Position numbers and translations under genes: made by a program | The notes under the pieces: generated by a model | Seen by the model: only the letters and a program-made list of their open reading frames with translations | Told to the model about the DNA's origin: nothing | Database searches by the model: none | Assembly: GCA_043814055.1 (NCBI GenBank) | Contig: JBDRKL010000007.1 | Span: 1 to 64,000, forward strand | Length of the DNA: 64,000 bases | Source of the DNA: an archaeon | Lineage (GTDB): Archaea; Undinarchaeota; Undinarchaeia; Undinarchaeales; JBDRKL01 | Direction of reading: 5' to 3' | In this document: positions 1 to 64,000 of the stretch, one piece after another | How positions within the stretch are numbered: the stretch's first letter is position 1 | How the letters are laid out: each line of letters starts with the position of its first letter

Positions 1-917
1 GAACTTGGATATGCAGTAAGCGTAGACGATTTCCCACTATCATAAAACTCTGTGCAATCAGACCCACAATTTATCCTAGACGGATCATTAGTTTTCACAG
101 TCCCCTGACCAGTCCCACTCTTTTTAACTGTCAATTTATAATTAACAGGCGTAACTGCTGTAACCTTTTCACCACGAACCGCCACCTTAAAGTTATCAAT
201 ATATTTGCAGCCGCCGGAAACAGTTGCTTTTACTTTCTTTACTTTTATAGGAGCATCAACATAGGTTTTTTCAGCAGCTTGTGTTTTGTGAGCATCAACA
301 GCTTTGGTTGTTATAGTGTCAACTTTTGCACCATTTTCGGCATAAAAAGTTGCTTTAACACTAGCATCACAATATTCACCACCTGGTTTCCCCCAGATTT
401 TAATTTGGTATGCATATAATTCTTCGCCAAAAGTAATTGTTAGAGATGTTGAATAACTGCCACTTTTTTCTTTTATAAAGTTTTGATAATTAAATCCGGA
501 TTTTTGATCAAAAATTGCTGTTATTTTTGAAGTAGAACCATGAATTTCACACGAGGACTCCCAGTCCTCATATTCAGAAGTAGGGCACTCTACCCATTTA
601 ATAAATTCAGAGTTATAAGCAGGTTTTGCTATTAATGTAGTATCAGCAAGACTTGTGGGAAGACCCCAAATACGATAGGGGGTAACTGTGTTACTGCAAT
701 CAATACCGCATTCCTTAGAATAACCAGCAAATGATACTGTGCCCAAGCCAGTGCCACCCCGCACAACACTCACTGTATAGGGTTGTAAAGCCAAAAATCC
801 GCTCGGTGCTGTAGAAGTAGATGTCTCTGTGAAAAGAACAGCACCTGATACAATTACGAGCAAAGAAACTGCTAAAATAAGCCTGCGCGAACTATAGGAA
901 GATTTTTTTAGTGCCAT
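1..917 (-). CDS. Secreted surface protein, 3'-truncated by the window edge, with divergent InlB B-repeat-like units and one GGE-C module
   Basis: Not in the ORF track. Hand translation from ATG at 917: MALKKSSYSSRRLILAVSLLVIVSGAVLF (signal/TM)...YTVSVVRGGTGLGTVSFAGYSKECGIDCS...IKIWGKPGGEYCDA...GGCKYIDNF...YKLTVKKSGTGQGTVKTNDPSRINCGSDCTEFYDSGKSSTLTAYPS; open to the window edge. Confidence 0.8.
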   Translation of the reverse strand, partial: MALKKSSYSSRRLILAVSLLVIVSGAVLFTETSTSTAPSGFLALQPYTVSVVRGGTGLGTVSFAGYSKECGIDCSNTVTPYRIWGLPTSLADTTLIAKPAYNSEFIKWVECPTSEYEDWESSCEIHGSTSKITAIFDQKSGFNYQNFIKEKSGSYSTSLTITFGEELYAYQIKIWGKPGGEYCDASVKATFYAENGAKVDTITTKAVDAHKTQAAEKTYVDAPIKVKKVKATVSGGCKYIDNFKVAVRGEKVTAVTPVNYKLTVKKSGTGQGTVKTNDPSRINCGSDCTEFYDSGKSSTLTAYPS

Positions 918-998
918 AGTAGTAAATTATTTACTAAAGAGGTATATAAAAGTATGTTTGGCGCGCGTGAATACAGCTGAACTCTACTCACACCAGCA

Positions 999-2804
999 CT
1001 ACCAACAACTGCACTGGTAATCCCTTGAACCAGTCCCGAGTTTTGAATTCTTCTTGCCCTGCTTTTCGTTGCAGAACATAAAGCAGCAGAAGCCTGTGTC
1101 CTTAATGTTCTTTGAGCCGCAGAACGCGCTGTTCGTGAAGTCCTTTGCCGGTTCCTGGTATTTCTCATTGCAGCCGTTCGGGAACTTTGGAGTGCCAACA
1201 ATTGCTGTAAAGATGTCGCCGGTTGCCTGTTTTCGCGGGACATCGTAGCAGGTTGAGTAAGTTGTTGTCTGAGGCGGCGCTTTCTTCACGGTTTTTGGAG
1301 CGGTCTTTGAGCTTGATTCTTCAACCTTGGGGGTTGTGTCCTTTTTCACAGCGGTCTTCTGCGCAGTTGAGGCGCTTTTCTGCACAGTGGTTTTCTTTTC
1401 TGTTTTGGCTGTTGAATCTGATTCCTTGCTGATTGTGTTTCCGCTGCGGGTTCCGTCGCTGACACTCAGCAGGTATGTTAATTCAACCTCAATCTTGTCC
1501 AGGTATTCGCAATCTGCCCCACTGCCCGTGGTGTCCATAAGTTCTGCCTTGACCTTGTAAATAGGTGTTGGCACATCAAATTCAATTGTCCTGCACCTAG
1601 TAGTTTGATAGGGAGCCCAGCTGGTCTTGCCCATTGAATGCCATTCCTTCTCTATTGGATTATAATACTTTAGGCCGATTTTGCGGTCCGCACAGCCCCA
1701 TTCGCCGCCGCGCTTTCCACAGGCCTTTATCTTGATGGCATTGACAATGTAGTCAAATGTCAGGGTGTGCTCTCCTGCGTTGTCCCATAAGTTTGGCACA
1801 GCAGAGTAATCCTGAGAATATGTTATACTTTTATTAAGAGAAGGAAAGGGCTTAGGAAGTTCAGGCTCTTTCTCCCCAAGCGCGCATTGTATTATGCTGC
1901 TGCCGTCGGTGTAGAAGAGAGTGTTCTTGTATGATGTAATTGCGGTTATCTTGCCGCTTGGACCGGATACTGCCTTGCAGTTGCTTAGCCCGCCCTGGCA
2001 GTGATAGATGCCGTCGGTTGTTCCAATAACGAGCTCTTCCTTGCCGTTGTTGTCAAGGTCAACTACAGCCATGCTCTCAATCTGCTTGTTGAATTTAAGC
2101 TGCAGTGCTGCCTGTTTGAGGCCGAAGCTATCTGACGTGATTTCGTCAGCCTCGTAAATGTAATCCTTATCTCCTGCATAGTCCTTTGCGAATATCAGCT
2201 CGTCAACTCCGTTACCGTTAAAATCGCCGACCGCCATTGCAGAGGTTGTATATGGTCTGTAGCTTGGGTTTCCAATCCAGCGGTCGTTCGTGCAGAAGCT
2301 CCAAGTGCTGTCAACCTGTTTTTCTTTTCTGACACCCTCACCCATCTCAGGGTACTCAGTGATTATAAAAGCGTGCGCGCCGCCCTTGTCGTAGCTGTAA
2401 AAGCCGTCCTTGCAGCGGTAGATGCGGTTCTTCCTGTCTGTAACGTAAATTAAATCATCAGGGTAATCGTTGTTCAAGTCCCCGCCAGCCATCGCGGTTA
2501 CCTTGCCGTCAACAGGGTAGAGTTCATTGCAGTTGTCAATGCGCATATTGTAAGTCCAAAGAGAACATTTGTAGATAGCGTTCTCGTCACCTTTTGAAAC
2601 TGCGTAGGCGAGTTCATTAATACCATTGCTTTTGAAATCACCAAGAGCCATTGCATCTATGTCTGAGCCGGCGCTGAATTTAGCCCCCTCCCCATTATTC
2701 AAATATGCTGGATCGCAGGAATACTCAAGCGCGAAAGCCCCTGAGCATATGCTCAAGAGTAGCATAGAAGCTATAATCGTAATAGTTACTGCTTTGTTGT
2801 CCAT
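999..2804 (-). CDS. Secreted FG-GAP-repeat adhesin-like protein with GGE-C module, Thr/Lys/Ser linker and C-terminal Cys-rich module
   Basis: Signal peptide; four FG-GAP-like motifs (MALGDFKSNGINEL, AGGDLNNDYPDDL, AVGDFNGNGVDEL, AVVDLDNNGKEEL); ends CCFMFC...QCSCW. Confidence 0.8.
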   Translation of the reverse strand: MDNKAVTITIIASMLLLSICSGAFALEYSCDPAYLNNGEGAKFSAGSDIDAMALGDFKSNGINELAYAVSKGDENAIYKCSLWTYNMRIDNCNELYPVDGKVTAMAGGDLNNDYPDDLIYVTDRKNRIYRCKDGFYSYDKGGAHAFIITEYPEMGEGVRKEKQVDSTWSFCTNDRWIGNPSYRPYTTSAMAVGDFNGNGVDELIFAKDYAGDKDYIYEADEITSDSFGLKQAALQLKFNKQIESMAVVDLDNNGKEELVIGTTDGIYHCQGGLSNCKAVSGPSGKITAITSYKNTLFYTDGSSIIQCALGEKEPELPKPFPSLNKSITYSQDYSAVPNLWDNAGEHTLTFDYIVNAIKIKACGKRGGEWGCADRKIGLKYYNPIEKEWHSMGKTSWAPYQTTRCRTIEFDVPTPIYKVKAELMDTTGSGADCEYLDKIEVELTYLLSVSDGTRSGNTISKESDSTAKTEKKTTVQKSASTAQKTAVKKDTTPKVEESSSKTAPKTVKKAPPQTTTYSTCYDVPRKQATGDIFTAIVGTPKFPNGCNEKYQEPAKDFTNSAFCGSKNIKDTGFCCFMFCNEKQGKKNSKLGTGSRDYQCSCW

Positions 2805-2909
2805 TCTCCCCGAAGTTCAGTGAGCCAGCTGGTATATAAAGGTTTCAAAGGCAGTAAACCTTATAAACAAAAACTCCAAACCCACATTACAACTCAAGGA
2901 GGTAAACAC

Positions 2910-3116
2910 ATGGTCGTACAACACTCAAAGGTCTGGGAATCACTTCTCGTTGCAGGAGGAATTGTTTTCGCGTTCGGAGTTATCTGGGGCGCGTTCCTGC
3001 TGGCAAGAACATTCACAGAGGCTCAAGGAGCAATAGTGCTTGTGGTTATCGGCATACTCTTGCTGGTAATATCCGAGTCAATACTGCTCACTGTTAAAGT
3101 AAAGGGAAAAAAGTAG
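2910..3116 (+). CDS. Small two-TM membrane protein
   Basis: ATG at 2910 preceded by AGGAGG; two hydrophobic stretches. Confidence 0.65.
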   Translation: MVVQHSKVWESLLVAGGIVFAFGVIWGAFLLARTFTEAQGAIVLVVIGILLLVISESILLTVKVKGKK

Positions 3117-3125
3117 AGTTCTGAA

Positions 3126-3431
3126 ATGGAGCAACCGAGAAAAGCGCCAGCCCTAGAGCGGCTGGTCAGTGACATCAAGGAAGAGGATATCAAAGTTCGG
3201 GTTCTTGGCAGGGTTGCTGAGAAAGCTGGCAACTACTTCGTGTTTGAAGACAGCACTGGCAAAATCAGGGTAAATGGCCCTGCACCCAAGGAAGAACTCG
3301 TGAGAGTGTTTGGCCGGCTGGTGAAAACCAAAGATGGCTTAGTGCTGGAACCAGAGCTCATTCAGGACATGGGCAAAATTGATGAAAAAGTATATAAGAG
3401 TTGGATGTCTCTAAGAAAGAAGGAGGACTAA
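3126..3431 (+). CDS. OB-fold protein, RPA14-like small subunit of archaeal replication protein A
   Basis: RKAPALERLVSDIKEEDIKVRVLGRV...EDSTGKI...VRVFGR...ELIQD matches the Thermococcales RPA14 pattern; close to PCNA. Confidence 0.75.
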   Translation: MEQPRKAPALERLVSDIKEEDIKVRVLGRVAEKAGNYFVFEDSTGKIRVNGPAPKEELVRVFGRLVKTKDGLVLEPELIQDMGKIDEKVYKSWMSLRKKED

Positions 3432-3686
3432 ATGGACAAAAAGACAATCGCATTGGCGTTCATCGTGGGCATATTCCTGCTGAATATGGTGTTCGCGGTA
3501 AGTGCAGCAAGGACAGAGGACAAGGACCAGGAAATGGTCGCAAAGCCGACCGGAGAGCTTGGCATCGCTGCAGTAACCGAAGGCGCTTCATACATCATGA
3601 ACGGCGGAGTTGGACCTCTACTCATACTCGCCATAGCGTTCATTGTTGGAATGATAGTATCACACCTTGTCTGGGGCGGATTCTAA
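3432..3686 (+). CDS. Small membrane protein
   Basis: N- and C-terminal hydrophobic helices; starts directly after the previous stop. Confidence 0.6.
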   Translation: MDKKTIALAFIVGIFLLNMVFAVSAARTEDKDQEMVAKPTGELGIAAVTEGASYIMNGGVGPLLILAIAFIVGMIVSHLVWGGF

Positions 3687-3765
3687 TCCGTTCTTGAGGT
3701 GAACTACCCCAGCCCTGATGGGGCGGCTTTATAGGAAGTATTACGTTTAGAGGGGGATATAGGGA

Positions 3766-4518
3766 ATGGCAATAAAATTCAAGGCAGTGCTCAAGGAGCC
3801 TGACATATTAAAGGAAAGCATAAACACTGTAGCTAATTTGCTAAACGAGGGTGTTTTTAATTTGACCAAGACCGGAATAGAGCTGAAGTCAATGGACTCG
3901 GCGAACGTCGCGATGGTTGAGCTGAAGCTTCTGGCGAGCGCGTTCACCGAGTTTGAGGTCAAGGAGAACACGAAAATTAGCTTGAACATGAATGACCTTA
4001 CCTCAGTTTTGAAGAGGACAAAGTCAGATGATATTTTGACTCTTAAGCTTGAGGGCAATGCGCTCAATTTGGAATTCGCAGGCTCTGTGAACAGGAAGTT
4101 TGAGGTTCCGCTGCTGGACATACGCGACGAGAGCAAGAGCCCAAGCCTGGAGTTCCCGGCAACTGTTGAGGTCAAGACGAGTGTTATTGAGGACGGCATA
4201 AGCGACGCAGAGATTATCTCGGACGCGGTTGTGCTTGAGATGGACCCTGACTCATTCGTGATGAGGGCAGAAGGGGACAGCAGGAAAGCTGAGATGCGAC
4301 TTGAGAAAGGCTCGGACGCGCTAATCTCGCTGAAGGCAAAAGACCACGTGAAGAGCACATTCCCGCTTGATTATATGCGCAAGATGATAAAGGGCTCAAA
4401 GATGGCTAACACAGCCATCCTGCACATGGGCAATGATTATCCTATGAAGCTTGAGTTCAAGGTCATTGACAAAGCGCTGTTGAGTTTTATTTTGGCTCCG
4501 AGAATAGAGAATGAATAG
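3766..4518 (+). CDS. pcn: DNA polymerase sliding clamp PCNA
   Basis: SMDSANVAMVELKL, LHMGNDYPMKLEF, C-terminal FILAPRIE. Confidence 0.97.
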   Translation: MAIKFKAVLKEPDILKESINTVANLLNEGVFNLTKTGIELKSMDSANVAMVELKLLASAFTEFEVKENTKISLNMNDLTSVLKRTKSDDILTLKLEGNALNLEFAGSVNRKFEVPLLDIRDESKSPSLEFPATVEVKTSVIEDGISDAEIISDAVVLEMDPDSFVMRAEGDSRKAEMRLEKGSDALISLKAKDHVKSTFPLDYMRKMIKGSKMANTAILHMGNDYPMKLEFKVIDKALLSFILAPRIENE

Positions 4519-4538
4519 ATAATCGAGCGATAGCAAGT

Positions 4539-5246
4539 CTATTTCTTAAACCAACCAAACAATCCTTTCTTTGCTTTCTCTTCCTGCGCCAATTCCATTA
4601 ATCTTGTCTGCTCCTGCTCCATGTTCTGTATCTGCTCCTGGAGCATTGCCTTCACTTCCGCAGTGCAGTTGCACTGGGTGTGGAGCTGGTTAAGATTTTG
4701 GATTCGCACTTGGTTCTGCTCTGCCTCGGTTTCAATTTCCCCAGCCGCTTCCTGGTCGCCGCCTGAAAAGAATCGCTTCAATGCGCTGCGGCTCTGGATT
4801 TGCTCCTCTGCCTGAATAGTTTTTTGAACAGAGTTGTTGAACTCGCGCGCAATTGCCGAGACCTGCGGGCCTATGCCGCCTGTGAGATTTTCCATTGAAA
4901 GTAAAGCGTGGACTGCGAGCCGCACTCTGTTTTGATTCTGGAATACTTTCTGCTTGTCCATGTTTGAGTTGTTTGATTCGCGCTCGAGCTCCATTTCCTG
5001 AGTTTGTATCATCTCGCGGAGCTCCTCAGTGTTCCTTGCCTGGACACGCTCTGTGTTTTTTACTTCAGCCTTATTCTGATTCTGGTTTTGGTAGAGCTCT
5101 GGTTCAGGGGTGTTATTGGATTCTCCCACGCCATCGGCTTCATCTTCAGAATCATCCTGTCCGGCCTGGTTCTGAGCTTGGTTCGCGGCGAGCGCGAACT
5201 GCGATATGAAAAGTAGAATTACCAATAAGAGTGCTAGTTTTTTCAT
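4539..5246 (-). CDS. Secreted Gln/Glu-rich coiled-coil protein
   Basis: Likely start MKKLALLLVILL (5246); long heptad-like Q/E-rich helices; ends KKGLFGWFKK. Confidence 0.7.
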   Translation of the reverse strand: MKKLALLLVILLFISQFALAANQAQNQAGQDDSEDEADGVGESNNTPEPELYQNQNQNKAEVKNTERVQARNTEELREMIQTQEMELERESNNSNMDKQKVFQNQNRVRLAVHALLSMENLTGGIGPQVSAIAREFNNSVQKTIQAEEQIQSRSALKRFFSGGDQEAAGEIETEAEQNQVRIQNLNQLHTQCNCTAEVKAMLQEQIQNMEQEQTRLMELAQEEKAKKGLFGWFKK

Positions 5247-5298
5247 AGGGAATATATAAGCGGAAAGGGTTAAAAAGGTTATCGCTTTAAGGTTTAGC

Positions 5299-5550
5299 AT
5301 GGGCAACGACGCTACAAAAGTTGAGAAGAAAAAAGCCAAGGCTCAAGCCAAGATTGAAAAAGCGAAAGCCTCCACCCCTGCGAAGCAGGAGATTAAGATT
5401 GAGAAGTCAACTGTGCACATAGGCGGCGGAAAGGCGGAAACAAACGCGACCCCTTGGTATAAGAATCCGTCCTGGGTGAGGACAATAGTGGCAGTAATCA
5501 GCCTTATAATAACAATAATCGCAATTGCCCTTGGGCTTTATTATAAATGA
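5299..5550 (+). CDS. Small Lys-rich protein with C-terminal TM anchor
   Basis: PWYKNPSWVRTIVAVISLIITIIAIALG. Confidence 0.65.
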   Translation: MGNDATKVEKKKAKAQAKIEKAKASTPAKQEIKIEKSTVHIGGGKAETNATPWYKNPSWVRTIVAVISLIITIIAIALGLYYK

Positions 5551-5600
5551 GAAAAAGTATTTAAGCTGCGTGGCTAAATTCGTTTAAGAGGTGGACATAA

Positions 5601-6149
5601 ATGTTTGAATATATCTTAATTGGGCTTGTTGCGTTCATAGCGCTGTTTTTCATACTTAGTTATAACAGCCTTGTGACGCTTAGGAATAGGATTAACAATG
5701 CGTGGTCGCAGATTGATGTGCAGTTGAAGAAGAGGTACGACCTTATACCGAACCTCGTGAACACTGTGAAGGGCTATGCCAAGCACGAGAAGAGCGTTTT
5801 TGAAAACGTGACAAAGGCAAGGACCGCAGCGATGAGTGCCGGCGACGTCAAGACGCAAGCCAAGGCTGAGAACATGCTGACTGGCACGCTCAAGACGCTG
5901 TTCGCAGTTGCTGAGAACTACCCAACGCTCCGCGCATCAGAGAATTTCATGATGCTCCAGGAGGAGCTCTCAGGAGTTGAGGGAAAAATCGCTTACGCGA
6001 GGCAGTTCTACAATGACCAGGCCCTGAGGTACAATAACAAGGCTCAGAAGTTCCCGACTAACATGATTGCAAACGCTTTTGGATTTAAAGCGCGCGACTA
6101 CTTTGAGATGGAAGAAGCTGAGAGAAAGCCTGTCAAGGTAGAGTTCTAG
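5601..6149 (+). CDS. lemA: LemA family protein
   Basis: [49 protein letters not shown]. Confidence 0.96.
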
Positions 6150-6151
6150 GG

Positions 6152-7033
6152 ATGAAGCGGGACCTTTACGACGAGATAGCGAGCAACAAGAGGCGAAGCT
6201 ATGCGCTGGTCTTTTTCTTCGTGCTGTTCGTAGGTCTGCTCGGGCTCGTGTTCACGCTCACAACGAGCTTCGGCATTCTCGGGTTCCCGATTGCAGTGGC
6301 GATCGCAGGCATAATAGCATATGTGCAGTACAAGAATGGGGACAAGGTTGTGCTGAAGATAAGCAAAGCAAAGCCAGTCGAGAAGGCGGACAACCCCAAG
6401 TTGTTCAATACTGTTGAGGGGGTCGCTATTGCGGCAGGAGTCCCGATGCCAAAGATCTACACAATAGAGGACAGCTCGCCCAATGCCTTCGCAACCGGCA
6501 GGGACCCTGAGCACGCGTCAATCGCTGTGACTACCGGCCTGCTGGACAAGCTGAATCGGCAGGAGCTGGAGGGCGTGATTGCGCACGAGATGTCGCACAT
6601 AAGGAACTACGACATAAAGATGATGACCATCGCGGTCGCGCTCGCCGGAGTAGTGGTGATGCTGAGCGACTTCATATTGAGGAGCTTCATATGGGGCGGC
6701 GGCAGGAGAAGAAACAGCGGGGGCAAGGGAAACTTGGTGATGTTCGCAATAGCGATTGTGTTAGCCATAATAGCCCCAATCTTCGCAATGATGATACAGC
6801 TCGCAATTTCAAGGAAGCGCGAGTATCTTGCCGACGCGTCGGGCGCGATGCTCACGCGGTACCCAGAGGGGCTCGCCTCTGCGCTTGAGAAGATATCAAA
6901 GGACAAGGAGCCGCTGGAAGTGGCGAACAAAGCCACGGCGCACCTCTACATAGCAAACCCTGTGAACGTGAAGACGCTCTTCAGCACCCATCCGCCAATT
7001 GAAGAGCGCATAACGCGGCTGAGGGCGATGTGA
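6152..7033 (+). CDS. htpX: M48 zinc metalloprotease HtpX
   Basis: PNAFATGR, AHEMSH, SRKREYLAD, FSTHPP; usual partner of lemA. Confidence 0.95.
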   Translation: MKRDLYDEIASNKRRSYALVFFFVLFVGLLGLVFTLTTSFGILGFPIAVAIAGIIAYVQYKNGDKVVLKISKAKPVEKADNPKLFNTVEGVAIAAGVPMPKIYTIEDSSPNAFATGRDPEHASIAVTTGLLDKLNRQELEGVIAHEMSHIRNYDIKMMTIAVALAGVVVMLSDFILRSFIWGGGRRRNSGGKGNLVMFAIAIVLAIIAPIFAMMIQLAISRKREYLADASGAMLTRYPEGLASALEKISKDKEPLEVANKATAHLYIANPVNVKTLFSTHPPIEERITRLRAM

Positions 7034-7135
7034 ACCGCTCCTTCTGCAAATTGAGACAGAGAGGTTCGGTTCACAGACATCTTGAACGCGACAAAACCCA
7101 TAATAAAGGTTGGAGCATTCAAGATGCAGATGTAA
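7029..7135. repeat. Two-hairpin palindromic insert at the htpX stop
   Basis: TGTGAACCG (7029)...CGGTTCACA (7075) and CATCTTGAACGC (7078)...GCATTCAAGATG (7126), followed by CAGATGTAA, which echoes the gene end GCGATGTGA. Confidence 0.5.
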
Positions 7136-7174
7136 CAAAACTCTTAAATAGTAACAAAGGTATGTAAAAACAAA

Positions 7175-7561
7175 ATGCTTCCATTGTTTCATCTCATAGT
7201 GGGGCTTGTTGCCGCTGCAGGTTTGTATAACGAGCTTGGAGCTGTAGTGCTTTTGATAGTTGCAGTCAGTGTTCTGATAGATGTGGATCACTACATATAT
7301 TACTTCAGGCGCACCGGGGACGTGAACATTAGGAGCGCTTATGATTATTTCCTGAACCTCTACAACGCAAGTGACGTGTTTTTGGCGTTCCACAACATTG
7401 AAGTGCTCGTTGTTTTTTACGCGCTGTCATTTTATTCAACAGTTGCTGTCGCGATATTTATCGGGCTTGCGCTGCACGTGCTTTTTGACCTGGTTGGAGA
7501 AGTCTTCTATAAAAACACAGGGAGAAACTTTTCGCTGGTGCTTTATCTTATTAAGAAATGA
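7175..7561 (+). CDS. Membrane protein, putative metal-dependent hydrolase (YdjM-like motifs)
   Basis: N-terminal His, LIDVDH, FHNIE, LHVLFD in TM context. Confidence 0.6.
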   Translation: MLPLFHLIVGLVAAAGLYNELGAVVLLIVAVSVLIDVDHYIYYFRRTGDVNIRSAYDYFLNLYNASDVFLAFHNIEVLVVFYALSFYSTVAVAIFIGLALHVLFDLVGEVFYKNTGRNFSLVLYLIKK

Positions 7562-7606
7562 AAAATTCGCAAATAGATAGTAAATATAAGGGGGGTATTT
7601 GCTGAG

Positions 7607-9028
7607 ATGCCAAAGAAGACCATCTCCAAGAAGTATCTTAGGCCCCGCTGGAATTACCTGAGCCAGACAAAAGGAGGGGTTCTTATCATAGACGGGGTTT
7701 CAGCCAAGGATATTGCGGAGAAGTATGGAACACCTGTTTATGTTTTCGTTGAACGCGAGATACGCAACAGGATGCGCAGGTTCAAGAAGGCCTTCCCGTA
7801 TCAAAAGCTGCGAGTTCAGCTCGCAGGGAAGACGAATTCAAACCTTGAGATTCTGAAGATTGCGCGCGAGGAGGGGCTTGAGTTTGACGCGAGCAGCGTG
7901 GGTGAAATCATACTCGGCCTGCTTGCTGACTTCAAGCCAAAGCAGATCACTTTCACAAATCTTTACAAGACTGAGCAAGACATAATGTTCGCGGCTAAGA
8001 TTGGCGTGCAGGCGATTACTGCAGACTCGTTCCAGGAGCTGAGGCGGATTAATAATGCGGGCAAGAAACTCGGCGTGAAGATACGAACTTTTATGAGGAT
8101 TAATCCGATGATAGATTACAGGGATTACACAACGAGGAATCACCAGTATGGAATACCGCATTCTTACGCAAAGAAAAATATTGATTATGCGCTTGAGAGC
8201 AAGCACATAGACCTCATTGGATTCCACTTCCACGGAAGCTACATAAAAAGCCCGCGGATTTACTACCTGGCTGCGCAGAAGCTGATGAACCTTGCGAAAT
8301 ACGCAAGAGACAGGGGTGCGAACATAAGATACATTGACCTTGGGGGCGGGTTCCCGGTTGAGTGGGGCACCAAGAGCGTTTTCCAGCCAGAGGACATGGG
8401 CGAGGATTTTGTGAAATACTTCCAGAACCTTGCAAAAGGTGCCGGCTTTGAGGACCTTAAGCTTGTTTTTGAGCCTGGCAAGTTTATGACCGCTAACGCA
8501 GGAGTCGGGCTGATGAAAGTTGTGAGCAGGAAGCAGCTGCCAAAGAAGAAAATAATCGTGACTGACGGTTCAACTTACGCGTTCGTGCCGGACGTGATGA
8601 TATACCACTGCTACTATGACATACTGCCAGCGACAAGGATGGACCAGAGAAGGACAAGGGTTTACAATATAGCAGGGTGCACCTGCGACTCCATAGACGT
8701 GATAGGGAAGAACAGGTGGCTGCCCAAGATGCACGAGGGCGATTTGCTCGCGATAATGGACATTGGCGCTTACAGCAACGTGATGGCATCCAATTTTAAT
8801 TCAATAAAAAGGGCGCCGATGGTGATGGTCGCAATGGATGGTAGCACAAAACTCATAAAAAGGGGCGACCGCTACTCTGAAATGTTCGCGCCTGAGCTCG
8901 ACGTGCTCAAGCTCGCCGATTCCAAGGAGCTGCTGGAGCTTTACCACCTGCGAACCACAATAGAAAAAATCTGGAGAGGGGAGAAAAAGAAGAAGAATGC
9001 AAAAAGAAAAAAAACAAAGAAAAGTTGA
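7607..9028 (+). CDS. Group IV PLP-dependent decarboxylase (LysA/ornithine/arginine decarboxylase fold)
   Basis: YGTPVYVF, AGKTNSN (PLP Lys), HFHGS, DLGGGF, FEPGK, AGCTCDSID, GAYS. Confidence 0.9.
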   Translation: MPKKTISKKYLRPRWNYLSQTKGGVLIIDGVSAKDIAEKYGTPVYVFVEREIRNRMRRFKKAFPYQKLRVQLAGKTNSNLEILKIAREEGLEFDASSVGEIILGLLADFKPKQITFTNLYKTEQDIMFAAKIGVQAITADSFQELRRINNAGKKLGVKIRTFMRINPMIDYRDYTTRNHQYGIPHSYAKKNIDYALESKHIDLIGFHFHGSYIKSPRIYYLAAQKLMNLAKYARDRGANIRYIDLGGGFPVEWGTKSVFQPEDMGEDFVKYFQNLAKGAGFEDLKLVFEPGKFMTANAGVGLMKVVSRKQLPKKKIIVTDGSTYAFVPDVMIYHCYYDILPATRMDQRRTRVYNIAGCTCDSIDVIGKNRWLPKMHEGDLLAIMDIGAYSNVMASNFNSIKRAPMVMVAMDGSTKLIKRGDRYSEMFAPELDVLKLADSKELLELYHLRTTIEKIWRGEKKKKNAKRKKTKKS

Positions 9029-10052
9029 GGATTACGGGGACTGCGGGAAGGACGGGCTGATGCCGCTTGAGCCGCTGGACCTTTCAAGAATAAAAAGCAT
9101 TGACGAATTGGTAAGGGCGATGGGGAAAACCTCGTTCAACGCGAGGCGCGTTGGTGAGGCTGCTGACATTCTTGAGGCAATGGCAAAGGACAAGGGCTGC
9201 CTCAGGGTTCTGACGCTCTCAGGGGCGATGACGATTGCAAAAATGAGCCTTGTTATCTGCGACATGATTGACAATGATATGGTTGATGTTGTGATAAGCA
9301 CAGGCGCGCTGATGGGGCACGGGCTCATAGAGGCTGCTGGGTTCAGCCACTACAAGAGCGAGGAAGAAGCTGATGATGAAAAGCTTTACAAGAAGGGCTA
9401 CAACAGGGTTTATGACACAATAGAGCCTGAGACTAATTTTGGAAAAATGACTGAGGTAAACCACAAGGTTTTCTCAGGGCTTGATGAGAAAGAGGCGCAC
9501 TGTAGCCACAGCTTATGCGAGGCGCTGGGGAAGCACCTTGCGGAGAACTACAAAGGGCGCGGAGTTCTGAAATCAGCTTACGAGAAAAAAGTGCCGGTGT
9601 TCATACCAGCGTTCACTGATTCAGAGCTTGCTTTTGACTTCAGGATTTATAACGCGATGCGGGAAAAAGAGGGAAAAAGCGCGCTAAAGTTTGAACCGTT
9701 CCTTGACTTTGACAAGTACGCGGAAATGGTCAAGGAATCCAAGAAGATGGGCATATTCACAATAGGTGGCGGGGTTCCTAGAAACTGGGCCCAGCAAGCC
9801 TGCCCATACTGGGACGTTTACGACGAGCATATGGAAACTGAGAGCGGCTTGCACAGGTTTGACTACGCAGTGCGTATATGCCCGGAGTCAGAGCACTGGG
9901 GCGGGCTTTCAGGATGCACTTACTCAGAGGGCGTGTCCTGGGGCAAGATAACCCCGCATGCAGAAGGCGGGATGCACACTGAAGTAAGGGCTGACGCGAC
10001 CACTGTGTGGCCGATGATTGTGAAGGCGGTTCTGGAGCGCCTGGAGAAATGA
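8997..10052 (+). CDS. Deoxyhypusine synthase-like protein (possible homospermidine synthase, SpeY-type)
   Basis: LSGAMTIA, GYNRVYD, PAFTDSE, IGGGVPRNW, GGLSGCTYSEGVSWGK, ADAT; exact start uncertain. Confidence 0.88.
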   Translation: MQKEKKQRKVEDYGDCGKDGLMPLEPLDLSRIKSIDELVRAMGKTSFNARRVGEAADILEAMAKDKGCLRVLTLSGAMTIAKMSLVICDMIDNDMVDVVISTGALMGHGLIEAAGFSHYKSEEEADDEKLYKKGYNRVYDTIEPETNFGKMTEVNHKVFSGLDEKEAHCSHSLCEALGKHLAENYKGRGVLKSAYEKKVPVFIPAFTDSELAFDFRIYNAMREKEGKSALKFEPFLDFDKYAEMVKESKKMGIFTIGGGVPRNWAQQACPYWDVYDEHMETESGLHRFDYAVRICPESEHWGGLSGCTYSEGVSWGKITPHAEGGMHTEVRADATTVWPMIVKAVLERLEK

Positions 10053-10930
10053 GCATACACAAGGACAACGCAGGAGGGGAGGTTCCGAACAATTTCGGCG
10101 GTCTGCCTGAGGAGTATTCTAATTATGAGGATTCAAAAGTCGTGGTAGTTCCTGTGCCCTACGCCGGCACTGTGAGCTACGGGACAGGAACTGAGAAAGG
10201 GCCGGGTGCAATAATAAAAGCGTCCCAGCATATGGAGCTTTACGACGAGGTTTTGAAGAAGACGACGTGCGAACGTGGGATTCACACTGCGAAAGCGCTG
10301 AAAGCTGAGAAAACTCCTGAGAAAATGGTTGAGGCGGTTTATGAAAAAACCCAGGGACTTCTGAAGGATGAAAAGTTTCCTGTTTTTCTTGGAGGCGAGC
10401 ATTCATTTTCACAAGGCGCGGTCAAGGCGCTGAAGGAGAAATATTCCGACTTGAGCGTGCTTCAGCTTGACGCGCACGCGGACTTGCGCGAGGAGTATGA
10501 GGGAGAAAAATTCAGCCACGCCGCTGTGCTCAGAAGAATTCGCGAGCTTGGATGCAAAACTGCGAGCGTTGGAATCAGGAGTCTGAGCGCTGATGAAGCT
10601 GAGCTCATTGAAAAAGAAAAGATTCCGGTTTTCTGGGCGCACGAGATGTGCGGGAAGGATGTTTCTGAAGAAGTCCTGAAGGAGCTTTCGGAGAATGTTT
10701 ACATAACTCTGGACCTGGATGTTTTTGACCCGGCAGTGATGCCGAGCACAGGGACTCCGGAGCCAGGCGGGCTTGGATGGTATGATGTTATTTCAATTTT
10801 GGAAAAAGTTTTCGCAGGGAAAAACGTGGTTGGCTTTGACGTGGTTGAGCTCGCGCCGATAAAAGAACTGAGCGCGCCGGACTTTATTGCGGCGAAAATT
10901 GTTTATAGGATGATTGGCTACAAAAAGTAA
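10049..10930 (+). CDS. speB: Agmatinase (ureohydrolase family)
   Basis: GGEHS, LDAHADLR, DLDVFDP, STGTPEPGG, DVVELAP; ATGA overlap with the DHS-like gene. Confidence 0.93.
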   Translation: MSIHKDNAGGEVPNNFGGLPEEYSNYEDSKVVVVPVPYAGTVSYGTGTEKGPGAIIKASQHMELYDEVLKKTTCERGIHTAKALKAEKTPEKMVEAVYEKTQGLLKDEKFPVFLGGEHSFSQGAVKALKEKYSDLSVLQLDAHADLREEYEGEKFSHAAVLRRIRELGCKTASVGIRSLSADEAELIEKEKIPVFWAHEMCGKDVSEEVLKELSENVYITLDLDVFDPAVMPSTGTPEPGGLGWYDVISILEKVFAGKNVVGFDVVELAPIKELSAPDFIAAKIVYRMIGYKK

Positions 10931-10936
10931 AACCAA

Positions 10937-11629
10937 ATGGCAAATTATTCCGGAAATAGCTTTGATTCCAGAGCTTTCTTTGGAAAAGGTGCGAGCCTCT
11001 CTGAGTCAGTCAAGGAGTTCGCAACCGCGCTGAGAGCAATTGGAAAGGTTGGAACACTGCTGGGCATCCTGCTTTTGATAGGAGGGGTTTCGCTTCTTTT
11101 AGGCAACACGATTATTGCAATCGCTTGCCTTTTTTACATTATAGACATACCGCTCAGGATTCTTGACACTTCAACTGACGCGCTCTTCGTGGAGAGCATT
11201 GGCACTTTCGGTCTGCTCCTATTCCTGATGGGCAGCCCTGGCCTGGCGGCATTCTACATGTTCACATCACCCTGGATAACAAGGTTTGTGAGCCCGATGG
11301 GTCCTGCTGAGGACATCGGGGATACGCTTTCAATGAGCGTGGCATTCTCCTTGGCAGTCCTGCTGATGCCATGGCTCGTTGGGTTTACGCACGGAAATCT
11401 CCTTATGCTGATGATATACTACAACCTGGCGAGATTCCTTATTTATTACATCGTAATTGTTTTCGTGCTCCCCGGCGTCTGGCTGACCTACTGGTTCAGC
11501 TCAGTGATTGTGGTTTTCACAGTGATGATACAGTCCTATGTCATACTAATGCTCATAGGAATGAGAGTTCTCGCTTATTCCGGCATAGGCGGCTGGAGCC
11601 TTGGCTGTCTCGGAAAGCTCTGTTTCTGA
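10937..11629 (+). CDS. Polytopic membrane protein of unknown function
   Basis: Multiple hydrophobic helices; co-oriented with the operon. Confidence 0.7.
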   Translation: MANYSGNSFDSRAFFGKGASLSESVKEFATALRAIGKVGTLLGILLLIGGVSLLLGNTIIAIACLFYIIDIPLRILDTSTDALFVESIGTFGLLLFLMGSPGLAAFYMFTSPWITRFVSPMGPAEDIGDTLSMSVAFSLAVLLMPWLVGFTHGNLLMLMIYYNLARFLIYYIVIVFVLPGVWLTYWFSSVIVVFTVMIQSYVILMLIGMRVLAYSGIGGWSLGCLGKLCF

Positions 11630-11693
11630 TAGAGCAAAAAATCATAACACATAAATACCCAATTCGTGTAAAACCCGCTTGAGGTGTATATGA

Positions 11694-12791
11694 ATGGTTA
11701 AAACTACTGTTTCAGTTATAAAAGCGGATGTTGGGTCCGTGCCAGGGCACGTTGAGGCTCCGGCAGAATTGCTAAATGTGTGCGAAGAGAAATTGAGCAA
11801 GGCGCTAGATGAAAAGCTCCTGAACGATTTCTACATAACCCGATGCGGTGATGATATTGAATTGATTATGTCCCACTTTAAGGGAGTGGACAATAAGGAG
11901 ATTCACAAGCTTGCCTGGGACTCTTTTATTGAAGCGACCAAGCTCGCGCGCGAGCTGAAGCTCTACGGGGCAGGGCAGGACTTGCTCAAGGACACTTTCT
12001 CAGGGAATGTCAAGGGAATGGGACCTGGCGTTGCTGAGATGGAATTTGAGGAAAGGGGCTCGGACCCGATTGTGGTGTTCTGCGCTGACAAGACCGAGCC
12101 TGCAGCGTTCAACCTGCCGGTTTACAGAATGTTCGCAGACCCGTTCTGCACACCAGGTCTTGTAATAGACCCGAACTGCCATGAAGGATTCACGTTTGAA
12201 GTGCACGACATCAAGGAGCACACAAAGATTATGATTAAGTGCCCAGAGGAAGTTTATGACTTGCTCGCCTTGATTGGCACTACTTCAAGGTATGTGATAA
12301 AGCGCGTATTCAGAAAGAAGGACAATGAAATCGCAGCGTGCATTTCAACTGAGAAACTGTCGCAGATTGCTGGGCAGTATGTTGGCAAGGATGACCCTGT
12401 TGCGATTGTGCGCGGGCAGAGCGGAATGCCAGCTGTTGGGGAAATTCTTGAGCCGTTCGCATTTCCGCACTTGGTTGCTGGATGGATGCGCGGTTCCCAC
12501 AGAGGACCACTGATGCCGGTTTCTGAAGCGCAGGCAACTCCTACTAGATTTGACGGACCACCGCGCATAATTGCGCTCGGGTTCCAGGTTTCAAATGGAA
12601 ACCTGATTGGTCCACGCGACTTGTTTGACGACCCATCCTATGACAGGACCAGGGAGCAGGCCAGCGAGATTGGCGATTACATGCGAAGGCACGGGCCTTT
12701 TGAGCCGCACAGGCTCTCCGAGTCCGAGCTTGAGTACACTACTTTGCCAGGCATAATTGAGAGAATGGGAAACAGGTTTGAGAAAATATAA
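11694..12791 (+). CDS. fbp: Fructose-1,6-bisphosphate aldolase/phosphatase (class V FBPase)
   Basis: IKADVGS.PGH, GDDI, LYGAGQDLL, GNVKGMGPG, DKTEP, YVGKDDP, GWMRGSH.GP, RFDGPP. Confidence 0.97.
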   Translation: MVKTTVSVIKADVGSVPGHVEAPAELLNVCEEKLSKALDEKLLNDFYITRCGDDIELIMSHFKGVDNKEIHKLAWDSFIEATKLARELKLYGAGQDLLKDTFSGNVKGMGPGVAEMEFEERGSDPIVVFCADKTEPAAFNLPVYRMFADPFCTPGLVIDPNCHEGFTFEVHDIKEHTKIMIKCPEEVYDLLALIGTTSRYVIKRVFRKKDNEIAACISTEKLSQIAGQYVGKDDPVAIVRGQSGMPAVGEILEPFAFPHLVAGWMRGSHRGPLMPVSEAQATPTRFDGPPRIIALGFQVSNGNLIGPRDLFDDPSYDRTREQASEIGDYMRRHGPFEPHRLSESELEYTTLPGIIERMGNRFEKI

Positions 12792-12816
12792 GTAGGACTT
12801 CCTGGAGTTAAATGCT

Positions 12817-13308
12817 ATGAGTAAAAAGCTTCCACGCAGATTTGACAAGGCAGTTGACTTTTTGTATGAGAACTGGAAAAGAATAGAAGACAAGGATATT
12901 CCAGTTTATTTTAGAGTTTTGTCAACAGAAGCAAAAGATTCTAAGCCTGAGGAAATAACAATTGATTCTGCAAAGAAATTAGCAAAACTTAATTTTTCTA
13001 TAGAGAACAAAGGTAGCCGATATGGAGACGCGCATATAGATTTAGTCAATGCATTGCATAAAATTTTTGAAAGAAAACCCATTCTTTTAATAGGAGTTCA
13101 CGAACAAGTAGGCAGTAAAAAAGAATGGGAAATGTGGGAAATATATCTATTTGAAGATGCAATAGCAGGGCTCATGGATAGAGTTAATTTTGGGAAAGGT
13201 ATAGACTCAAAAGCCAGAGAAGTTTTAATAAAATACAAGAAACACCCTATTTTGAAAGTTATGAAAGAGCCTGAAATGGTTAAAGACTTGATTAGGGCAA
13301 CAAAATAA
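12817..13308 (+). CDS. Hypothetical protein, AT-rich
   Basis: Fills the fbp-primase gap; visibly AT-richer than its neighbours; no family recognised. Confidence 0.6.
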   Translation: MSKKLPRRFDKAVDFLYENWKRIEDKDIPVYFRVLSTEAKDSKPEEITIDSAKKLAKLNFSIENKGSRYGDAHIDLVNALHKIFERKPILLIGVHEQVGSKKEWEMWEIYLFEDAIAGLMDRVNFGKGIDSKAREVLIKYKKHPILKVMKEPEMVKDLIRATK

Positions 13309-13349
13309 CTTGACGGGCATAAGTTTAAAACATTTGAGTCTAATAACAA

Positions 13350-14639
13350 GTGGGAGAATGGATGTACCAAGAAGAAATACTCAATTACTATTCTAGGTCA
13401 GAGGTTCAAAAAGCGATTCTTGAGTTCGCTGAGGACCGCGAGCTTGTGCCTGTTATGAGCTCCGGGGCTTTCGGCACAAGGCCGAATGCTGTTTATTATG
13501 AGAAGGATGTTGAGTCAATGATTAAGCAGGGCGCGGTTTCTTTCCACGGTTCTGTGGAGCGGTGGAGCAACCCGCTCGCGCTGAAAACCGAGGCGCCGCG
13601 CTCCGAGCTGGACGCGCTGAGGAAGGGCTGGGACCTGATTGTGGATATTGACTGCGACCGCGGTTTGGAGTATTCAAAAAAGGCAGCGCTCGTGATTATT
13701 AAAACATTTGATCAGGTTGGAATTGAAAATTATTCTATTAAATTCTCAGGAAATAGGGGCTTCCACATCGGAGTGCCGTTTGAGGCTTTCCCTGCAGAGA
13801 TTATGGGCATTGGCGCGATAGAGAAGCAGTATCCGAAAGTGCCGAAAATGATTATTGAATACCTCTCTGATTACGTCAAGGATGATTTGAAAAAAGAGTT
13901 CAAGGAGGACCCGGACAAGGTGCTCAAGCTGGACGCGGCAGTGGCTGCGTCGCGGCACCTGATTCGTCTGCCCTACTGCCTGCACAGGAAGACCTGGAAG
14001 GTGAGCCTACCGATTGGAGTAGACGAGATTGAGGGCTTTGACCCTGAGATGGCGGATGCTAAAAACGTTGAAGTCAAGAGGAAATTCCTGGGCAGGAAGG
14101 TTAAGGAGAATGAAGCGCTTGAGCTTTTGCAGAGCGCGGTGTTCTGGCAGTCCAAGAAGGACCCTGGGAAAGTCAAGGAGATTTCCGGCGAATTCCAAGT
14201 GCCGAGGAACGCGATTAGACCTGAGTTCTTCCCGCCGTGCATAAAGAACATTCTTGCAGGGATTAGCGACGGCAGGAAGCGGTCTGTATTTTTGCTCATC
14301 GCGTTCCTGCACCACATCGGGTGGATGCAGGATGATGTTGAGAAACTGCTCGCAGCGTGGAACTCAAAAAACCGTGACCCGCTGAGGGACTCGCAGATAA
14401 AGGGCGGTTTCAGCCACCAGTATGGGAGGAGCAAGCCGCAGATGGCGCCGAACTGCAAGAATAGTGCGTATTACATGGATATTGGTGTCTGTACGCCTGA
14501 CGAATTCTGCAAAAATATAAATAACCCGGTGACGTACACCCTGCGCAAGGCAAAAGGAAAAAGAGGGGAGAAGAAGGCGCCAAGGAAAAGGAAAGAGCAC
14601 AGCATGCGCAAAGAATCAGAGCAGTTTGAGGAGCTATGA
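13350..14639 (+). CDS. Fused archaeal primase PriS-PriL (DPANN type)
   Basis: PriS motifs GWDLIVDID, KFSGNRGFH, RHLIRLPY.LH followed by the PriL Fe-S part FFPPCI...DGRKR...APNC...C.PDEFC..INNPV; start may be ATG 13362. Confidence 0.92.
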   Translation: MGEWMYQEEILNYYSRSEVQKAILEFAEDRELVPVMSSGAFGTRPNAVYYEKDVESMIKQGAVSFHGSVERWSNPLALKTEAPRSELDALRKGWDLIVDIDCDRGLEYSKKAALVIIKTFDQVGIENYSIKFSGNRGFHIGVPFEAFPAEIMGIGAIEKQYPKVPKMIIEYLSDYVKDDLKKEFKEDPDKVLKLDAAVAASRHLIRLPYCLHRKTWKVSLPIGVDEIEGFDPEMADAKNVEVKRKFLGRKVKENEALELLQSAVFWQSKKDPGKVKEISGEFQVPRNAIRPEFFPPCIKNILAGISDGRKRSVFLLIAFLHHIGWMQDDVEKLLAAWNSKNRDPLRDSQIKGGFSHQYGRSKPQMAPNCKNSAYYMDIGVCTPDEFCKNINNPVTYTLRKAKGKRGEKKAPRKRKEHSMRKESEQFEEL

Positions 14640-14732
14640 TGATGGCGGGGCTTCGGCAAAGCCGAACGCCCCAAGCGGAGGTCTCGGAACCGCAGGTTCT
14701 GAGTGCGCAAAGAATCAGAGCAGTTTGAGGAG
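14605..14732 (+). repeat. 29-bp perfect direct repeat of the primase 3' end flanking a hairpin insert
   Basis: TGCGCAAAGAATCAGAGCAGTTTGAGGAG at 14605-14633 and 14704-14732; between them GGGGCTTCGGCAAAGCCGAACGCCCC and CTCGGAACCGCAGGTTCTGAG. Confidence 0.92.
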
Positions 14733-14737
14733 ATATA

Positions 14738-15304
14738 ATGGCAGACGAGAAAAAAGCAGTAATCACATTTGAAACTATACGGGAAATTCAGCGCAGTGAG
14801 CGCAGGACCGAGCGGCTTTTTGGGCTTGACGACGGATTTTATCAGAAGATTAGCAAATACCTGAGCAGGAAAGGGACCAATGATGATGAGATTAGGAACG
14901 CAAAGTATGCGCTGAGGGATATTGTTGAGCGCAGGGAGCGGAAGATAATGAACCTTGCGCTTTCAACTGTAAGGACAAAAGACAAAGCAAACCTGAGTGA
15001 CATGACCCAGCGCGAGAAAAGGCTCTTTGACTCGCTTATTGAAACATTAAATGCGTATAGGGTTGAGGTTGTTGGGGAGGAAAAGAAAGCGGAAGAAGCG
15101 CCAGAAGAGGAAGAAGCTGAAGAGGATCAGGAAGAGACCAAGTTCATGAAGATTGAGGTGCTTGAAAATCTGCCAGAAATTGTTGGGGCAGACATGGAGA
15201 ACTACGGGCCATTCAAGAAAGGCGAGATTGTTGAGCTTCCGGAGGACAACGCGCTGATATTCATTGACAGTGGGAAGGCAGAGAGCTGCGATAGCAGCTC
15301 ATGA
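14738..15304 (+). CDS. GINS complex subunit (Gins51-type)
   Basis: ITFETIREIQRSER, DIVERRERKI..LA, C-terminal B domain LPEIVGADMENYGPFKKGEIVELP; conserved primase-GINS-L44e order. Confidence 0.9.
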   Translation: MADEKKAVITFETIREIQRSERRTERLFGLDDGFYQKISKYLSRKGTNDDEIRNAKYALRDIVERRERKIMNLALSTVRTKDKANLSDMTQREKRLFDSLIETLNAYRVEVVGEEKKAEEAPEEEEAEEDQEETKFMKIEVLENLPEIVGADMENYGPFKKGEIVELPEDNALIFIDSGKAESCDSSS

Positions 15305-15380
15305 GATTCGCGAAGTGAATCAAAGAGAAAGCGAAATAACAACCTTTTTATACCTCAAGAGGTAGTAGAGTAAGACACAA

Positions 15381-15665
15381 ATGAAAATACCAAAAGAAAT
15401 GAGTATATTTTGCAAGTGGTGCAAAACGCACACCATTCATACTGTGGAGAGTGTCAAAAAGAAGCAGAAGCGAACGCTCTCGCACGGGCAGAGGCGGTTC
15501 GACAGGAAGATGACAGGCTATGGGTCTTTCCCAAAGCCGATGCCGGACGGCAAAAAGCCGACCCAGAGGCAGGATCTCAGGTACAAGTGCAAGGACTGCA
15601 AGAATTCAATAACAAGGCAAAAGACATACAGGACAAAGAAATTTGAGGTGATAGATAATGCCTAA
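15381..15665 (+). CDS. rpl44e: 50S ribosomal protein L44e
   Basis: MKIPK...FCKWCKTHTIH...GYGSFPKP...KKPT...RYKCKDC. Confidence 0.95.
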   Translation: MKIPKEMSIFCKWCKTHTIHTVESVKKKQKRTLSHGQRRFDRKMTGYGSFPKPMPDGKKPTQRQDLRYKCKDCKNSITRQKTYRTKKFEVIDNA

Positions 15666-15831
15666 AACCAAGAGCAAGTTTATCAGGGTTCAGTGCCAGT
15701 GCGGCTATGAGCAGACTATTTTTGGCACTGCAAGTTCCGAGGTCAAGTGCGCTCAGTGCGACACCATTCTAGCGGTGCCAACTGGCGGCAGGACTGACAT
15801 AAAGAGCAAGATTGTCGCGATTTTGGATTAA
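15658..15831 (+). CDS. rps27e: 30S ribosomal protein S27e
   Basis: Hand translation MPKTKSKFIRVQCQCGYEQTIFGTASSEVKCAQCDTILAVPTGGRTDIKSKIVAILD; not in the ORF track. Confidence 0.93.
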   Translation: MPKTKSKFIRVQCQCGYEQTIFGTASSEVKCAQCDTILAVPTGGRTDIKSKIVAILD

Positions 15832-15895
15832 TATTTTTATAATTTTGAAGAATGGCGTAAAAGCTTAATAAGTAGCTAACCCATAGATTTTTGTT

Positions 15896-16684
15896 ATGCA
15901 AACCAAACCCAAGAAACCGGAGTATCCAGAACGCGATGAATTGGTAATCGGCACTGTAAAGTCCGTCTTTCCGTACGGCGCGTTCATCAAGCTTGAGGAG
16001 TACCCGGGCAAGGAGGGTATGATTCACGTCTCCGAAATCTCGCACAAGTGGGTAAAGAACATCAAGGACCACGTGAAAGAGGGCGAGCGCATAGTCGTAA
16101 AGGTTCTCAGGATAGACCTGGAGCGAGGTCATATTGACCTGTCGCTCAAGAGCGTGAAAGCGATTCAGAAGAAGCAGAAAATTGAGGGGCAGCAGCAGGA
16201 ATCAAGAGGCATAAAGCTGGTTGAGCTTGCAGGGGAGCGGCTGAAAGACAAGGGAAAGATTGAAGAAGTTTGCAAAAAACTTGAGGAACATTTTGACTCT
16301 GTGTACACAGCGCTTGAGAGCGTTGTGATTGAAAATGAAAAAGCGCTGAAAGAGGTTGGGCTTGATGCTAAGTGGGCAGATGAGCTCACAAAAATAGCGC
16401 AGGAGCACATAAAGAAGCCGAGCGTTAGCATAAAAGCCACGATTGAAATCAACTCAACTGCATCAGACGGGATAGAAGTCATAAAAAATGCACTCTCAGA
16501 CGCGATAAACGCGAGCAAACAGAAAGAAGTTGAACTGGAGATAACATACCAGGGCACTCCGAAATATAGGATTTCAATAATCGCTCCTGATTACAAGAAG
16601 GCTGAAAAATCACTTGAATTATTCTCAAACGAGCTGGAAGCGAAAATAAAAAGCAAGGGCGAATTTGAGGTAAAGAGGGATTAG
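15896..16684 (+). CDS. eif2a: Translation initiation factor 2 alpha subunit
   Basis: YPERDELVIGTV..V.PYGAF..LEEY, EGMIHVSEIS, GHIDLSLK, GTPKYRI...APDYK.AE. Confidence 0.97.
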   Translation: MQTKPKKPEYPERDELVIGTVKSVFPYGAFIKLEEYPGKEGMIHVSEISHKWVKNIKDHVKEGERIVVKVLRIDLERGHIDLSLKSVKAIQKKQKIEGQQQESRGIKLVELAGERLKDKGKIEEVCKKLEEHFDSVYTALESVVIENEKALKEVGLDAKWADELTKIAQEHIKKPSVSIKATIEINSTASDGIEVIKNALSDAINASKQKEVELEITYQGTPKYRISIIAPDYKKAEKSLELFSNELEAKIKSKGEFEVKRD

Positions 16685-16685
16685 A

Positions 16686-16847
16686 GTGAAGCTTTTATTC
16701 TGCAAGAAGTGCGGGGAATACACGATGCAGAAACAATGCCCAAAGTGCAATGCTGATACTATAACGCCTGAGCCCGCGAAGTACTCTCCAAGCGACAAGT
16801 ATGGGGAGCAGAGGAGAAAGTATAAAAAGATGCAGGGGGAAGGTTAA
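16686..16847 (+). CDS. nop10: H/ACA RNP protein Nop10
   Basis: Hand translation from GTG: MKLLFCKKCGEYTMQKQCPKC...PAKYSPSDKYGEQRR; canonical position after eif2a. Confidence 0.92.
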   Translation: MKLLFCKKCGEYTMQKQCPKCNADTITPEPAKYSPSDKYGEQRRKYKKMQGEG

Positions 16848-16911
16848 CAAAAAGGAATAGTCCTGCCTCCGGAGTGAAACGGAGGAGTGCAGGACAATTT
16901 CCAGGGGTAAT

Positions 16912-17721
16912 TTGACGCCTATGGATACATTTGTGAAATATATGGGAAAGAAGCCGAAGCTTAACAATCCGATTCTAATTGAGGGTCTGCCAGGCTTTGG
17001 CCAGGTTGGCCGCCTCGTTGCAGAGCATCTTGTCAAGGAGTTTAAGGGCAAGGAGTTCGCCGAGCTTTACAGCCCGCACTTCCCGCCGCAGGTTATGATA
17101 GAGAACAACGGGATGATAGACACAATCACAAATAATTTTTATCACATTAAAATACCCAAGGTTTCAAGAGACTTGCTAGTGGTGGTCGGCGAGGCCCAGG
17201 CCGCGACGATTACGGGGCAGTACGAGATTTGCGACAAGATACTGGACGTTGCCGAGGAGTTTGGAGTCAAGGACATTATAACAATTGGCGGCTATGCAAT
17301 GGGAAAACTGCTCAAGACTCCGAAGGTTTACGGCGCTGCGAACCACAAGTCGCTAATAGCAGAGTACGAGAAGCACAAGGTGCAGTTCAAGAGCAAGGTT
17401 AGCCGGGGCGGCATAGTTGGCGCATCCGGGCTTTTACTCGGCTTGAGCCAGCTCAGGAACATGAAGGCAGTATGCCTGATGGGCGAGACGCCTGGACATC
17501 CTCTTTTGATTGATGCGAAAGCAGCAGAAGCTGTTATTGAAGTGCTCGCAAAGCGATTAAAGACAAAGATACCAATGGGCGAACTTGACAAGAGGGCGAG
17601 GGAACTAGAAAAGTTCCGTGTCGGGCTTGAGACAATGATGAAGAAAATGGCTCAGAAAAAAGAGAGCCAGGAAGAGGAAGGCGAACAAATGCCTGAGGAA
17701 GCGCTCAAGTATATTGGGTAA
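16912..17721 (+). CDS. PAC2 family proteasome assembly chaperone
   Basis: LIEGLPGFGQVG, LYSPHFPPQV, ITIGGY, IVGASGLLLG, CLMGET; probable start ATG 16921. Confidence 0.92.
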   Translation: MTPMDTFVKYMGKKPKLNNPILIEGLPGFGQVGRLVAEHLVKEFKGKEFAELYSPHFPPQVMIENNGMIDTITNNFYHIKIPKVSRDLLVVVGEAQAATITGQYEICDKILDVAEEFGVKDIITIGGYAMGKLLKTPKVYGAANHKSLIAEYEKHKVQFKSKVSRGGIVGASGLLLGLSQLRNMKAVCLMGETPGHPLLIDAKAAEAVIEVLAKRLKTKIPMGELDKRARELEKFRVGLETMMKKMAQKKESQEEEGEQMPEEALKYIG

Positions 17722-17794
17722 TTATTCGGCACTGGCTTTTAGCAATTAACATTTAGAAAAATACTAATAGCCAACTGCTAACACCTAACTGCTT

Positions 17795-19018
17795 ATGAAA
17801 ATTTACGCAGACCTGCATATCCACTCCAAATATAGCAGGGCGACCAGCAAGGACCTGACACTTGAGAATCTGGAGAAGTATGCAAGGATTAAGGGAATTG
17901 GGCTTCTTGGAACTGGGGATTTCACGCACCCGAAGTGGCTTGGGGAATTAAAAAAATTGGATGAAGCAGATGGAGTTTTAAAAACCAAATCGGATTTTCC
18001 TTTTATTCTGCAGGCTGAGATTGCAAATATTTATTCAGAGGCAGGGAAAGTGAGGAAGATTCACAATATTATTCTCGCGCCGAGCATTGAAGTTGTAGGG
18101 CAGATTAACGCGTTTCTTGAGACAAAAGGAAATTTGGAGGCAGACGGCAGGCCGATTTTTGGAAAGATGAACTGCGCAGAGCTCGTGGAAGAGCTGATGA
18201 GCATTTCAAGGGATATTGAATTGATTCCAGCGCACACGTGGACACCCTGGTTCAGCATTTTTGGGTCAATGTCAGGTTTTGACTCTGTGGAGGAGTGCTT
18301 TGGAGACCAGGCAAAGCACATTCATGCGCTTGAGACTGGCCTGAGCTCTGACCCTGAGATGAACTGGCGGGTTAGCTCATTGGATAAATATAACTTGATT
18401 TCAAATTCTGACGCGCACTCGTTCTGGCCCTGGAGGATTGGCAGAGAATGCAACGTGTTTGACATTGATTTGAGTTATGAAAATGTGATAAAGGCAATTC
18501 GCACAGGGAAAGGGTTTGTTGAGACCATTGAAGTTGACCCGGCGTATGGGAAATACCATATTGACGGGCACAGGAACTGCGATTTCTGCACTGAGCCTGG
18601 GAAAATAAAGGGTGATGTGTGCCCGAAGTGCGGGAAGAAAATGACAATTGGCGTGCTTCATCGGGTTGAGGAGCTCGCGGACAGGAAGCCGGGCTATGTG
18701 CCTAAGGGCAAGCCGGACTTTAGGAGAATGCTGCCGCTTTCAGAGATAATTTCAATGAGCACTGGGGTGAAGCAGATGCACAGCAAAAAGGTTATGGGCA
18801 TTCATGAGAAGCTGATTGGAGAATTCAAAAACGAGTTTGCTGTTTTACTCAATACGTCTGAGGGTGATTTGAAGAATATTGTTGATGAGAAATTGGCCGG
18901 GCTTATTTTGAAAAACCGGATTGGAAAAATTAAGGTTAAGCCGGGTTATGACGGGGTTTATGGGGAGGCTGTGTTTGAAAAAACTAAAGAAGGGCAGAAG
19001 AATCTTGAGGAGTTTTAA
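17795..19018 (+). CDS. PHP-domain endonuclease Q family protein
   Basis: ADLHIHSKYSRATS, GTGDFTHP.W, PAHTWTPW, ETGLSSD, SNSDAHS, GKYH, Zn ribbon, GVLHRVEELAD, PGYDGVYG. Confidence 0.9.
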   Translation: MKIYADLHIHSKYSRATSKDLTLENLEKYARIKGIGLLGTGDFTHPKWLGELKKLDEADGVLKTKSDFPFILQAEIANIYSEAGKVRKIHNIILAPSIEVVGQINAFLETKGNLEADGRPIFGKMNCAELVEELMSISRDIELIPAHTWTPWFSIFGSMSGFDSVEECFGDQAKHIHALETGLSSDPEMNWRVSSLDKYNLISNSDAHSFWPWRIGRECNVFDIDLSYENVIKAIRTGKGFVETIEVDPAYGKYHIDGHRNCDFCTEPGKIKGDVCPKCGKKMTIGVLHRVEELADRKPGYVPKGKPDFRRMLPLSEIISMSTGVKQMHSKKVMGIHEKLIGEFKNEFAVLLNTSEGDLKNIVDEKLAGLILKNRIGKIKVKPGYDGVYGEAVFEKTKEGQKNLEEF

Positions 19019-19020
19019 GT

Positions 19021-20337
19021 TTAGGCGAATTTGAAGATGCACCCTGAACTATCATCGTATCTTGAATAAATTTTGCCTTCCGGCGGGTTTGCCTTGCAGA
19101 CAGCAATTTTATCCTTTAGTGATTCCCCACTGTCCTCACATATGCAGCTGCCGCTTAAGAGGTGTGTTGCTATTTGGTTTTCAGCTTTGCACCTTTCATC
19201 ACAGCGGTTTATGGAAGCATCGTCTGTTGAATCAAATGACTTTATCAGGCAAGTCTTATCCGCCTTCCTTTCGCCGTCCCGGTGCTTCGGCTGGCCATAT
19301 GAATTGAGTTGTGTCCAGGCGATGTCCCTGCAGGATTCGTGAATATCTTCATCAGCTCCTCCCTCTTCTTCATAATCGTCAGACGGGTCAACAGCTCCGA
19401 AGAGTATCCTGCAGCGCTCTATCTGCTCCGCAGTTCCTGTAACGCCCATCTTTGCACTGGTTGAGTCATATTCCTTGTAGTGATAAGCAACGTCAGCGTT
19501 TATGGTGCAGAAGTCCTTTATCATTGAGGGAACATTGCCAGTGTATTTTAGGCTTGCAATTTTGAGCGCGGACTTTGAGCCTGCGCTCAGGGATATGTTG
19601 CCGAGTTGTTCCTCAGTTATTTTATTGCCGATTTCTTCCATGGTATCGCTGTCAACAAAAATGCACGGACCCTGGACTAACAGGTCAATGCTCTCTATTT
19701 TGCCCATTCCTTCCTCGCCAACCTGGCCGTCGCCAAGGTTTTCAAACATTACGCGAATGTCAAATGTGCGGCCGATTTTGGTGCCAGCTATCACAACCGG
19801 CTCGGTCTGGAGTGCCTCTATGCGCACTTGCACCGGGCCTGCGCTCGGGTGGTTCTCGCCCTCTTCCTTGAAGAGGCCTTGATTTCGCATAACCTCGTCC
19901 TCTGAGACTAGCAGAAGTTTTGCCCAGCCCTCAGAAGTGTAATCATAATCAACAACAACTGCGAGAGTGCTGCTGGTCGGGTCGCAGTTTGCTCGCAGGT
20001 CCCAGACCAGGCTTGCAGTATCGCCTGCTGTGCATATTGTAAGGTCTGGAGGCGTCATTTTTGATACTGATTGGGTTTCCTCCCCAACTTTGAAGCCTCC
20101 GTGTGCCCAGAGGCGCGCCTTTATGTTTGTTGCCTCTGCATTGCCCCTGTTCTGCAAGTCCACCCTGAGCTGTATCTCGTTTCCAACAGGTATGAGGTCG
20201 TAGCTAGGTGTTACGCTAAGTATGGATATGCCTTCCTTTTGGGACACCTCAAGAGGGCACTGCTCAGCGCCACTGATGCAACCTGACATAAACAGGACTA
20301 GAATAAGTATTACCGAGAGTTTGTATGTTGGCTTCAT
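19021..20337 (-). CDS. Lipoprotein-like surface protein, paralog 5, with C-terminal Cys-rich module
   Basis: FMSGCISG lipobox-like; shared Ig-like core (LQNRG..A, YDY.S, SAGPV, F.N.G.G, YHY); RCDERC...SGSCIC. Confidence 0.8.
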   Translation of the reverse strand: MKPTYKLSVILILVLFMSGCISGAEQCPLEVSQKEGISILSVTPSYDLIPVGNEIQLRVDLQNRGNAEATNIKARLWAHGGFKVGEETQSVSKMTPPDLTICTAGDTASLVWDLRANCDPTSSTLAVVVDYDYTSEGWAKLLLVSEDEVMRNQGLFKEEGENHPSAGPVQVRIEALQTEPVVIAGTKIGRTFDIRVMFENLGDGQVGEEGMGKIESIDLLVQGPCIFVDSDTMEEIGNKITEEQLGNISLSAGSKSALKIASLKYTGNVPSMIKDFCTINADVAYHYKEYDSTSAKMGVTGTAEQIERCRILFGAVDPSDDYEEEGGADEDIHESCRDIAWTQLNSYGQPKHRDGERKADKTCLIKSFDSTDDASINRCDERCKAENQIATHLLSGSCICEDSGESLKDKIAVCKANPPEGKIYSRYDDSSGCIFKFA

Positions 20338-20338
20338 C

Positions 20339-21328
20339 TTAACTTACTATAGTTATCTGAGTGCTGGCGTCTGCCGCATATCGGTAGGTTACGGTTGCAT
20401 CAAAGGTTGTTATGTCCTGAATTAGGTTTTGCACGTAAAGAGATTCTGTATTGGTCTTGAATTGTATTTCGTACTCTTCCCACTGCTGCTGGAGGCCGGT
20501 CAGGGTTCTGAGATCTTCGTTGTTGAACTCGTCATCGTCAACATAGAAGCATTTCTTGTTGCCCTTGTCCCGCACTTCAAAGGACTTAAAGTCCTTTGGG
20601 TCTGCAACTGAGAGGAATTCCGGGTCGTAGCAGAAATCAATTGACTTGAGGACTTTCTGCGGAACGAGGTTGCCGCCTCCTGTGTTTGCAATGCTCAGCG
20701 CGATTGTGAACTCCTGTTCGTTTGATGAGTCAGAAATTACTATTGGCGCGTTCGGAGCTTTTATTGACAGGGTTATTGGGCCTGGGCTGGTGTATGCTGT
20801 GAGCGCGCCCATATCCAGGACGCCGTTCTTCTCGCGCCAGTTGTCAAAGGATGTGAGAACTATGTCACGGGTTGCGACTGCTTCATAACCATATTCAAGC
20901 CGGGTATAAATTGTGTGAACTGAGCGGCCGGCTGGGAAGTTCAGGTTAGTTGTGTGGAATGCAAGCTCTGCCTCGGCCATCTCGCCAGCAATGCCAAGTT
21001 CGCGGTCTGGCGGGTCCAGTGCTAAGTCAAACTCCATTATGTCGTTGCACGCCTTCTCTTCATTTATGTTCTTGTATGTGAAATTGCGGAGCGCGCCACA
21101 GCTGTACATCTGGAAATTAACATCCTTCGCCGTGAAGTATCCGTTGTTCTGAATCTGCATGTACAGGTTTATGTCATTGCCCTCGTATACTTCAGGGGCA
21201 ACCGGATAGAATTGGGTAAATCCCACCCCTGAGCCAGCAACAATTGGTATAGCTTCTCCGGCGGATATGCAGCCGGAAGTGAGTAGTACAAGTAGCATTG
21301 CGAATACAGGGAGGATTGCGCTTTTCAT
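20339..21328 (-). CDS. Lipoprotein-like surface protein, paralog 4
   Basis: LTSGCISAG; IQNNG..A, YGY.A, SPGPI, IANTGGG, YRY. Confidence 0.8.
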   Translation of the reverse strand: MKSAILPVFAMLLVLLTSGCISAGEAIPIVAGSGVGFTQFYPVAPEVYEGNDINLYMQIQNNGYFTAKDVNFQMYSCGALRNFTYKNINEEKACNDIMEFDLALDPPDRELGIAGEMAEAELAFHTTNLNFPAGRSVHTIYTRLEYGYEAVATRDIVLTSFDNWREKNGVLDMGALTAYTSPGPITLSIKAPNAPIVISDSSNEQEFTIALSIANTGGGNLVPQKVLKSIDFCYDPEFLSVADPKDFKSFEVRDKGNKKCFYVDDDEFNNEDLRTLTGLQQQWEEYEIQFKTNTESLYVQNLIQDITTFDATVTYRYAADASTQITIVS

Positions 21329-21363
21329 GATTGTGATATTTCACTTGAATGTTTATATAAGTA

Positions 21364-22902
21364 TCACTCGCTGCACGTGCAATATATATCCACGTCGCCG
21401 CTGTCACCAAATATGTACTTGCCCTTGGACTCGCAGAAGCTCTTGCAGCACTCTCCGTTGTCTATGGTGTTTGAGGCACAAACACCTTCATCCATATTGT
21501 CGCGGCAGAACTTGAACTGCTGGGCCTGCTGATCGTAGGTATCATCCTCAGCATCCTCAAGCTGGCACCCCTCGTTTCCGCCGTTCTTGATTAATGCGCT
21601 GTTGCCAGCATCATTCTCACAGCAGACGTAGGTTGGGCCAGCATATCGGGTTCCAACTTTTTCCCAGTAAACATTAGCCTCATCACTTGACACGTTAAGA
21701 ACTTCAAGCTGGATTAGGGCGCCCTTGTCCGTTATAATGCAATAAATATCGTTTTCTCTCGCAGTATAGAATTTTAGCATATTATATTCAGATACTGCGT
21801 TGCAATTGTCACTGGCACTTATGCCTGCTTCATTTTCGGACGAGATTGTGAATGTGCTGTACCCAAATTCGCGGGCAGAAACATCGCCGCCATCCACATT
21901 GTACCACGCGCCAAGCACGCCTTTGTCAAAGTCATACTCTTCCTTGCCATTCTTGAACGTGATTGTGCTCTTTTTCCTTTCGCGCTCATCCTCGTAATCC
22001 GCGTAATCGCCCTCGCTCTGGAGCGGGTCATTCTCAACTAGTATTGCAAGCGGGGCTGTGTCAATGTAGTACCTATATTTTATGGTGACTTCAATTATGT
22101 AGGACTGGGACTGGCCCGTGAATGTCAATGGAATGTCGCACTTGACCGCGCGCTCGCCTGCATTGCCAAAGAGGGTTATGGACTCCTTGTCAGAGTTGAG
22201 CCCGCTGCAGTTTGCAAGCGTGTCCTTTTCTAATTTGTCTCCGTTCACGCTCATTGAGAAGCCGGTTATTTGATCGTCCACAACCACTCCGGTTCCTGTG
22301 TTCCTGATTGACATGTCAATCGGGACATTTACATTGCCGCTGCGCACCTTTAGTGCGGGGAGTGAAACGATTGAAACAGTAATTGGAGCCTGAGAAGAGG
22401 TTGAGTAGGTTGCAAAGGAGCTCTCGCCTTTTTCGTCCATGTCCTCCTTGCTAACCAGGTAAACATTAGTGGTTGCCGTGCTGTTGTAAGTATAGGTTAC
22501 GCGGGCTTTGAGGGATTTTATTTCATCCTGAGCCACGCCTGGAGCGGTTGCAACCCAGAACGGCGAGAAAATTTCACCCTCCATTCCAAGCGCTTCATCC
22601 GGCGCAAACAGTCTGCTGTACTTCTTGATGTTCTCAACAACTGAGAAGCCCTCTTTTTGGAATAGTTGCGCCTCTATGCTCCTCGCGTCTGCGTCTCCGA
22701 TGTTCTGCACGTACAAATCTATGTCAACTGTGTCCAACTCGTCAACAGACGCTCTTGAGGAAAAACCAGTTATTATCAAGCCGTATGTGCGCCCCATTTC
22801 AGGGTTTGGCTCTAGATTACCAGTGTCTCCTGAGGAGATGCAACCTGAAAATAAGTTGACTAGAATAAGCAATAGAATTGTTGTTTTTAGTCCTAGTCTC
22901 AT
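21364..22902 (-). CDS. Lipoprotein-like surface protein, paralog 3, with C-terminal Cys-rich module
   Basis: LFSGCISSG; same core; ends TYVCC...ECCKSFCESKG...YCTCSE. Confidence 0.8.
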   Translation of the reverse strand: MRLGLKTTILLLILVNLFSGCISSGDTGNLEPNPEMGRTYGLIITGFSSRASVDELDTVDIDLYVQNIGDADARSIEAQLFQKEGFSVVENIKKYSRLFAPDEALGMEGEIFSPFWVATAPGVAQDEIKSLKARVTYTYNSTATTNVYLVSKEDMDEKGESSFATYSTSSQAPITVSIVSLPALKVRSGNVNVPIDMSIRNTGTGVVVDDQITGFSMSVNGDKLEKDTLANCSGLNSDKESITLFGNAGERAVKCDIPLTFTGQSQSYIIEVTIKYRYYIDTAPLAILVENDPLQSEGDYADYEDERERKKSTITFKNGKEEYDFDKGVLGAWYNVDGGDVSAREFGYSTFTISSENEAGISASDNCNAVSEYNMLKFYTARENDIYCIITDKGALIQLEVLNVSSDEANVYWEKVGTRYAGPTYVCCENDAGNSALIKNGGNEGCQLEDAEDDTYDQQAQQFKFCRDNMDEGVCASNTIDNGECCKSFCESKGKYIFGDSGDVDIYCTCSE

Positions 22903-22904
22903 TT

Positions 22905-23861
22905 TTAATCAATTGGGCTTATGGTTATTGGAAGCACTTTGCTGTCAACGCGGTATGTGTACTTCGCTGTAACCTTTAGCTGGCAGGATGTTGCAGCGTT
23001 AATGTCCTGTATTGCGAAGGTTATTGGGACAGACCATCTGCCTTCCTGGCCCTGTATAAGCCTAATGCCCTGTTCCTCCTTTGTGAAAGATGCTGCAGTA
23101 ACTATGCTGGCGTCCTTGACGAACGCGCACCCGCCGCCATACGCTTCCAGCGTGACAGAATCAAGGCAGTCTGTGTACGGCTTTGTGCTTATCTTGCAAT
23201 AGTCAACCCCGATTGTTGTGTCCTTGGTTTCAGCCCTGCCGGAGCCCACATTGTCAAGAAGAACATTTACGCGGACCTGGTATTCCCGGTAATTTGCGTC
23301 AATAGCGGACTTCGCGTCGCCATCCCTGAGCGTCACTGGCTGGCTGGCAACTATGTCAATTTCAATCGGGCCGTAGCTTGATATTGAGTCAAGCGGGAAT
23401 GCCTCCAAGCCCTGCTCCCTCAGCATTTCGCGCGGAACAAAATTAATCGTTGCGTAGGCCTCTGTCTGGTAGTCATAAATCAGCCTTCCCTGGACTTCTT
23501 CTGTCCTGATTTGGGTTATCACCGGGGCTTCCATGTCCCAGAAGAACTCATCGCCTGAGTAGGTTGTTTCCAGCGGTCTTTCAAGGGTTATTGGACCGGT
23601 GTAAGTTGGTTCTATATTCTTGAATGCGCCCTTGCGAATAAGTTCGCCCTTTACTTCAGTTGCCTTATAGTCGCCGACATTCTCAAATGACATCATAATC
23701 GTGATTGGCTCACCGGCGTCTATGTTTGAGAAGTCAGACCTTAGCTCAGTTATCACAACGCCAGGGCCTGCACCCTCTGCATAAGAGTCATCACTGCCTT
23801 CAATGCATCCGGAGAGCACCAGCACTGAAAAAAGTGCCAGTGCGATTATGTGTTTATTCAT
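22905..23861 (-). CDS. Lipoprotein-like surface protein, paralog 2
   Basis: VLSGCIEG; FENVG..A, YDY.T, SSYGPI, LDNVGSG, YTY. Confidence 0.8.
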   Translation of the reverse strand: MNKHIIALALFSVLVLSGCIEGSDDSYAEGAGPGVVITELRSDFSNIDAGEPITIMMSFENVGDYKATEVKGELIRKGAFKNIEPTYTGPITLERPLETTYSGDEFFWDMEAPVITQIRTEEVQGRLIYDYQTEAYATINFVPREMLREQGLEAFPLDSISSYGPIEIDIVASQPVTLRDGDAKSAIDANYREYQVRVNVLLDNVGSGRAETKDTTIGVDYCKISTKPYTDCLDSVTLEAYGGGCAFVKDASIVTAASFTKEEQGIRLIQGQEGRWSVPITFAIQDINAATSCQLKVTAKYTYRVDSKVLPITISPID

Positions 23862-23866
23862 TTTAT

Positions 23867-25222
23867 TTATTGGTATTCAACTGCGCTTGATTCCACGTCA
23901 ACCGCGGTCTCAGCAGAGTACGTAACCTCAAGTTCAAGGTCATACAAGCCGTCAACCAGGTCTGGAGCAGTAACGACTGCGAGGTACATTTCCTCATCCT
24001 CGTCCCATTCAACCTTGACAACCTTCTTGACTGGCTCGCCGCCTATCTCAACCTTAACGTTTTCAATCTTGAGGTCTGCCTCTTCTACAGCATCGGCCTG
24101 GTAGCTAAGGGTGAACCAAACATCGTGGTTCTTGTTGTATTCCCAGGTGTCAACATTGCTGCGGGTTGGCTCCTGTATGCTTACCTTGACTGGCGCTGCG
24201 TCAGTGCCTATCACGGTTATGTCCTTGGAAACAGACTGCAGGTATGTGTACTCGGCTGTAATTGGGATTCTGTATGTGTTGAACCCGCCGACCTTATCTG
24301 AGTAAGCTGTTAGTTTGCAGTTCAGGTCGCGCTGGAAGCCGCCCTGGGTCATCCTGAGCTTGTCCTCGTTCTTGCTGCCCTCTTCTATCACAAGGGTCTT
24401 CTCGGAGTCTATTCGGCTGCCGCCGCTTGGGGACTCAAGCTCAAAGTCGCAGTTTGCCTCGTCAACATCAAGCCCAGCCGGAACTTTCATCACGATTTTT
24501 GTTAGGTAATCAGCCTTCTTGTTCTTGTCAGACGCGTACCTGTTGTAAACAGTTCCTGAGCCGTCATTGAAAAGTGAAATCTTTAGGCGGAAGTCCTGCT
24601 TTGCAGATGTCAAGCGAACGTAGTCAGTGTCGCTTTCAACTTCTATGCCTATTGGGCCGTTGAGCGCGTCTGTGCCAGACTCTATAGGGATACTCTCCCC
24701 TCTCTGCTCCAGTTTTTCAACTTCCTCAGCAGTCGCGATTGCGACTGTTCTGGTAGCTAGAGACTTGTAATCATACATGATTTCACCAACAAGGTAAATA
24801 TCAACATCAGGCGCCTCGTTTGAAAGGTAAGGAGCCCTCACGTCCCAGTCAACATCGCCTGTTCCGCCAGGCACGTCGTTCGTGCTGTCCGGCCTGTCAA
24901 GCGTGTTTGGAGTAAGCGGCTTGAAGTCTGAAAGCCGTGCGCTGCTGTCTGTTGAATATATTATTCCATCGTAGCCCTGCAGGTGCGCTTCAACGTTTTC
25001 AGCGTTAAACTCGCCGATGTTTTCCGCGTCAATGGTTATTATGAATGAATCCAGAGAGTCAAAAATGTCGCGACCCTCAGTGTCAATATATATGTCAAGT
25101 GCGTCGTCGCCAGTTCCTCCTGACGAGAGGCTCCCATCACCACCGCTGATGCAGCCAGAGACCGCAACCACAGCGATTAATAGTGCTATAAGAAGTGCGT
25201 TTCCATATTTTGTTTTATTCAT
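23867..25222 (-). CDS. Lipoprotein-like surface protein, paralog 1, with an extra C-terminal beta domain
   Basis: AVSGCISGG; AENIG..A, YDY.S, NGPI, LFNDGSG, YTY. Confidence 0.8.
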   Translation of the reverse strand: MNKTKYGNALLIALLIAVVAVSGCISGGDGSLSSGGTGDDALDIYIDTEGRDIFDSLDSFIITIDAENIGEFNAENVEAHLQGYDGIIYSTDSSARLSDFKPLTPNTLDRPDSTNDVPGGTGDVDWDVRAPYLSNEAPDVDIYLVGEIMYDYKSLATRTVAIATAEEVEKLEQRGESIPIESGTDALNGPIGIEVESDTDYVRLTSAKQDFRLKISLFNDGSGTVYNRYASDKNKKADYLTKIVMKVPAGLDVDEANCDFELESPSGGSRIDSEKTLVIEEGSKNEDKLRMTQGGFQRDLNCKLTAYSDKVGGFNTYRIPITAEYTYLQSVSKDITVIGTDAAPVKVSIQEPTRSNVDTWEYNKNHDVWFTLSYQADAVEEADLKIENVKVEIGGEPVKKVVKVEWDEDEEMYLAVVTAPDLVDGLYDLELEVTYSAETAVDVESSAVEYQ

Positions 25223-25275
25223 TTTTAATCCTCCGAGATTAGGTTATTATTAGGTAGGGGTTGTTGTTTATATAT

Positions 25276-28200
25276 TTATTCTGAGCAGGTGCATATGTAG
25301 CCATCCGTGGCAACATAGGATTGGGTCTTTGAGCCGCACCAGGCCTCGCAGCACTCCTCGCTTGTTGAAAATTCACCACATATCCCGCCGGTGTTTCCGT
25401 AGCACGGCGCAAAGCTGTTTGACTCTGCAGGAGTCTTGTAGGTTCCGGATATGCTGCAAATGTTGTTGCTTTGCTTGGTGCTTTTTATGATTGAATAGTA
25501 CTTGTATTCCTTTGAATCCATGGCATAGCAGCAGCCGTAGTAAGTTTGGTCACCACCAGAATCTGAGCCATCTTCAGTTTCCATATCCTTTGCAGGCACA
25601 ACTCTACGGGTTAGTTCATAACTGAGGTCATCAAGGTAATTGCACGCTGAATACACGTTGCCGAAGCCGCAACCCCTGACCTCCACAATTTTTCCCTTAA
25701 CCCAGTCAACTTCTATAGCAGGTATGAATTCTTTTGAAACGCATTTGGATGAGCCGGATGAGCCCCATTCGCTGCCGATTTCAATTTCATCCCCATCCCC
25801 TGTTTTTATTGTGAACTTCATTTTTGCCTCATCACAGCAGCCGGATTCACCGCCACGCGCTCCGCATACTTTCACTTTTTCTATGTAGTCTATGGTATTG
25901 CCGTCGCCGCCGTAGTTAATCTCTCGTTCAGATGGGCAGTAGGTGGTTCCGTGACAGTCATCTCTGTTTCTGCTGGCGGTTTTAACGGATACCTTTTCTG
26001 GAATTGAATTGGTTGAATCTGGATTTGAGTCCCAGTCAGCCTCAAGCCCGTCGCTGTAGCCGTCGCCATCCGAATCAATTAAATAAGATTCCCCTGGGCT
26101 TGAACCTCCGTCTGAACCTGAACCAGAGTCATCGCCTGAACCCCCTTCACCAGACTCAACAACCTCAAGGTCTGTGCCGATTAACTGGATGTTCACCGAG
26201 CGCTTTTCAACATAGCCGTACTCGCTCAGGCGTACCTTGAATGTGTACGCTTCAAGGCTGCTTGGAGGGGGGTAGAGCACGCAGGCGAGCACAGGAGTTT
26301 CAAATGGATTGAGAGATTTCTCTAGTGACGGGACATCCTCCTTTGGCATAAGAACTGTGTAATTTGTAAAGCCAGGACCGGGGTGGAACCCTGAAGCTGC
26401 TGTTGGATAGGAAGTATCACTGGCGGAGTCCCCGCTTACCTTGCCCTCTATCTTAAAGTCGCATGTTTTTGAATCCATTATTGTGAATCCAGGAGGCATG
26501 TAGAGCCGGAGGTTCTCCTTTTTAATTCCAATTTTATATGGGTCGCCGTATTTTATCACTCCATCCGTGTCTAAATACCACTCGCGCGATCGTCCTGTAT
26601 CGTCAACATCCCTGACTTCCCCCTTGCCCTTGTTCGCAAACTGTACCATGAAAAGCGTTGGTATCCCATCTATCACTTCATCTTCCGCAGTGCCCATCGC
26701 GAGCATAAGCGGACCGACTGGAGAGTAGCTCTCTGAAATCTTGTTTGAAATTCTTTCTATTTTGCTTATCTCCTCTGAGGCCACTTGGGTCTCAAGGCTT
26801 GAGACAACCATCTGGCCTATCAGGTCTGTCGCTGGCTGGTACTTGTAAGGGATAACTAGCTCAATCTCTGGCTGCTGGATGTCGCCGTAATCAAGCATAT
26901 TACTTTCCCCCTTTACCTCTAGGCCATACCATACAACTCTGAGTGTGTCTTGTGGTTTAAGCGTGCATTTGCCAGTTTCATTCCATTCTGCCCTGCAACC
27001 GCCTGCCAAGTATGGGTCTATTTTTGTTTGTCTAAGAAGGTCGTCCAACGTGCAGATTGAAAGTGCATCTAGATTACCACTGCCAGCATCCTCTACAAAA
27101 TTCATTAAACTGCCCAGGCTTATGTCAAGCACACATTCCTCAGATTCCTTCAGTTCAGGATAGCTTGGCGGGATGAACTCTGCCTCAACGGTTCCAAGGT
27201 TTGTGTACTCAACAACAATGCTGAACGTCTGATAATCGTAAACTATTGCAGGGATGAGTGCCATCTTGGTTATTTCAAGGCCGTGCCATCCTGTGTCCTC
27301 GCCCGTGGGCGACGTGCAGAATGGATAGCAAGAACGGAACTTCATTGGGTTTTGAACAGGAACCCCCATTATGTCTTGCGGTATTACCATAGCTATGAAG
27401 TTCCAGAACGCGGCTGTTATTATATCAAGGAACTCGTTCAGCCAGCCAAGCAGGTTCTGCTCTATTGTGATTTTTAGTCCGCTTTGTATGGCTGAATTCT
27501 GCCAGAAGAACACTAGCGCGCCAATGAGAATTATCAGCAATATCACCGAGAATATCATTTTGCCTTTTGAGCCCATCTTGTAACCGCTGATGAACAAGTA
27601 TGAACACGGACCTGCGAATAGGAGCGTAAAGAATATTGATACTGTCCTGCTCTTTGTAAAATAAACAAGCGCGAGGAACGTGAAGAACAAGAACATCATA
27701 ACTGGCATCCATTTTTTCATCCCAGAGACTGCCTTGCCGGTTGCAATTTTGCTAGTTGCCTTTACGTGGTTCGCCCAGTCTTTACTAGCCTTGTCTTTTT
27801 TGCTCTCTGCGTCTGCAACCTTCCTGTCCCAGTCGGTTGCCGCACTAAGGTCTGTTTCAGGGTCAGGGCGACCACTTGTGAGCAGTGCGTTCAACTTTGC
27901 GGTTGCTTCATCCATCCCCTCTTTTGCAATTTGGAGGTCAGCGGTTTCGTTTGCTGCTTCAGTTACATTGGCAGCTCCTGCTGCGCCCATGGCAGCGGCT
28001 CCGGCGGCTGGGACATTCCTGCTCCCCGCCACTTGAGTCATTATCTGCCCAAGCTGGCCGAACTCGCCTTCTCCCATACCAAGTTCACCCATTTCAGCGA
28101 ATTCAGCTCCACCTGCCATAACTCCTTCCGCGCCTGCGGCAAGTCCACCGCCAGCAGCACCTATTGCAGGACCCCAGACTGGAGCAGTTAGAGCGAGGAT

Positions 28201-28623
28201 TATTGCTATGATGATTATGAGAACAATAATTAAAATCTGGAGCCATGTTGGCAGGCTCACGAATACAATAATCACTGCGAACATATATGCAACGCCGATG
28301 ACATACATGTTTGTTAGAGCCTTCTTTATCGTGGGGTCCTTTAATTTCGGGATAATGGTAGCAAGCGGGCCTATGAAAAGTGATAAAATGGATTCTACAA
28401 TGCCCCGGAGAAGTAACAGGGAAAATATTACAAGCCCGATGATTACACCCTGGAGTATGACATCACCCATGACGCCTATTACAAGAGAAATTGCCCCAAA
28501 TACTATTATGATAATCTTCGTGTAGTCCTTGCCCTTTCCAAATATTGAGAGGGCTATGCCAGCAAGATAAATGATAAATAAAACCGTGAACATCATCATG
28601 CCGAAGTTTGCGCTAATGGCCAT
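25276..28623 (-). CDS. Large polytopic membrane protein with extracellular lipoprotein-family core, Ca-binding repeat, GGE-C module and Cys-rich module
   Basis: Many N-terminal TM helices, Gly/Ala-rich segment, core motifs YTNLG..A / SPVGPL / FANKGKG, DSDGDGYSDGLE, CGARGGESGCC...CNYLD, ECCEAWC...ICTCSE. Confidence 0.85.
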   Translation of the reverse strand: MAISANFGMMMFTVLFIIYLAGIALSIFGKGKDYTKIIIIVFGAISLVIGVMGDVILQGVIIGLVIFSLLLLRGIVESILSLFIGPLATIIPKLKDPTIKKALTNMYVIGVAYMFAVIIVFVSLPTWLQILIIVLIIIIAIILALTAPVWGPAIGAAGGGLAAGAEGVMAGGAEFAEMGELGMGEGEFGQLGQIMTQVAGSRNVPAAGAAAMGAAGAANVTEAANETADLQIAKEGMDEATAKLNALLTSGRPDPETDLSAATDWDRKVADAESKKDKASKDWANHVKATSKIATGKAVSGMKKWMPVMMFLFFTFLALVYFTKSRTVSIFFTLLFAGPCSYLFISGYKMGSKGKMIFSVILLIILIGALVFFWQNSAIQSGLKITIEQNLLGWLNEFLDIITAAFWNFIAMVIPQDIMGVPVQNPMKFRSCYPFCTSPTGEDTGWHGLEITKMALIPAIVYDYQTFSIVVEYTNLGTVEAEFIPPSYPELKESEECVLDISLGSLMNFVEDAGSGNLDALSICTLDDLLRQTKIDPYLAGGCRAEWNETGKCTLKPQDTLRVVWYGLEVKGESNMLDYGDIQQPEIELVIPYKYQPATDLIGQMVVSSLETQVASEEISKIERISNKISESYSPVGPLMLAMGTAEDEVIDGIPTLFMVQFANKGKGEVRDVDDTGRSREWYLDTDGVIKYGDPYKIGIKKENLRLYMPPGFTIMDSKTCDFKIEGKVSGDSASDTSYPTAASGFHPGPGFTNYTVLMPKEDVPSLEKSLNPFETPVLACVLYPPPSSLEAYTFKVRLSEYGYVEKRSVNIQLIGTDLEVVESGEGGSGDDSGSGSDGGSSPGESYLIDSDGDGYSDGLEADWDSNPDSTNSIPEKVSVKTASRNRDDCHGTTYCPSEREINYGGDGNTIDYIEKVKVCGARGGESGCCDEAKMKFTIKTGDGDEIEIGSEWGSSGSSKCVSKEFIPAIEVDWVKGKIVEVRGCGFGNVYSACNYLDDLSYELTRRVVPAKDMETEDGSDSGGDQTYYGCCYAMDSKEYKYYSIIKSTKQSNNICSISGTYKTPAESNSFAPCYGNTGGICGEFSTSEECCEAWCGSKTQSYVATDGYICTCSE

Positions 28624-29468
28624 TACGATTTCACCTCACGCACTATCTTGTTTATCTTCTTGAGATGGTCATTGTAAAGCTCGTTGTAGAATTCCCTCTT
28701 GTTCTCTGCGTGGTGCAGGTTTACCCTGAAATGAATTTCATGTTGGCTCCATCCCTTGCTGTGGCACCAGTGGACAAGATTGAAGTACGCTTTTATTCGG
28801 GCGTTGTAGATTTTCTGAATGTCCTTATTCAGGTACTCCATGAATTCTGAAAGATTTTCACGCATGTTGCGGATTGCGGTTATGAGCTCGCTTCTGAGAA
28901 CTTCGTCGGTCTGCTGTCTTTCAAATTTAACCATTTCACTAAATGCATCTTCTATGCGCTCCATCGCTAGCGAGAACTTGTGCGGGAGATTGATTTCAAC
29001 TTCCTTGGCGATTGAGTTCTTGAGCCACGTTCCGAGCTGGTTCACGTCCTCCTTCTTGAGGTTGAATGAAAGTGATAATGTTTTTCTTGCGTCGTGAGAA
29101 AGTTCGCGCACACTGTAGAGAAGCTGTTCGTCAAGTTCTATGAGATCTTCCTCAATTTGGGCTATAGCTTCAATAATTTCAATAAGACGCTGGTGATCTT
29201 CCACCCCATCAAGAAGTTCTATGTGCTTAAGCTCTGCCTTGTTGATTTCAAGGTCGCGCACGTGCTTTTTTATTGCCTTTCCAACATTCGGGTGGGCGCT
29301 GTGGGCGTGAGTAACAAGGGTTTTGCGATGCTGGTGGATATTTTTTCTGCCTCGTGAAGTTCCAGAATATGCAGGAAGGTTTTTAGAATGCCCTCTTTCT
29401 TTTTTCTTAGCATCTATCCAATGACGTGCCCGTTTTTGTGCGTTTGTGACTAAACCCATATTTAACAA
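28623..29468 (-). CDS. Hypothetical helical, His-rich protein; first gene of the minus-strand operon
   Basis: Long ORF whose stop overlaps the start of the 1115-aa gene; no family recognised. Confidence 0.65.
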   Translation of the reverse strand: MLNMGLVTNAQKRARHWIDAKKKERGHSKNLPAYSGTSRGRKNIHQHRKTLVTHAHSAHPNVGKAIKKHVRDLEINKAELKHIELLDGVEDHQRLIEIIEAIAQIEEDLIELDEQLLYSVRELSHDARKTLSLSFNLKKEDVNQLGTWLKNSIAKEVEINLPHKFSLAMERIEDAFSEMVKFERQQTDEVLRSELITAIRNMRENLSEFMEYLNKDIQKIYNARIKAYFNLVHWCHSKGWSQHEIHFRVNLHHAENKREFYNELYNDHLKKINKIVREVKS

Positions 29469-29503
29469 TACTTATTAAAACGCTTCTAATATAAATATAT
29501 TAT

Positions 29504-30565
29504 ATGAAGCTGATTAAGCGCAACTTGAAAGAAGGGAAATTGGTCCTTCGGCTTGAGGTTGCGGACGACCTGTGGTACCTTGACGAAATCCTCGCGAAGG
29601 GGGATATTGTTAGTTCAAAAACCCAGCGCAGGATAGAGACCAGCAGGGATGTTAAGCGCGCGGAGCGCGCGGACAAGGAGACTGTTACGCTGGGAGTTGA
29701 GGTTGATTCTGTTGAGTTTGACGAGAACGTTGACCGCCTGCGAGTTACTGGAAAAATTGTCTCAGGACCTGAAGATATCCCTACTGGTGATTTTCACACC
29801 CTGAACCTGCACTCCGGGTTGACACTGACAATTCAAAAAGAGGAGTGGACTCCAGCGGACTTGAAAAAAGTAGAGGACGCGACGAAAGTGATAAAGAGCA
29901 AAGTTATGCTCGTCGCAGTAGAGGACGGCACCGCTGCGATTGGGTTTTTGAGGAATTACGGGGTCAGGATGGGGGGACAAGTATCGCAGGGGATTGCTGG
30001 GAAAGATGAAATTAAAGAGCGCGAGATGGAGACCAAGCAGTTCTTTGCAAAAGTTAAGGAAGCGCTTGAGCAGGAAAAGGAAGTGGACCGGATTGTGATT
30101 GCAGGCCCTGGGTTCACAAAGGACGAGCTCTTTAAGTATTTGCAGGAGACGAGGTCGCCGATTGCAAAGAAAGTCGTGGTTGACTCAGTTTCAACAGGCG
30201 GGGAAAAAGGGCTCCAGGAGATTGTGAACCGCGGGATAATTGACAAGGTCGTGAAGGAGACCAAGATTCAGAAAGAAGTCACAGCGATGAACGAGCTGAT
30301 GGCTGAAATTCACAAGGATGGGCTCGCCACTTATGGTTATGCGGAGACAAAGAGGGCGTGTGGCTTGGGGGCGATTAAGGTTCTGCTTGTTTCAAATTCA
30401 ACCCTAAAGATTGAAAAGATAAAAGGTAAAAAGGAGCTTGACGAATTAATTAGGGCAGTTGACGCAATAAAGGGCGAGATTTTACTCGTGAGCGCTGAGC
30501 ACGACCTGGGTAAACAGCTTGAAGGGCTCGGCGGGGTCGCAGCTGTGCTGAGGTATAAAATATGA
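29504..30565 (+). CDS. pelA: Ribosome rescue factor Pelota
   Basis: DDLWYL, RLRVTGKI, FHTLN, IAGPGFTK, ATYG..E, HDLGKQLEGLGGVAAVLRY. Confidence 0.96.
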   Translation: MKLIKRNLKEGKLVLRLEVADDLWYLDEILAKGDIVSSKTQRRIETSRDVKRAERADKETVTLGVEVDSVEFDENVDRLRVTGKIVSGPEDIPTGDFHTLNLHSGLTLTIQKEEWTPADLKKVEDATKVIKSKVMLVAVEDGTAAIGFLRNYGVRMGGQVSQGIAGKDEIKEREMETKQFFAKVKEALEQEKEVDRIVIAGPGFTKDELFKYLQETRSPIAKKVVVDSVSTGGEKGLQEIVNRGIIDKVVKETKIQKEVTAMNELMAEIHKDGLATYGYAETKRACGLGAIKVLLVSNSTLKIEKIKGKKELDELIRAVDAIKGEILLVSAEHDLGKQLEGLGGVAAVLRYKI

Positions 30566-31206
30566 AAAGATTTAGGGAAATGCCCGCAGAGGACAGGGAG
30601 CTTGTGCAGGAGCGGATTAAAACAAAGGGGATAGACTGGTTCCTCCGCAACAGTGATATTTTTTATTTTGCAGAAGACGATGGCGTTATCTTGTGGAACA
30701 GGCTGAATGAAAAAGCAGAGACAGCAGACCATTTTGATGGCTACACAATATTTCATTATGAGAAAGAACTGATTGTCTGCAATGGGGATTATGCCGGCAA
30801 TCCAATTTTAAAGAATCTGTTCGCTGAATATGACTCCACGCGGGAGCATGGAAGGAATATTGTTAAAGGGGAAAGAAATGCTGTCATAGTGGTGAACCAC
30901 ACCGGAGAGCTGTTGGGCGGATTGACATATATGCTCGCAATGAAATACAAGCCGGAATTTGGGAAAGAATACAAGAAAACCAAATTTCCGCAGGTGGAGA
31001 TAATTAGAATGGTGTCAAAAAACCGCAGGCAGGGAATTGGCAGGATTTCCTACAAGACTTTTGAAGAGCTCTGCAAGAAAGTAGGGGTTGCTTCAATAAC
31101 AACTTCAAAACTGCAGGGAACTGACTCCCCGGGTTTTTTCAAAAAAATGGGATTTACACTACTCAGGGAAAAAGACAATAAACCAGTATATTATAAGGAG
31201 CTATAA
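30562..31206 (+). CDS. GNAT family acetyltransferase
   Basis: RRQGIGR motif A and GFFKKMGF motif B. Confidence 0.75.
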   Translation: MKRFREMPAEDRELVQERIKTKGIDWFLRNSDIFYFAEDDGVILWNRLNEKAETADHFDGYTIFHYEKELIVCNGDYAGNPILKNLFAEYDSTREHGRNIVKGERNAVIVVNHTGELLGGLTYMLAMKYKPEFGKEYKKTKFPQVEIIRMVSKNRRQGIGRISYKTFEELCKKVGVASITTSKLQGTDSPGFFKKMGFTLLREKDNKPVYYKEL

Positions 31207-32096
31207 TGCCGCTGTCAAAAGTCCGCGAAACCGCGAAGAGAATAAAAGAGATGAAAATCCAGGGAGCAGTGAGCATCTCGCTCGCCGCAGCTCAGGCGAT
31301 GGAACACTTCATCAAGAGCTCAAAGGCAAAAACGCGCAAGGAATTTATTGCAAAATTGGAAGAAGCAGCGAGCATCCTGATTGACTCAAGGCCGAGCGCT
31401 GTCGCGCTGCCTAACGCAGTGCGCGAGTACGTTGCAAAGGTTTCCGAGATTGAGGCTGAGCCGCCGAAGCTCAAGAAGGAAGCGCTCAGGATTGGAAGGG
31501 CGCTTGTCAAGGAAATCACTGAGTCCGTTGATATTATCGGCAAGTTTGGAGCAGTAGAAGTGAAGGATGGGATGAATATTTTGATACACTGCCACTCCAG
31601 TACTGTGATGGCTGTGCTCAAGCAGGCGTGGCGCAACGGCAAAAGGTTTGAGGTTTACTGCACTGAGACCAGACCGTGGGGGCAGGGTTATGTCTCAGCT
31701 TCAGAGCTTTCAAATTATGGGATTCCAACGCGGCTGATTGTTGACTCTGCCGCGACTAGATTTATGCAGCAGGGAATTGACCTGGTTCTTGTCGGAGCGG
31801 ACACAGTGACGAAGGAGAAGAGCGTGGTGAACAAGATTGGGACTTCTCAGCTCGCGATTGTCGCGCAGAAGCTCAAGATTCCGTTCTATGTCGCGACCGA
31901 GACCTTGAAGTTTGACAGCTCCAGAACCGCAGATGAGGTTGAGATTGAGGAGAGGCCTGCGGATGAGATAATAAGAAGAGACCAGCTGCCTAATGTCAAA
32001 ATAAGGAACCCTGTTTTTGACATTACCCCGGCAGAGCGCATTCACAGGTTCATAACCGAGGATGGGGTTTTGCAGCCCGGCGAAATAGATATATAA
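31206..32096 (+). CDS. Ribose-1,5-bisphosphate isomerase (eIF-2B alpha/beta/delta family)
   Basis: MKIQGA, SRPSAVALPN, HCHSS, ETRPWGQG, VGAD, NKIGT, NPVFDITP; AMP phosphorylase is in the same window. Confidence 0.85.
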   Translation: MPLSKVRETAKRIKEMKIQGAVSISLAAAQAMEHFIKSSKAKTRKEFIAKLEEAASILIDSRPSAVALPNAVREYVAKVSEIEAEPPKLKKEALRIGRALVKEITESVDIIGKFGAVEVKDGMNILIHCHSSTVMAVLKQAWRNGKRFEVYCTETRPWGQGYVSASELSNYGIPTRLIVDSAATRFMQQGIDLVLVGADTVTKEKSVVNKIGTSQLAIVAQKLKIPFYVATETLKFDSSRTADEVEIEERPADEIIRRDQLPNVKIRNPVFDITPAERIHRFITEDGVLQPGEIDI

Positions 32097-32117
32097 TATA
32101 CTGAATTAGTTTAGGGT

Positions 32118-33113
32118 ATGGAAATAAGATATGGAATTATGATGATTGCCGCACTGCTTGGCTTGGCTGTTGTTTATAACTTGCTCGCGCCCATTGTGTT
32201 TGCTGTTCTGGTTGCGTTTCTCGCAATGCCATTTTATAGAGGGCTCAAGTGGGGGATAAAAAGCAGAACCGCTTCCGCTTTCATAATCACGGCTCTTGTT
32301 TTTGGTTTCATAATAGCGCCTTTCGTCTTTGTGATAAAATCAATTCTGCAGAACACGGCAGGCATAAGCGTAATGGCGCAGAGCGGGCTTGCAGAAATCA
32401 CAGCGCCGGCTGGCGAATATGGCGCGCATATTATTTCGCAGTTCGGCGCGCTTGCCTGGCAGAAGAGCCTTGCAATGGCATCAGGCCTTGTGCTGGCAAC
32501 TCCGCTGTTCTTCGTGCAATTCTTCATTATGATAGTGCTGGTCTTTTATTTCCTAAGGGACGGAGACAAGATAAAGGCGTACGCGGAAAAGATAGCAAAC
32601 GCGAACGGGCAGCTTCGGCTTATTAAGTCCGTTGAAACAATGTTAAAAGCCATACTCTTTGGCTACTTTGGAACCGCGATACTGCTTGGAGCGCTTGGCA
32701 TCGTTGGGTTCTGGCTGCTTGGCTATGAGTATGCAATACTGCTTGGGCTTGTCGTGTTCCTTGCCGCGCTACTCCCAGTGCTTGGGATGTGGCTGGCTTA
32801 TGTTCCGCTCACGGTTTATGAATATTTGCAAGACGACTACGTGATGATGGTGTCCGTGCTAGGTTTCGGCCTTATTTTGCAGATACTCGGGCTCTGGCTT
32901 ATGCCAAAGATTGCCGGGAAGAAGGCAAGGGTGCATCCAGGGGTGATGCTCCTGGGTTTCATAGGCGGACCAATGTTCTTTGGGCTGCCTGGTTTCATAC
33001 TTGGACCGCTCATACTTGGCATGCTCAAGGCAGTTCTTGACAGCTACGAGCCTTTGCAGGCAAATGGCAACGGGGACCGGCATAAGTTTAAGTATTCTAA
33101 TGTAGAGAAGTGA
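32118..33113 (+). CDS. AI-2E (PerM) family transporter
   Basis: FYFLRDG, LLPVLG, VHPGVMLLGFIGG..FFGLPGFILGP. Confidence 0.9.
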   Translation: MEIRYGIMMIAALLGLAVVYNLLAPIVFAVLVAFLAMPFYRGLKWGIKSRTASAFIITALVFGFIIAPFVFVIKSILQNTAGISVMAQSGLAEITAPAGEYGAHIISQFGALAWQKSLAMASGLVLATPLFFVQFFIMIVLVFYFLRDGDKIKAYAEKIANANGQLRLIKSVETMLKAILFGYFGTAILLGALGIVGFWLLGYEYAILLGLVVFLAALLPVLGMWLAYVPLTVYEYLQDDYVMMVSVLGFGLILQILGLWLMPKIAGKKARVHPGVMLLGFIGGPMFFGLPGFILGPLILGMLKAVLDSYEPLQANGNGDRHKFKYSNVEK

Positions 33114-33130
33114 ATTAGGAGTAATGCTTA

Positions 33131-33886
33131 ATGACCCTAACACTAATCTCACTCGGGCTTTGGAACGAAAAATCAATGACACTTGAAGCGCTGAAAGAAG
33201 CGAAGAAGTGTTCAAAACTTTATTCAGAACAGTATACGTCGCGCTTGTTTGGTTGTAGTGCAACAAAACTTGAGCAGAAGATTGGGAAGAAGATTGAGAT
33301 TCTGCCGCGGGAGAGAGTTGAGGATTCAAAATGGCTGATTGCTGAGGCGAAGAAAAAGAAAATCGGGCTTTTGATTGTTGGCGACGCAATGGCTGCGACA
33401 ACGCACGCGGACTTTTTGATTGAGGCGAAGAAGGCGAAAGTCTCTGTGCGGGTAATACCAGGGACTTCAATTTACACAGTTGCTTCAGGCTTGGCTGGAT
33501 TGCAGATTTATAAGTTTGGAAGGGCAACTACGCTGACTTTCCCGGATGAGAAATTCCCAGTGCGGAGCCATTATGATGTTATAAAATATAATAAGGGCGT
33601 TGGATTGCACACTTTGGTTCTGCTTGATATTCAGAATACAAAATACATGACTGCGAATGAGGGGATGAAAGTTCTGCTTGAGCTGGAGAAGAAAAACAAG
33701 GAGGGAGTTTTCAAGCCGGACACAAAGATTGTTGTGGTTGCGCGGGCCGGTTCTGCTAAGCCGAAAGTTAAATATGGACCTGTGAGCAAATTAGTTAAAA
33801 TGGACTTTGGCGGGCCGCTGCACACGATTATAGTTCCGGGGAAACTGCATTTTAGGGAGGAGGAGGCGTTGGAATTATGGGAATGA
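33131..33886 (+). CDS. dph5: Diphthine synthase
   Basis: LISLGL, EQYTS, VGDAMAATTH, GLQIYKFG, GLHTLVLLDI, DFGGPLH.IIVPG.LHF.E.EAL. Confidence 0.96.
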   Translation: MTLTLISLGLWNEKSMTLEALKEAKKCSKLYSEQYTSRLFGCSATKLEQKIGKKIEILPRERVEDSKWLIAEAKKKKIGLLIVGDAMAATTHADFLIEAKKAKVSVRVIPGTSIYTVASGLAGLQIYKFGRATTLTFPDEKFPVRSHYDVIKYNKGVGLHTLVLLDIQNTKYMTANEGMKVLLELEKKNKEGVFKPDTKIVVVARAGSAKPKVKYGPVSKLVKMDFGGPLHTIIVPGKLHFREEEALELWE

Positions 33887-34097
33887 TTACAAAACAGGGC
33901 TTCGGCGAAGCCGAACGCCCTCGCTTTACCTCCGCAAGCAGGCGGAGTGAGGAGGCGTTAGCACTATGGAAATAATTACAAAAAGGGGCTTCGCGAGCAA
34001 AGCGAGCGAATGCCCCCTGCTCTACCTCCGGGAGCAGCCGGAGCCGGGGAAGTTGCATTTTAGGGAGGCGGAGGCGTTGGAGTTGTTCAAGGCATAA
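33836..34097 (+). repeat. Tandem array of dph5 3'-end copies separated by two homologous hairpin elements
   Basis: Gene end PGKLHFREEEALELWE* (33836-33886); element 33887-33948; copy EEALALWK* (33949-33975); element 33976-34043; copy PGKLHFREAEALELFKA* (34044-34097). Confidence 0.9.
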
Positions 34098-34167
34098 ATT
34101 TTGCATAATTAAAAAAAAGGTAACTTTATAAACCATAAAAGTGTAGTAAATTTGAGGTAATGACAGA

Positions 34168-35067
34168 ATGAACCAAACACTTTTGATTGCAGCACTAGGA
34201 CTATTAATTATCGCCGGACTTTTGAGCGGAACAGATTATAATATGGATAATTCCGACACAGACACTAGCATAACTGGACAAGTAACTGCTAGTACAACAG
34301 AGACCACAGCGTATACTTGCTGCTATTACAAAAGTGGAAGCAAATACTATTATGCCATTGTAGGAAACCCGACAAAATCCAACGGGTGCAATGACAAATA
34401 CAAATATGCTAGCGGCAATGGTTTCAACTATTGCGGCAAGAATCTTGGAACATCCGTATGCACTTCTTCACAATCAGCCACCAGCAAGAACTGTTGTACT
34501 GCCTGGTGCACTAAGAAAGGCATGACCATATCCTCAAATTCTGGAGCTTCCTGTACTTGCAAAAAAACAGTTGTAACAGTGCCTAAGCAATATGGTTCCG
34601 GTGAAGGAACTCCTGCTAAATGTACTATGTGTTATGTAAATATGAATACTGGTAATGAGGAGAAGAACGGCCATTGCGGTACTACTTGTCCTGCGGAACG
34701 AACAATCTGGGATGGCCAAATTTGGCTGCGTGGCCTAAGCGGTAAATATGATATAGTTAAAATTCCAAGACCCGCGGTTAAGATGACAGTATGTGGTGTT
34801 ATTGGTGGAGAGAACTGGGCTTGTGTTGACAAAGCTAAAGTAAGATTTTACTACAAAGAGAAGGGGGGAGATGAGTGGATTAAAATAGCTGACAAGTGGA
34901 TTACTGGAAGACATAATAAAGGTTGTGTAGATGTGTCGTTAGACTATGTAAATATTGATGCAGTAAGAGGTAAAATAGTTGGCACTGCAAAGAAGGATAT
35001 GTGGGATACTGGGGACTCTTGTAGCTATCTAGATGAACTATACATCAAGAGTATTTATGTAGATTAA
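34168..35067 (+). CDS. Secreted Cys-rich protein (defensin-like module plus GGE-C module)
   Basis: N-terminal hydrophobic signal, ITGQV, YTCC...NCCTAWCTKKG...SCTC, CGVIGGENWAC...CSYLDEL. Confidence 0.85.
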   Translation: MNQTLLIAALGLLIIAGLLSGTDYNMDNSDTDTSITGQVTASTTETTAYTCCYYKSGSKYYYAIVGNPTKSNGCNDKYKYASGNGFNYCGKNLGTSVCTSSQSATSKNCCTAWCTKKGMTISSNSGASCTCKKTVVTVPKQYGSGEGTPAKCTMCYVNMNTGNEEKNGHCGTTCPAERTIWDGQIWLRGLSGKYDIVKIPRPAVKMTVCGVIGGENWACVDKAKVRFYYKEKGGDEWIKIADKWITGRHNKGCVDVSLDYVNIDAVRGKIVGTAKKDMWDTGDSCSYLDELYIKSIYVD

Positions 35068-35231
35068 GTATAGTAGCATCAAAGATGAAACTGATGTTCT
35101 TTAACTATGGAACTAACTGAAGATTATGTCCTTGGGCTCTTGAAAAAAAACGAGACAGTCTGTGAAGAGAACATATTGACACTATTTGAATCATAAACTA
35201 TTTATATAGGTTCATATACATTTTATATAAA

Positions 35232-35813
35232 ATGTTAAAGAAATTATTTACATCAGGTAGTAGGGTGGAGATACTAAAAGAACTCCTGTTCAATCCGCAA
35301 GGAGATTTCTACCTTAGTGACCTTGCTAGAACCACAGGAACTGCTCCAATACAGACCAGCAAGGAGCTTGAAAATCTTGAGTCATTAAATCTGGTTGAAA
35401 GGAAGAAAGTTGGAAAGCTCACTTTTTATAGCATTAACAAAAATGCTCCGATATATGAAGATATCAAAAACATTTTTTTGAAAACGGACAGTTTGGGCAA
35501 TTTTTTGAGAACACGGTTGAAGAATTATGAAATAACTCATGCTTTGATTTTTGGAAGCTTTGCAGCAGGCGAAGAAAGAAAAGACAGTGACGTGGATTTG
35601 CTCATAGTGGGAGATATAAACGAGAATGCTTTAGTCAAGACAGTGAGAGAATGCGAGAAGAGCTTGAAGAGAGAAATAAATTATATACTCTGGAATAGAA
35701 AAGAGTTTGAGAAAAGAGCCAGAGAAGGTCATCATCTTTTGAGGGATATAAAGGAAAAGTCAATGATAATGCTGGCAGGAGACGAGAATGAATTTAGAGA
35801 AGCTATTAAGTGA
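35232..35813 (+). CDS. wHTH-fused minimal nucleotidyltransferase (MNT antitoxin)
   Basis: N-terminal winged helix (LFTSGSRVEIL...ELENLE..NLV); FGSFA.G...DSDVDLLIVG. Confidence 0.9.
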   Translation: MLKKLFTSGSRVEILKELLFNPQGDFYLSDLARTTGTAPIQTSKELENLESLNLVERKKVGKLTFYSINKNAPIYEDIKNIFLKTDSLGNFLRTRLKNYEITHALIFGSFAAGEERKDSDVDLLIVGDINENALVKTVRECEKSLKREINYILWNRKEFEKRAREGHHLLRDIKEKSMIMLAGDENEFREAIK

Positions 35814-36228
35814 TAATTATATAGAAGAAATAGGAGTTGACAAAGAACTCACAAAGCGGGCTTTGAAAATAGCCGAGCGGGACTTGGAAGCTGCAAAGGA
35901 GAATTGGGAGGGGGGGCAGTACGACTGGACACTAGCAATAGCATATAATTCCATGCTACAGGCAGGACGTTCTCTTATGTTTTCAAAGGGCTACAGACCA
36001 GCAGGAGCATACAGACACGTTTCTGTTTCTTTGTTTGTGGACACACTTGAGGAACTTCATGAGTTCAGCACTCATTTTGATCGGCTGAGGAAAAAACGCC
36101 ATAAAGCAGTTTATGAACAGGCAGAAATTGTGTCAGAAGAAGAAGCACAGCAAGCGATTAACTGGACAACAAAATTTATTTCAAAAATAAAGGAGATTAT
36201 TGGTGGTGATTTAAATGGAACTAACTGA
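35788..36228 (+). CDS. HEPN domain protein (putative toxin)
   Basis: AERDLEAA, AYNSMLQAGRSL, H, RKKRHKAVYE; overlaps the MNT gene. Confidence 0.9.
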   Translation: MNLEKLLSDNYIEEIGVDKELTKRALKIAERDLEAAKENWEGGQYDWTLAIAYNSMLQAGRSLMFSKGYRPAGAYRHVSVSLFVDTLEELHEFSTHFDRLRKKRHKAVYEQAEIVSEEEAQQAINWTTKFISKIKEIIGGDLNGTN

Positions 36229-36475
36229 AGATTATGTCCTTGGGCTCTTGAAAAAAACCGAGACAGCCCTGGTGAGCGTTGAGATTGTTGAAGAAGGCGG
36301 GCAGAGGGTCTTGGATATGGCCACGCGCTACCTTGAGGATGCAATTCACTTCTTTGAAAAGGGCGACCTGGAGAAGGCGATGGCAGCGGAGGAATACTCA
36401 CATGGGCTTTTGGATGGCGGAGTTGGGACTGGAGCACTAAGAGTAATTCAAAACGAGGACTTGTTTGTATTCTAA
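36215..36475 (+). CDS. DUF357 family protein
   Basis: DMATRYLEDAIHFFEKGD...A..YSHGLLDGG; commonly a dph5 neighbour in archaea. Confidence 0.85.
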   Translation: MELTEDYVLGLLKKTETALVSVEIVEEGGQRVLDMATRYLEDAIHFFEKGDLEKAMAAEEYSHGLLDGGVGTGALRVIQNEDLFVF

Positions 36476-36545
36476 AGCCGAGCTGATGCGAGGCAGTTTT
36501 TCGTCAACGTTTTTGGACAAATTGCAAAGAAAAAGGTTGCTGCCA

Positions 36546-36632
36546 GAGGAATACTCACATGGGTTGATTGATGGAGCTGTAGGAACTGGAGCTTTGAAAG
36601 TAATTCAGAACGAAGATTTGTTTGTATTCTAA
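36546..36632 (+). pseudogene. Diverged duplicate of the last 28 codons of the DUF357 gene
   Basis: EEYSHGLIDGAVGTGALKVIQNEDLFVF* versus EEYSHGLLDGGVGTGALRVIQNEDLFVF* (36389-36475); mostly synonymous differences. Confidence 0.9.
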
Positions 36633-36670
36633 TAATTATATTTATATAGAGAGAGCACTACTTCTAGAGT

Positions 36671-37819
36671 ATGAAAACAAAGCTCTTCCTGGGCACAGTA
36701 CTAATTTCTCTACTTACTCTTGTTAACGCGGCTTTTGCAGCCTGGATTTTAGACCCAAGCAATCCTATGAATTCGATCTCAAGCAAGGCAATGGGTTACA
36801 TATGGTTTATTTGGATAATGGTTCTTTGTTACTGGCTAGTTGACAGGCACTTCTCAAAGAAGATGGAAGAAGCAGGAATAGACGCTAAGTTTGGCGGACC
36901 AAACCTTCGCGCAGGAATTTTCGCAATAGTACTTATCATGATGATGATATCAGAATATGTTGACCTTCCAATTGGTCTGATAACCATGGGGATGAGCTTC
37001 ATAGTTCTATGGGGCGTTACTGTGTTAATAATAAACATTTATATTTACATTGAAAAATACAAGAAGAGCCCGGAAGTTGCTGAGGATGAGTTCCTGGAAG
37101 ACACCAAGCACAGGGCCGGCAAGAAAGAGAGACGTGCAATGAACGCGGCAAGGGGAATGGAGCAGGAAGAGAAAGCAACCATTGTCAAGATATTTGACCT
37201 TCTCAAGAAAGGTGAAATTCTGGCATACCTTAGAGGTGCGCTTGAACAATCCAAAAGGAGCCACGTTGACATAGTCAAAGAACTCAAAGAGGTTTACACT
37301 GAAAGCTCAACGGCTGGTGCAAACCAGAAGACAATAAAGGATTTGGAGACCGGCGAGATAGCATTTAAGCGCGCGGAGAAGAGGCTGAACAAAATGAAAG
37401 ACACAGCGCTCAGCAGTGAATTCACGCTTTTACACCAGTCTGCGCGGAAAATTTCCAAGAAGATATCAGACATAACCGCCAGGAGGATGGAAATCGGGGA
37501 AAATGAAGAAAAGGTAATACTGGAACTTGCCACAATTGTCAGGTATGGAGAGAAACACACAAAGAATATTATGGCTGATATGGAGGACAAGAAAAGTGAG
37601 GGTTACAAGTCACACGCAAAACAGCTGGAAGGGCTCAAAGAGCTTCATCACTTGCTGATAAAATTGGCAAAAGAGCTTGAGGTTGAAATGATGTGGGACG
37701 CTAAGGTGGAGAATTATACTTCAACCCGCAGGGAGAGGCGAACCAGTGAAAAGGCAGGGGAAGAGGGAAGCAAACCATCTGATACCAACGAAGACGAAGA
37801 AATAAAAGATTGGGATTAA
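36671..37819 (+). CDS. Membrane protein with long cytoplasmic coiled-coil
   Basis: Signal plus about 3 TM helices, then a charged helical region. Confidence 0.75.
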   Translation: MKTKLFLGTVLISLLTLVNAAFAAWILDPSNPMNSISSKAMGYIWFIWIMVLCYWLVDRHFSKKMEEAGIDAKFGGPNLRAGIFAIVLIMMMISEYVDLPIGLITMGMSFIVLWGVTVLIINIYIYIEKYKKSPEVAEDEFLEDTKHRAGKKERRAMNAARGMEQEEKATIVKIFDLLKKGEILAYLRGALEQSKRSHVDIVKELKEVYTESSTAGANQKTIKDLETGEIAFKRAEKRLNKMKDTALSSEFTLLHQSARKISKKISDITARRMEIGENEEKVILELATIVRYGEKHTKNIMADMEDKKSEGYKSHAKQLEGLKELHHLLIKLAKELEVEMMWDAKVENYTSTRRERRTSEKAGEEGSKPSDTNEDEEIKDWD

Positions 37820-37865
37820 AACTGAGGCTCCCATCCGGAAGCCCTGGGTAAGGAGGACTAAAAAA

Positions 37866-38597
37866 ATGGCAGACGAAGAACTTAACAAACAATATCAGCC
37901 ATACAGTGAAGCGGCGCAGAACGGCGAGTTCCACGAACTTAGCGAAAAGCATGTTAATAATCTTGAAACGGCTTACAAGAAAATAGAGGAATTCATCGCA
38001 GAGGAAAAAGAGTTTATGGGTCAGGTACACGAGGCGATTGCAAAGCCAGTCGCATTTCATCACCACGATTTTGTATCAGTTATCGGAAACGCAGAAAAGC
38101 ACCTTGCGCAGGTAGAGAAATTCACTAAAATACTTGAGAAGGACACTGGGAAAACTCCAAATGCAGAAGAGGCTGTGAAGGCGTATGAGGAAATTGAAAA
38201 AAACCTCGCAGAAATTGACGGAGATATCCGAAAGTCTATGATGACTATGGTGCTAATCACGAGAGTCTATGCAGGTTATTATAGAGTCAGAGTTGCGTTG
38301 GACAAGTATCTTGACTATCTTGGCGCAGGGCTGAGAGACCAGGACATTGACCAGAAGGATAAGGACAAAATCCTGGAACTGATAAAAACGCACAAAGAGA
38401 ACCTTGCGAAAGTAGACCATATCATAAAGACACTTGTGTTTCTCTCAAGAGTGTATGCACCAACAGGAGTACTATATACACTAGCGGATGAGATGACTGA
38501 GGTGTGTAAGGCAGAGGGTGTAGAGATAGAGAGCAAACGCATATCTCGCCACGGAATGGGCACCGAGTTCAAGGGCGCTGGAGAGGGCGCGGAATAA
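37866..38597 (+). CDS. Hypothetical helical protein
   Basis: AGGAGG RBS upstream; long charged helices. Confidence 0.7.
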   Translation: MADEELNKQYQPYSEAAQNGEFHELSEKHVNNLETAYKKIEEFIAEEKEFMGQVHEAIAKPVAFHHHDFVSVIGNAEKHLAQVEKFTKILEKDTGKTPNAEEAVKAYEEIEKNLAEIDGDIRKSMMTMVLITRVYAGYYRVRVALDKYLDYLGAGLRDQDIDQKDKDKILELIKTHKENLAKVDHIIKTLVFLSRVYAPTGVLYTLADEMTEVCKAEGVEIESKRISRHGMGTEFKGAGEGAE

Positions 38598-38633
38598 GAA
38601 AGCCTTAAATAAGTGGAGGTTCATTAAAAAACC

Positions 38634-39272
38634 ATGAAAAAGATATTACTTGCGTGTACGGCAAGCGCATCGTTTTTGTTTATTCTGAGTGCTGTATTTG
38701 CAGCATTTGACATCGCAACCATAAATGACATGTCGTTCCAGATTGGAATGTTCATGGGCGTTATGATGGGTCTTCCAAGCGTAATGGCAGCGGGAAACCA
38801 TTTCAGCGGCGTAAAAGCTGATGATACAAAATTGATTGATCCAAAGGTTTGGAAATATATGATAATTGGTATAATGGTATTTACAGTCATAGGCGGATTC
38901 ATTGCAGAAGATGCAGATGTGATGGGACAGTGGATGTGGGGACTAGTCGCGGGATTAATCATTACAATGATTTTAGGCAGTGTAGTCTTCCACTTTGTGC
39001 ATCAGGCTAAATCGAGCAGCGAGGGTTCTGGGGAAGCGAGGAAACAACTGAGCAAGGTAAAAACCGCTGAAGAACTAAAGAAGAAATATAGAAAAGAGGG
39101 ATATGAAATAAAAGAAAAAACACCGGCGAGCAAGGACCGGGACTTCTATGAGAGGGTTTTTAAGGAAGGGCTTCAGCGTCCTATAGGATTACAAGGCGGC
39201 CAACAACAGCCTTTTAACGTGCAGCAGACCATGCCTGCAAGTGCAGAGCTAGCAGAGGAGCAGGGGGCATAA
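38634..39272 (+). CDS. Membrane protein with charged C-terminal tail
   Basis: About 4 hydrophobic helices; GGAGGT upstream. Confidence 0.7.
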   Translation: MKKILLACTASASFLFILSAVFAAFDIATINDMSFQIGMFMGVMMGLPSVMAAGNHFSGVKADDTKLIDPKVWKYMIIGIMVFTVIGGFIAEDADVMGQWMWGLVAGLIITMILGSVVFHFVHQAKSSSEGSGEARKQLSKVKTAEELKKKYRKEGYEIKEKTPASKDRDFYERVFKEGLQRPIGLQGGQQQPFNVQQTMPASAELAEEQGA

Positions 39273-39274
39273 AA

Positions 39275-39697
39275 ATGGCAAATCAAATAGACAGCATTTT
39301 GAAGAAGTATGTTGACACAATGGTATATTTTGGAAACAAGATAGAAGAGAAGCATAACTCTATAGCCACCCATAGTTCTATGAGAAGTACTGAATATGAA
39401 TCTCTGCTTCAGAATTTTGATAGGATATTAGGGGGTTATGACAAGCACGTTGTTGCTCCGATTGCTGATTTGTATATGTGCTGCAAAAATCCTGATTTTA
39501 AAATGAAACACGAAAAAGAACTTGGCAGGATTGCTGCAGAACTCAATAAGCATCACGCAGAGCTTGATAAGGCAACAAAGGGAGTACTCAATGCGAGTGT
39601 GCCGGATAAGTTAAATGATGCAGGACAAGCGCTTGCTGGTGTAATTCTTAACTTAGAGGGTACTATAAATAATATCAAAAAACTCCTCGCTAAATAA
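39275..39697 (+). CDS. Hypothetical helical protein
   Basis: Tightly coupled to its neighbours. Confidence 0.65.
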   Translation: MANQIDSILKKYVDTMVYFGNKIEEKHNSIATHSSMRSTEYESLLQNFDRILGGYDKHVVAPIADLYMCCKNPDFKMKHEKELGRIAAELNKHHAELDKATKGVLNASVPDKLNDAGQALAGVILNLEGTINNIKKLLAK

Positions 39698-39891
39698 TGA
39701 TACCATCTCTAATTGTAATGGGCGCTTTGGATTTAATAGCAGGATTATTTATGTTGAGCCTGCAATATAGAAATGGTTTTGAAGCAATGTTCTTCAGCGC
39801 TCCATACTGGTTTGTGTTTTATTTGGGCGTGGCAATTATGATAAAGGGCGCGTACTCAGTTGCCTACGGCGCGTTCGGGAAAGGGTGGTGA
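39697..39891 (+). CDS. Small two-TM protein (paralog of 39893)
   Basis: ALDLIAGL...YLGVAIMIKGAYS. Confidence 0.7.
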   Translation: MIPSLIVMGALDLIAGLFMLSLQYRNGFEAMFFSAPYWFVFYLGVAIMIKGAYSVAYGAFGKGW

Positions 39892-39892
39892 A

Positions 39893-40150
39893 ATGTTTGA
39901 GATTTCCTTTCTGATTGTTTTCATAATGTCTGTCGTGCTCGCAGGGATGTTTGTACTCCGCACGCGGATGAGCATGTTTCTGCTCGCCTCGTTTGACCTG
40001 CTCGTTGGGCTAGTGCTGATGGGGCTTGGGCAGAGCGGAACAATTCAATTCATGTTTTCAAAAGTTCCAACTGCTTGGGCTTATTATGTTGGATTAGCAG
40101 TTATGCTGAAAGGGATTTACTCAATTGCACTTGGGTTTGTGAAAAGGTAA
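39893..40150 (+). CDS. Small membrane protein (paralog of 39697)
   Basis: SFDLLVGL...YVGLAVMLKGIYS; ATG at 39893. Confidence 0.7.
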   Translation: MFEISFLIVFIMSVVLAGMFVLRTRMSMFLLASFDLLVGLVLMGLGQSGTIQFMFSKVPTAWAYYVGLAVMLKGIYSIALGFVKR

Positions 40151-40242
40151 AGTTTGTGGTAGGTAGTGTTTATTATTACTACAAACTACCGACTATCAAC
40201 TTCAATAACAAAAACCCTTAAATACTATGCTCTTCACGGGAA

Positions 40243-40536
40243 ATGTATAGGTGGGAGATAATGGCTGTTGAAGTAATAACCGCAATGCAGTATTTTGTAG
40301 GGCACCAGGTGCCGCTTTTCTTACTAATATTTGGATTGCTTTACACCGCGATGGCTTTCGTTTTCAAGCCGCTGGCGCAGCTCGCTGGCGTGCCGATTGG
40401 TGTTCTTTGCATAGCAACTTCGCTCGCATGGTTCATAGTTAGCGGGGGCGGCATAATGGCCATCCCGGTTGACGTGATGCAGGTTGTGGGTGTCGGAATG
40501 GTTGTGCTTGTTGTAGGAAAGGTGTTTGCGGGGTGA
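40243..40536 (+). CDS. Small three-TM protein (paralog of 40678)
   Basis: VPLFLLIFGLL...SLAWFIV; start may be 40261. Confidence 0.7.
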   Translation: MYRWEIMAVEVITAMQYFVGHQVPLFLLIFGLLYTAMAFVFKPLAQLAGVPIGVLCIATSLAWFIVSGGGIMAIPVDVMQVVGVGMVVLVVGKVFAG

Positions 40537-40676
40537 CAAGTGTAATCGCGGACTTCTCAGAGCGAAGAGCCGCAATGGGAGGGACAGACGCACGAAGTGC
40601 GTCGTACGTTTGGAGCTTTGCTCCAAACTGTATCGGAACCGTTAGGTTCCGATTGGGGAAGGTGTTTGCAGGTTAA
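40516..40676 (+). repeat. Multi-hairpin insert flanked by a duplicated gene end (GKVFAG*)
   Basis: GGAAAGGTGTTTGCGGGGTGA (40516-40536) and GGGAAGGTGTTTGCAGGTTAA (40656-40676); hairpins GACGCAC-GAA-GTGCGTC, GTTTGGAGC-TTT-GCTCCAAAC, ATCGGAACC-GTTA-GGTTCCGAT. Confidence 0.88.
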
Positions 40677-40677
40677 A

Positions 40678-40968
40678 ATGTACTACATACCATATGGCTA
40701 CTGGGGAGTTGAACATATGCTTTTCTATGACATACCATTGTTCCTGCTCTGCTTCGGGCTTATTGTCATAGTTATGAAGTTTGTGGTTCGCCTGCAGGAC
40801 CCGGTAATGAACACGGCGATTGCAGCGTTCGCGGCATCGCTGGCTTATTTCATAATCAAGAGTGAGCAAGTTCTTTACAAGTTTTTTTATGATAGCTGGA
40901 GCGCAATGCTGGGAATTTTTGTAATGCTAATAATACTGCTGATGCTCTGGTTTATGATAAAACTCTAG
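40678..40968 (+). CDS. Small three-TM protein (paralog of 40243)
   Basis: IPLFLLCFGLI...SLAYFII; ATG at 40678. Confidence 0.7.
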   Translation: MYYIPYGYWGVEHMLFYDIPLFLLCFGLIVIVMKFVVRLQDPVMNTAIAAFAASLAYFIIKSEQVLYKFFYDSWSAMLGIFVMLIILLMLWFMIKL

Positions 40969-41684
40969 ACCTTTTTTGGAGCCATTGCCCTTAGTTCAGT
41001 TATGAGCGCGGGCAGGGCAGTGTTCATCAGGCTGTTGAGCGCCTCAACTGTGGATTTTATCTCGTCAAGCTCGGATGTAATGTCGTCAAGATTGAGGTTG
41101 TCCGCAAGAGAGGTTAGTGATAATTTTATTTTTTCCTGCGACTCAGCGAGCTCATCCAGCTTGTGCTCAAGCTCTTCAAGCTTTGGCTCAAAGTCAGGCG
41201 CTGGCGCGTATTCCTGCTCGGGCATTGGAGGCATTTCTTCTGGAGCCGGATTCATTTCAGCTTCAGGAGCGTATTCCTGCGGCGGTGCATCATACTCAGA
41301 CTCACCTTGGACCTGGAAAGGGTCTGGCTCAGAAGGCAATTCCTCGTTGTATTCGCCCTGCTCGGCTGCCCCATAATCATTCTCCAAGAAATTGTCACCG
41401 CCGTGGCCGACCTCTGCCTTGACCTGCTGGTGATATTCTGCGTCTCCGCCCTGGTTCTGTGGATACATTGGAGGGAAAATCTCGTCAAGCGGATCCTTTG
41501 GCTGCGGGCCCTTGTATCCTGGCATGTCCATAGGAGCGCTCTTCGCCATTACAGGTGTGTTGTCTGAGGGCTCTTCCTCAAAAGGCGATGCATTTGGAGT
41601 GTCGCCAAATGGCGGGTTGCCCTCAAAGGGAGAAGCAAATGCGGTTGATTCTTCTTCCTTTTTTCGCTTTAGTGGATTTGCCAT
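40965..41684 (-). CDS. Acidic Pro-rich low-complexity protein with C-terminal coiled-coil
   Basis: Repeated SPFE and QEYAP.A motifs; LEELEHKLDEL...LDEIKSTVEAL. Confidence 0.7.
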   Translation of the reverse strand: MANPLKRKKEEESTAFASPFEGNPPFGDTPNASPFEEEPSDNTPVMAKSAPMDMPGYKGPQPKDPLDEIFPPMYPQNQGGDAEYHQQVKAEVGHGGDNFLENDYGAAEQGEYNEELPSEPDPFQVQGESEYDAPPQEYAPEAEMNPAPEEMPPMPEQEYAPAPDFEPKLEELEHKLDELAESQEKIKLSLTSLADNLNLDDITSELDEIKSTVEALNSLMNTALPALITELRAMAPKKV

Positions 41685-41686
41685 TA

Positions 41687-42034
41687 TTATGCACCTGTCC
41701 CCTTGCTTACGATTTGATCAAGTATTCGCTTTGCGTCCTCCTTGGTCATTCCCGCGCCTGATGCGGATGCGCCAAGGGCGAGTACAGACCTTGCAGGTAT
41801 TTTGACCTTTGAAATCTTGTCCTTGATTTCGCGCATATCCTGCATGAGATTGTCTATGCGTTCGCGGAGTTCTTTCTTGAGCTCTAGGAAGTTGCGGTTG
41901 ATGAGCTGGATTTGCTTGCGCTCGTTGAGGATATTCTGCTCGTTAATTCGGATTTTGGAGTCAAGGCTGTTGACTCTCCAGCTTAACTCATTCAGAACTT
42001 CCTCGCGCGACAGTGGCTGTTGTCCAGAGCTCAT
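41687..42034 (-). CDS. Coiled-coil protein divergent from the pilus ATPase
   Basis: Continuous heptad pattern. Confidence 0.65.
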   Translation of the reverse strand: MSSGQQPLSREEVLNELSWRVNSLDSKIRINEQNILNERKQIQLINRNFLELKKELRERIDNLMQDMREIKDKISKVKIPARSVLALGASASGAGMTKEDAKRILDQIVSKGTGA

Positions 42035-42117
42035 TGATTGGGATATGGCGAGTTGGTTAATAAGTGTTTTTGTTCTTCATCTACAAACTTAAATACTTCA
42101 ACCCATTATTCTGATTT

Positions 42118-44430
42118 ATGCCAGAGATGAAGCCCGGCTCATATGAAGTGCAGAAAGAAGGAGACCAGACTGTCATTCGGTTCAACTGGGTTGGCGTGCC
42201 TTACAGCCCGTCAATTGAGGATGACCCGGAAACAATGTCCCGCGTCATAGACGCGATTCTCCAGGTTAGGGATGTTGACCGCATAGTGGTCGCGGAGGCT
42301 TACGAATATGAATATCCGCCGGACCAAACTAAAATTCTTGTTGAAATTGCCGAGACAATAGACCGATTGCTCCGCGGGGAGAACATTCTGTCAAAAGCAA
42401 AGAAGACCATTGCGGGCTGCGACCGCTGCGCAACCGAGCGCTTTGCATTCGTTGAGGACTTGCTGATTAACAAGATGAGGCGCGACCCAATCGCTGCGTA
42501 TATGAGCGTTCTCCGCGAGCTCAAGGACGCGGACGCAACCATACAATCGGTGAAATTTGACAAGTGTGCGGCCTGCTATGAGAATTATATCAACAATGTG
42601 CTGGACGTAATAAAGAGTAGCCTTGAGCAAACCCAGCTGATAAAGGCAATACTGCCAATTATTAGACAGGTACGACCAGGGGACCGGCTGGCTTACAGCG
42701 AGGTGTTCTCGCCGACCATTATGCCGAACTTCACGCTCACAAGGTACATGATAAGGCCGCCCAGCGACGGAGAATTAATAGACCAGTACACTCTGCTGGG
42801 CGACACTGATGTTGAGATTTACAGAATACCCCGCAAGACCGAGAAGTACTATCACATTGTCCCGCCGGAGTTCAAGCTCCCTGAGGACGAGTACATGGTT
42901 CTTGGGCTCGCGAGGAAGGTCATGCTTGGCTACAAGCCGAGCACTACGAGATTCACCGAGCACACGAGGGATTACTTCCAGAGGGTTGGCGAAGATTTGA
43001 TAGGCACTGTAGCAGGGGAGCAGAATATTGATTTGGGCTATGAAAAGGTGAAAGCTCTCTCGCAAATTCTCACAAGGTATACCACGGGTCTGGGCATAAT
43101 GGAAATACTGCTCGCGGACCCGAAGCTGCAGGACATTTACATAAACGCGCCAATCGGCGAGATGCCGATTCGCGTTTTGCACGCAGACTGGGAAGAGTGT
43201 GTCACGAATCTTATTCCGACCAGAGAGGACGCGCAAGCAATGGCAGCACGCTTCAGGCTTGAATCCGGAAGACCGCTGGACGAGGCAGAGCCAGTCTTGG
43301 ATACTAGCATTACGGTCCCAGGGGGAAGGGCGCGTGTCTGCGTTATCGCGAAGAACCTGAGCCCGCGCGGCTTGGCGTTCTGCTTCAGGAGGCACAGGAG
43401 CAAGCCGTGGACCTACCCGCTTTTCATAGCAAACAATATGATGAACTCGCTGTCAGCAGGGTTGTTGTGGTTCATCATAGATGGGGGGAGAACCATGCTG
43501 TTCGCTGGACCGCGAAGCTCTGGAAAAACCTCAATGCTTTCATCCACGATTGTGGAGATTATGAAAAAGTACCGCATCTTGTCAGTTGAAGACACGCTTG
43601 AACTGCCAATTGACGAGTACAGGGCGCTTGGGTTCAACGTGCTCTCAATGAAGGTGCAGTCTGTAATTACAAAACTTGAGGCAGAAGTCCCAGCTGACGA
43701 GGGAATAAGAACCGCGCTGCGCCTGGGTGACTCGTGTTTGATTATTGGCGAGGTTCGTTCAACTGAAGCAAAGGCGCTGTATGAGGCAATGCGGGTCGGC
43801 GCGCTGAGCAACGTTGTTGCAGGAACTATTCACGGGGATACTCCGTATGGTGTCTGGGACCGTGTTGTTAATGACCTGGGAGTTCCAACCACATCTTTCA
43901 AGGCAACTGACATACTCATAATGCCTGCCCCGATTAGGAGTGCGGATGGAATGCATAGGTACAGGCGCGTTGTCACGATTACAGAGGTCGGCAAGAACTG
44001 GACCGAGGACCCGCTGAAAGAAGGCGGTTTCACTGAATTGTTCAAGTATAATGCAAAGACAGACTCTCTTGAGGCGACCAAGGAGTTTCTGAACGGGGAC
44101 TCTGAAATTGTTAAAGCGATTGCATCGCGGGTCAAGGAATGGTCCGGGAACTGGGAAACCACGCTTGGCAACATTCAGCTAAGAGCGGACATAAAACAGG
44201 GCATTGTTGACCTTGCCAAGAAGAGCAAGAGGCCGGAGCTACTTGAGGCGCCGTTCGTTGGAGATGCCAACAACATGTTCCACATATTCTCTTCAGAAGT
44301 TAATCGCGAGCTTGGCGCGTTTGACTCCAAGGAAATACTCAAGAGGTGGAGGGACTGGTCACGCGACGAGGTAACTGGCAAGAACAAGAAAAAAGCAACG
44401 GAGACTGTGGAGTGGGAGTCCGGGGAATAA
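42118..44430 (+). CDS. Type IV pilus assembly ATPase (VirB11/TadA/PilB family)
   Basis: Walker A GPRSSGKTS, EDTLEL Asp box, Walker B IIGEVR, TIHG His box; N-terminal CxxC pairs. Confidence 0.95.
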   Translation: MPEMKPGSYEVQKEGDQTVIRFNWVGVPYSPSIEDDPETMSRVIDAILQVRDVDRIVVAEAYEYEYPPDQTKILVEIAETIDRLLRGENILSKAKKTIAGCDRCATERFAFVEDLLINKMRRDPIAAYMSVLRELKDADATIQSVKFDKCAACYENYINNVLDVIKSSLEQTQLIKAILPIIRQVRPGDRLAYSEVFSPTIMPNFTLTRYMIRPPSDGELIDQYTLLGDTDVEIYRIPRKTEKYYHIVPPEFKLPEDEYMVLGLARKVMLGYKPSTTRFTEHTRDYFQRVGEDLIGTVAGEQNIDLGYEKVKALSQILTRYTTGLGIMEILLADPKLQDIYINAPIGEMPIRVLHADWEECVTNLIPTREDAQAMAARFRLESGRPLDEAEPVLDTSITVPGGRARVCVIAKNLSPRGLAFCFRRHRSKPWTYPLFIANNMMNSLSAGLLWFIIDGGRTMLFAGPRSSGKTSMLSSTIVEIMKKYRILSVEDTLELPIDEYRALGFNVLSMKVQSVITKLEAEVPADEGIRTALRLGDSCLIIGEVRSTEAKALYEAMRVGALSNVVAGTIHGDTPYGVWDRVVNDLGVPTTSFKATDILIMPAPIRSADGMHRYRRVVTITEVGKNWTEDPLKEGGFTELFKYNAKTDSLEATKEFLNGDSEIVKAIASRVKEWSGNWETTLGNIQLRADIKQGIVDLAKKSKRPELLEAPFVGDANNMFHIFSSEVNRELGAFDSKEILKRWRDWSRDEVTGKNKKKATETVEWESGE

Positions 44431-46517
44431 TGGCGCTTTTTAAGAAGAAGGACAAGAACGATGAAATTCCAATACTGAAAGAGCAGAGGGAACTCCAGGA
44501 GCTTGTCAAGAAGTACAGGGAAAAAGAGCGGGAGAAGAGTTTAGTTGATAACGAGTTCACGCTTGAGTCTAACGAATACCAGCAATTTGTAGGGGAACGC
44601 GCGGAAGGAAAAAAATCGCACACTTATTTTGAAAAACTATGCAGCTTTTCGGGCAAGCACCTCAAAGTAGGCATGAAGAAGAAGGATGAAGACAAGATGA
44701 ATGAACATCTCTACTTCATTGGATACAACATAGAGGCAAGGGACGTGATAAGCTTCAGCATACTCACTTTTTTGATTTCAGTATTCATTGCTGGCGCGCT
44801 CCTGCTATTCTCGTTCCCGGCAGCGCTTATAATAATAATGATTGGATTGAGTGGATTGTTTGGAATTCAGCAATACCCGAAATACCTCTCCAAGCTTTAC
44901 ATAATGGACACCCTGAACGAGATGCCACTCGCGATAACGTATATGGTCATATACATGCGCTCAGCACCGACTCTTGAGGGCGCGGTGAGGTTCACGGCGA
45001 GGCACTTGAGCGGGTCGCTCGGCAGGGATCTTGAGAAAATGCTCTGGGACCTGGAAACTAATATTTACACGAATATGGATGACGCGCTCGCGAACTACGC
45101 AGCCAAGTGGAGGGATGCGAACAAGAACTTCTCAAATTCAATAGAGGTTTTGAGGAACTCTGAGAAGATTGGGAACGAGGGCGAGAGACTCAAGATGCTG
45201 GACGAAGCCACTAACATAATACTTAGCGGGAATTTGGAGACAATGGAATCCTTCGGCCGCAGCTTGAAGATGCCAATCATAGTCCTTTACATGATGTGCA
45301 TAGTGCTCCCGGTTATGGGATTGGTCATTGCGCCCGTGATGACAACGCTGGTTTCGCAGGGAGTTAGCGTGAACGCCATTGCGCTTGTGTATAACATAAT
45401 TCTTCCGCTGTTCGTTTACTTCTTCATCAAGTTCATAATGAGCAAGCGGCCCGGCTCTTTCATGAACCCGGACATAAGCACCCACCCTGGGCTTCCAAAG
45501 CCAGGGCATATGAGAGTTGGGAGCCATGACCTGCCGCTTTTGCCACTGTCAATAATCATATTTTTCGTTGTGTCACTCCCAACATTCCTGATGTTTGCGA
45601 ACCCTCCAGAGAATGTCGGCTATAGCCTGGCAAACATCCTGAAGTCCCTGGCAATCGTGTGGGGCGCTGCGCTGGCGATAGGCTTGTATGGCTGGGGGAG
45701 CTCATTCCAGAAGCTCAGTGTCAGGAAGAACCTGATTGAGCTTGAGCGCGACTTGGATATTGCCATATACACGATGGCTGACAAGCTCAAGATGGGCATA
45801 CCCATAGAGCGCGCGGTTGCAGACACCTCAGAATCCATGAAGACAGGCGCAATGAAAGAGTTCCTTGACAAGATTGGGACGAACATGAAGAACTTTGGAA
45901 TGCCCTTTGAGACTGCCATATTTGACCCAAAAAACGGCGCTCTGATAAATTATCCGTCAAAGCTGGTCAGGACGATAATGGAGGTTCTGGTGGAGAGCGC
46001 GCAGAAGGGAATAAAAGCCACTGCGACTTCAATGGCCACCATAGGCACGTACCTAAAGAACCTGAAGAAGGTCAACCTCACGATTGAAGAGCTTTTATCT
46101 GAGACCGCGAACACGATGAAGTTCCAGGCGCAGTTCATGACCTCATTCATTGCCGGCATCATAATCTCGCTTGACGTTCTCCTGTTCAAGATACTAACCG
46201 AGCTCGGGGGCAAGATAAACAGCTTGGACGTGTCCGCAGATGTAACTGGCAGCGTTGGGGTAAGCGGCATATTCCAGAACAGCATGTTCAACGTCGCGTC
46301 CGCGATACCTGCTGAACAAATGCAGATAGTAGTTGGCATCTATATGATACAGGTCACGTTCCTGCTCTCACTGCTCATCAATGGAGTCCAGAATGGGAGA
46401 GATAACATATACAGGAACTATATGGTGGGGAAAAACCTAATGATAGCCACGCTTGTTTACACGATTGCAATGCTGGCAGGAGTGTTCCTGTTTTCCGCGT
46501 TCAAACTGGGGGTATAA
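44430..46517 (+). CDS. Type IV pilus membrane platform protein (duplicated TadB/TadC/PilC-like)
   Basis: Two T2SSF-like halves (EMPLAITYM...PTLEGAV...GSLGRDL; LKMGIPIERA); TAATG coupling with the ATPase. Confidence 0.9.
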   Translation: MALFKKKDKNDEIPILKEQRELQELVKKYREKEREKSLVDNEFTLESNEYQQFVGERAEGKKSHTYFEKLCSFSGKHLKVGMKKKDEDKMNEHLYFIGYNIEARDVISFSILTFLISVFIAGALLLFSFPAALIIIMIGLSGLFGIQQYPKYLSKLYIMDTLNEMPLAITYMVIYMRSAPTLEGAVRFTARHLSGSLGRDLEKMLWDLETNIYTNMDDALANYAAKWRDANKNFSNSIEVLRNSEKIGNEGERLKMLDEATNIILSGNLETMESFGRSLKMPIIVLYMMCIVLPVMGLVIAPVMTTLVSQGVSVNAIALVYNIILPLFVYFFIKFIMSKRPGSFMNPDISTHPGLPKPGHMRVGSHDLPLLPLSIIIFFVVSLPTFLMFANPPENVGYSLANILKSLAIVWGAALAIGLYGWGSSFQKLSVRKNLIELERDLDIAIYTMADKLKMGIPIERAVADTSESMKTGAMKEFLDKIGTNMKNFGMPFETAIFDPKNGALINYPSKLVRTIMEVLVESAQKGIKATATSMATIGTYLKNLKKVNLTIEELLSETANTMKFQAQFMTSFIAGIIISLDVLLFKILTELGGKINSLDVSADVTGSVGVSGIFQNSMFNVASAIPAEQMQIVVGIYMIQVTFLLSLLINGVQNGRDNIYRNYMVGKNLMIATLVYTIAMLAGVFLFSAFKLGV

Positions 46518-46519
46518 AA

Positions 46520-46639
46520 ATGAGAAACAGAAAAGCCGCGCTTGAATATATGGTGAAGATTATAATGACCGTGGTGATGGTCATCATATTCGGCACTTTG
46601 ACCTACATGATATTCATCAATGAAGTGAGGGGCGGGTAA
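46520..46639 (+). CDS. 39-aa micro-pilin (class III signal peptide)
   Basis: Hand translation MRNRKA/ALEYMVKIIMTVVMVIIFGTLTYMIFINEVRGG; exactly fills the operon gap. Confidence 0.7.
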   Translation: MRNRKAALEYMVKIIMTVVMVIIFGTLTYMIFINEVRGG

Positions 46640-46644
46640 AAGGT

Positions 46645-47295
46645 ATGATACGGCTGGACCTCTTGCCAAAAATACTGTACAGGCCGCGCGAGGCATTTGA
46701 GGAGCTCAGGGGAGATGCGAATGGAAAGGACGGACTCTTGCTATATGTTTCAATTGCCATACTCTCGCTGATGATGGCTATTGGAGTTTCACAAGCCACA
46801 AAGATAAGCTTGATGCCGCTTGACTTCGGATTTGGGGCAGTTCTTACCGCTGGCACGGCTTCGGCCGTGTTCTTTGTTGAAATAGTTCACTTCGGGCTTC
46901 TGGCTGCTTTTTCAAATTTCTTCGCGCTGAAAATGGGAGGAGATGGGAATTTCTCAAATATGCTCGGAATGTTTGGATATGCGCGGGTCTTGTTTTTAAT
47001 AAAAGCCATTGTGTCTGCGCTGATTGTCGCGTGGATATACACTGCAGGAATTTTTGCCGCAACACGGGCGATACAGGGAAACCTTGCCCCGCCTAATTTG
47101 TTTTTGATTGGGGCTGTTGTTTTGCTGGCCAATCTCGTGCTTGGCATTTGGAGCATTGGACTGTACATTGCCGCAACCTCAAAGGCGCATAACATTTCGC
47201 TTGCAAAGAGTTTCGTGAGCGTCATCATATCTGCAGTAGTGCTGGGGTTTATGGTCTATGGACTGGCACTTCTTCTTGTAAGGGGTGCTGCCTAA
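46645..47295 (+). CDS. Yip1-domain membrane protein, copy 1
   Basis: ILYRPREAFEEL, MGGDGNF..ML.MFGYA, AHNISLAKS. Confidence 0.85.
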   Translation: MIRLDLLPKILYRPREAFEELRGDANGKDGLLLYVSIAILSLMMAIGVSQATKISLMPLDFGFGAVLTAGTASAVFFVEIVHFGLLAAFSNFFALKMGGDGNFSNMLGMFGYARVLFLIKAIVSALIVAWIYTAGIFAATRAIQGNLAPPNLFLIGAVVLLANLVLGIWSIGLYIAATSKAHNISLAKSFVSVIISAVVLGFMVYGLALLLVRGAA

Positions 47296-47296
47296 G

Positions 47297-48511
47297 ATGA
47301 AAAAACTCGGTATAAAGGGAGAAGTCGGAGGTGACGTGATACTTTCAATAGTATTCGTATTCATCATTTTTATCAGCGCCTTTGCGCTAATTGGAATTGG
47401 AGATGCGGTTTACAAAAATTCAGCCGGGGACCTGCGGATTCTTGAGTGCAGGAAATCACTTGAGTTCAAAAATGGATGGAATGAACAGCTGATTAGCGGG
47501 ATGAACAATGCTTATCAGGCAGGAGCTAGTGTGTTTGAGCCATTTGTGCGAATGGCTAATGTAGGCAGGAATGTTGAAGAATATGGCACAGGCGGGGTAA
47601 CTGTGGGGGGCAATGCAGGACTTGGAGGCGCAGTGATTGGAGGAATAGTTGGAGTTGGAGTTGGAGCCGGGGTTGGACTGTTTGATGATACTAACATTGT
47701 AAAAGATGCAATGAAAGGTGCCGTGAATGTTGCAGAGTACAAGACTGACACCTGCGTGGAGCGCCTGCCAGCGAAATGTGAGAACCCCGCGGAGTACGCA
47801 GCTGTGTGCGTATACGAGCACATTGCAAAAACTTATTACGGGCTTGGGGGCGGGACTCTTTTTGACGCGAAAACCACGAATGAGCAAGATGATAATTTCT
47901 ATGCCTACGAAATGGTAGTGAACATCACAAGTCCCTCCACTGTGCCGCTTTACGGCGACTGCAGTAATTACGCGGACAATCCGGAAGAGGTGGTGAGCGG
48001 AGTTATGCTAACTGAAACAAGTGACGGACACTGCAACGCGACCATAAGCAAGCTTGACGAGCGCCTGATAACACTTGTCATGATATCACGGTGCCAGAGG
48101 TATGGACCAACTGACCTGGGGAATTGCAAGTGCTTCCCTTCACCAGAGGGTGGGCACCATCTTAGAAATGGCTTGCACAACAATATCATAAGCGAGGGTG
48201 CATCAAATACCAGCGGGTCACTGCTTATGAATGACGACCTGTACAAGAACGCGCCTTATCCAATGGACCCTGAAAACTGGGACAGCAGCCCGAATCCGAT
48301 GTACTCCGGGTGTGGCGGCAGGTTCCCAGGGGACGCGGACATAGCGAAGTACATATCCATACCACAGAATGATAAAAATGGCGTGCATTACGAAGTTAAC
48401 ATTGATACAGACCCCATACTCATAAAGACCTTGTTTGGGCTGGGGGGAGAGAAAACGGTCTTAATACGCTTGAGCAGGAACGCAACCAGAGTTTTTGTTG
48501 AGCCGCTGTAG
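47297..48511 (+). CDS. Large Cys-rich pilin-like/adhesin, copy 1
   Basis: MKKLGIKG/EVGGDVILSIVFVFII; paralog of 49203; internal Gly-zipper-like stretch. Confidence 0.8.
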   Translation: MKKLGIKGEVGGDVILSIVFVFIIFISAFALIGIGDAVYKNSAGDLRILECRKSLEFKNGWNEQLISGMNNAYQAGASVFEPFVRMANVGRNVEEYGTGGVTVGGNAGLGGAVIGGIVGVGVGAGVGLFDDTNIVKDAMKGAVNVAEYKTDTCVERLPAKCENPAEYAAVCVYEHIAKTYYGLGGGTLFDAKTTNEQDDNFYAYEMVVNITSPSTVPLYGDCSNYADNPEEVVSGVMLTETSDGHCNATISKLDERLITLVMISRCQRYGPTDLGNCKCFPSPEGGHHLRNGLHNNIISEGASNTSGSLLMNDDLYKNAPYPMDPENWDSSPNPMYSGCGGRFPGDADIAKYISIPQNDKNGVHYEVNIDTDPILIKTLFGLGGEKTVLIRLSRNATRVFVEPL

Positions 48512-48555
48512 GCAAACTAGCAAACAATTTAAATAAAGGGGGTTTATGACAGCTT

Positions 48556-49206
48556 ATGGTAAGAATTGACCTCGCCTGGAAGATACTGCACAAGCCGCGC
48601 GAGGCATTTGAGGAACTAAAGGACAGTGTTGACTGGAAAGAAGGACTGACTGTCTATGGAATATACTCGCTTATCGGGTTGATTTTTTGCGGGGCAATGA
48701 TTAAGATGACTGGGCTCCAAATAATTCCAATTGACTTTGGGTTTGGGGGTTTTGTAAATGCAAGGTCGCTTGTATTTTCATTTGCCTATGGGATCGCGTT
48801 CCTTGGGGTATTCGCCGCAATGTCAAACTTCTTTGCCAGGAGACTGGGCGGCAACGGAAGCTTTAATGAAGTGCTTGGAATGTTCGGCTATGCGCAGGCG
48901 ATTGCGATAGTTCAGGGGTTAACCGGAGCTGTGATGCTTCTTGCCTTTAAGTTTAAGATGTTGGCTGACATCGGAGCAGCGATTGAGACTGGAGTAGTAG
49001 GGGTGAGTGATTACAGCTGGTTCCTCATAGGCGGGCTGATACTGGCAAACATATTTTATATTTGGGTTGGCGTGTTGCGCGGAGTTTCACTTTCAGTATC
49101 GCACGAGATTTCATTAATTCGCGGAATTGCTGCATCTTTCCTGCCGCTTTTGATTGTTGAGGTGGTGCTGTTTCTCGTGCTCCGAGCCATGGGAGTTGTC
49201 TCATGA
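48556..49206 (+). CDS. Yip1-domain membrane protein, copy 2
   Basis: ILHKPREAFEEL, LGGNGSF..VLGMFGYA, SHEISLIRG. Confidence 0.85.
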   Translation: MVRIDLAWKILHKPREAFEELKDSVDWKEGLTVYGIYSLIGLIFCGAMIKMTGLQIIPIDFGFGGFVNARSLVFSFAYGIAFLGVFAAMSNFFARRLGGNGSFNEVLGMFGYAQAIAIVQGLTGAVMLLAFKFKMLADIGAAIETGVVGVSDYSWFLIGGLILANIFYIWVGVLRGVSLSVSHEISLIRGIAASFLPLLIVEVVLFLVLRAMGVVS

Positions 49207-50339
49207 ACCGGAACCTGAGGAATAAGAGAGGTGGACCGAGTTCTTTCGTGCTCATAGTGATAACCATTTTAATCATACTTATTTCCGGAGCCGCAATAGG
49301 CAGTTTCAGCGCGAGCGCATCTTCAATAATCCCAGGAAAGGTGAGTGTGCAGAAGTGCAGATGGACTCTTGACATAAAGCACAAGTGGGATAATATGGTT
49401 GACGGGGGAGCGAAGGATATAGCAGATATAGGTAGAGATGTTGACAGCCATACTTGGCTCCCAGGTGAGAATGTGCAAAGAGTTGGCAATACGTTCAGTG
49501 GTAATGGCTGGAATAGTAATTTGGAGTTAGGAGCCAATGATATGGAAGAGGGGGGTCTGGATTCACTAAAGCTTAGCGTGGATATGTGCGTGGCGAACAC
49601 AAAGGTTAGTTGTATAGGTCCTGCGGATTATGTCGCTGACTGTCTGTACTCGTTGAGCACTGACACTTACTACGGGCTTGGCGGGGGAAAGGAAGAGGCA
49701 AAGACCAAGAATTACATTGACGATACCACGTGGGAAAATTTTGTCCTTTTCAACATATCGGTCAACATAACAAGACCAGGGAACATAAAACTGTATGGGG
49801 GCTGTGACAATTACACAACCCAAAGCGATGTAACCACGAGTACTTTCACGTTCCAGCAAATGACTGACGGAAACTGCAACGTCACCATACGGAATCTGGA
49901 CGAGGCACTTATTACGCTTGTTATGATATCAAAATGCCAGGATTATGGACCAGGGGATACTGAGAACTGCAAGTGCTTCCCGTGGGCTCATATTGGAAAC
50001 CAGCTTGGAAACGGGCTTCACAATAACAATGTGAGCGATGATGCGAGCTGGTCACCCAATTCAGGAACATACTTGAGAGAGGATGTCTTCACTAGCGCGC
50101 CATATCCAAGTGACTTCTCAAACTGGACATCTGCACCGCATCCGGACTATGCAGGGTGTGGCGGGAAATTCCCAGGAGACGATGATATTCAGAATTATAT
50201 ATCAGACCCGAGGGACGGGCTCTCTGTTGGGGTTGACCACGACCCGATATTAATAACCTCAGAATTTAGGATTGGAGAACAGGAGAATGCTTTTACCCGG
50301 CTTGAGCTCACACGGGATCGCGTGTATATGTATGGATAA
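49203..50339 (+). CDS. Large Cys-rich pilin-like/adhesin, copy 2
   Basis: MNRNLRNKRG/GPSSFVLIVITILIIL; shares TYYGLGGG, LITLVMIS.CQ.YGP.D..NCKCFP, NGLHNN, GCGG.FPGD with 47297. Confidence 0.8.
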   Translation: MNRNLRNKRGGPSSFVLIVITILIILISGAAIGSFSASASSIIPGKVSVQKCRWTLDIKHKWDNMVDGGAKDIADIGRDVDSHTWLPGENVQRVGNTFSGNGWNSNLELGANDMEEGGLDSLKLSVDMCVANTKVSCIGPADYVADCLYSLSTDTYYGLGGGKEEAKTKNYIDDTTWENFVLFNISVNITRPGNIKLYGGCDNYTTQSDVTTSTFTFQQMTDGNCNVTIRNLDEALITLVMISKCQDYGPGDTENCKCFPWAHIGNQLGNGLHNNNVSDDASWSPNSGTYLREDVFTSAPYPSDFSNWTSAPHPDYAGCGGKFPGDDDIQNYISDPRDGLSVGVDHDPILITSEFRIGEQENAFTRLELTRDRVYMYG

Positions 50340-50475
50340 ATCAACAAACAAAAAAGCGGAACTCAGCATGACCTTCGGGACACTGATAGGGATAGTGATG
50401 GTTCTTGTGATTTTCGTAGTAGTAATGCTATTTTACAATCTTCTTGAAAAAATCGTGACAGGGATAACAGGATGA
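50332..50475 (+). CDS. Micro-pilin (class III signal peptide)
   Basis: MDKSTNKKA/ELSMTFGTLIGIVMVLVIFVVVML. Confidence 0.7.
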   Translation: MDKSTNKKAELSMTFGTLIGIVMVLVIFVVVMLFYNLLEKIVTGITG

Positions 50476-50621
50476 AAATGAACAAGAAAGGCCAGATAAG
50501 CGCGAGCATGTTTATGATGATAGTTATGGCCATAGTTGGCATGCTGCTCATAGTGCTTGCCTATCAGCTTACTGCAAAGGGGAGCGCGCTTGGGCTGGAA
50601 GCAATACGCATATTTGGCTGA
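50472..50621 (+). CDS. 49-aa micro-pilin (class III signal peptide)
   Basis: Hand translation MKMNKKG/QISASMFMMIVMAIVGMLLIVLAYQLTAKGSALGLEAIRIFG; not in the ORF track. Confidence 0.75.
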   Translation: MKMNKKGQISASMFMMIVMAIVGMLLIVLAYQLTAKGSALGLEAIRIFG

Positions 50622-50638
50622 GCTGATATGGGTTAACA

Positions 50639-50646
50639 TTTAAATA
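50639..50646 (+). promoter_or_regulatory. Candidate TATA box for the pilin 50676 sub-operon
   Basis: TTTAAATA about 30 nt upstream of ATG 50676; a similar box lies at 48528-48535 upstream of 48556. Confidence 0.45.
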
Positions 50647-50675
50647 CTAGACGCCTAAATTAGAGCGGTGATTAT

Positions 50676-51062
50676 ATGACTGGAAATAAAGGGCAAGGAC
50701 TATCAATAAACATGCTGGTGGTCATAGCTCTCGCAGTTTTTGTTATTTTTCTCGTGTTCGGTTTCCTGACCGGAGGCTGGTCTTACTTTGCCGGCGCGTT
50801 CGGCGGGCTGACACAGCAGGGCGAGATGGACATTGCGAGGAGCAAGTGCCAAACCGACTGCACTCTATACATAACGCAGGGCAGGCCGCTTATTGACGAA
50901 AACGATGCGGACGACTACTGGAACAAGAAGCTTCTGCAAACAAGGAACGATGTTGACACGAACGGTGACGGCATAGTTGATCAATCTGACAAGAGTTACT
51001 CTTGCAGAACAGGTTTGAACCCAATGATGAGTGCAAGCGAGTGCGCTATCCGTACTAGTTAA
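50676..51062 (+). CDS. Type IV pilin, candidate major pilin
   Basis: MTGNKG/QGLSINMLVVIALAVFVIFLVFGFLTGGW; CQTDC; DVDTNGDGIVD loop. Confidence 0.85.
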   Translation: MTGNKGQGLSINMLVVIALAVFVIFLVFGFLTGGWSYFAGAFGGLTQQGEMDIARSKCQTDCTLYITQGRPLIDENDADDYWNKKLLQTRNDVDTNGDGIVDQSDKSYSCRTGLNPMMSASECAIRTS

Positions 51063-51068
51063 AGCAAG

Positions 51069-51287
51069 ATGAAACTTTTTGACAACAGAAAGGGCATATC
51101 TATTGGGATAAATATGATAGTAGTGTTAGCAGTCGCCCTTGTTGTCTTGATTGTCATTACTGGCTGGTTCCTTGGAGGATTCGGTGAAATAGGCGGTGCG
51201 ATACAGAACGTGTTCGGCGGAGCATCGGAACAGGCGAACGGCACTCACGTTGGCGAGCTTATTAACAATACAGGATGGGGTGGATAA
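51069..51287 (+). CDS. Short type IV pilin
   Basis: RKG/ISIGINMIVVLAVALVVLIVITGWFLGGF. Confidence 0.85.
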   Translation: MKLFDNRKGISIGINMIVVLAVALVVLIVITGWFLGGFGEIGGAIQNVFGGASEQANGTHVGELINNTGWGG

Positions 51288-51754
51288 TGAATAAGAAAGG
51301 AATGGAGCTTGGAATAAATTTGATTGTCATATTTGCAATATCGCTTGTAGTGCTGATAGTTATGATTGGCTGGTTCCTCGGAGGAGTTTCAGGAATTGGA
51401 GGCGCACTGAGGGGCGTTTCAGGAGACGCTGAGGATAAGGCAGATACCACTAATTTTAGCCAAGGGATAGAAGATGCAATTGGAGGGATTGGTGCGATTG
51501 GTGGGAGTGGAGGTTCAAGCGGGAGCGAGCAGGTTTATGTTTGCTGCAAGTATACAGTAGGTGGCGGATATGATGTATACAACGCCTGTGGAACAGGCTA
51601 CACGAGAGCCTCGTGGTCCACCAGCGTTGGAGGACACTGCTCATATCGCTGCTCAGATGCAACAGACAGCCAAGTATGCTGCCAGAACTATTGCAAAAGC
51701 ATGGGCGATGATTATGTAAGCTACAACTCGAATGAATGTACGTGCAGGAGTTAA
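51287..51754 (+). CDS. Type IV pilin with C-terminal defensin-like Cys module
   Basis: MNKKG/MELGINLIVIFAISLVVLIVMIGWFLGG; Gly/Ser linker; VYVCC...VCCQNYCKSMG...ECTCRS. Confidence 0.85.
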   Translation: MNKKGMELGINLIVIFAISLVVLIVMIGWFLGGVSGIGGALRGVSGDAEDKADTTNFSQGIEDAIGGIGAIGGSGGSSGSEQVYVCCKYTVGGGYDVYNACGTGYTRASWSTSVGGHCSYRCSDATDSQVCCQNYCKSMGDDYVSYNSNECTCRS

Positions 51755-51755
51755 C

Positions 51756-52214
51756 ATGAAAATGAAAATCAAAAATAAGCGCGGAGCAGAACTTGCGATT
51801 GGAACAATCGTTACAATAATAATAGTGCTCATAGTCCTCATAGTCATAGCGACCTGGTTCCTTGGCGGGTTTGACCAGATAGGGAGCAGCATATCCAACA
51901 TTGGGAACAGCACAGCCGGGGAGTCAACAGGGGTTATTGATGCTCTGAGGAGATCTACCAGCTCAGGGCAGGTCTACCTTTGCTGTAAGAAAGTAGTTGG
52001 CAATACCGCTTCATACACAACTAAAAAGAATGAGTGCCCACCTGATTTTCCAACTGTAGCGAACGACTTTTATATGTCGAGTGGTTACCTGACCTGTGGG
52101 TACTTATGCACCAACGCAAACGATGCCGAGAGCTGCTGCAGGGACTATTGCTCCACCCCCATCAAGGGTGGGTATGTAAGGGTAAGCGGCGGCAAGTGCT
52201 ACTGCAGGAGCTAA
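51756..52214 (+). CDS. Type IV pilin with C-terminal defensin-like Cys module
   Basis: KNKRG/AELAIGTIVTIIIVLIVLIVIATWFLGGF; VYLCC...SCCRDYCSTPIKGGYVRVSGGKCYCRS. Confidence 0.85.
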   Translation: MKMKIKNKRGAELAIGTIVTIIIVLIVLIVIATWFLGGFDQIGSSISNIGNSTAGESTGVIDALRRSTSSGQVYLCCKKVVGNTASYTTKKNECPPDFPTVANDFYMSSGYLTCGYLCTNANDAESCCRDYCSTPIKGGYVRVSGGKCYCRS

Positions 52215-52215
52215 A

Positions 52216-52407
52216 ATGAAAATTAATAACACCCGTGGTGCGGAAATGGCATTCAGCACAATCATAGTAGTCATACTGCTCCTGATAGTTTTTACAGTGA
52301 TTGCGATGTTCTTCCTGGGGCAGACTGACCTGATATTTCCAGCGCTTGAAAACATCTCAGAGAGCGCGACCAATCAATTGCTGGCAGCTGTCACGCCTCC
52401 AGCATAA
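52216..52407 (+). CDS. Short type IV pilin
   Basis: NTRG/AEMAFSTIIVVILLLIVFTVIAMFFLG. Confidence 0.8.
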   Translation: MKINNTRGAEMAFSTIIVVILLLIVFTVIAMFFLGQTDLIFPALENISESATNQLLAAVTPPA

Positions 52408-52440
52408 AGCTAATAAAGCGCGGTAGCTTTCTCCTATATT

Positions 52441-52875
52441 GTGAAAAGTGCAAGGTCGCGAAAGGGTGTAGGGATTACTATGGATTTCATAATCACGCTA
52501 GTCATAATCGTGGTTATGTTTTTTACCCTGCCTGAGGCCGCCGGGCAGTTAATGACTTCTTCTATTTTGGCCGAGTCTCACGCAAGAAACCTTGGGAATG
52601 CATTTGACGTAATAGCGCTGTCCCCTGGAAATGTTACAATAGAAAAATCCTGCCCGAAGGACGTGATTTTCGTTATAGATCATAACCAGATACTGGTACT
52701 GCTTGACGGAATGTCTGGCACGTATACTGCTGATTATTATTACATGATACCAACTGACGCGCGCTTCCCAACAGACCGAGTTGTCATAGACTGCAACATC
52801 AACACGATTGTTGAGCTTAGGAAATATGAGGAGGGGGGATACACGCAAATAGAGTATGAGGGGACGGACGGATGA
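52441..52875 (+). CDS. Minor pilin-like protein
   Basis: RSRKG/VGITMDFIITLVIIVVMFF; ARNLGNAFDVIALSPGNVTI. Confidence 0.75.
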   Translation: MKSARSRKGVGITMDFIITLVIIVVMFFTLPEAAGQLMTSSILAESHARNLGNAFDVIALSPGNVTIEKSCPKDVIFVIDHNQILVLLDGMSGTYTADYYYMIPTDARFPTDRVVIDCNINTIVELRKYEEGGYTQIEYEGTDG

Positions 52876-53753
52876 AGGGAAAAGCACTCAGAAACCAGAA
52901 AGGAGACGTGGTTGCTTCAAAACCATTCAGCCTTATTTTGTTCGCAATACTGATTGTTTTTGTCGTGAGCACCCTGACGCTGATGCAGCTCACGGCCAAC
53001 AGCACTGCAACCTCAATCATGTTCCACGACGCGAATAGCTCGGTCAATATGATAACCGAAGCCCTCATAACTTACCCTGAATGCTTCGGCAGCGGGGAAA
53101 AAGGAATTCTGGACAAGAGCAAGGTGGAGGACATTGAGAACAGGAGAAATTGCGTGCACAAGGGGCCGTACACCTGGGAGATTGACATTTTTGCTGAGAA
53201 TGAATATGGAGGGGAAATAAACCAGCACGCGGACAGCGACTGCGGCATACTCAGTACTGCAACCCAACACGGGTCGTCAATAGATTATGATGTTAGTAAA
53301 TACGTGACTCCATACCTGGTGGAGCCGATTACGATAAGGGGCGAAGGCAGCGATTATGTTGGATGGATGTATTTTTACTTAGGAAGCATGGAATTTGCAA
53401 TGGTGCTGGACAAGAAAGATAGGGATAATTATGAGCTTACTGTTGTAAATGTTGGCAATTGCCACCAGCAAGATGTCACCTATGACGTGAGGATTAGCAT
53501 AGCGAACGTGAGCAATGGTGAGATACCAGTAGATTTCATTGACACCTATGGCATAGAATTTGAGGGTGACACCGACGGCGACCACATCGTGAAGCAGGTC
53601 TTTTCCCTTGGCATTGATGAAAACAAGAAAATGGCTCTGAAGATAAACAATCCTGATAACGTGAAATTGCCAAGCGATTACATGATACGCGTGGTTGGGC
53701 AGATAGACGGGCATCCTGCTTACTCAAAGACAATGTGGAGGCGGGTGACGTGA
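52872..53753 (+). CDS. Minor pilin-like protein
   Basis: RNQKG/DVVASKPFSLILFAILIVFVV; LITYPECF...GILDKSK. Confidence 0.75.
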   Translation: MKGKALRNQKGDVVASKPFSLILFAILIVFVVSTLTLMQLTANSTATSIMFHDANSSVNMITEALITYPECFGSGEKGILDKSKVEDIENRRNCVHKGPYTWEIDIFAENEYGGEINQHADSDCGILSTATQHGSSIDYDVSKYVTPYLVEPITIRGEGSDYVGWMYFYLGSMEFAMVLDKKDRDNYELTVVNVGNCHQQDVTYDVRISIANVSNGEIPVDFIDTYGIEFEGDTDGDHIVKQVFSLGIDENKKMALKINNPDNVKLPSDYMIRVVGQIDGHPAYSKTMWRRVT

Positions 53754-54217
53754 GAATTTCAAAAAACCGCAGAGGCGTTAGCGAACTGCCATTCGCTGCT
53801 TTTGCCCTGATACTTGTAATCATGGGGCTTGGGTGCCTGATGTTCTTTTTCAGCATAGTGCTCCCACTGGTTGTCGGAGGCGGGGTTGAAAGTACGTACG
53901 TGGCGCAGGAAGACGCGGCAATCGCATCCCGGCAGGTGCTGAGCATTCTGAGAACGCAGGACTCAGACGGTGTGACCTATTCAAAAAGGATAGAGTCCGC
54001 AGTTGAGGGGGAGAATGTTGACGAGACCAAGGAACTAATACGGTCTTACTTGAGAACCAGTGGCACTTGCTACAACCGGTTTTACGCGCAGCACAATGGG
54101 GCAGACCATCTTCTCATAGAGAATAACCAAGTGACAGATTACATAATGAAATATGAACTGCCGGCAAAGGACGGGAACAAGATAACCGTTGTCCTGGAGG
54201 TGTGCGAATGGCGCTGA
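53750..54217 (+). CDS. Minor pilin-like protein
   Basis: GTG start at 53750: KNRRG/VSELPFAAFALILVIMGLG. Confidence 0.75.
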   Translation: MRISKNRRGVSELPFAAFALILVIMGLGCLMFFFSIVLPLVVGGGVESTYVAQEDAAIASRQVLSILRTQDSDGVTYSKRIESAVEGENVDETKELIRSYLRTSGTCYNRFYAQHNGADHLLIENNQVTDYIMKYELPAKDGNKITVVLEVCEWR

Positions 54218-55485
54218 AAGGGAACAGAAAAGGACAGATGATTAAGATAGTCTTTGCAGGCGCAATTGTGTTCCTGCTCGGCGGGGCGATAGCGACTTAT
54301 GTAGTTGGAATGGGCGGAGCAGCAGCAGCCCGGACAGGGTACAGGCAAATTGTTTTTGATAATATTTATGAAATGGAAGGCATGACAATATTTTACGACG
54401 ATATGCTGGACCAGCAGGTGGAACTGGAGCTTGAGGGGCTTGGATACGACCTCACGAATTTCTGCCCCTACGACTTGTTTTCGTACAGCGACTCTGGGTG
54501 GGTGATAGATCCAGACGCGGAGAGCGCGCTGACAGGAATCACGTCACAATACCACAACTATGGCAGAAATGTGCTCCCTAATCCGAAGACTGTTGAAATA
54601 GAGTTTGAGGCAGAGCCAGAGAGCAGTCTGGCGCGTGAAGACTGGCAGCTTGACGGGCTTTACTCAACCTTGAAATTGGAAATAATTCCGGAAGAGCCGC
54701 TGAAGACAAATTCATCAGGCATCAAGATAGTTTCAACACACGGACCGTACAATACTGAGATAGTTCAAACCGCGCTGCCCCATCCAAATTTGGTTGTTGA
54801 GTCTTCTGATGCAACCGCGCCTGATGGATTTTATGCTGGGAAAAAAATAATAGTTAATGGTTTCGTGAACAACAACGGGTGCGCTGCGGCAAAATTCTGG
54901 ACAATATTCCAGGGGGACTTTGAGTTCTGCCCAATTGCCCTGCAACTGGTTGCCATAGACGACACAGGGGCTGAAACAATTGTTGACAGCATAAATGCCA
55001 ATGACTGGGGAAATCCAATTTCAGGCTCGCAGCATTGTATGATAATACATCCAAAGGAACAAGTTGGCTTTTCAATGGAATGGACCCCTGCGAATGCCGG
55101 TACATACACGCTCAGGGTTGATGTTGACCCAATCACCCCCCACAACATAATTTATGAGGCAGATCTCACTGATAACCAGATGGAGCTTGACCCTGTAACC
55201 ATAATGGACACTACAAATATTGAGGAGTATAAGTGCGGATATTATCACGTGAGTGATACAGTAGTTGAAACAACTGCGCGCTGCTCGGTTTCAACAGATG
55301 GGAACAAGGGCTGGGGCTGGATAAAACTACCCCGCATTTATGCTGACCCGTGGAACGATTGCCTGGGCGCTGAACTAGACAGTGATGTTCTTTGCCTAAG
55401 TGGAATTTGGATCTGCGGCTCAACGCAGATAACGACTTGTAACGAGACCGCAACGGTAACAGAGTGCAGTTGTGACAATACTTAA
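54208..55485 (+). CDS. Pilin-like protein with CARDB (Ig-like) domain and Cys-rich tail
   Basis: NRKG/QMIKIVFAGAIVFLLGG; PNLVV...VNNNG..AA...EWTP..AGTYTLRVDVDP..NIIYE..TDN. Confidence 0.8.
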   Translation: MALKGNRKGQMIKIVFAGAIVFLLGGAIATYVVGMGGAAAARTGYRQIVFDNIYEMEGMTIFYDDMLDQQVELELEGLGYDLTNFCPYDLFSYSDSGWVIDPDAESALTGITSQYHNYGRNVLPNPKTVEIEFEAEPESSLAREDWQLDGLYSTLKLEIIPEEPLKTNSSGIKIVSTHGPYNTEIVQTALPHPNLVVESSDATAPDGFYAGKKIIVNGFVNNNGCAAAKFWTIFQGDFEFCPIALQLVAIDDTGAETIVDSINANDWGNPISGSQHCMIIHPKEQVGFSMEWTPANAGTYTLRVDVDPITPHNIIYEADLTDNQMELDPVTIMDTTNIEEYKCGYYHVSDTVVETTARCSVSTDGNKGWGWIKLPRIYADPWNDCLGAELDSDVLCLSGIWICGSTQITTCNETATVTECSCDNT

Positions 55486-55525
55486 CGCAAACTATTTAAG
55501 ATTGGCATAATTAGCAGACTGTGAG

Positions 55526-55816
55526 GTGGCAACAATGACTAATACAGATTCAGAGAATACAGTGTTTGTCGGCAGCAAGCCAGTGATGAATTATGTGCTT
55601 GCGGTTGTAACGCAGTTCAACAAAGGCCAGCCCAACGTTAACGTTGAAGCCAGGGGAAAGGCCATAAGCAGGGCGGTTGACGTGGCGGAGATTGTAAGGA
55701 ATCGATTTTTGTCCGAGCTGAAGATAGGGGGGATAGGCATAGGAACTGAGGAACTTACGAGCAAGGAAAATGAGCAGGTCAACGTGTCCACGATAAAGAT
55801 AACCCTTGAGAAGTAG
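55526..55816 (+). CDS. albA: Chromatin protein Alba
   Basis: [43 protein letters not shown]. Confidence 0.97.
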
Positions 55817-55860
55817 ACAGCGGCATTAAGGTTATAAGTGAGCTTATTCTAATCCTAATT

Positions 55861-56379
55861 ATGATTCTGTCCAACGAGGACATCAAAAAGCACCTGGCCA
55901 AGGGCACGATAAAGATAGACCCGGCGCCATCGGATGACCAGATTGGCTCGGCTTCTGTTGATTTCACGCTGAGCAACGAGTTCTACAAGGTCAGAAAAGA
56001 GTATATTGGCAAAAAAGTTGAGATGGGCAAACTAAGCTATGAGGATGTTACTGAGAAAGTTATCGCTGACGAGATAACCATAAAGCACCACGACCTGATT
56101 CTAGGAAAAACTGTTGAAAAAATTACATTGCCAGCTGACATTGCTGGAAGGATTGAGGGGCGGAGCAGCGTGGCGCGGCTCGGGATTGCCATACACGTGG
56201 CATCAGGCTTCATACAGCCTGGCTCTGACAATCATCAAGTGCTAGAAATTGTTAACTTGTCACCGTATGCGGTCAAGATAAAGGCAGGGACAAAGATTTG
56301 CCAGATAATATTTGAAACGCTCAAGAGCAAGAGCAGCAAGCCATACGCGAAATTCGGCAGGGTGGCGGTGAATCAATGA
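55861..56379 (+). CDS. dcd: dCTP deaminase
   Basis: MILSNEDI, QIGSASVD, EGRSSVARLGI..H, GFIQPG, LEI.N, ICQI. Confidence 0.92.
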   Translation: MILSNEDIKKHLAKGTIKIDPAPSDDQIGSASVDFTLSNEFYKVRKEYIGKKVEMGKLSYEDVTEKVIADEITIKHHDLILGKTVEKITLPADIAGRIEGRSSVARLGIAIHVASGFIQPGSDNHQVLEIVNLSPYAVKIKAGTKICQIIFETLKSKSSKPYAKFGRVAVNQ

Positions 56380-56566
56380 AATGTGAATCAACGCTATGCA
56401 CAGATTTTAGAAAGCCATTCACTCTAGATGGCGATGATTTACATACAGAGGTTCTGACCCGAAACAACCGCTTAAAAGCGGCGGAATCTCTGGGATTTGA
56501 AAGTTTAGCAAAAAGAACCAGCTTTCAAATGTATTTGTTTGCTGACGGAGAGGGAGAAGCAAATAA

Positions 56567-58072
56567 ATGAAAAAGCTGAAGACAAAACTTCTTGACATAG
56601 AGGCAGGAAAGCCCATAGTACTTTTAAACCGAGAGGATGCGACTGATATGTCCCTGCACATTGCTGACCGCGTCAGGGTTGGCGTGAGAGGGAAAACGCA
56701 GACAGCGATTGTTGACATTTCTGACAAATTTATCAAGCCAGGAGAAGTTGGAATATTTGATGAGATAGAAAAAAGGCTTGGCCTGAAGAGAGGCAACATA
56801 GTAGAGGTCAGGGTGGCGGATAGACCTGAATCTATTGATTATATTCGGAAGAAGATGGATGGAATGAAACTCACAGAGCTGGAATTGCTCTCAATAATAC
56901 AGGACATTGTTGATGACAACCTGAGCAGCGTTGAGATAAGCGCGTTCGTCGCGGCGTCATACATAAGGGGCTATGACATGGACGAGACCGCCGCAATGAC
57001 AAGAGCAATGGTTGCGACAGGAAAGCAGATAGACTTTGGAGATCATGTTGTTGACAAGCACTGCATCGGAGGCGTTGCTGGGAACAGGACCACAATGCTC
57101 GTGGTTCCAATCGTGGCTGCGGCTGGGCTTACCATACCCAAAACGAGCTCAAGAGCCATAACAAGCGCGGCAGGAACTGCTGACACTATGGAAGTCCTGG
57201 CAAATGTTGAATTCAAGGTTAACAAGATACGCGAGATTGTGAAGAAAACCGGCGGATGCATCGTATGGAGCGGTGCAGTTAATCTAGCGCCAGCGGATGA
57301 CAAAATAATAAGAGTCAGGTATCCGATGCTGCTTGACCCTGAAGGCCAGCTGCTCGCGAGCATAATGGCGAAGAAGAAGTCCATTGGGTCTGATTATGTT
57401 GTAATAGATATTCCAGTGGGTAAGGGCGCGAAAATATCAAACAAGAAAGATGGGAATGCTCTTGCAAAGAAGTTCATAGATTTGGGCAAACGTATTGGAA
57501 TAAAAGTTGAATGCCTTGTCACGGATGGGAGCGAGCCAATAGGGCGCGGCATAGGCCCGGGGCTTGAGGCGCGGGATGTCTTGCTTTGCCTGAACAATGA
57601 AGGGCCCCAGGATCTTTCTGAAAAAGCGTGCGAACTTGCTGGTGTGCTATTTGAGCTTTCAGGGAAGAGCAAGAGAGGACAGGGCAAGAAACGCGCACAG
57701 CGCCTTTTGGAGTCTGGCAAAGCCAAGAAAAAGATGATGGAAATCATAAAGGCACAGGGAGGAAACCCAAAAGTAACGCCTGAAGATATTAAAATTGGCA
57801 AATACACTCAAGTAGTTATTGCAGCACAGAATGGAAATGTGCACCACATAGATAATAAATTGCTTTCAAAGGTGGCAAGGGCTGCTGGAGCTCCTAAGGA
57901 CCATCAGGCTGGGATATATCTTCACACATCGCTGGGAAAAACGATTGAAGCGGGAATGCCGTTGTTCACGATATATGCCAGGGACAAGGAGAAACTTAAG
58001 GATGCTGTTGAACTAACAAAAAGGTATAATCCCGTGCAGGTAGGCGGGTTGACGCTAGAGGCGCTGGAATGA
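56567..58072 (+). CDS. AMP phosphorylase (archaeal thymidine phosphorylase family)
   Basis: DKHCIGGVAGNRTT, PKTSSRAITSAAGTADTME, LAPADDKII, SIMAKK, ARAAGAPKD. Confidence 0.95.
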   Translation: MKKLKTKLLDIEAGKPIVLLNREDATDMSLHIADRVRVGVRGKTQTAIVDISDKFIKPGEVGIFDEIEKRLGLKRGNIVEVRVADRPESIDYIRKKMDGMKLTELELLSIIQDIVDDNLSSVEISAFVAASYIRGYDMDETAAMTRAMVATGKQIDFGDHVVDKHCIGGVAGNRTTMLVVPIVAAAGLTIPKTSSRAITSAAGTADTMEVLANVEFKVNKIREIVKKTGGCIVWSGAVNLAPADDKIIRVRYPMLLDPEGQLLASIMAKKKSIGSDYVVIDIPVGKGAKISNKKDGNALAKKFIDLGKRIGIKVECLVTDGSEPIGRGIGPGLEARDVLLCLNNEGPQDLSEKACELAGVLFELSGKSKRGQGKKRAQRLLESGKAKKKMMEIIKAQGGNPKVTPEDIKIGKYTQVVIAAQNGNVHHIDNKLLSKVARAAGAPKDHQAGIYLHTSLGKTIEAGMPLFTIYARDKEKLKDAVELTKRYNPVQVGGLTLEALE

Positions 58073-59748
58073 AAATGAAAAACAGAAAAGGGCAGGAAGG
58101 TGGCGGGCTTGGTACAATGATATGGTTCATAATAGCCTTCTTCATATTTTTCCTGCTCCTCCCCATAATAACAAGCGTGGGGGGAAGCGTTCTTGACAGC
58201 CTCAACCTTATGGTATACGAACCAGGGTTTGACCCTGCATTTTCGTGGCAGGAACAGGAGAGCAGGCCGATGTACCCAGAATCACTGCAGGTTGATAGGG
58301 AAGGCAGAATATACTTTTTTATCAAGGAATCCGATTATGAGATTACGCTGATACAGGTTGACGCGGGTGGCTCTTATTATGATGAACTGCAAACATTTCC
58401 AAGCACGGAATCGCAACAGATTTTTCCGAGCTCATTGCGGGTTAGTGAAGATGGCAAGGAGTTTTATTTTGCGGGCTTGTATGCTGTTAGAGATGATGAT
58501 TATTTTAGGATAAGAAAATACCTCAGGGGCGAGACAAGTTTGGGGGATGACCAATATGAGTTACTCAATAAAGACAGCAGCAAAATTTACCCCGAGACAT
58601 TGATGCTGAGCGAATGGAACGACGTGTATTTCGGGAAGAGGTATGACAGCAAACAGGTTGACATTTACAAGGTGGGAACTGGAAACACCGAGGTGCTCAC
58701 GTATTCCTATGACTGGGACTCAAGCAACAACAAGGAGAATAAAATGGACACGTGGTCGCTCTCTGTTGACAAGTACGGCGACTTCACTTTCATAACCGAG
58801 GATAACTGGGGGAATTCTCCCGACAACGCATACATAAAAAGATATGATTATTCGGAAAACGCGCTGAATACCATTTACGAGTGGAATGACCAGGGAGAGG
58901 ACGAGCACGACATATTCACGGATTCTGTAACAACCGCAAATAATGGGAAAACTTATTTCTTTGTTCGAGCCGAGGACAAAGACAAGGTAAGCTTTAGGCG
59001 GGTTGGGGCAATTGACAGTTTTGCCCCGCTTGCAAAATGGGACTTCCACGAAACAAAGCCGATTCAGACAAACTCTGTAACGATTGGCTGGGATGAAAAT
59101 GCTTATTTCGTGTACAAGGATGATGACTCTAGGTACAACATAGGGAAGGTTGACTTGCCGGCTGACGCGCATGAGGTTGACTCGGATGGCGATGGCCTTA
59201 CAGACAAGGAGGAGGCTGCTAGCGGGACTGATCCAATGAAAGCAGACACTGATGGGGATATGTATACTGACTTCTTTGAGATACGCTCAGGGTCAGACCC
59301 GACGAATTCCAGTGTCATAGCGATGGAGAAGGCAACATACGCTGACAGCATTGACAGCTGTGTTGAAGATGAAGACCACGAGGGATATTGCAACCGCACA
59401 CAGATTCTTGTCTTTGACGAGGACTTAGAAAACATTATAAACATAAAGGCGTGCGGTGTGAGAGGCGGTGGCGATGGCTGCCTTGCTGAAGCAAACATAC
59501 AATTTTGGTATAATAGCAGCGCCACAGGAAACTATGTGGACATTGGCATTAGCGGGTACGCAGCATCCGGCTTGCCGAACTGGAACTGCTTGGAAAAGGC
59601 ATTCGCTCCCAGCAGTTCAGTGAATAGCAATGCTTTAAAGGGCAGAATAAAAGAGGAACAAGGGAGTTGGGCTGCCTCGTGCAAATATCTGGACGCCCTG
59701 AGCGTGACCATTACGTATATGACGCCTGCAGAGCAGGACGTGGTGTGA
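58069..59748 (+). CDS. Class III signal-peptide adhesin with propeller-like repeats, TSP3-like Ca-binding repeats and GGE-C module
   Basis: KNRKG/QEGGGLGTMIWFII; repeated (I/M)xPxSL.V...G..YF blades; DSDGDGLTDKEE...DTDGDMYTD; CGVRGGGDGC...CKYLD. Confidence 0.85.
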   Translation: MKMKNRKGQEGGGLGTMIWFIIAFFIFFLLLPIITSVGGSVLDSLNLMVYEPGFDPAFSWQEQESRPMYPESLQVDREGRIYFFIKESDYEITLIQVDAGGSYYDELQTFPSTESQQIFPSSLRVSEDGKEFYFAGLYAVRDDDYFRIRKYLRGETSLGDDQYELLNKDSSKIYPETLMLSEWNDVYFGKRYDSKQVDIYKVGTGNTEVLTYSYDWDSSNNKENKMDTWSLSVDKYGDFTFITEDNWGNSPDNAYIKRYDYSENALNTIYEWNDQGEDEHDIFTDSVTTANNGKTYFFVRAEDKDKVSFRRVGAIDSFAPLAKWDFHETKPIQTNSVTIGWDENAYFVYKDDDSRYNIGKVDLPADAHEVDSDGDGLTDKEEAASGTDPMKADTDGDMYTDFFEIRSGSDPTNSSVIAMEKATYADSIDSCVEDEDHEGYCNRTQILVFDEDLENIINIKACGVRGGGDGCLAEANIQFWYNSSATGNYVDIGISGYAASGLPNWNCLEKAFAPSSSVNSNALKGRIKEEQGSWAASCKYLDALSVTITYMTPAEQDVV

Positions 59749-59776
59749 GGAAAACAATATAAATAAGAGAGGATTA

Positions 59777-60136
59777 ATGCGAAAGATGGGCAAAAACTAC
59801 ATATTTAAAATCGGCGGCGGGCTTTTCGTGGCCTCGGGTGCCTTGGGCTTGTTCTTTTGGATACTGTCAATTCTTGGGCAGTTTGAGTCAGTAATACCAG
59901 CGGCAAAAGCGCTGTCCGGTCTTGGCGGGCTTGAGATGCTCAAATCCATAATCATACTTGTTGGCAGCATTTTAGTTTCTGTTGGGTTCGTGCTTGCCGG
60001 CCTTGTTTTCATAAAGATACCGAGCGCGATAAGCGGCGGTGACTTTAACGAGGTCAACGAGAAAGTGAACCGCCTGCAGACCGTGGTCTGGAAGCTCCTG
60101 CAGAAAGTCAAGCAGGAAAAAAGCGTGGAAGGCTAA
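59777..60136 (+). CDS. Small two-TM protein
   Basis: Two hydrophobic helices plus a short coiled tail. Confidence 0.6.
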   Translation: MRKMGKNYIFKIGGGLFVASGALGLFFWILSILGQFESVIPAAKALSGLGGLEMLKSIIILVGSILVSVGFVLAGLVFIKIPSAISGGDFNEVNEKVNRLQTVVWKLLQKVKQEKSVEG

Positions 60137-60184
60137 TACACAAAGTTTAAATTAGGGCCTGCGGCTATATTTTAAAGGGGAGAA

Positions 60185-61372
60185 ATGATTTGGATATATC
60201 CGATACTATACGTGGTACTCTTTGTTACCATGTGCTTCCTCTATACGTTCTTTGAGAACAAGGAGCACAAAAATCCAGGTGGCAAGTGCACTGAGAAGGT
60301 TAGCATACTTGTTCCAGCTTATAACGAGGAGGAAGGCATAGCGCGGCTGTTGGACTCGCTTCTTGACCTTGATTACAAAAACAAGGAAATCGTGGTTATT
60401 GACGATGGTAGCAAAGACAAAACGTACGAGATAGCGAGCAAGTACAAGCGGCGAGGCGTTAAGGTTTTCAAAAAGGAGAATGGCGGCAAGGCGAACGCGC
60501 TGAACTATGGGCTGAAGCACTGCACAGGGGAATTCATATTCACTATTGATGCTGATTGCGTTGTGGACAAGAAAACCCTGAAAAAGATGGTGCGGTTCTT
60601 CAAGAATCCTGAAGTAATGGCGGTTGTGCCGTCTTTGAGGGTTTACAAACCAAGAAAGATTATTGAAAGGGTGCAGGCAGTTGAGTATATAATTACGTCG
60701 TTCAACAGGAAAATGCTCTCGTTTATGCAGGCGCTCAATGTTGTGCCAGGCGCGCCTATGTACAGGGCAAGCTTTTTCAGGAAGCATGGCAAATTTGACG
60801 AGACCACGATGACCGAGGACCTTGAGATGGGAATGAGAATGCAGTCTAAGGGATACAAGATTGATTTTGCGTGGGACGCCCCTGTCTTGACTAAGGTTCC
60901 GAAAACCATGGTGAGCCTGTTCAGGCAAAGACGGCGATGGGGCTATGGGTTTCTTGAAAACTTTATGAAGTACAGGAAGATGGTTGGCCTGAAGTATGGT
61001 GAGCTGGGCCTGTTCTACCTGCCTGCGATGTTTTTCTTTGCAGTATATCCTGGAATTTTTTTGGTGTACCTGATAAGCTGGCTTTTTGAAAAATCAGTTA
61101 CGTCCGCATATTATCTTTCAGCTGTCAATTATGATGTTGCATACGCTGTCACTACTGGAACAATGGAGTTCCTGCTCAACCCAAGATTCTTCCTTTTAGT
61201 CTGCAGCGTCATAATGGGACTAACTGTGTATTACCTGGCAAAGACCCACATAAAGGAGCGGAAGTTTAAAATAGATTATATCGCCTATGCACTCGTGTAC
61301 GGGTGGGTGCTGGCTCTGTTCCAGCTTTTCGTACTGTTAATATTCATACTTAGGAGGAAACCAAAATGGTGA
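60185..61372 (+). CDS. Processive GT2 glycosyltransferase (PgaC/cellulose synthase-like)
   Basis: VPAYNEE, DDGS.D, GGKANALN, DAD, TED, QRRRW, C-terminal TMs. Confidence 0.93.
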   Translation: MIWIYPILYVVLFVTMCFLYTFFENKEHKNPGGKCTEKVSILVPAYNEEEGIARLLDSLLDLDYKNKEIVVIDDGSKDKTYEIASKYKRRGVKVFKKENGGKANALNYGLKHCTGEFIFTIDADCVVDKKTLKKMVRFFKNPEVMAVVPSLRVYKPRKIIERVQAVEYIITSFNRKMLSFMQALNVVPGAPMYRASFFRKHGKFDETTMTEDLEMGMRMQSKGYKIDFAWDAPVLTKVPKTMVSLFRQRRRWGYGFLENFMKYRKMVGLKYGELGLFYLPAMFFFAVYPGIFLVYLISWLFEKSVTSAYYLSAVNYDVAYAVTTGTMEFLLNPRFFLLVCSVIMGLTVYYLAKTHIKERKFKIDYIAYALVYGWVLALFQLFVLLIFILRRKPKW

Positions 61373-62004
61373 GAAGACAAATAGACAAGAAAAAGTACAT
61401 AACAATACTAAGCGCAACCACGCTCATATTCCTGGTTGGAATAATGCTGGGGCAGCAAATCGCAGAGGCCAGGATTAATGAGGTTATCCAATTTGAGGAC
61501 GCGCTTGGTGAGGAGGCGCTCGCTCTTGACCTGAAAAAAGAGTTGCTGGCAGAGAACATATGCGAGATAGATGTTCTTGACAGTTTCAGGGAGAAAAACG
61601 TGCTCGGGGAAAGGCTGAGCCTGCTAGAGGCGCGGCTTGGGTCGGATGATCAGCAAGTCCAGAAGCTGAAAAACAAGTATTCGTTGCTCTCCATACAGCA
61701 GTACCTCTTGGTAAAGCAATATAAGGAGGAATGCGATGACAGCGTGAGCATAATCCTTTTCTTTTACTCAAATGAAGACGCAAAAGCAGAGTCAAAAGCG
61801 CAGGGCGGGGCGCTTGATTATGTTTATAGTAGGCACCCAGATGACACTGTAATTTACGCGTTTGACATAAACATAAAAAATCCTGCGACAACCAGCCTGA
61901 TGGAGCTGAACAACATAAAGAGCGCACCGTCAGTAGTTATAAATGGGGCACTGCATCAGGGCGTACTGAGCGCAAGCGAAGTGGAGGCGCTGTTTAAGGA
62001 TTAA
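61366..62004 (+). CDS. Membrane-anchored protein with C-terminal thioredoxin-like fold
   Basis: N-terminal TM; ILFFYS...QG..LD...IYAFD...APSVVING. Confidence 0.65.
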   Translation: MVRRQIDKKKYITILSATTLIFLVGIMLGQQIAEARINEVIQFEDALGEEALALDLKKELLAENICEIDVLDSFREKNVLGERLSLLEARLGSDDQQVQKLKNKYSLLSIQQYLLVKQYKEECDDSVSIILFFYSNEDAKAESKAQGGALDYVYSRHPDDTVIYAFDINIKNPATTSLMELNNIKSAPSVVINGALHQGVLSASEVEALFKD

Positions 62005-62005
62005 A

Positions 62006-62881
62006 ATGAAAGTACTTGTTACCGGCGGAGCAGGATTTGTAGGTTCCTATGTAGTTAGGAAACTGGCTGAAAACGGGCATGACGTTGCTGTGTTTGACAG
62101 CCTTGCAAAAGAGGGCACAGTAGCTAGCGATGTTAAATTCATTAGGGGGGACATCACCAATGCCTCAGATGTAAATGCTGCCTTCAAAGGGCGAGAGGGT
62201 ATTATACACCTCGCAGCACAGACACAGGTCCAAGAATCTATCAAGAATCCGGTAAAAGATGCAACAATTAACATACTCGGCACACTGAATTGCTTGAACG
62301 CTGCTGTAAATTCAACTGTTGAAAAATTTGTATCATTCAGCTCAGCTGCGGCTTACGGCGAGCCAAAAGAGCTGCCGCTCAAGGAAGAAACACCCTGCGA
62401 ACCAATATCCCCTTACGGCGCGTCTAAACTGGCGACTGAAACGTATTGCAATGCATTTTCAAAAATTCATAATTTAGATACAATTGTACTGCGGCCGTTT
62501 AACATATATGGGAAAGGGGGCGGAGGCGTTATTCCTTTGTTCCTTGGACGAATTCAAAATGAGGAATCGTTTACAATGTACGGGGATGGAACACAGACAA
62601 GGGATTACATATATGTTGAAGATATCGTGAATGGCTGCATTTTAGCCCTGGAAAAAGGGAAGAGAGGGGTGTATAATATTGGAACCGGGATTGAGACATC
62701 GCTTAACGAGCTTATTGAGACCATGGGGAAGGTTACTGGGAAGAAACCAGATGTTAAGCTAGGAGAACATCTTGAAGGGGACATCCAAAGGAGTGTTGCA
62801 GACATAATCAAGATAAAGAAAGATCTGGGCTTTGAGCCGAAGTATTCTTTGGAGGACGGACTCAGAGAGATGGTAAAATGA
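62006..62881 (+). CDS. NAD-dependent sugar epimerase/dehydratase (GalE-like)
   Basis: VTGGAGFVGS, HLAA, SSAAAYG, YGASK, GDGTQTRDYIYV. Confidence 0.93.
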   Translation: MKVLVTGGAGFVGSYVVRKLAENGHDVAVFDSLAKEGTVASDVKFIRGDITNASDVNAAFKGREGIIHLAAQTQVQESIKNPVKDATINILGTLNCLNAAVNSTVEKFVSFSSAAAYGEPKELPLKEETPCEPISPYGASKLATETYCNAFSKIHNLDTIVLRPFNIYGKGGGGVIPLFLGRIQNEESFTMYGDGTQTRDYIYVEDIVNGCILALEKGKRGVYNIGTGIETSLNELIETMGKVTGKKPDVKLGEHLEGDIQRSVADIIKIKKDLGFEPKYSLEDGLREMVK

Positions 62882-63567
62882 GTGAGAAACTTGCTTTTGT
62901 GATTCCAGCGTATAATGAGGAAAAAACACTTGGACTTACACTGGATGACGTGAAAAAGAATTTTCCAAAAGCAGAGATTTTCGTGGTTGATGATGGCTCT
63001 GCAGACAAGACACGGGAAATTGCAAAGAGCAAAAAAGTCCATGTTCTGCAACACGTCATAAACAGGGGATTAGGTGCAGCGCTTGGCACGGGGATAATTG
63101 CGGCGATAGCATACAAGGCGGATTATATTGTTACTTTTGATGCAGACCTGCAGCATACTGGGAAAGACGTGAATCGACTTATAGAACCGCTTAAAAAAGG
63201 CAAGGCAGATGTTTCGCTTGGCTCAAGATTTTTGGACAAAAAGGACCTTGAAATGATGCCCGCTGTCAAGAGAATAGGCAACAGCACGCTTACTGGAATA
63301 ACAAACATTCTCGCCGGAACGAAAGTAACTGACTCGCAAAGCGGGTTGCGAGGTTTTACAAGACAGGCTGCGGAAAAGCTGATGATAATTTGCGATAAGT
63401 ATGAGGTGAGCTCGGAAATCATATACGAGCTCGGCAAAAAACACCTGAGAATTGTTGAGGTTCCAATAAAAGCTATATACTACGATGTCAAAAAGGGAAC
63501 CACGATAAAATCAGGCGTTCACATTGCGTGGAGCATGGTGCTTAAAAAGATAGGTGTTAAAAGATGA
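62878..63567 (+). CDS. DPM1-like GT2 glycosyltransferase
   Basis: IPAYNEE, VDDGSAD, NRGLGAA, FDADLQH, GSRF, TDSQSGLR. Confidence 0.93.
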   Translation: MSEKLAFVIPAYNEEKTLGLTLDDVKKNFPKAEIFVVDDGSADKTREIAKSKKVHVLQHVINRGLGAALGTGIIAAIAYKADYIVTFDADLQHTGKDVNRLIEPLKKGKADVSLGSRFLDKKDLEMMPAVKRIGNSTLTGITNILAGTKVTDSQSGLRGFTRQAAEKLMIICDKYEVSSEIIYELGKKHLRIVEVPIKAIYYDVKKGTTIKSGVHIAWSMVLKKIGVKR

Positions 63568-63908
63568 TACTAATAAGTGGAATACAAGTGATAGGAATTG
63601 TTCTTGCAGGATTGATATTCTATGAAGCGCGAGTTCTTTACAAGGTTGGAAAGTTCAAGAAGCGCGACTTTGGGATGTGGACAACGATTGCGCTGGGTCT
63701 GGTTGTGTTTTCAGCAGCCCCGGCCATGATGGCAGGGTTTGTGAACTTGTTCGCCAATGTCACGAGGGGACTGGACGCGCTCATTCTGTTCGCGCTATTC
63801 GGGGCGTATGCGCTGGTTTTCCAGGTTTATATCAGGATTCAGGAGACGAACAGGCAGATAACCGAGCTTGTGAGGAAAGTTGCGATTGAACTGGAGAAGA
63901 AAAAATAA
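63564..63908 (+). CDS. DUF2304 family membrane protein
   Basis: IQVIGI...W...RGLD...IT.LVRK.AI; usual partner of DPM1-like GT2. Confidence 0.8.
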   Translation: MILISGIQVIGIVLAGLIFYEARVLYKVGKFKKRDFGMWTTIALGLVVFSAAPAMMAGFVNLFANVTRGLDALILFALFGAYALVFQVYIRIQETNRQITELVRKVAIELEKKK

Positions 63909-64000
63909 GCGACTCAATTTAGTTTAAAGAGCTTAGTCCATTTGTATTTCGCCAAATGTTTTTACAATAACATCAAGATCGTCTTGTGAAAGATACTGGT

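Follow-up and report, generated by a model that had tools for sequence, protein, structure and literature searches.

Several genes of this archaeon carry their own end twice. In the 64,000-nucleotide stretch that was analysed (the window), the stop codon of each of four genes is followed by a short insert and then by a second, displaced copy of the same gene end. The explanation that we tentatively prefer, as possible rather than probable, is that small protein-less structured DNA modules were inserted, each duplicating a long and variable piece of its target, and that the copies later recombined with those of diverged relatives.

Duplicated gene ends in the window

The first-pass annotation had described a gene end, an insert and an older gene end in succession at four genes, and this layout is present in the sequence of all four. 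The features below lie on the forward strand. The fused PriS-PriL primase gene of the ORF list (13350..14639; Pfam DNA_primase_S and DNA_primase_lrg) has the upstream repeat copy as its live 3′ end. This copy (14605..14641), which includes the stop TGA and a copied ATG, is identical at 35 of 37 positions to the displaced copy (14704..14740). The 62-nt insert in between (14642..14703; fold z −3.3) consists of a hairpin A module and a TCGGAACC..GGTTC hairpin. The displaced copy retains a compact stop/start overlap (TAATG) with GINS51, a gene supported by Pfam that starts at 14738. The sister genome G006 has no insert here, and its primase stop and GINS start share bases (ATGA).

The dph5 gene (Pfam TP_methylase; named homologues are diphthine synthase) shows three successive ends. 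Its live end (33836..33886, ...ELWE-stop) is followed by insert 1 (33887..33947; fold z −4.6), a hairpin A plus pseudoknot B element with a covariance-model match at 33892-33947 (72 bits). Then comes the middle displaced end (33948..33984), read directly, with the last 28 nt and stop of the gene (EEALALWK-stop; this shorter copy of the gene end spans 33948-33975) and a copied 9 nt, TTACAAAAA. Insert 2 (33985..34043; fold z −3.2) is a second A+B element (covariance-model match 33981-34043, 67 bits), and the oldest displaced end follows (34044..34097, ...ELFKA-stop). Positions 33836-33876 and 34044-34084 are identical at 37 of 41 bases, the two ends being divergent beyond. The duplication of the younger insertion measures 37 nt, and 8-9 nt of TTACAAAAA recur behind the live stop (33887-33895). 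Inserts 1 and 2 are homologous to each other (76% identity across 68 columns), with compensatory changes in insert 2 as compared to insert 1.

The live end of a DUF357 gene (Pfam DUF357; 36389..36475) is identical at 71 of 87 positions to its displaced copy (36546..36632), which joins the ancestral downstream promoter region. The copies differ by 9 synonymous and 3 conservative codons out of 29. The A+T-rich insert of 70 nt (36476..36545) belongs to the F2 family (..GTTTTTGG..AAAGAAAAAGGTTG) and has BLASTN matches at two other gene-end inserts, C4:51231-51275 and C10:96166-96210. The same gene lies downstream of DUF357 in G006, where the insert is absent.

The fourth gene, ORF 40243-40536, has no family match in Pfam and no homologue in G006 or in a second sister genome, G010. 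Its live end (40516..40536, GKVFAG-stop) is identical at 17 of 21 positions to the displaced end (40656..40676, GKVFAG-stop), whose stop ends one base ahead of the next ATG. Three codons differ, all synonymously, and the stop codon differs too. The alignment score of this site does not exceed chance, its support coming from the layout and the identical peptide. The 119-nt insert (40537..40655; fold z −6.1) contains four stem-loops, the last of which (TCGGAACCGTTAGGTTCCGA) matches C10:78724-78746, within a tRNA-Ala(cgc) intron, at 21 of 23 positions.

Displaced copies thus retain ancestral junctions at the primase/GINS51, ORF 40243 and DUF357 sites. Folding is better than in shuffled sequences for four of the five inserts in the window (z −3.2 to −6.1), the exception being the DUF357 insert (z +0.7). 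The layout is thus not always hairpin-rich.

Gene-end duplications across the genome

The last 120 nt of each called ORF were compared with the next 450 nt (n = 1015 ORFs), with reverse-complement and reversed sequences as controls. A downstream copy of the ORF's own 3′ end was detected for 26 ORFs at a score of at least 28, as compared to 0 with the reverse-complement and 1 with the reversed control. At a score of at least 32, 17 of the 1015 ORFs remained, and both controls gave 0. The proposal of a recurring system is thereby supported on a genome-wide scale. The weaker cases of the first-pass annotation (the ORFs ending at 3697 and 7033, GINS and a nop10-like ORF) scored 16-20, within the control range; hairpins do occur 3′ of some of these four genes. 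The ORF caller used here picked several spurious ORFs spanning inserts.

The host is a tiny uncultured DPANN archaeon, and its genome is a metagenome bin of 14 contigs, 82% complete, with a coding fraction of about 92%. The inserts contain no ORF. Target and repeat length change from site to site, the target duplication spanning 5 to 87 nt; a length above 30 nt is reached by only part of the repeats (37, 37-51 and 87 nt in the window, as against 5-25 nt elsewhere). Divergence between repeat copies ranges from 0 to 18% depending on the locus, and perfect repeats exist in this genome (23/23, 20/20 and 15/15 identical). Non-coding targets are duplicated as well, including promoters and tRNA 5′ ends.

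Families and folds of the inserts

The expectation that the inserts form families was borne out. At least three dispersed families were found: hairpin A with pseudoknot B, the A+T-rich F2 hairpin and the TCGGAACC hairpin. Sequence is shared between inserts at unrelated genes, as already noted in the first reading: bases 7-30 of the primase insert match dph5 insert 1 at 23 of 24 positions, and the TCGGAACC..GGTTC hairpin occurs at both 14681-14701 (primase) and 40632-40652 (ORF 40243).

The A+B element, a 55-nt hairpin and pseudoknot that covaries strongly and is nearly devoid of G-U pairs, has 26 covariance-model matches in this genome and was found only here and in one sister genus. In two separate copy sets, 96.9% and 98.5% of cells are paired and all four pseudoknot pairs covary; G-U cells number 3 in the first set and 0 in the second, a scarcity that fits a fold at the DNA level. 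The element has a fixed 3′ end and a variable 5′ leader. Its 3′ boundary is sharp and looks enzyme-made, the flank copy beginning 0-5 nt past the last base of the element in 10 of 20 A+B matches. No terminal inverted repeats were seen at the A+B ends in an 18-copy alignment. One copy (C9:26243-26298) lies inside an ORF, and some copies are in frame within genes. The tRNA introns of this genome contain the same three families, some copies being reversed; the F2 motif was seen by eye in two of them, Gly and Met.

Rfam gave no match at gathering score in the window and none up to E = 10 with 11 element copies; at the primase site, the single match had E = 1 (RRE, 9 bits). A pattern scan of viral contigs returned a single weak match (23 bits).

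Orientation relative to the upstream gene is not fixed, 20 of 26 inserts being co-oriented, and a tRNA gene is the 5′ neighbour of 7 of 26 copies. Both biases point to targeting or a strand bias that passive capture does not predict. The co-orientation, together with the variable duplications, the fixed 3′ end with its variable leader and the covarying pseudoknot, would also fit an RNA element copied into DNA by target-primed reverse transcription. Such retroposition is nevertheless highly improbable: no RVT_1 domain was found in the four element-bearing genomes, there are virtually no G-U pairs, both orientations are found, including the reversed copies in tRNA introns, and two G010 copies have similar 5′ ends.

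Empty and filled sites in sister genomes

Comparison of empty and filled sites in related genomes, suggested in the first-pass annotation, was carried out with G006 and G010. The target is single at orthologous empty sites and doubled at filled ones, showing that the duplication is made upon insertion, in place. In G010, duplications of 19-20, 54 and 30 nt surround inserts at three intergenic or tRNA sites; the syntenic sites of G006 are single-copy, with alignment overlaps of 18, 41 and 34 nt. Similarly, the aIF2-gamma gene is filled in G010, with a 30-nt duplication, and empty in G006. Two non-coding duplications in G010 have changes in both copies. For the sites of the window, the sole comparison is with G006, which lacks the insert at primase/GINS, dph5 and DUF357, as judged from distant orthologues. 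No microhomology was seen at the few junctions inspected. The perfect repeats and the duplicated non-coding targets also indicate that the repeat is made in place. The idea of an element arriving together with a replacement gene terminus, by homology- or RNA-guided insertion, is thus unsupported by the single-copy empty sites, the perfect repeats and the non-coding targets.

Differences between live and displaced ends

The copies differ mainly at synonymous sites, as had been claimed: 33 synonymous and 8 nonsynonymous codons distinguish live from displaced ends in 12 pairs (p = 2e-9 against a model in which the live copy is constrained and the displaced copy neutral). All four bases are represented among the mismatches, most of which affect the third position of a codon. 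They are distributed in blocks, identical stretches of 18-38 nt adjoining stretches that are 30% diverged. Next to the insert there are blocks of identity of 27, 38 and 29 nt, the position test of such blocks being biased since the left repeat edge is defined by similarity. At dph5 the pattern between the live end (E1) and the middle copy is mixed, with 2 nonsynonymous and 2 synonymous differences and a change of stop codon.

Such differences could reflect co-arrival, the idea of the first-pass annotation, in which a fragment from a diverged relative brings both that relative's gene end and the element. Homologous pairing within the gene would be combined with illegitimate joining at the opposite side (homology-facilitated illegitimate recombination), or a small circle would enter in the Campbell manner. 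In that case it is the live end that would be foreign and the displaced end native, as suggested by the synonymous bias, by the three distinct and plausible dph5 termini stacked at one gene, and by the displaced aIF2-gamma copy of G010, which shares the outgroup state at 2-3 sites that are derived in the live copy. However, a wholly foreign live end would not be expected to share long blocks of identity next to the insert, some repeats are perfect, and the duplicated targets include promoters and tRNA 5′ ends. In addition, the closest protein relative of dph5 (P0008, 80% identical) ends in ...ELWS, resembling the live and not the displaced end, and a single element family would have to bring along dozens of different passengers, one per target. 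Co-arrival is therefore unlikely.

Alternatively, the layout could be real on a contig that is a mosaic of co-existing strains, each copy stemming from a different one. A bin of 14 contigs at 82% completeness, with differences that are synonymous and in blocks, is compatible with this effect. Yet three dph5 ends would require three strains, strains would not co-assemble at the 13-32% divergence seen within blocks, divergence varies widely between loci (0-18%) and the same pattern occurs in another bin, at aIF2-gamma of G010. We regard an assembly effect as quite improbable. The block-wise, allele-like differences are better explained by later recombination, with tracts ending at the insert.

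Search for mobility enzymes

Eight families of mobility enzymes were sought, six in all four element-bearing genomes and two, Y1 transposase and Cas1, in the present genome (G000). No RVT_1, Phage_integrase, TnpB, DDE_Tnp_1, Resolvase or IS110 domain was found in G000, G002, G006 or G010 (78-82% complete), and no Y1_Tnp or Cas_Cas1 in G000. The reported lack of a transposase or recombinase thus extends beyond the window to a genome-wide domain search. Likewise, the RAYT/TnpA(Y1), IS110 or reverse transcriptase proposed to accompany the elements gave no match (Y1 in G000; IS110 and RVT_1 in the four genomes). A gene for an enzyme may be missing from the assemblies, the genomes being 78-82% complete.

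Ordinary non-autonomous, MITE-like transposons served by a loose-stagger transposase or integrase on an unbinned plasmid, a virus or a host partner would fit the discrete element ends, the dispersed families and the preference for tRNA ends (7 of 26 copies). A transposase with variable duplications is on record, IS1630 giving 19-26 bp (available part of PMC2853133). Against this stand the absence of terminal inverted repeats at A+B ends, duplications of 5-87 nt within one family, the lack of transposase, integrase and reverse transcriptase matches in element-bearing genomes, and the single weak match of 23 bits in viral contigs. Overall, this possibility has in our judgement only a small chance of being correct.

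Relation to known elements

MITEs, REP/BIME with RAYT, Correia elements and RPE are short, non-coding, hairpin-forming and multi-copy, lie at gene ends and are in some cases in frame within genes. The present inserts share all these features. They differ in lacking terminal inverted repeats and a short duplication of fixed length; a search for a partner transposase or Y1 (RAYT) gene gave no match, and the long duplications preserve the gene end. A MITE was rejected on account of ends that are not inverted repeats (18-copy alignment), duplications of 5-87 nt and the lack of any match to a cognate transposase (DDE_Tnp_1, TnpB, IS110, Resolvase) in four genomes (78-82% complete). REP/RAYT (REPtron) or IS200/IS605-derived PATE elements were rejected given that G000 has no Y1_Tnp and that duplications are present.

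Duplication of att is known from phage 21 and e14 at icd and from tRNA-integrating elements, with a replacement 3′ end carrying synonymous differences. A related example of tRNA integration is given in the available part of PMC3293823. The order of live end, insert and displaced end, the synonymous differences and the preference for tRNA 3′ ends are common to both, whereas here no integrase was found, the insert is 50-120 nt long, one family has dozens of different targets, the repeat is variable in length and the duplication is made in place. A site-specific integrative element was rejected, with no Phage_integrase or Resolvase match in four genomes and with targets and repeat lengths that vary from site to site. 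A SINE-like retroposon would imply a genomic reverse transcriptase, and no RVT_1 was found in G000, G002, G006 or G010. A diversity-generating retroelement was excluded by the lack of RVT_1 and by mismatches in all four bases, mostly at third codon positions. CRISPR arrays or casposon-type integration were discarded because G000 has no Cas_Cas1 and the repeats are copies of different genes.

Transformable bacteria show homology-facilitated illegitimate recombination, and Paquin et al. in 2000 reportedly described, in fungal mitochondria, duplications of carboxy termini next to mobile endonuclease ORFs or double-hairpin elements. Points in common with our case are the hairpin elements and the displacement of a native gene end by a foreign one. 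In contrast with the mitochondrial duplications, there is no endonuclease ORF here, and the identical insert-proximal blocks and perfect repeats argue that duplication in place came first.

A close precedent is insertion with long target duplication, described for bacterial restriction-modification genes by Furuta, Abe and Kobayashi in 2010 (available part of PMC2853133). In both cases, the insert has no mobility genes, the direct repeats vary in length and are, at some at least of the present sites, much longer than transposon duplications, and they often overlap a gene 3′ end or a tRNA gene. In both, the flanking repeats are single-copy in the insert-free genome, as we found for G010 against G006 at three sites and at aIF2-gamma. 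As described in that part of the paper, the class comprises single events in bacteria only, with kilobases of protein-coding cargo and repeats of 46-423 bp, and no archaeal case passed the screen. Here, the insert is a non-coding structured module of 50-120 nt from multi-copy families, with duplications of 5-87 nt, in a DPANN archaeon. The earlier statement that no named element has this signature holds insofar as no known transposon fits, but insertion with long target duplication, as presented there, comes close.

Proposed mechanism and significance

In the preferred scheme, each insertion duplicates 5-87 nt of target, a step that the data show. The module would be joined between two strand breaks that distance apart and the gaps filled; this may be the work of the cell's housekeeping enzymes of replication or repair and not of a dedicated transposase. 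The layout suggests that the only survivors would be duplications spanning a gene boundary, or inserts in introns or tolerant coding stretches. The upstream copy would remain the live gene end and the downstream copy would retain the old junction with the next gene. From the codon and block patterns, homologous recombination with diverged relatives would then overwrite part of one copy. Recombination tracts would stop at the heterologous insert, so that the two copies come to resemble alternative alleles; for this, alleles with a nucleotide divergence of 13-20% would have to recombine efficiently. A gene hit independently more than once would accumulate a stack of former ends, as at dph5.

A bolder form, which we consider doubtful, is that the modules spread without any element-encoded enzyme, the cell's replication or repair machinery inserting folded DNA with a long fill-in duplication. 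Since the same three families occur in tRNA introns, the same process would seed archaeal tRNA introns, and the gene-end duplications would serve as recombination handles moving module-plus-terminus cassettes between lineages. The arrival of archaeal tRNA introns is an open question according to the available part of a 2026 preprint (10.64898/2026.10.13.758758), which the junctions found here make testable.

Annotation is affected in that gene callers can be misled by the decoy gene ends and by tRNA fragments. Essential genes such as those for primase, diphthine synthase and aIF2-gamma would tolerate insertions because the duplication restores the gene end, and the displaced ends would form a natural record of exchange between lineages in unculturable organisms. 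If the preferred reading holds, very small archaeal genomes without a recognisable transposase, integrase or reverse transcriptase may possess a new route of DNA mobility.

Gene ends are duplicated around inserts in the window and genome-wide

The first-pass annotation had described a layout in which a gene end with its stop codon is followed by an insert, after which the last codons and the stop appear again. This layout was present at all four of the sites it named. Repeats identical at 35 of 37 positions flank a 62-nt insert at the primase gene (13350-14639). At dph5 (33131-33886), the identity is 37/41, with an additional middle copy of 28 nt and two inserts. The DUF357 gene (36215-36475) shows 71/87 identity around a 70-nt insert, and ORF 40243-40536 shows 17/21 around a 119-nt insert. 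Pfam agreed with the names given to the primase (a PriS-PriL fusion), GINS (GINS51, 14738-15304), dph5 (TP_methylase; diphthine synthase from the names of homologues) and DUF357. ORF 40243-40536 matched no family and has no homologue in G006 and G010, two genomes of a sister genus. The primase is a single 429-residue protein uniting small- and large-subunit domains.

The genome under study, G000, comprises 980 kb in 14 contigs and is 82% complete; the window spans the initial 64 kb of its contig C7. G000 is the only representative of its family among the genomes compared. The nearest named relatives of its dph5 protein come from Undinarchaeales and Naiadarchaeales bins (55-59% identity). On this basis G000 belongs to an archaeon of the DPANN group that resembles Undinarchaeota. 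A single relative reached 80% in the protein search, all others 66% or less, and relatives in a metagenome scan reached at most 63%. Between dph5 and DUF357, which directly adjoin or overlap in several relatives, three genes are found (34168-36228): one for an unknown 299-residue protein with a hydrophobic N-terminal stretch, then a nucleotidyltransferase (MNT) and HEPN pair. This region looks like a small inserted toxin-antitoxin-like islet.

Gene ends were also compared with their own downstream DNA genome-wide. For every ORF called (1015 in all), the final 120 nt were aligned to the following 450 nt, with two controls. At a score of at least 28, 26 ORFs matched, as compared to 0 and 1 in the controls; at a score of at least 32, 17 ORFs matched, as compared to 0 and 0. 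Three of the four window sites rank among the strongest matches. The fourth, ORF 40243, is too short to be retained by score alone, and its two copies encode an identical peptide. The weaker cases proposed at first scored 16-20, within the control range, and are not confirmed. A repeat at 51069-51754 (77 nt, 75% identical) lies in tandem small paralogous genes with a common hydrophobic N-terminal segment; it was rejected as an instance of the insert phenomenon and reflects gene duplication. Elsewhere in G000, a perfect 83-nt direct repeat with 28 nt between its copies was observed at C4:75958-76151, and a repeat with a 180-nt period runs into a contig end at C13:47429-47655.

In G006, end duplications of protein genes are rare, with 1 of 814 ORFs scoring at least 32, the same number as each control gave. 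In G010 this score was reached by 6 of 720 ORFs. Four of the five inspected were ruled out (two internal protein repeats, one low-complexity stretch, one repeat 428 nt away) and the sixth overlies a cluster of tRNA elements. The aIF2-gamma gene is the only inspected G010 protein gene with the end-duplication layout.

The inserts belong to structured families

The inserts had been described as usually GC-rich stem-loops. Four of the five window inserts indeed folded far better than shuffled sequences, the DUF357 insert being the exception. The inserts fall into at least three families. The first, A+B, is a 55-nt element that accounts for the two inserts at dph5 and for one half of that at the primase. 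It consists of a hairpin, GGCTTC..GAA.GCC, and a second hairpin, CTCCG..CGGAG, whose loop pairs with the preceding spacer to give an H-type pseudoknot. Among 18 G000 copies, 96.9% of cells pair, 9 of 20 pairs are changed on both sides, and all four pseudoknot pairs covary. The three sister genomes contributed 21 additional copies, in which 98.5% of cells pair and double changes occur in 13 of 20 pairs; the four pseudoknot pairs, which were outside the search model, covary again. G-U pairs occupy only three cells in the first set and none in the second. Because such pairs are almost absent, there is a hint that the fold may matter in DNA, or that the arms may be held complementary by template correction.

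The A+B model retrieved 26 copies in G000, and each of the three genomes from one sister genus yielded 4-14. None was found in the other 13 genomes of the phylum searched, so that 4 of 17 carry the element and 13 do not. The A+T-rich family F2 comprises the DUF357 insert and two further gene-end duplications. The TCGGAACC hairpin, the last one of the insert at 40537, recurs elsewhere in G000.

All three families were also found within long tRNA introns of G000: F2 in tRNA-Gly and tRNA-Met, A+B in reversed orientation in tRNA-Arg, tRNA-Trp and a tRNA called Pyl by ARAGORN, and the TCGGAACC hairpin in tRNA-Ala. The tRNA-Pyl(cta) prediction (C12:115016-115203) is probably a mis-call. Of the 40 tRNA genes, 18 have an intron predicted by ARAGORN; 11 of these introns are 50-193 nt long and are built from the hairpin modules of the gene-end inserts (for example C6:51029-51297, C12:152935-153119 and C4:126247-126427). 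At C12:34858-35143, direct repeats of 58 nt (52/58 identical) enclose an entire tRNA-Asn gene together with its intron.

No Rfam family matches the inserts. A pattern scan of viral contigs gave one weak match of 23 bits, taken as chance, and a viral carrier was set aside. The same type of scan in a genome collection matched 74 stretches. Multiple matches per organism occurred only in a record of the archaeon UBA543 (three stretches), and one further match lay in a Candidatus Undinarchaeota archaeon record. The remaining 70 were single matches, nearly all bacterial with one Thermoplasmata archaeon, and were taken as chance.

The duplication is made at insertion

The A+B element has a sharp 3′ end. 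At 10 of 20 matches the left flank is repeated (9-74 nt), the second copy beginning 0-5 nt past the last base of the element; at 6 of 20 no flank repeat is seen. The targets include tRNA 3′ ends, promoters and operon junctions, where the repeat takes in one gene's stop codon and the following gene's start. Twenty of the 26 G000 copies are co-oriented with the upstream gene, and for 7 of 26 the 5′ neighbour is a tRNA gene, tRNAs numbering 40 against about 1000 ORFs.

G006 (745 kb) and G010 (659 kb), which are syntenic at 73% identity, were rebuilt from fetched stretches. Of the 27 indels of 40-260 nt between them, G010 carries the filled state at 23 and G006 at the other 4. Flank repeats of 19-54 nt border four of the 27, and at each the other genome has a single target copy. 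A protein-gene case is aIF2-gamma, which lacks an insert in G006 and has one in G010, with a duplication of 30 nt. Most remaining indels correspond to other palindromic families, with a short or absent duplication. In the comparison of 23 sites, G010 carries many imperfect palindromes of 80-130 nt from such families at gene junctions empty in G006, for example units of GGCTAGTAGC/ACAAGCC or CAGTCGGTAG repeats. Because filled sites carry two copies and syntenic empty sites one, the duplication evidently arises in place upon insertion, with a length of 5 to 87 nt within one family.

The window's own sites were compared with distant orthologues only. The primase stop and the GINS start overlap in G006, where DUF357 also continues straight into the same downstream gene as in the window; none of 33 other dph5 loci carries a repeat. 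At each of these window sites, the displaced copy retains the ancestral junction.

Two further observations concern displaced copies in the sister genus. In rebuilt G010 (C11:10875-12230), the displaced aIF2-gamma tail reads TGGTGA instead of the expected CAA-stop, which gives GGTGA 8 nt upstream of the start codon of the zinc-ribbon gene that follows. This may be a new ribosome-binding site after lost coupling. At three different tRNAs of G006 and G010 (loci L058, L063 and L076), the displaced 3′-end copies behind A+B share an altered T-loop at their start, GTTCGGAAC or GTTCGGAGC, and the live T-loops differ. This common T-loop suggests a templated junction.

Live and displaced ends differ like functional alleles

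The first-pass annotation had noted that the copies, except at the primase, differ at synonymous sites, and the codon counts bear this out. Over 12 pairs (135 codons) there are 33 synonymous and 8 nonsynonymous codon differences, and of the 48 base differences, 33 are at third codon positions. Free drift of the displaced copy beside a constrained live copy would give about 35% synonymous differences; 80% was observed (p = 2e-9). The count covered 11 of the 17 ORFs scoring at least 32, plus ORF 40243. It left out C13:17122, C4:82250 and C4:51024 (spurious ORFs over the same repeats), C12:115176 and C10:117066, as well as C4:42635, whose strand and frame are doubtful. On the + frame, C4:42635 has 1 synonymous and 12 nonsynonymous differences; its inclusion would bring the total to 34 versus 20. 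Because of the synonymous excess, drift after a simple duplication cannot, on these counts, explain the differences.

The differences are also arranged in blocks: 18-38 identical bases adjoin the insert, followed by blocks up to 32% diverged. Their mean relative position is 0.63 (z = 3.7, a value inflated by the left repeat edge being defined by similarity). The stop codon differs in 5 of 8 pairs. In the younger dph5 duplication (live versus middle copy) and in two non-coding G010 duplications, the pattern is mixed, as in plain drift. From the synonymous excess and the block pattern, set against these plain-drift cases, we favour a two-stage history, in-place duplication and then homologous recombination with diverged relatives. 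In the second stage the insert would block exchange, so that part of one copy would be overwritten by another functional allele. The first-pass annotation had instead proposed that the element arrives together with a replacement terminus; such co-arrival with a foreign gene end we consider unlikely. That the two ends stem from a strain-mosaic assembly is less likely still.

No mobility enzyme was found, and joining of folded DNA is proposed

The reported absence of a transposase or recombinase held for eight domain families, in genomes each 78-82% complete. RVT_1, Phage_integrase, TnpB, DDE_Tnp_1, Resolvase and IS110 were absent from all four element-bearing genomes, and Y1_Tnp and Cas1 from G000, the sole genome searched for them. 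Because RVT_1 was missed in four independent genomes, a resident reverse transcriptase is unlikely. The few junctions checked by eye showed no microhomology.

For the first stage, folded module DNA might be joined between strand breaks at variable spacing, the gaps being filled by housekeeping enzymes, and selection would retain an insertion only where its duplication extends across a gene boundary. We put this scheme forward tentatively, at somewhat less than even chances, the insertion step being its weakest part. Two RNA-level candidates were dropped: bulge-helix-bulge splicing of the insert plus one repeat copy, as the motif could not be drawn by hand at the tRNA sites, and a C/D-box sRNA at the primase insert (ATGATGA ... 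CTGA), as the boxes are absent from other inserts.

Relation to known systems

The gene-end inserts do not qualify as MITEs, REP/RAYT, integrase att sites, retroposons, DGRs or CRISPR, each of which was tested by its defining features. Membership in a known REP, MITE or PATE family had been raised at first, and the MITE and REP/RAYT results speak against it. Our literature search found no description of such elements. In the main text of the Undinarchaeota paper (PMC7414124), whose supplements may list repeats, hairpin, palindrom, intron, transpos, repeat and mobile have no occurrence. Insertion with long target duplication is described for bacterial restriction-modification genes, where the repeats measure 46-423 bp and frequently extend over the 3′ end of a gene or over a tRNA gene; no archaeal case was found there (PMC2853133). 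In G000, by contrast, the cargo is a very small structured module without coding sequence, such modules occur in multi-copy families, and the host is an archaeon.

Overall, the recurring system is real and statistically solid (26 of 1015 ORFs versus 0 and 1 in controls), and the window shows one share of a genome-wide, clade-restricted phenomenon (4 of 17 genomes). The gene-end inserts are a variant of a known, poorly understood type of event.

Follow-up and report, generated by a model that had tools for sequence, protein, structure and literature searches.

The closest described systems are the modular pilins of bacteria. In one report, Streptococcus sanguinis PilB is presented as a pilin with a vWA module and modular pilins are said to be widespread in bacteria (PMC8179133); the word "archaea" is absent from that paper. 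PilC, according to a second report, is a pilin with a lectin module (PMC9934059). Among small cysteine-stabilised domains, a survey of cis-defensins describes 74 bacterial representatives in five classes, with precursors of 30-130 residues, and does not contain the word "archaea" (PMC11561630). Homologues of actinomycesin are given as confined to actinobacteria and myxobacteria in the abstract of a further study (PMC8819291). Our limited literature search found no archaeal cis-defensin, and the prokaryotic reports so far are bacterial. For the archaeal phylum Undinarchaeota, a host-dependent life has been described, with no host established (PMC7414124).

The window analysed here is a stretch of 64,000 nucleotides from one metagenome-assembled genome of this phylum (0.98 Mb at 82% completeness). 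It contains two tandem genes for pilin-like proteins, each with a short basic N-terminus, Lys/Arg-Gly and a long hydrophobic segment. Pilin-like protein 1 (51287..51754, + strand, 155 aa) has KKG followed by a hydrophobic helix and a Gly/Ser linker, and pilin-like protein 2 (51756..52214, + strand, 152 aa) has KRG followed by a hydrophobic helix and a short linker. The database copy of the second protein begins 2 codons downstream of the start at 51756. In both proteins, ten cysteines fall within the final 74-81 residues, and the C-terminal module that contains them reaches the last residue (51530-51751, + strand, profile E 4e-21, and 51969-52211, + strand, profile E 1e-25). A first-pass annotation of the window had described both proteins as ending in Y-x-CC...C...CC-x3-C...C-x-C. 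The pattern is present in both, and the tail quoted for it is that of pilin-like protein 2.

The module has the cysteine order CC..C..C..C..CCxxxC..CxC and a length of about 80 residues (74-90 across copies). In an alignment of ten copies, eight cysteine columns are invariant, and conservation is almost complete at Tyr 3, Cys 5, Tyr 27 and Phe 34. The CxxxC and the later CxC, 14-19 residues apart, are invariant in all ten. Aromatic positions are also conserved (a Tyr before CC, Tyr/Phe in mid-domain, and Trp/Tyr/Phe in CCxxWC), and aromatic residues make up 12-15% of the module. The copies are only 20-43% identical to one another in pairwise comparison and are therefore old duplicates.

A first profile, built from the six copies in the window, recovered all six at E 1e-25 to 3e-20 when the own genome was searched, together with four further copies at E 3e-11 to 4e-7; these lie on contigs C4 and C9 and in another part of C7. 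The window thus has six carriers, and not the seven claimed by the first-pass annotation, and the genome holds ten copies in all. The separation from background is wide: with HMMER filters off, 10 of the 7,901 six-frame ORFs scored at E <= 1.1e-6, and the eleventh-best value was 0.11. Of the same 7,901 ORFs, 11 contain the tail motif CC-x3-C-x(10-22)-C-x-C, namely the ten modules and one junk frame; 20 shuffles gave a mean of 2.5 and a maximum of 6. The recurrence of the module is far beyond chance.

The four other carriers in the window had all been named before, with coordinates that were right to within a few bases. On the - strand, the module forms the C-terminus of a 601-aa FG-GAP protein (999-2804; copy at 1002..1265, E 3e-20, after a Lys/Thr/Pro-rich linker), of a 512-aa lipobox protein (21364-22902; copy at 21367..21636, E 6e-24) and of a 1115-aa polytopic membrane protein (25276-28623; copy at 25279..25548, E 2.5e-23, after an acidic Gly/Ser/Asp linker). 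On the + strand, the sole N-terminal copy (34306..34569, E 1.4e-23) follows the signal or anchor and the Thr/Ser linker of a 299-aa protein (34168-35067). The FG-GAP copy departs from the earlier description in having 8 cysteines and not 10; it lacks both the leading residue of the CC pair and Cys 4. A reduced form, CDERC...GSCIC, had also been assigned to the lipoprotein at 19021. Its C-terminus (19024..19341, - strand) is not a module copy: it gave no match at E <= 10 with filters off, and hhalign returned a probability of 0.57% over 9 columns.

The cysteine counts are even in all ten copies, and the joint absence of Cys 1 and Cys 4 from the FG-GAP copy would look like the loss of one disulfide. 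Both observations point to cysteines paired as disulfides, and the module is probably an autonomous extracytoplasmic domain with five of them. Metal ions or clusters ligated by the ten cysteines in place of disulfides would be an alternative. Neither VKOR nor a DsbA-like gene (Thioredoxin_4) was found in the 82%-complete genome, which favours metal ligation and which we count against the five-disulfide head; however, the carriers are exported, a conserved His is absent from the alignment of the ten copies, and even cysteine counts with two residues lost together in one copy are at odds with it. We regard a metal-binding domain as the most improbable of the readings considered here.

The carriers differ greatly in size (125-1115 aa for the nine complete ones; the tenth is cut by a contig end after 149 aa), and the module is always fused to a larger protein. 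It is exactly C-terminal in nine of the ten carriers, and five of these nine C-terminal modules are preceded by a low-complexity linker (Gly/Ser, Lys/Thr/Pro or acidic). All nine complete carriers have an N-terminal hydrophobic export or anchor segment. Two of them have a class-III-like signal, one has a lipobox-like ...SGC, four have either a signal peptide or a single anchor, and the other two have several membrane segments. The display of the module through three export routes, as proposed from the first reading of the DNA, thus holds, with two class-III-like, one lipobox and six Sec-type or membrane-anchored proteins among the nine. A terminal position on unrelated passengers is typical of sorting and anchoring domains. 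The module could accordingly be a dockerin-like device that fastens unrelated exported proteins to the cell's own envelope (the S-layer, the pilus shaft or each other), and its terminal position in nine of ten carriers with unrelated passenger domains, as well as its reuse on ten proteins in this genome only, would fit such a role. We nevertheless consider docking unlikely, because a second self-anchor would be redundant where every complete carrier already has an N-terminal anchor or signal; one copy, moreover, is N-terminal, and no partner was identified.

A second profile, built from all ten copies and run against 1,835,955,588 representative proteins, gave 11 matches at E <= 0.001 and no true outside homologue. 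Eight of the 11 were fetched, and seven of these are products of the own genome; the remaining three, identified by length and match position only, fit the lengths and match positions of the 512-, 1115- and 601-aa proteins of the window. The eighth fetched protein, a 1,142-aa tandem-repeat protein, proved to be a spurious match, as it covers profile positions 23-45 only, 17 times. The six carriers that were looked up by identity are all singleton clusters from one contig each. A metagenome scan with the 299-aa carrier alone found no relative, and the one metagenome match to pilin-like protein 2 was confined to residues 1-25 and lay in an unrelated 403-aa bacterial-type prepilin. The module was also absent from all 60 relatives sampled, many of them only 72-86% complete. 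This sample takes in every other genome of the order (12) and of the phylum (16). Its occurrence is therefore 1/61 of the genomes searched, 1/13 in the order and 1/17 in the phylum, the own genome each time.

Comparison with families and known structures gave a similar picture. Pfam listed six families at E <= 10 for the ten copies, none of them meaningful; Pilin_PilX (E 0.0017) and the scorpion calcine family (E 0.0054) each matched one copy. The profile search of PDB sequences returned no match at E <= 10. An ESM Atlas low-confidence model that resembled the N-domains of Arg-tRNA synthetases (TM 0.40-0.47) yielded no usable feature match and was disregarded. The profile of the copies finds no true homologue outside the own genome and no widespread Pfam family, and the description of a lineage-specific, shuffled, disulfide-type domain in the first-pass annotation agrees with its absence from 60 relatives and its presence on ten exported carriers. 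The best explanation of these sequence data would be that this archaeal lineage either gave rise to the domain or changed it past recognition, and that shuffling then placed it on ten exported proteins.

The two pilin-like genes lie in a locus with further pilus features. A 770-aa ATPase of the type II/IV secretion family (42118..44430, + strand; PF00437, T2SSE, E 5e-13) is its probable pilus assembly motor. The next gene (44346..46517, + strand) encodes a 723-aa protein with about 9 hydrophobic segments by hydropathy and no family match, which we infer to be the pilus platform protein. Two Yip1-domain proteins come after this gene. Both pilin-like proteins have the features of a class III signal (a basic N-terminus, [KR]-G as KKG or KRG, and a hydrophobic helix), and by this motif they belong to an array of seven small genes that lie in tandem and all encode class-III-like signals (50472..52875, + strand). 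The other members of the array, at 50472-50621, 50676-51062, 51069-51287, 52216-52407 and 52441-52875 (all + strand), lack the module. Larger proteins with class-III-like signals are encoded at 47285-48511, 49203-50339, 52872-53753, 53735-54217 and 54202-55485. At least 12 genes between 47285 and 55485 encode such an N-terminus, at least 10 of them neighbours of the two carriers. A Peptidase_A24 prepilin peptidase (PF01478; 37.3 bits, above cut-off) is encoded on contig C13.

For the two pilin-like proteins themselves, no curated model of a pilin N-terminus in Pfam or NCBIfam scored over its cut-off, and the label "pilin" is accordingly given by motif and context only. A match to Pilin_PilX (E 0.008; 16.5 bits, with the cut-off at 25) was set aside as pilin evidence; it falls within the cysteine module.

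The ATPase also serves as a landmark in related genomes. Among 20 loci with its nearest outside relatives, 11 are labelled Aenigmatarchaeota; the module is absent around all 20 (best match E 0.97). The Aenigmatarchaeota labels, together with the size of the genome and the range of 0.6-1.1 Mb for the 17 species genomes of the phylum, supports the earlier assignment to a small-genome archaeon of DPANN type. Within the phylum, ATPase orthologues are found in 14 of the 17 genomes, the own one included; the 13 others, out of 16, have 56-75% identity (51% for one truncated match). We retrieved the DNA beside ten of these matches; four of the stretches are long enough to include the pilin array (G003, G004, G012 and G001), and the same tandem small genes are present in these four.

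The counterparts of the two pilin-like proteins share the first approximately 55 residues (38% identity over the first 56). Identity over 117 aligned residues is 35%, almost all of it in the N-terminal part. The heads are different. Those of the relatives are other small Cys-rich tails with 4, 6 or 8 cysteines, which score <= 4.7 bits against the module profile. A likeness suggested by MAFFT between the module tail and the CC...C...CxW head tail of G004 and G012 found no support in the profile scores (<= 1.6 bits). As the N-terminus is kept and the heads are unrelated in sister genomes, the pilin stem is conserved and its head is exchanged between families, which makes these archaeal pilin-like proteins a clear example of head swapping. 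In contrast, the neighbouring pilin at 50676-51062 is 53% identical to its G004 counterpart over 102 of its 128 residues, counted from the N-terminus, so that the similarity extends beyond the helix to part of the head.

The heads of the relatives are genus-specific and barely reused, with 1 copy in G003 and 2 each in G004 and G012. Among the genomes compared, only this one has also placed its head on other envelope proteins, eight in number, besides the two pilin-like ones. Because the relatives' heads are not reused in this way, the wide reuse of the module may mean something other than pilus adhesion.

The fold of the module was modelled with AlphaFold from the ten-row alignment, once for the head of pilin-like protein 2 (model 1) and once for the copy in the 34168 protein (model 2). 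Model 1 has a pLDDT of 64.6, with strands at 2-7, 13-18, 68-73 and 76-80 and a helix at 53-62. Model 2 reaches a pLDDT of 87.5 and a pTM of 0.76, with strands at 2-10, 13-19, 73-79 and 82-87 and helices at 41-46 and 60-70. Apart from the short first helix, the order of elements is the same. In both predictions, the long helix contains CCxxxC and the final strand contains CxC; as modelled, this layout has the secondary structure of a cysteine-stabilised alpha-beta motif. A homodimer prediction of the module returned no verdict (score 0.00).

Known folds were not matched significantly. Foldseek of model 2 against the PDB returned 21 rows, all at E >= 4.9 and none of them a defensin. The rows for the weaker model 1 included a plant defensin and a plectasin analogue (both at E 6-8.5) as well as FS50 (E 6-9), tied with unrelated rows. 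Two defensin-like or cystine-dense chains, 5yah chain C and 6ay7_A, recurred in both VIA searches. The first is AtLURE1.2, a defensin-like plant signalling peptide that aligns to the C-terminal half of the module over 34 of 39 residues with an rmsd of 3.1; AtLURE1.2 is a recognition ligand and not a toxin. The copper-binding domain of the amyloid precursor protein (3ktm_A, 1owt, 2m05) was also returned, not significantly, at 7-15% identity and with about half of the module covered. The module is thus modelled with confidence, but 1.8 billion proteins contain no relative of it by sequence and no solved fold matches it.

How far the likeness to defensins goes can be stated more closely. Like cis-defensins, the module has its CxxxC in a helix, as predicted, and then a hairpin with CxC in the last strand. 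Unlike them, it has ten cysteines and an N-terminal half (CC...C...C...C) that adds two strands and a helix; it measures 74-90 residues against roughly 30-55, which makes it about twice as large, it is always fused or tethered, it is not uniformly cationic, and it has no sequence match or significant structural match to them. The six-Cys expression C-x(2,18)-C-x3-C-x(2,12)-C-x(4,17)-C-x-C is the one with which bacterial cis-defensins were found (PMC11561630). None of the ten copies fits it, because there is no Cys between CxxxC and CxC, in the middle strand. No Pfam family of defensin or scorpion CS-alpha-beta type scored at E <= 10 for the ten copies, and the calcine knottin family that matched one of them is not known to have the CS-alpha-beta fold. 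Of the defensin likeness proposed by the first-pass annotation, the CxxxC/CxC motif and its predicted placement in helix and strand are retained; the six-Cys framework and the family relationship are not. The module is not a member of the defensin family, and that it contains a local helix-to-strand staple working like that of a defensin has, judging from the models, about even odds.

It could further be asked whether the C-terminal half forms a genuine CS-alpha-beta unit and the module is a defensin-type effector that damages membranes or blocks a target on a host or competitor. The invariant CxxxC...CxC of all ten copies, its placement in both models and the plant defensin and plectasin rows drawn by the weaker model would agree with an effector. 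Those rows, however, are far from significance and tied with unrelated ones, the better model drew no defensin among its 21 rows, AlphaFold may have learned the placement of the motif, and the misfit to the six-Cys expression, the lack of a CS-alpha-beta Pfam match, the length and the covalent tethering all speak against it. We consider a defensin-type effector quite improbable. The membrane attack put forward in the earlier reading is disfavoured in particular, and a membrane-active weapon is unlikely, given that the pI of the copies extends from 4.1 to 9.2, that 4 of the 10 are acidic and that all are tethered. A very improbable further proposal is an inert stabilising cap or protease-inhibitor-like knot, which would shield the C-terminus or inhibit foreign proteases; the scores for it are at noise level, and conserved exposed aromatics with long flexible tethers fit a binding head better.

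Our preferred reading, to which we give a probability of roughly 0.55, is that the module is a head for attachment or recognition, specific to this lineage, which modular pilins and other surface proteins display. The carriers have the anatomy of an adhesin: the N-terminus provides an anchor or a filament stem, a spacer and a flexible tether follow, and a compact, aromatic-rich disulfide knot forms the distal end. The carriers would be exported unfolded, and the module would oxidise outside the cell to a compact knot of beta-hairpin, helix, helix and beta-hairpin, in which disulfides probably staple the helix of CCxxxC to the strand of CxC. A flexible low-complexity linker would then hold the module at the far end of its carrier. 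In the case of the pilins, the A24 prepilin peptidase would process the N-terminal helix and the neighbouring ATPase would build the filament, so that the heads decorate the pilus, or its tip if the carriers are minor pilins. The head may bind a ligand that a partner cell or a surface presents, for which the conserved aromatic positions and the aromatic content of the module are a hint of a glycan. The pili would engage this ligand at long range, and the lipoproteins and membrane proteins would engage the same ligand at short range.

An attachment head of this type resembles the bacterial modular pilins in that a binding module is predicted on a filament and in that both a pilin part with a module and the same module on non-pilin proteins occur. 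The differences are that the proteins described here are archaeal, that they have a class-III-like signal, and that their pilin part is little beyond a hydrophobic helix; their module, in addition, is tiny, has ten cysteines and belongs to no family, with no homologue outside the genome and no solved-fold match.

A more far-reaching version of the attachment reading, which we hold as doubtful in its entirety, would make the module the host-recognition determinant of an uncultured DPANN archaeon of Undinarchaeota type. It would have a new five-disulfide fold, the C-terminal half of which reinvents the CxxxC/CxC staple of cis-defensins, for the first time in Archaea, and pili would display it for capture, whereas its copies on other envelope proteins would serve close contact. 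As the heads of sister genomes differ, the identity of the head would set partner specificity.

The module family is known from one metagenome-assembled genome only, and the weight of the finding is limited by its basis in this single genome and in predictions. Even so, the orphan domain family is real and unusual, and the name defensin is not earned beyond the motif. The observations extend the idea of the modular pilin from bacteria to archaea. At about 80 residues, the module is small enough to be expressed, folded and solved, and to serve as a probe for cells from the environment. Little is known of the way in which DPANN archaea locate and retain their partners, and a conserved stem with swapped disulfide-rich heads, one of which has been copied onto ten envelope proteins, is a candidate specificity determinant.

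A second common module of roughly 100-160 residues, marked by the motifs VCGxxGGE..C and C-x-YLD, lies alongside the ten-Cys module in three carriers, namely at aa 306-464 of the FG-GAP protein (999-2804, minus strand), aa 865-1033 of the 1115-aa membrane protein (25276-28623, minus strand) and aa 140-299 of the 299-aa protein (34168-35067, plus strand). It also forms the C-terminal end of a TSP3-repeat protein (58069-59748, plus strand; aa ~466-565, E 3e-13), and a weak match (E 0.009) was found in a minus-strand ORF at 3-917 that extends past the start of the window. The 299-aa carrier is immediately followed by two overlapping genes at 35232-36228 (plus strand), one encoding a nucleotidyltransferase (PF18765/PF01909) and the other a protein with a HEPN domain (PF05168), a layout usual for MNT-HEPN toxin-antitoxin-type pairs.

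The 1115-aa carrier is the next gene upstream (at higher coordinates on the minus strand) of a tandem run of five paralogous genes at 19021-25222 (minus strand; 19021, 20339, 21364, 22905 and 23867). In all five products, the N-terminal signal closes with a lipobox-like ...SGC(I). Sub-threshold CARDB matches were obtained for three of them, and within this array the ten-Cys module is confined to the 21364 product.

In the organism's own genome, which is 82% complete, neither a VKOR (PF07884) nor a DsbA-like Thioredoxin_4 (PF13462) gene was found, despite the many exported Cys-rich proteins encoded there.

In a relative's locus from a MAG record titled Aenigmatarchaeota, the orthologous pilus ATPase is directly followed by a 2,090-aa ORF with 155 cysteines (L028:12384-18737, plus strand). 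This is another giant Cys-rich protein linked to a DPANN pilus locus, unrelated to the ten-Cys module by profile. Within the window, 46645-50339 (plus strand) holds a gene pair present twice. Its first gene (copies at 46645-47295 and 48556-49206) encodes a membrane protein with a Yip1 domain, and its second (copies at 47285-48511 and 49203-50339) encodes a protein of ~400 aa that has 10 Cys and a class-III-like signal. The two ~400-aa copies share 38% identity (E 1e-77). Similar large Cys-bearing proteins with pilin signals occupy the same place in relatives.

The pilin-like protein at 50676-51062 (plus strand) contains 4-6 cysteines and a DxDxDGDG calcium-site-like motif. Unlike the adjoining head-swapping pilins, it is conserved past the N-terminal helix across the order (counterparts at L040:9784-10164, minus strand; L038:7076-7884; L041:9391-9789; L047:9192-9587), with 53% identity to the G004 relative's counterpart over the first 102 of 128 residues. 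It may represent the major or core subunit.
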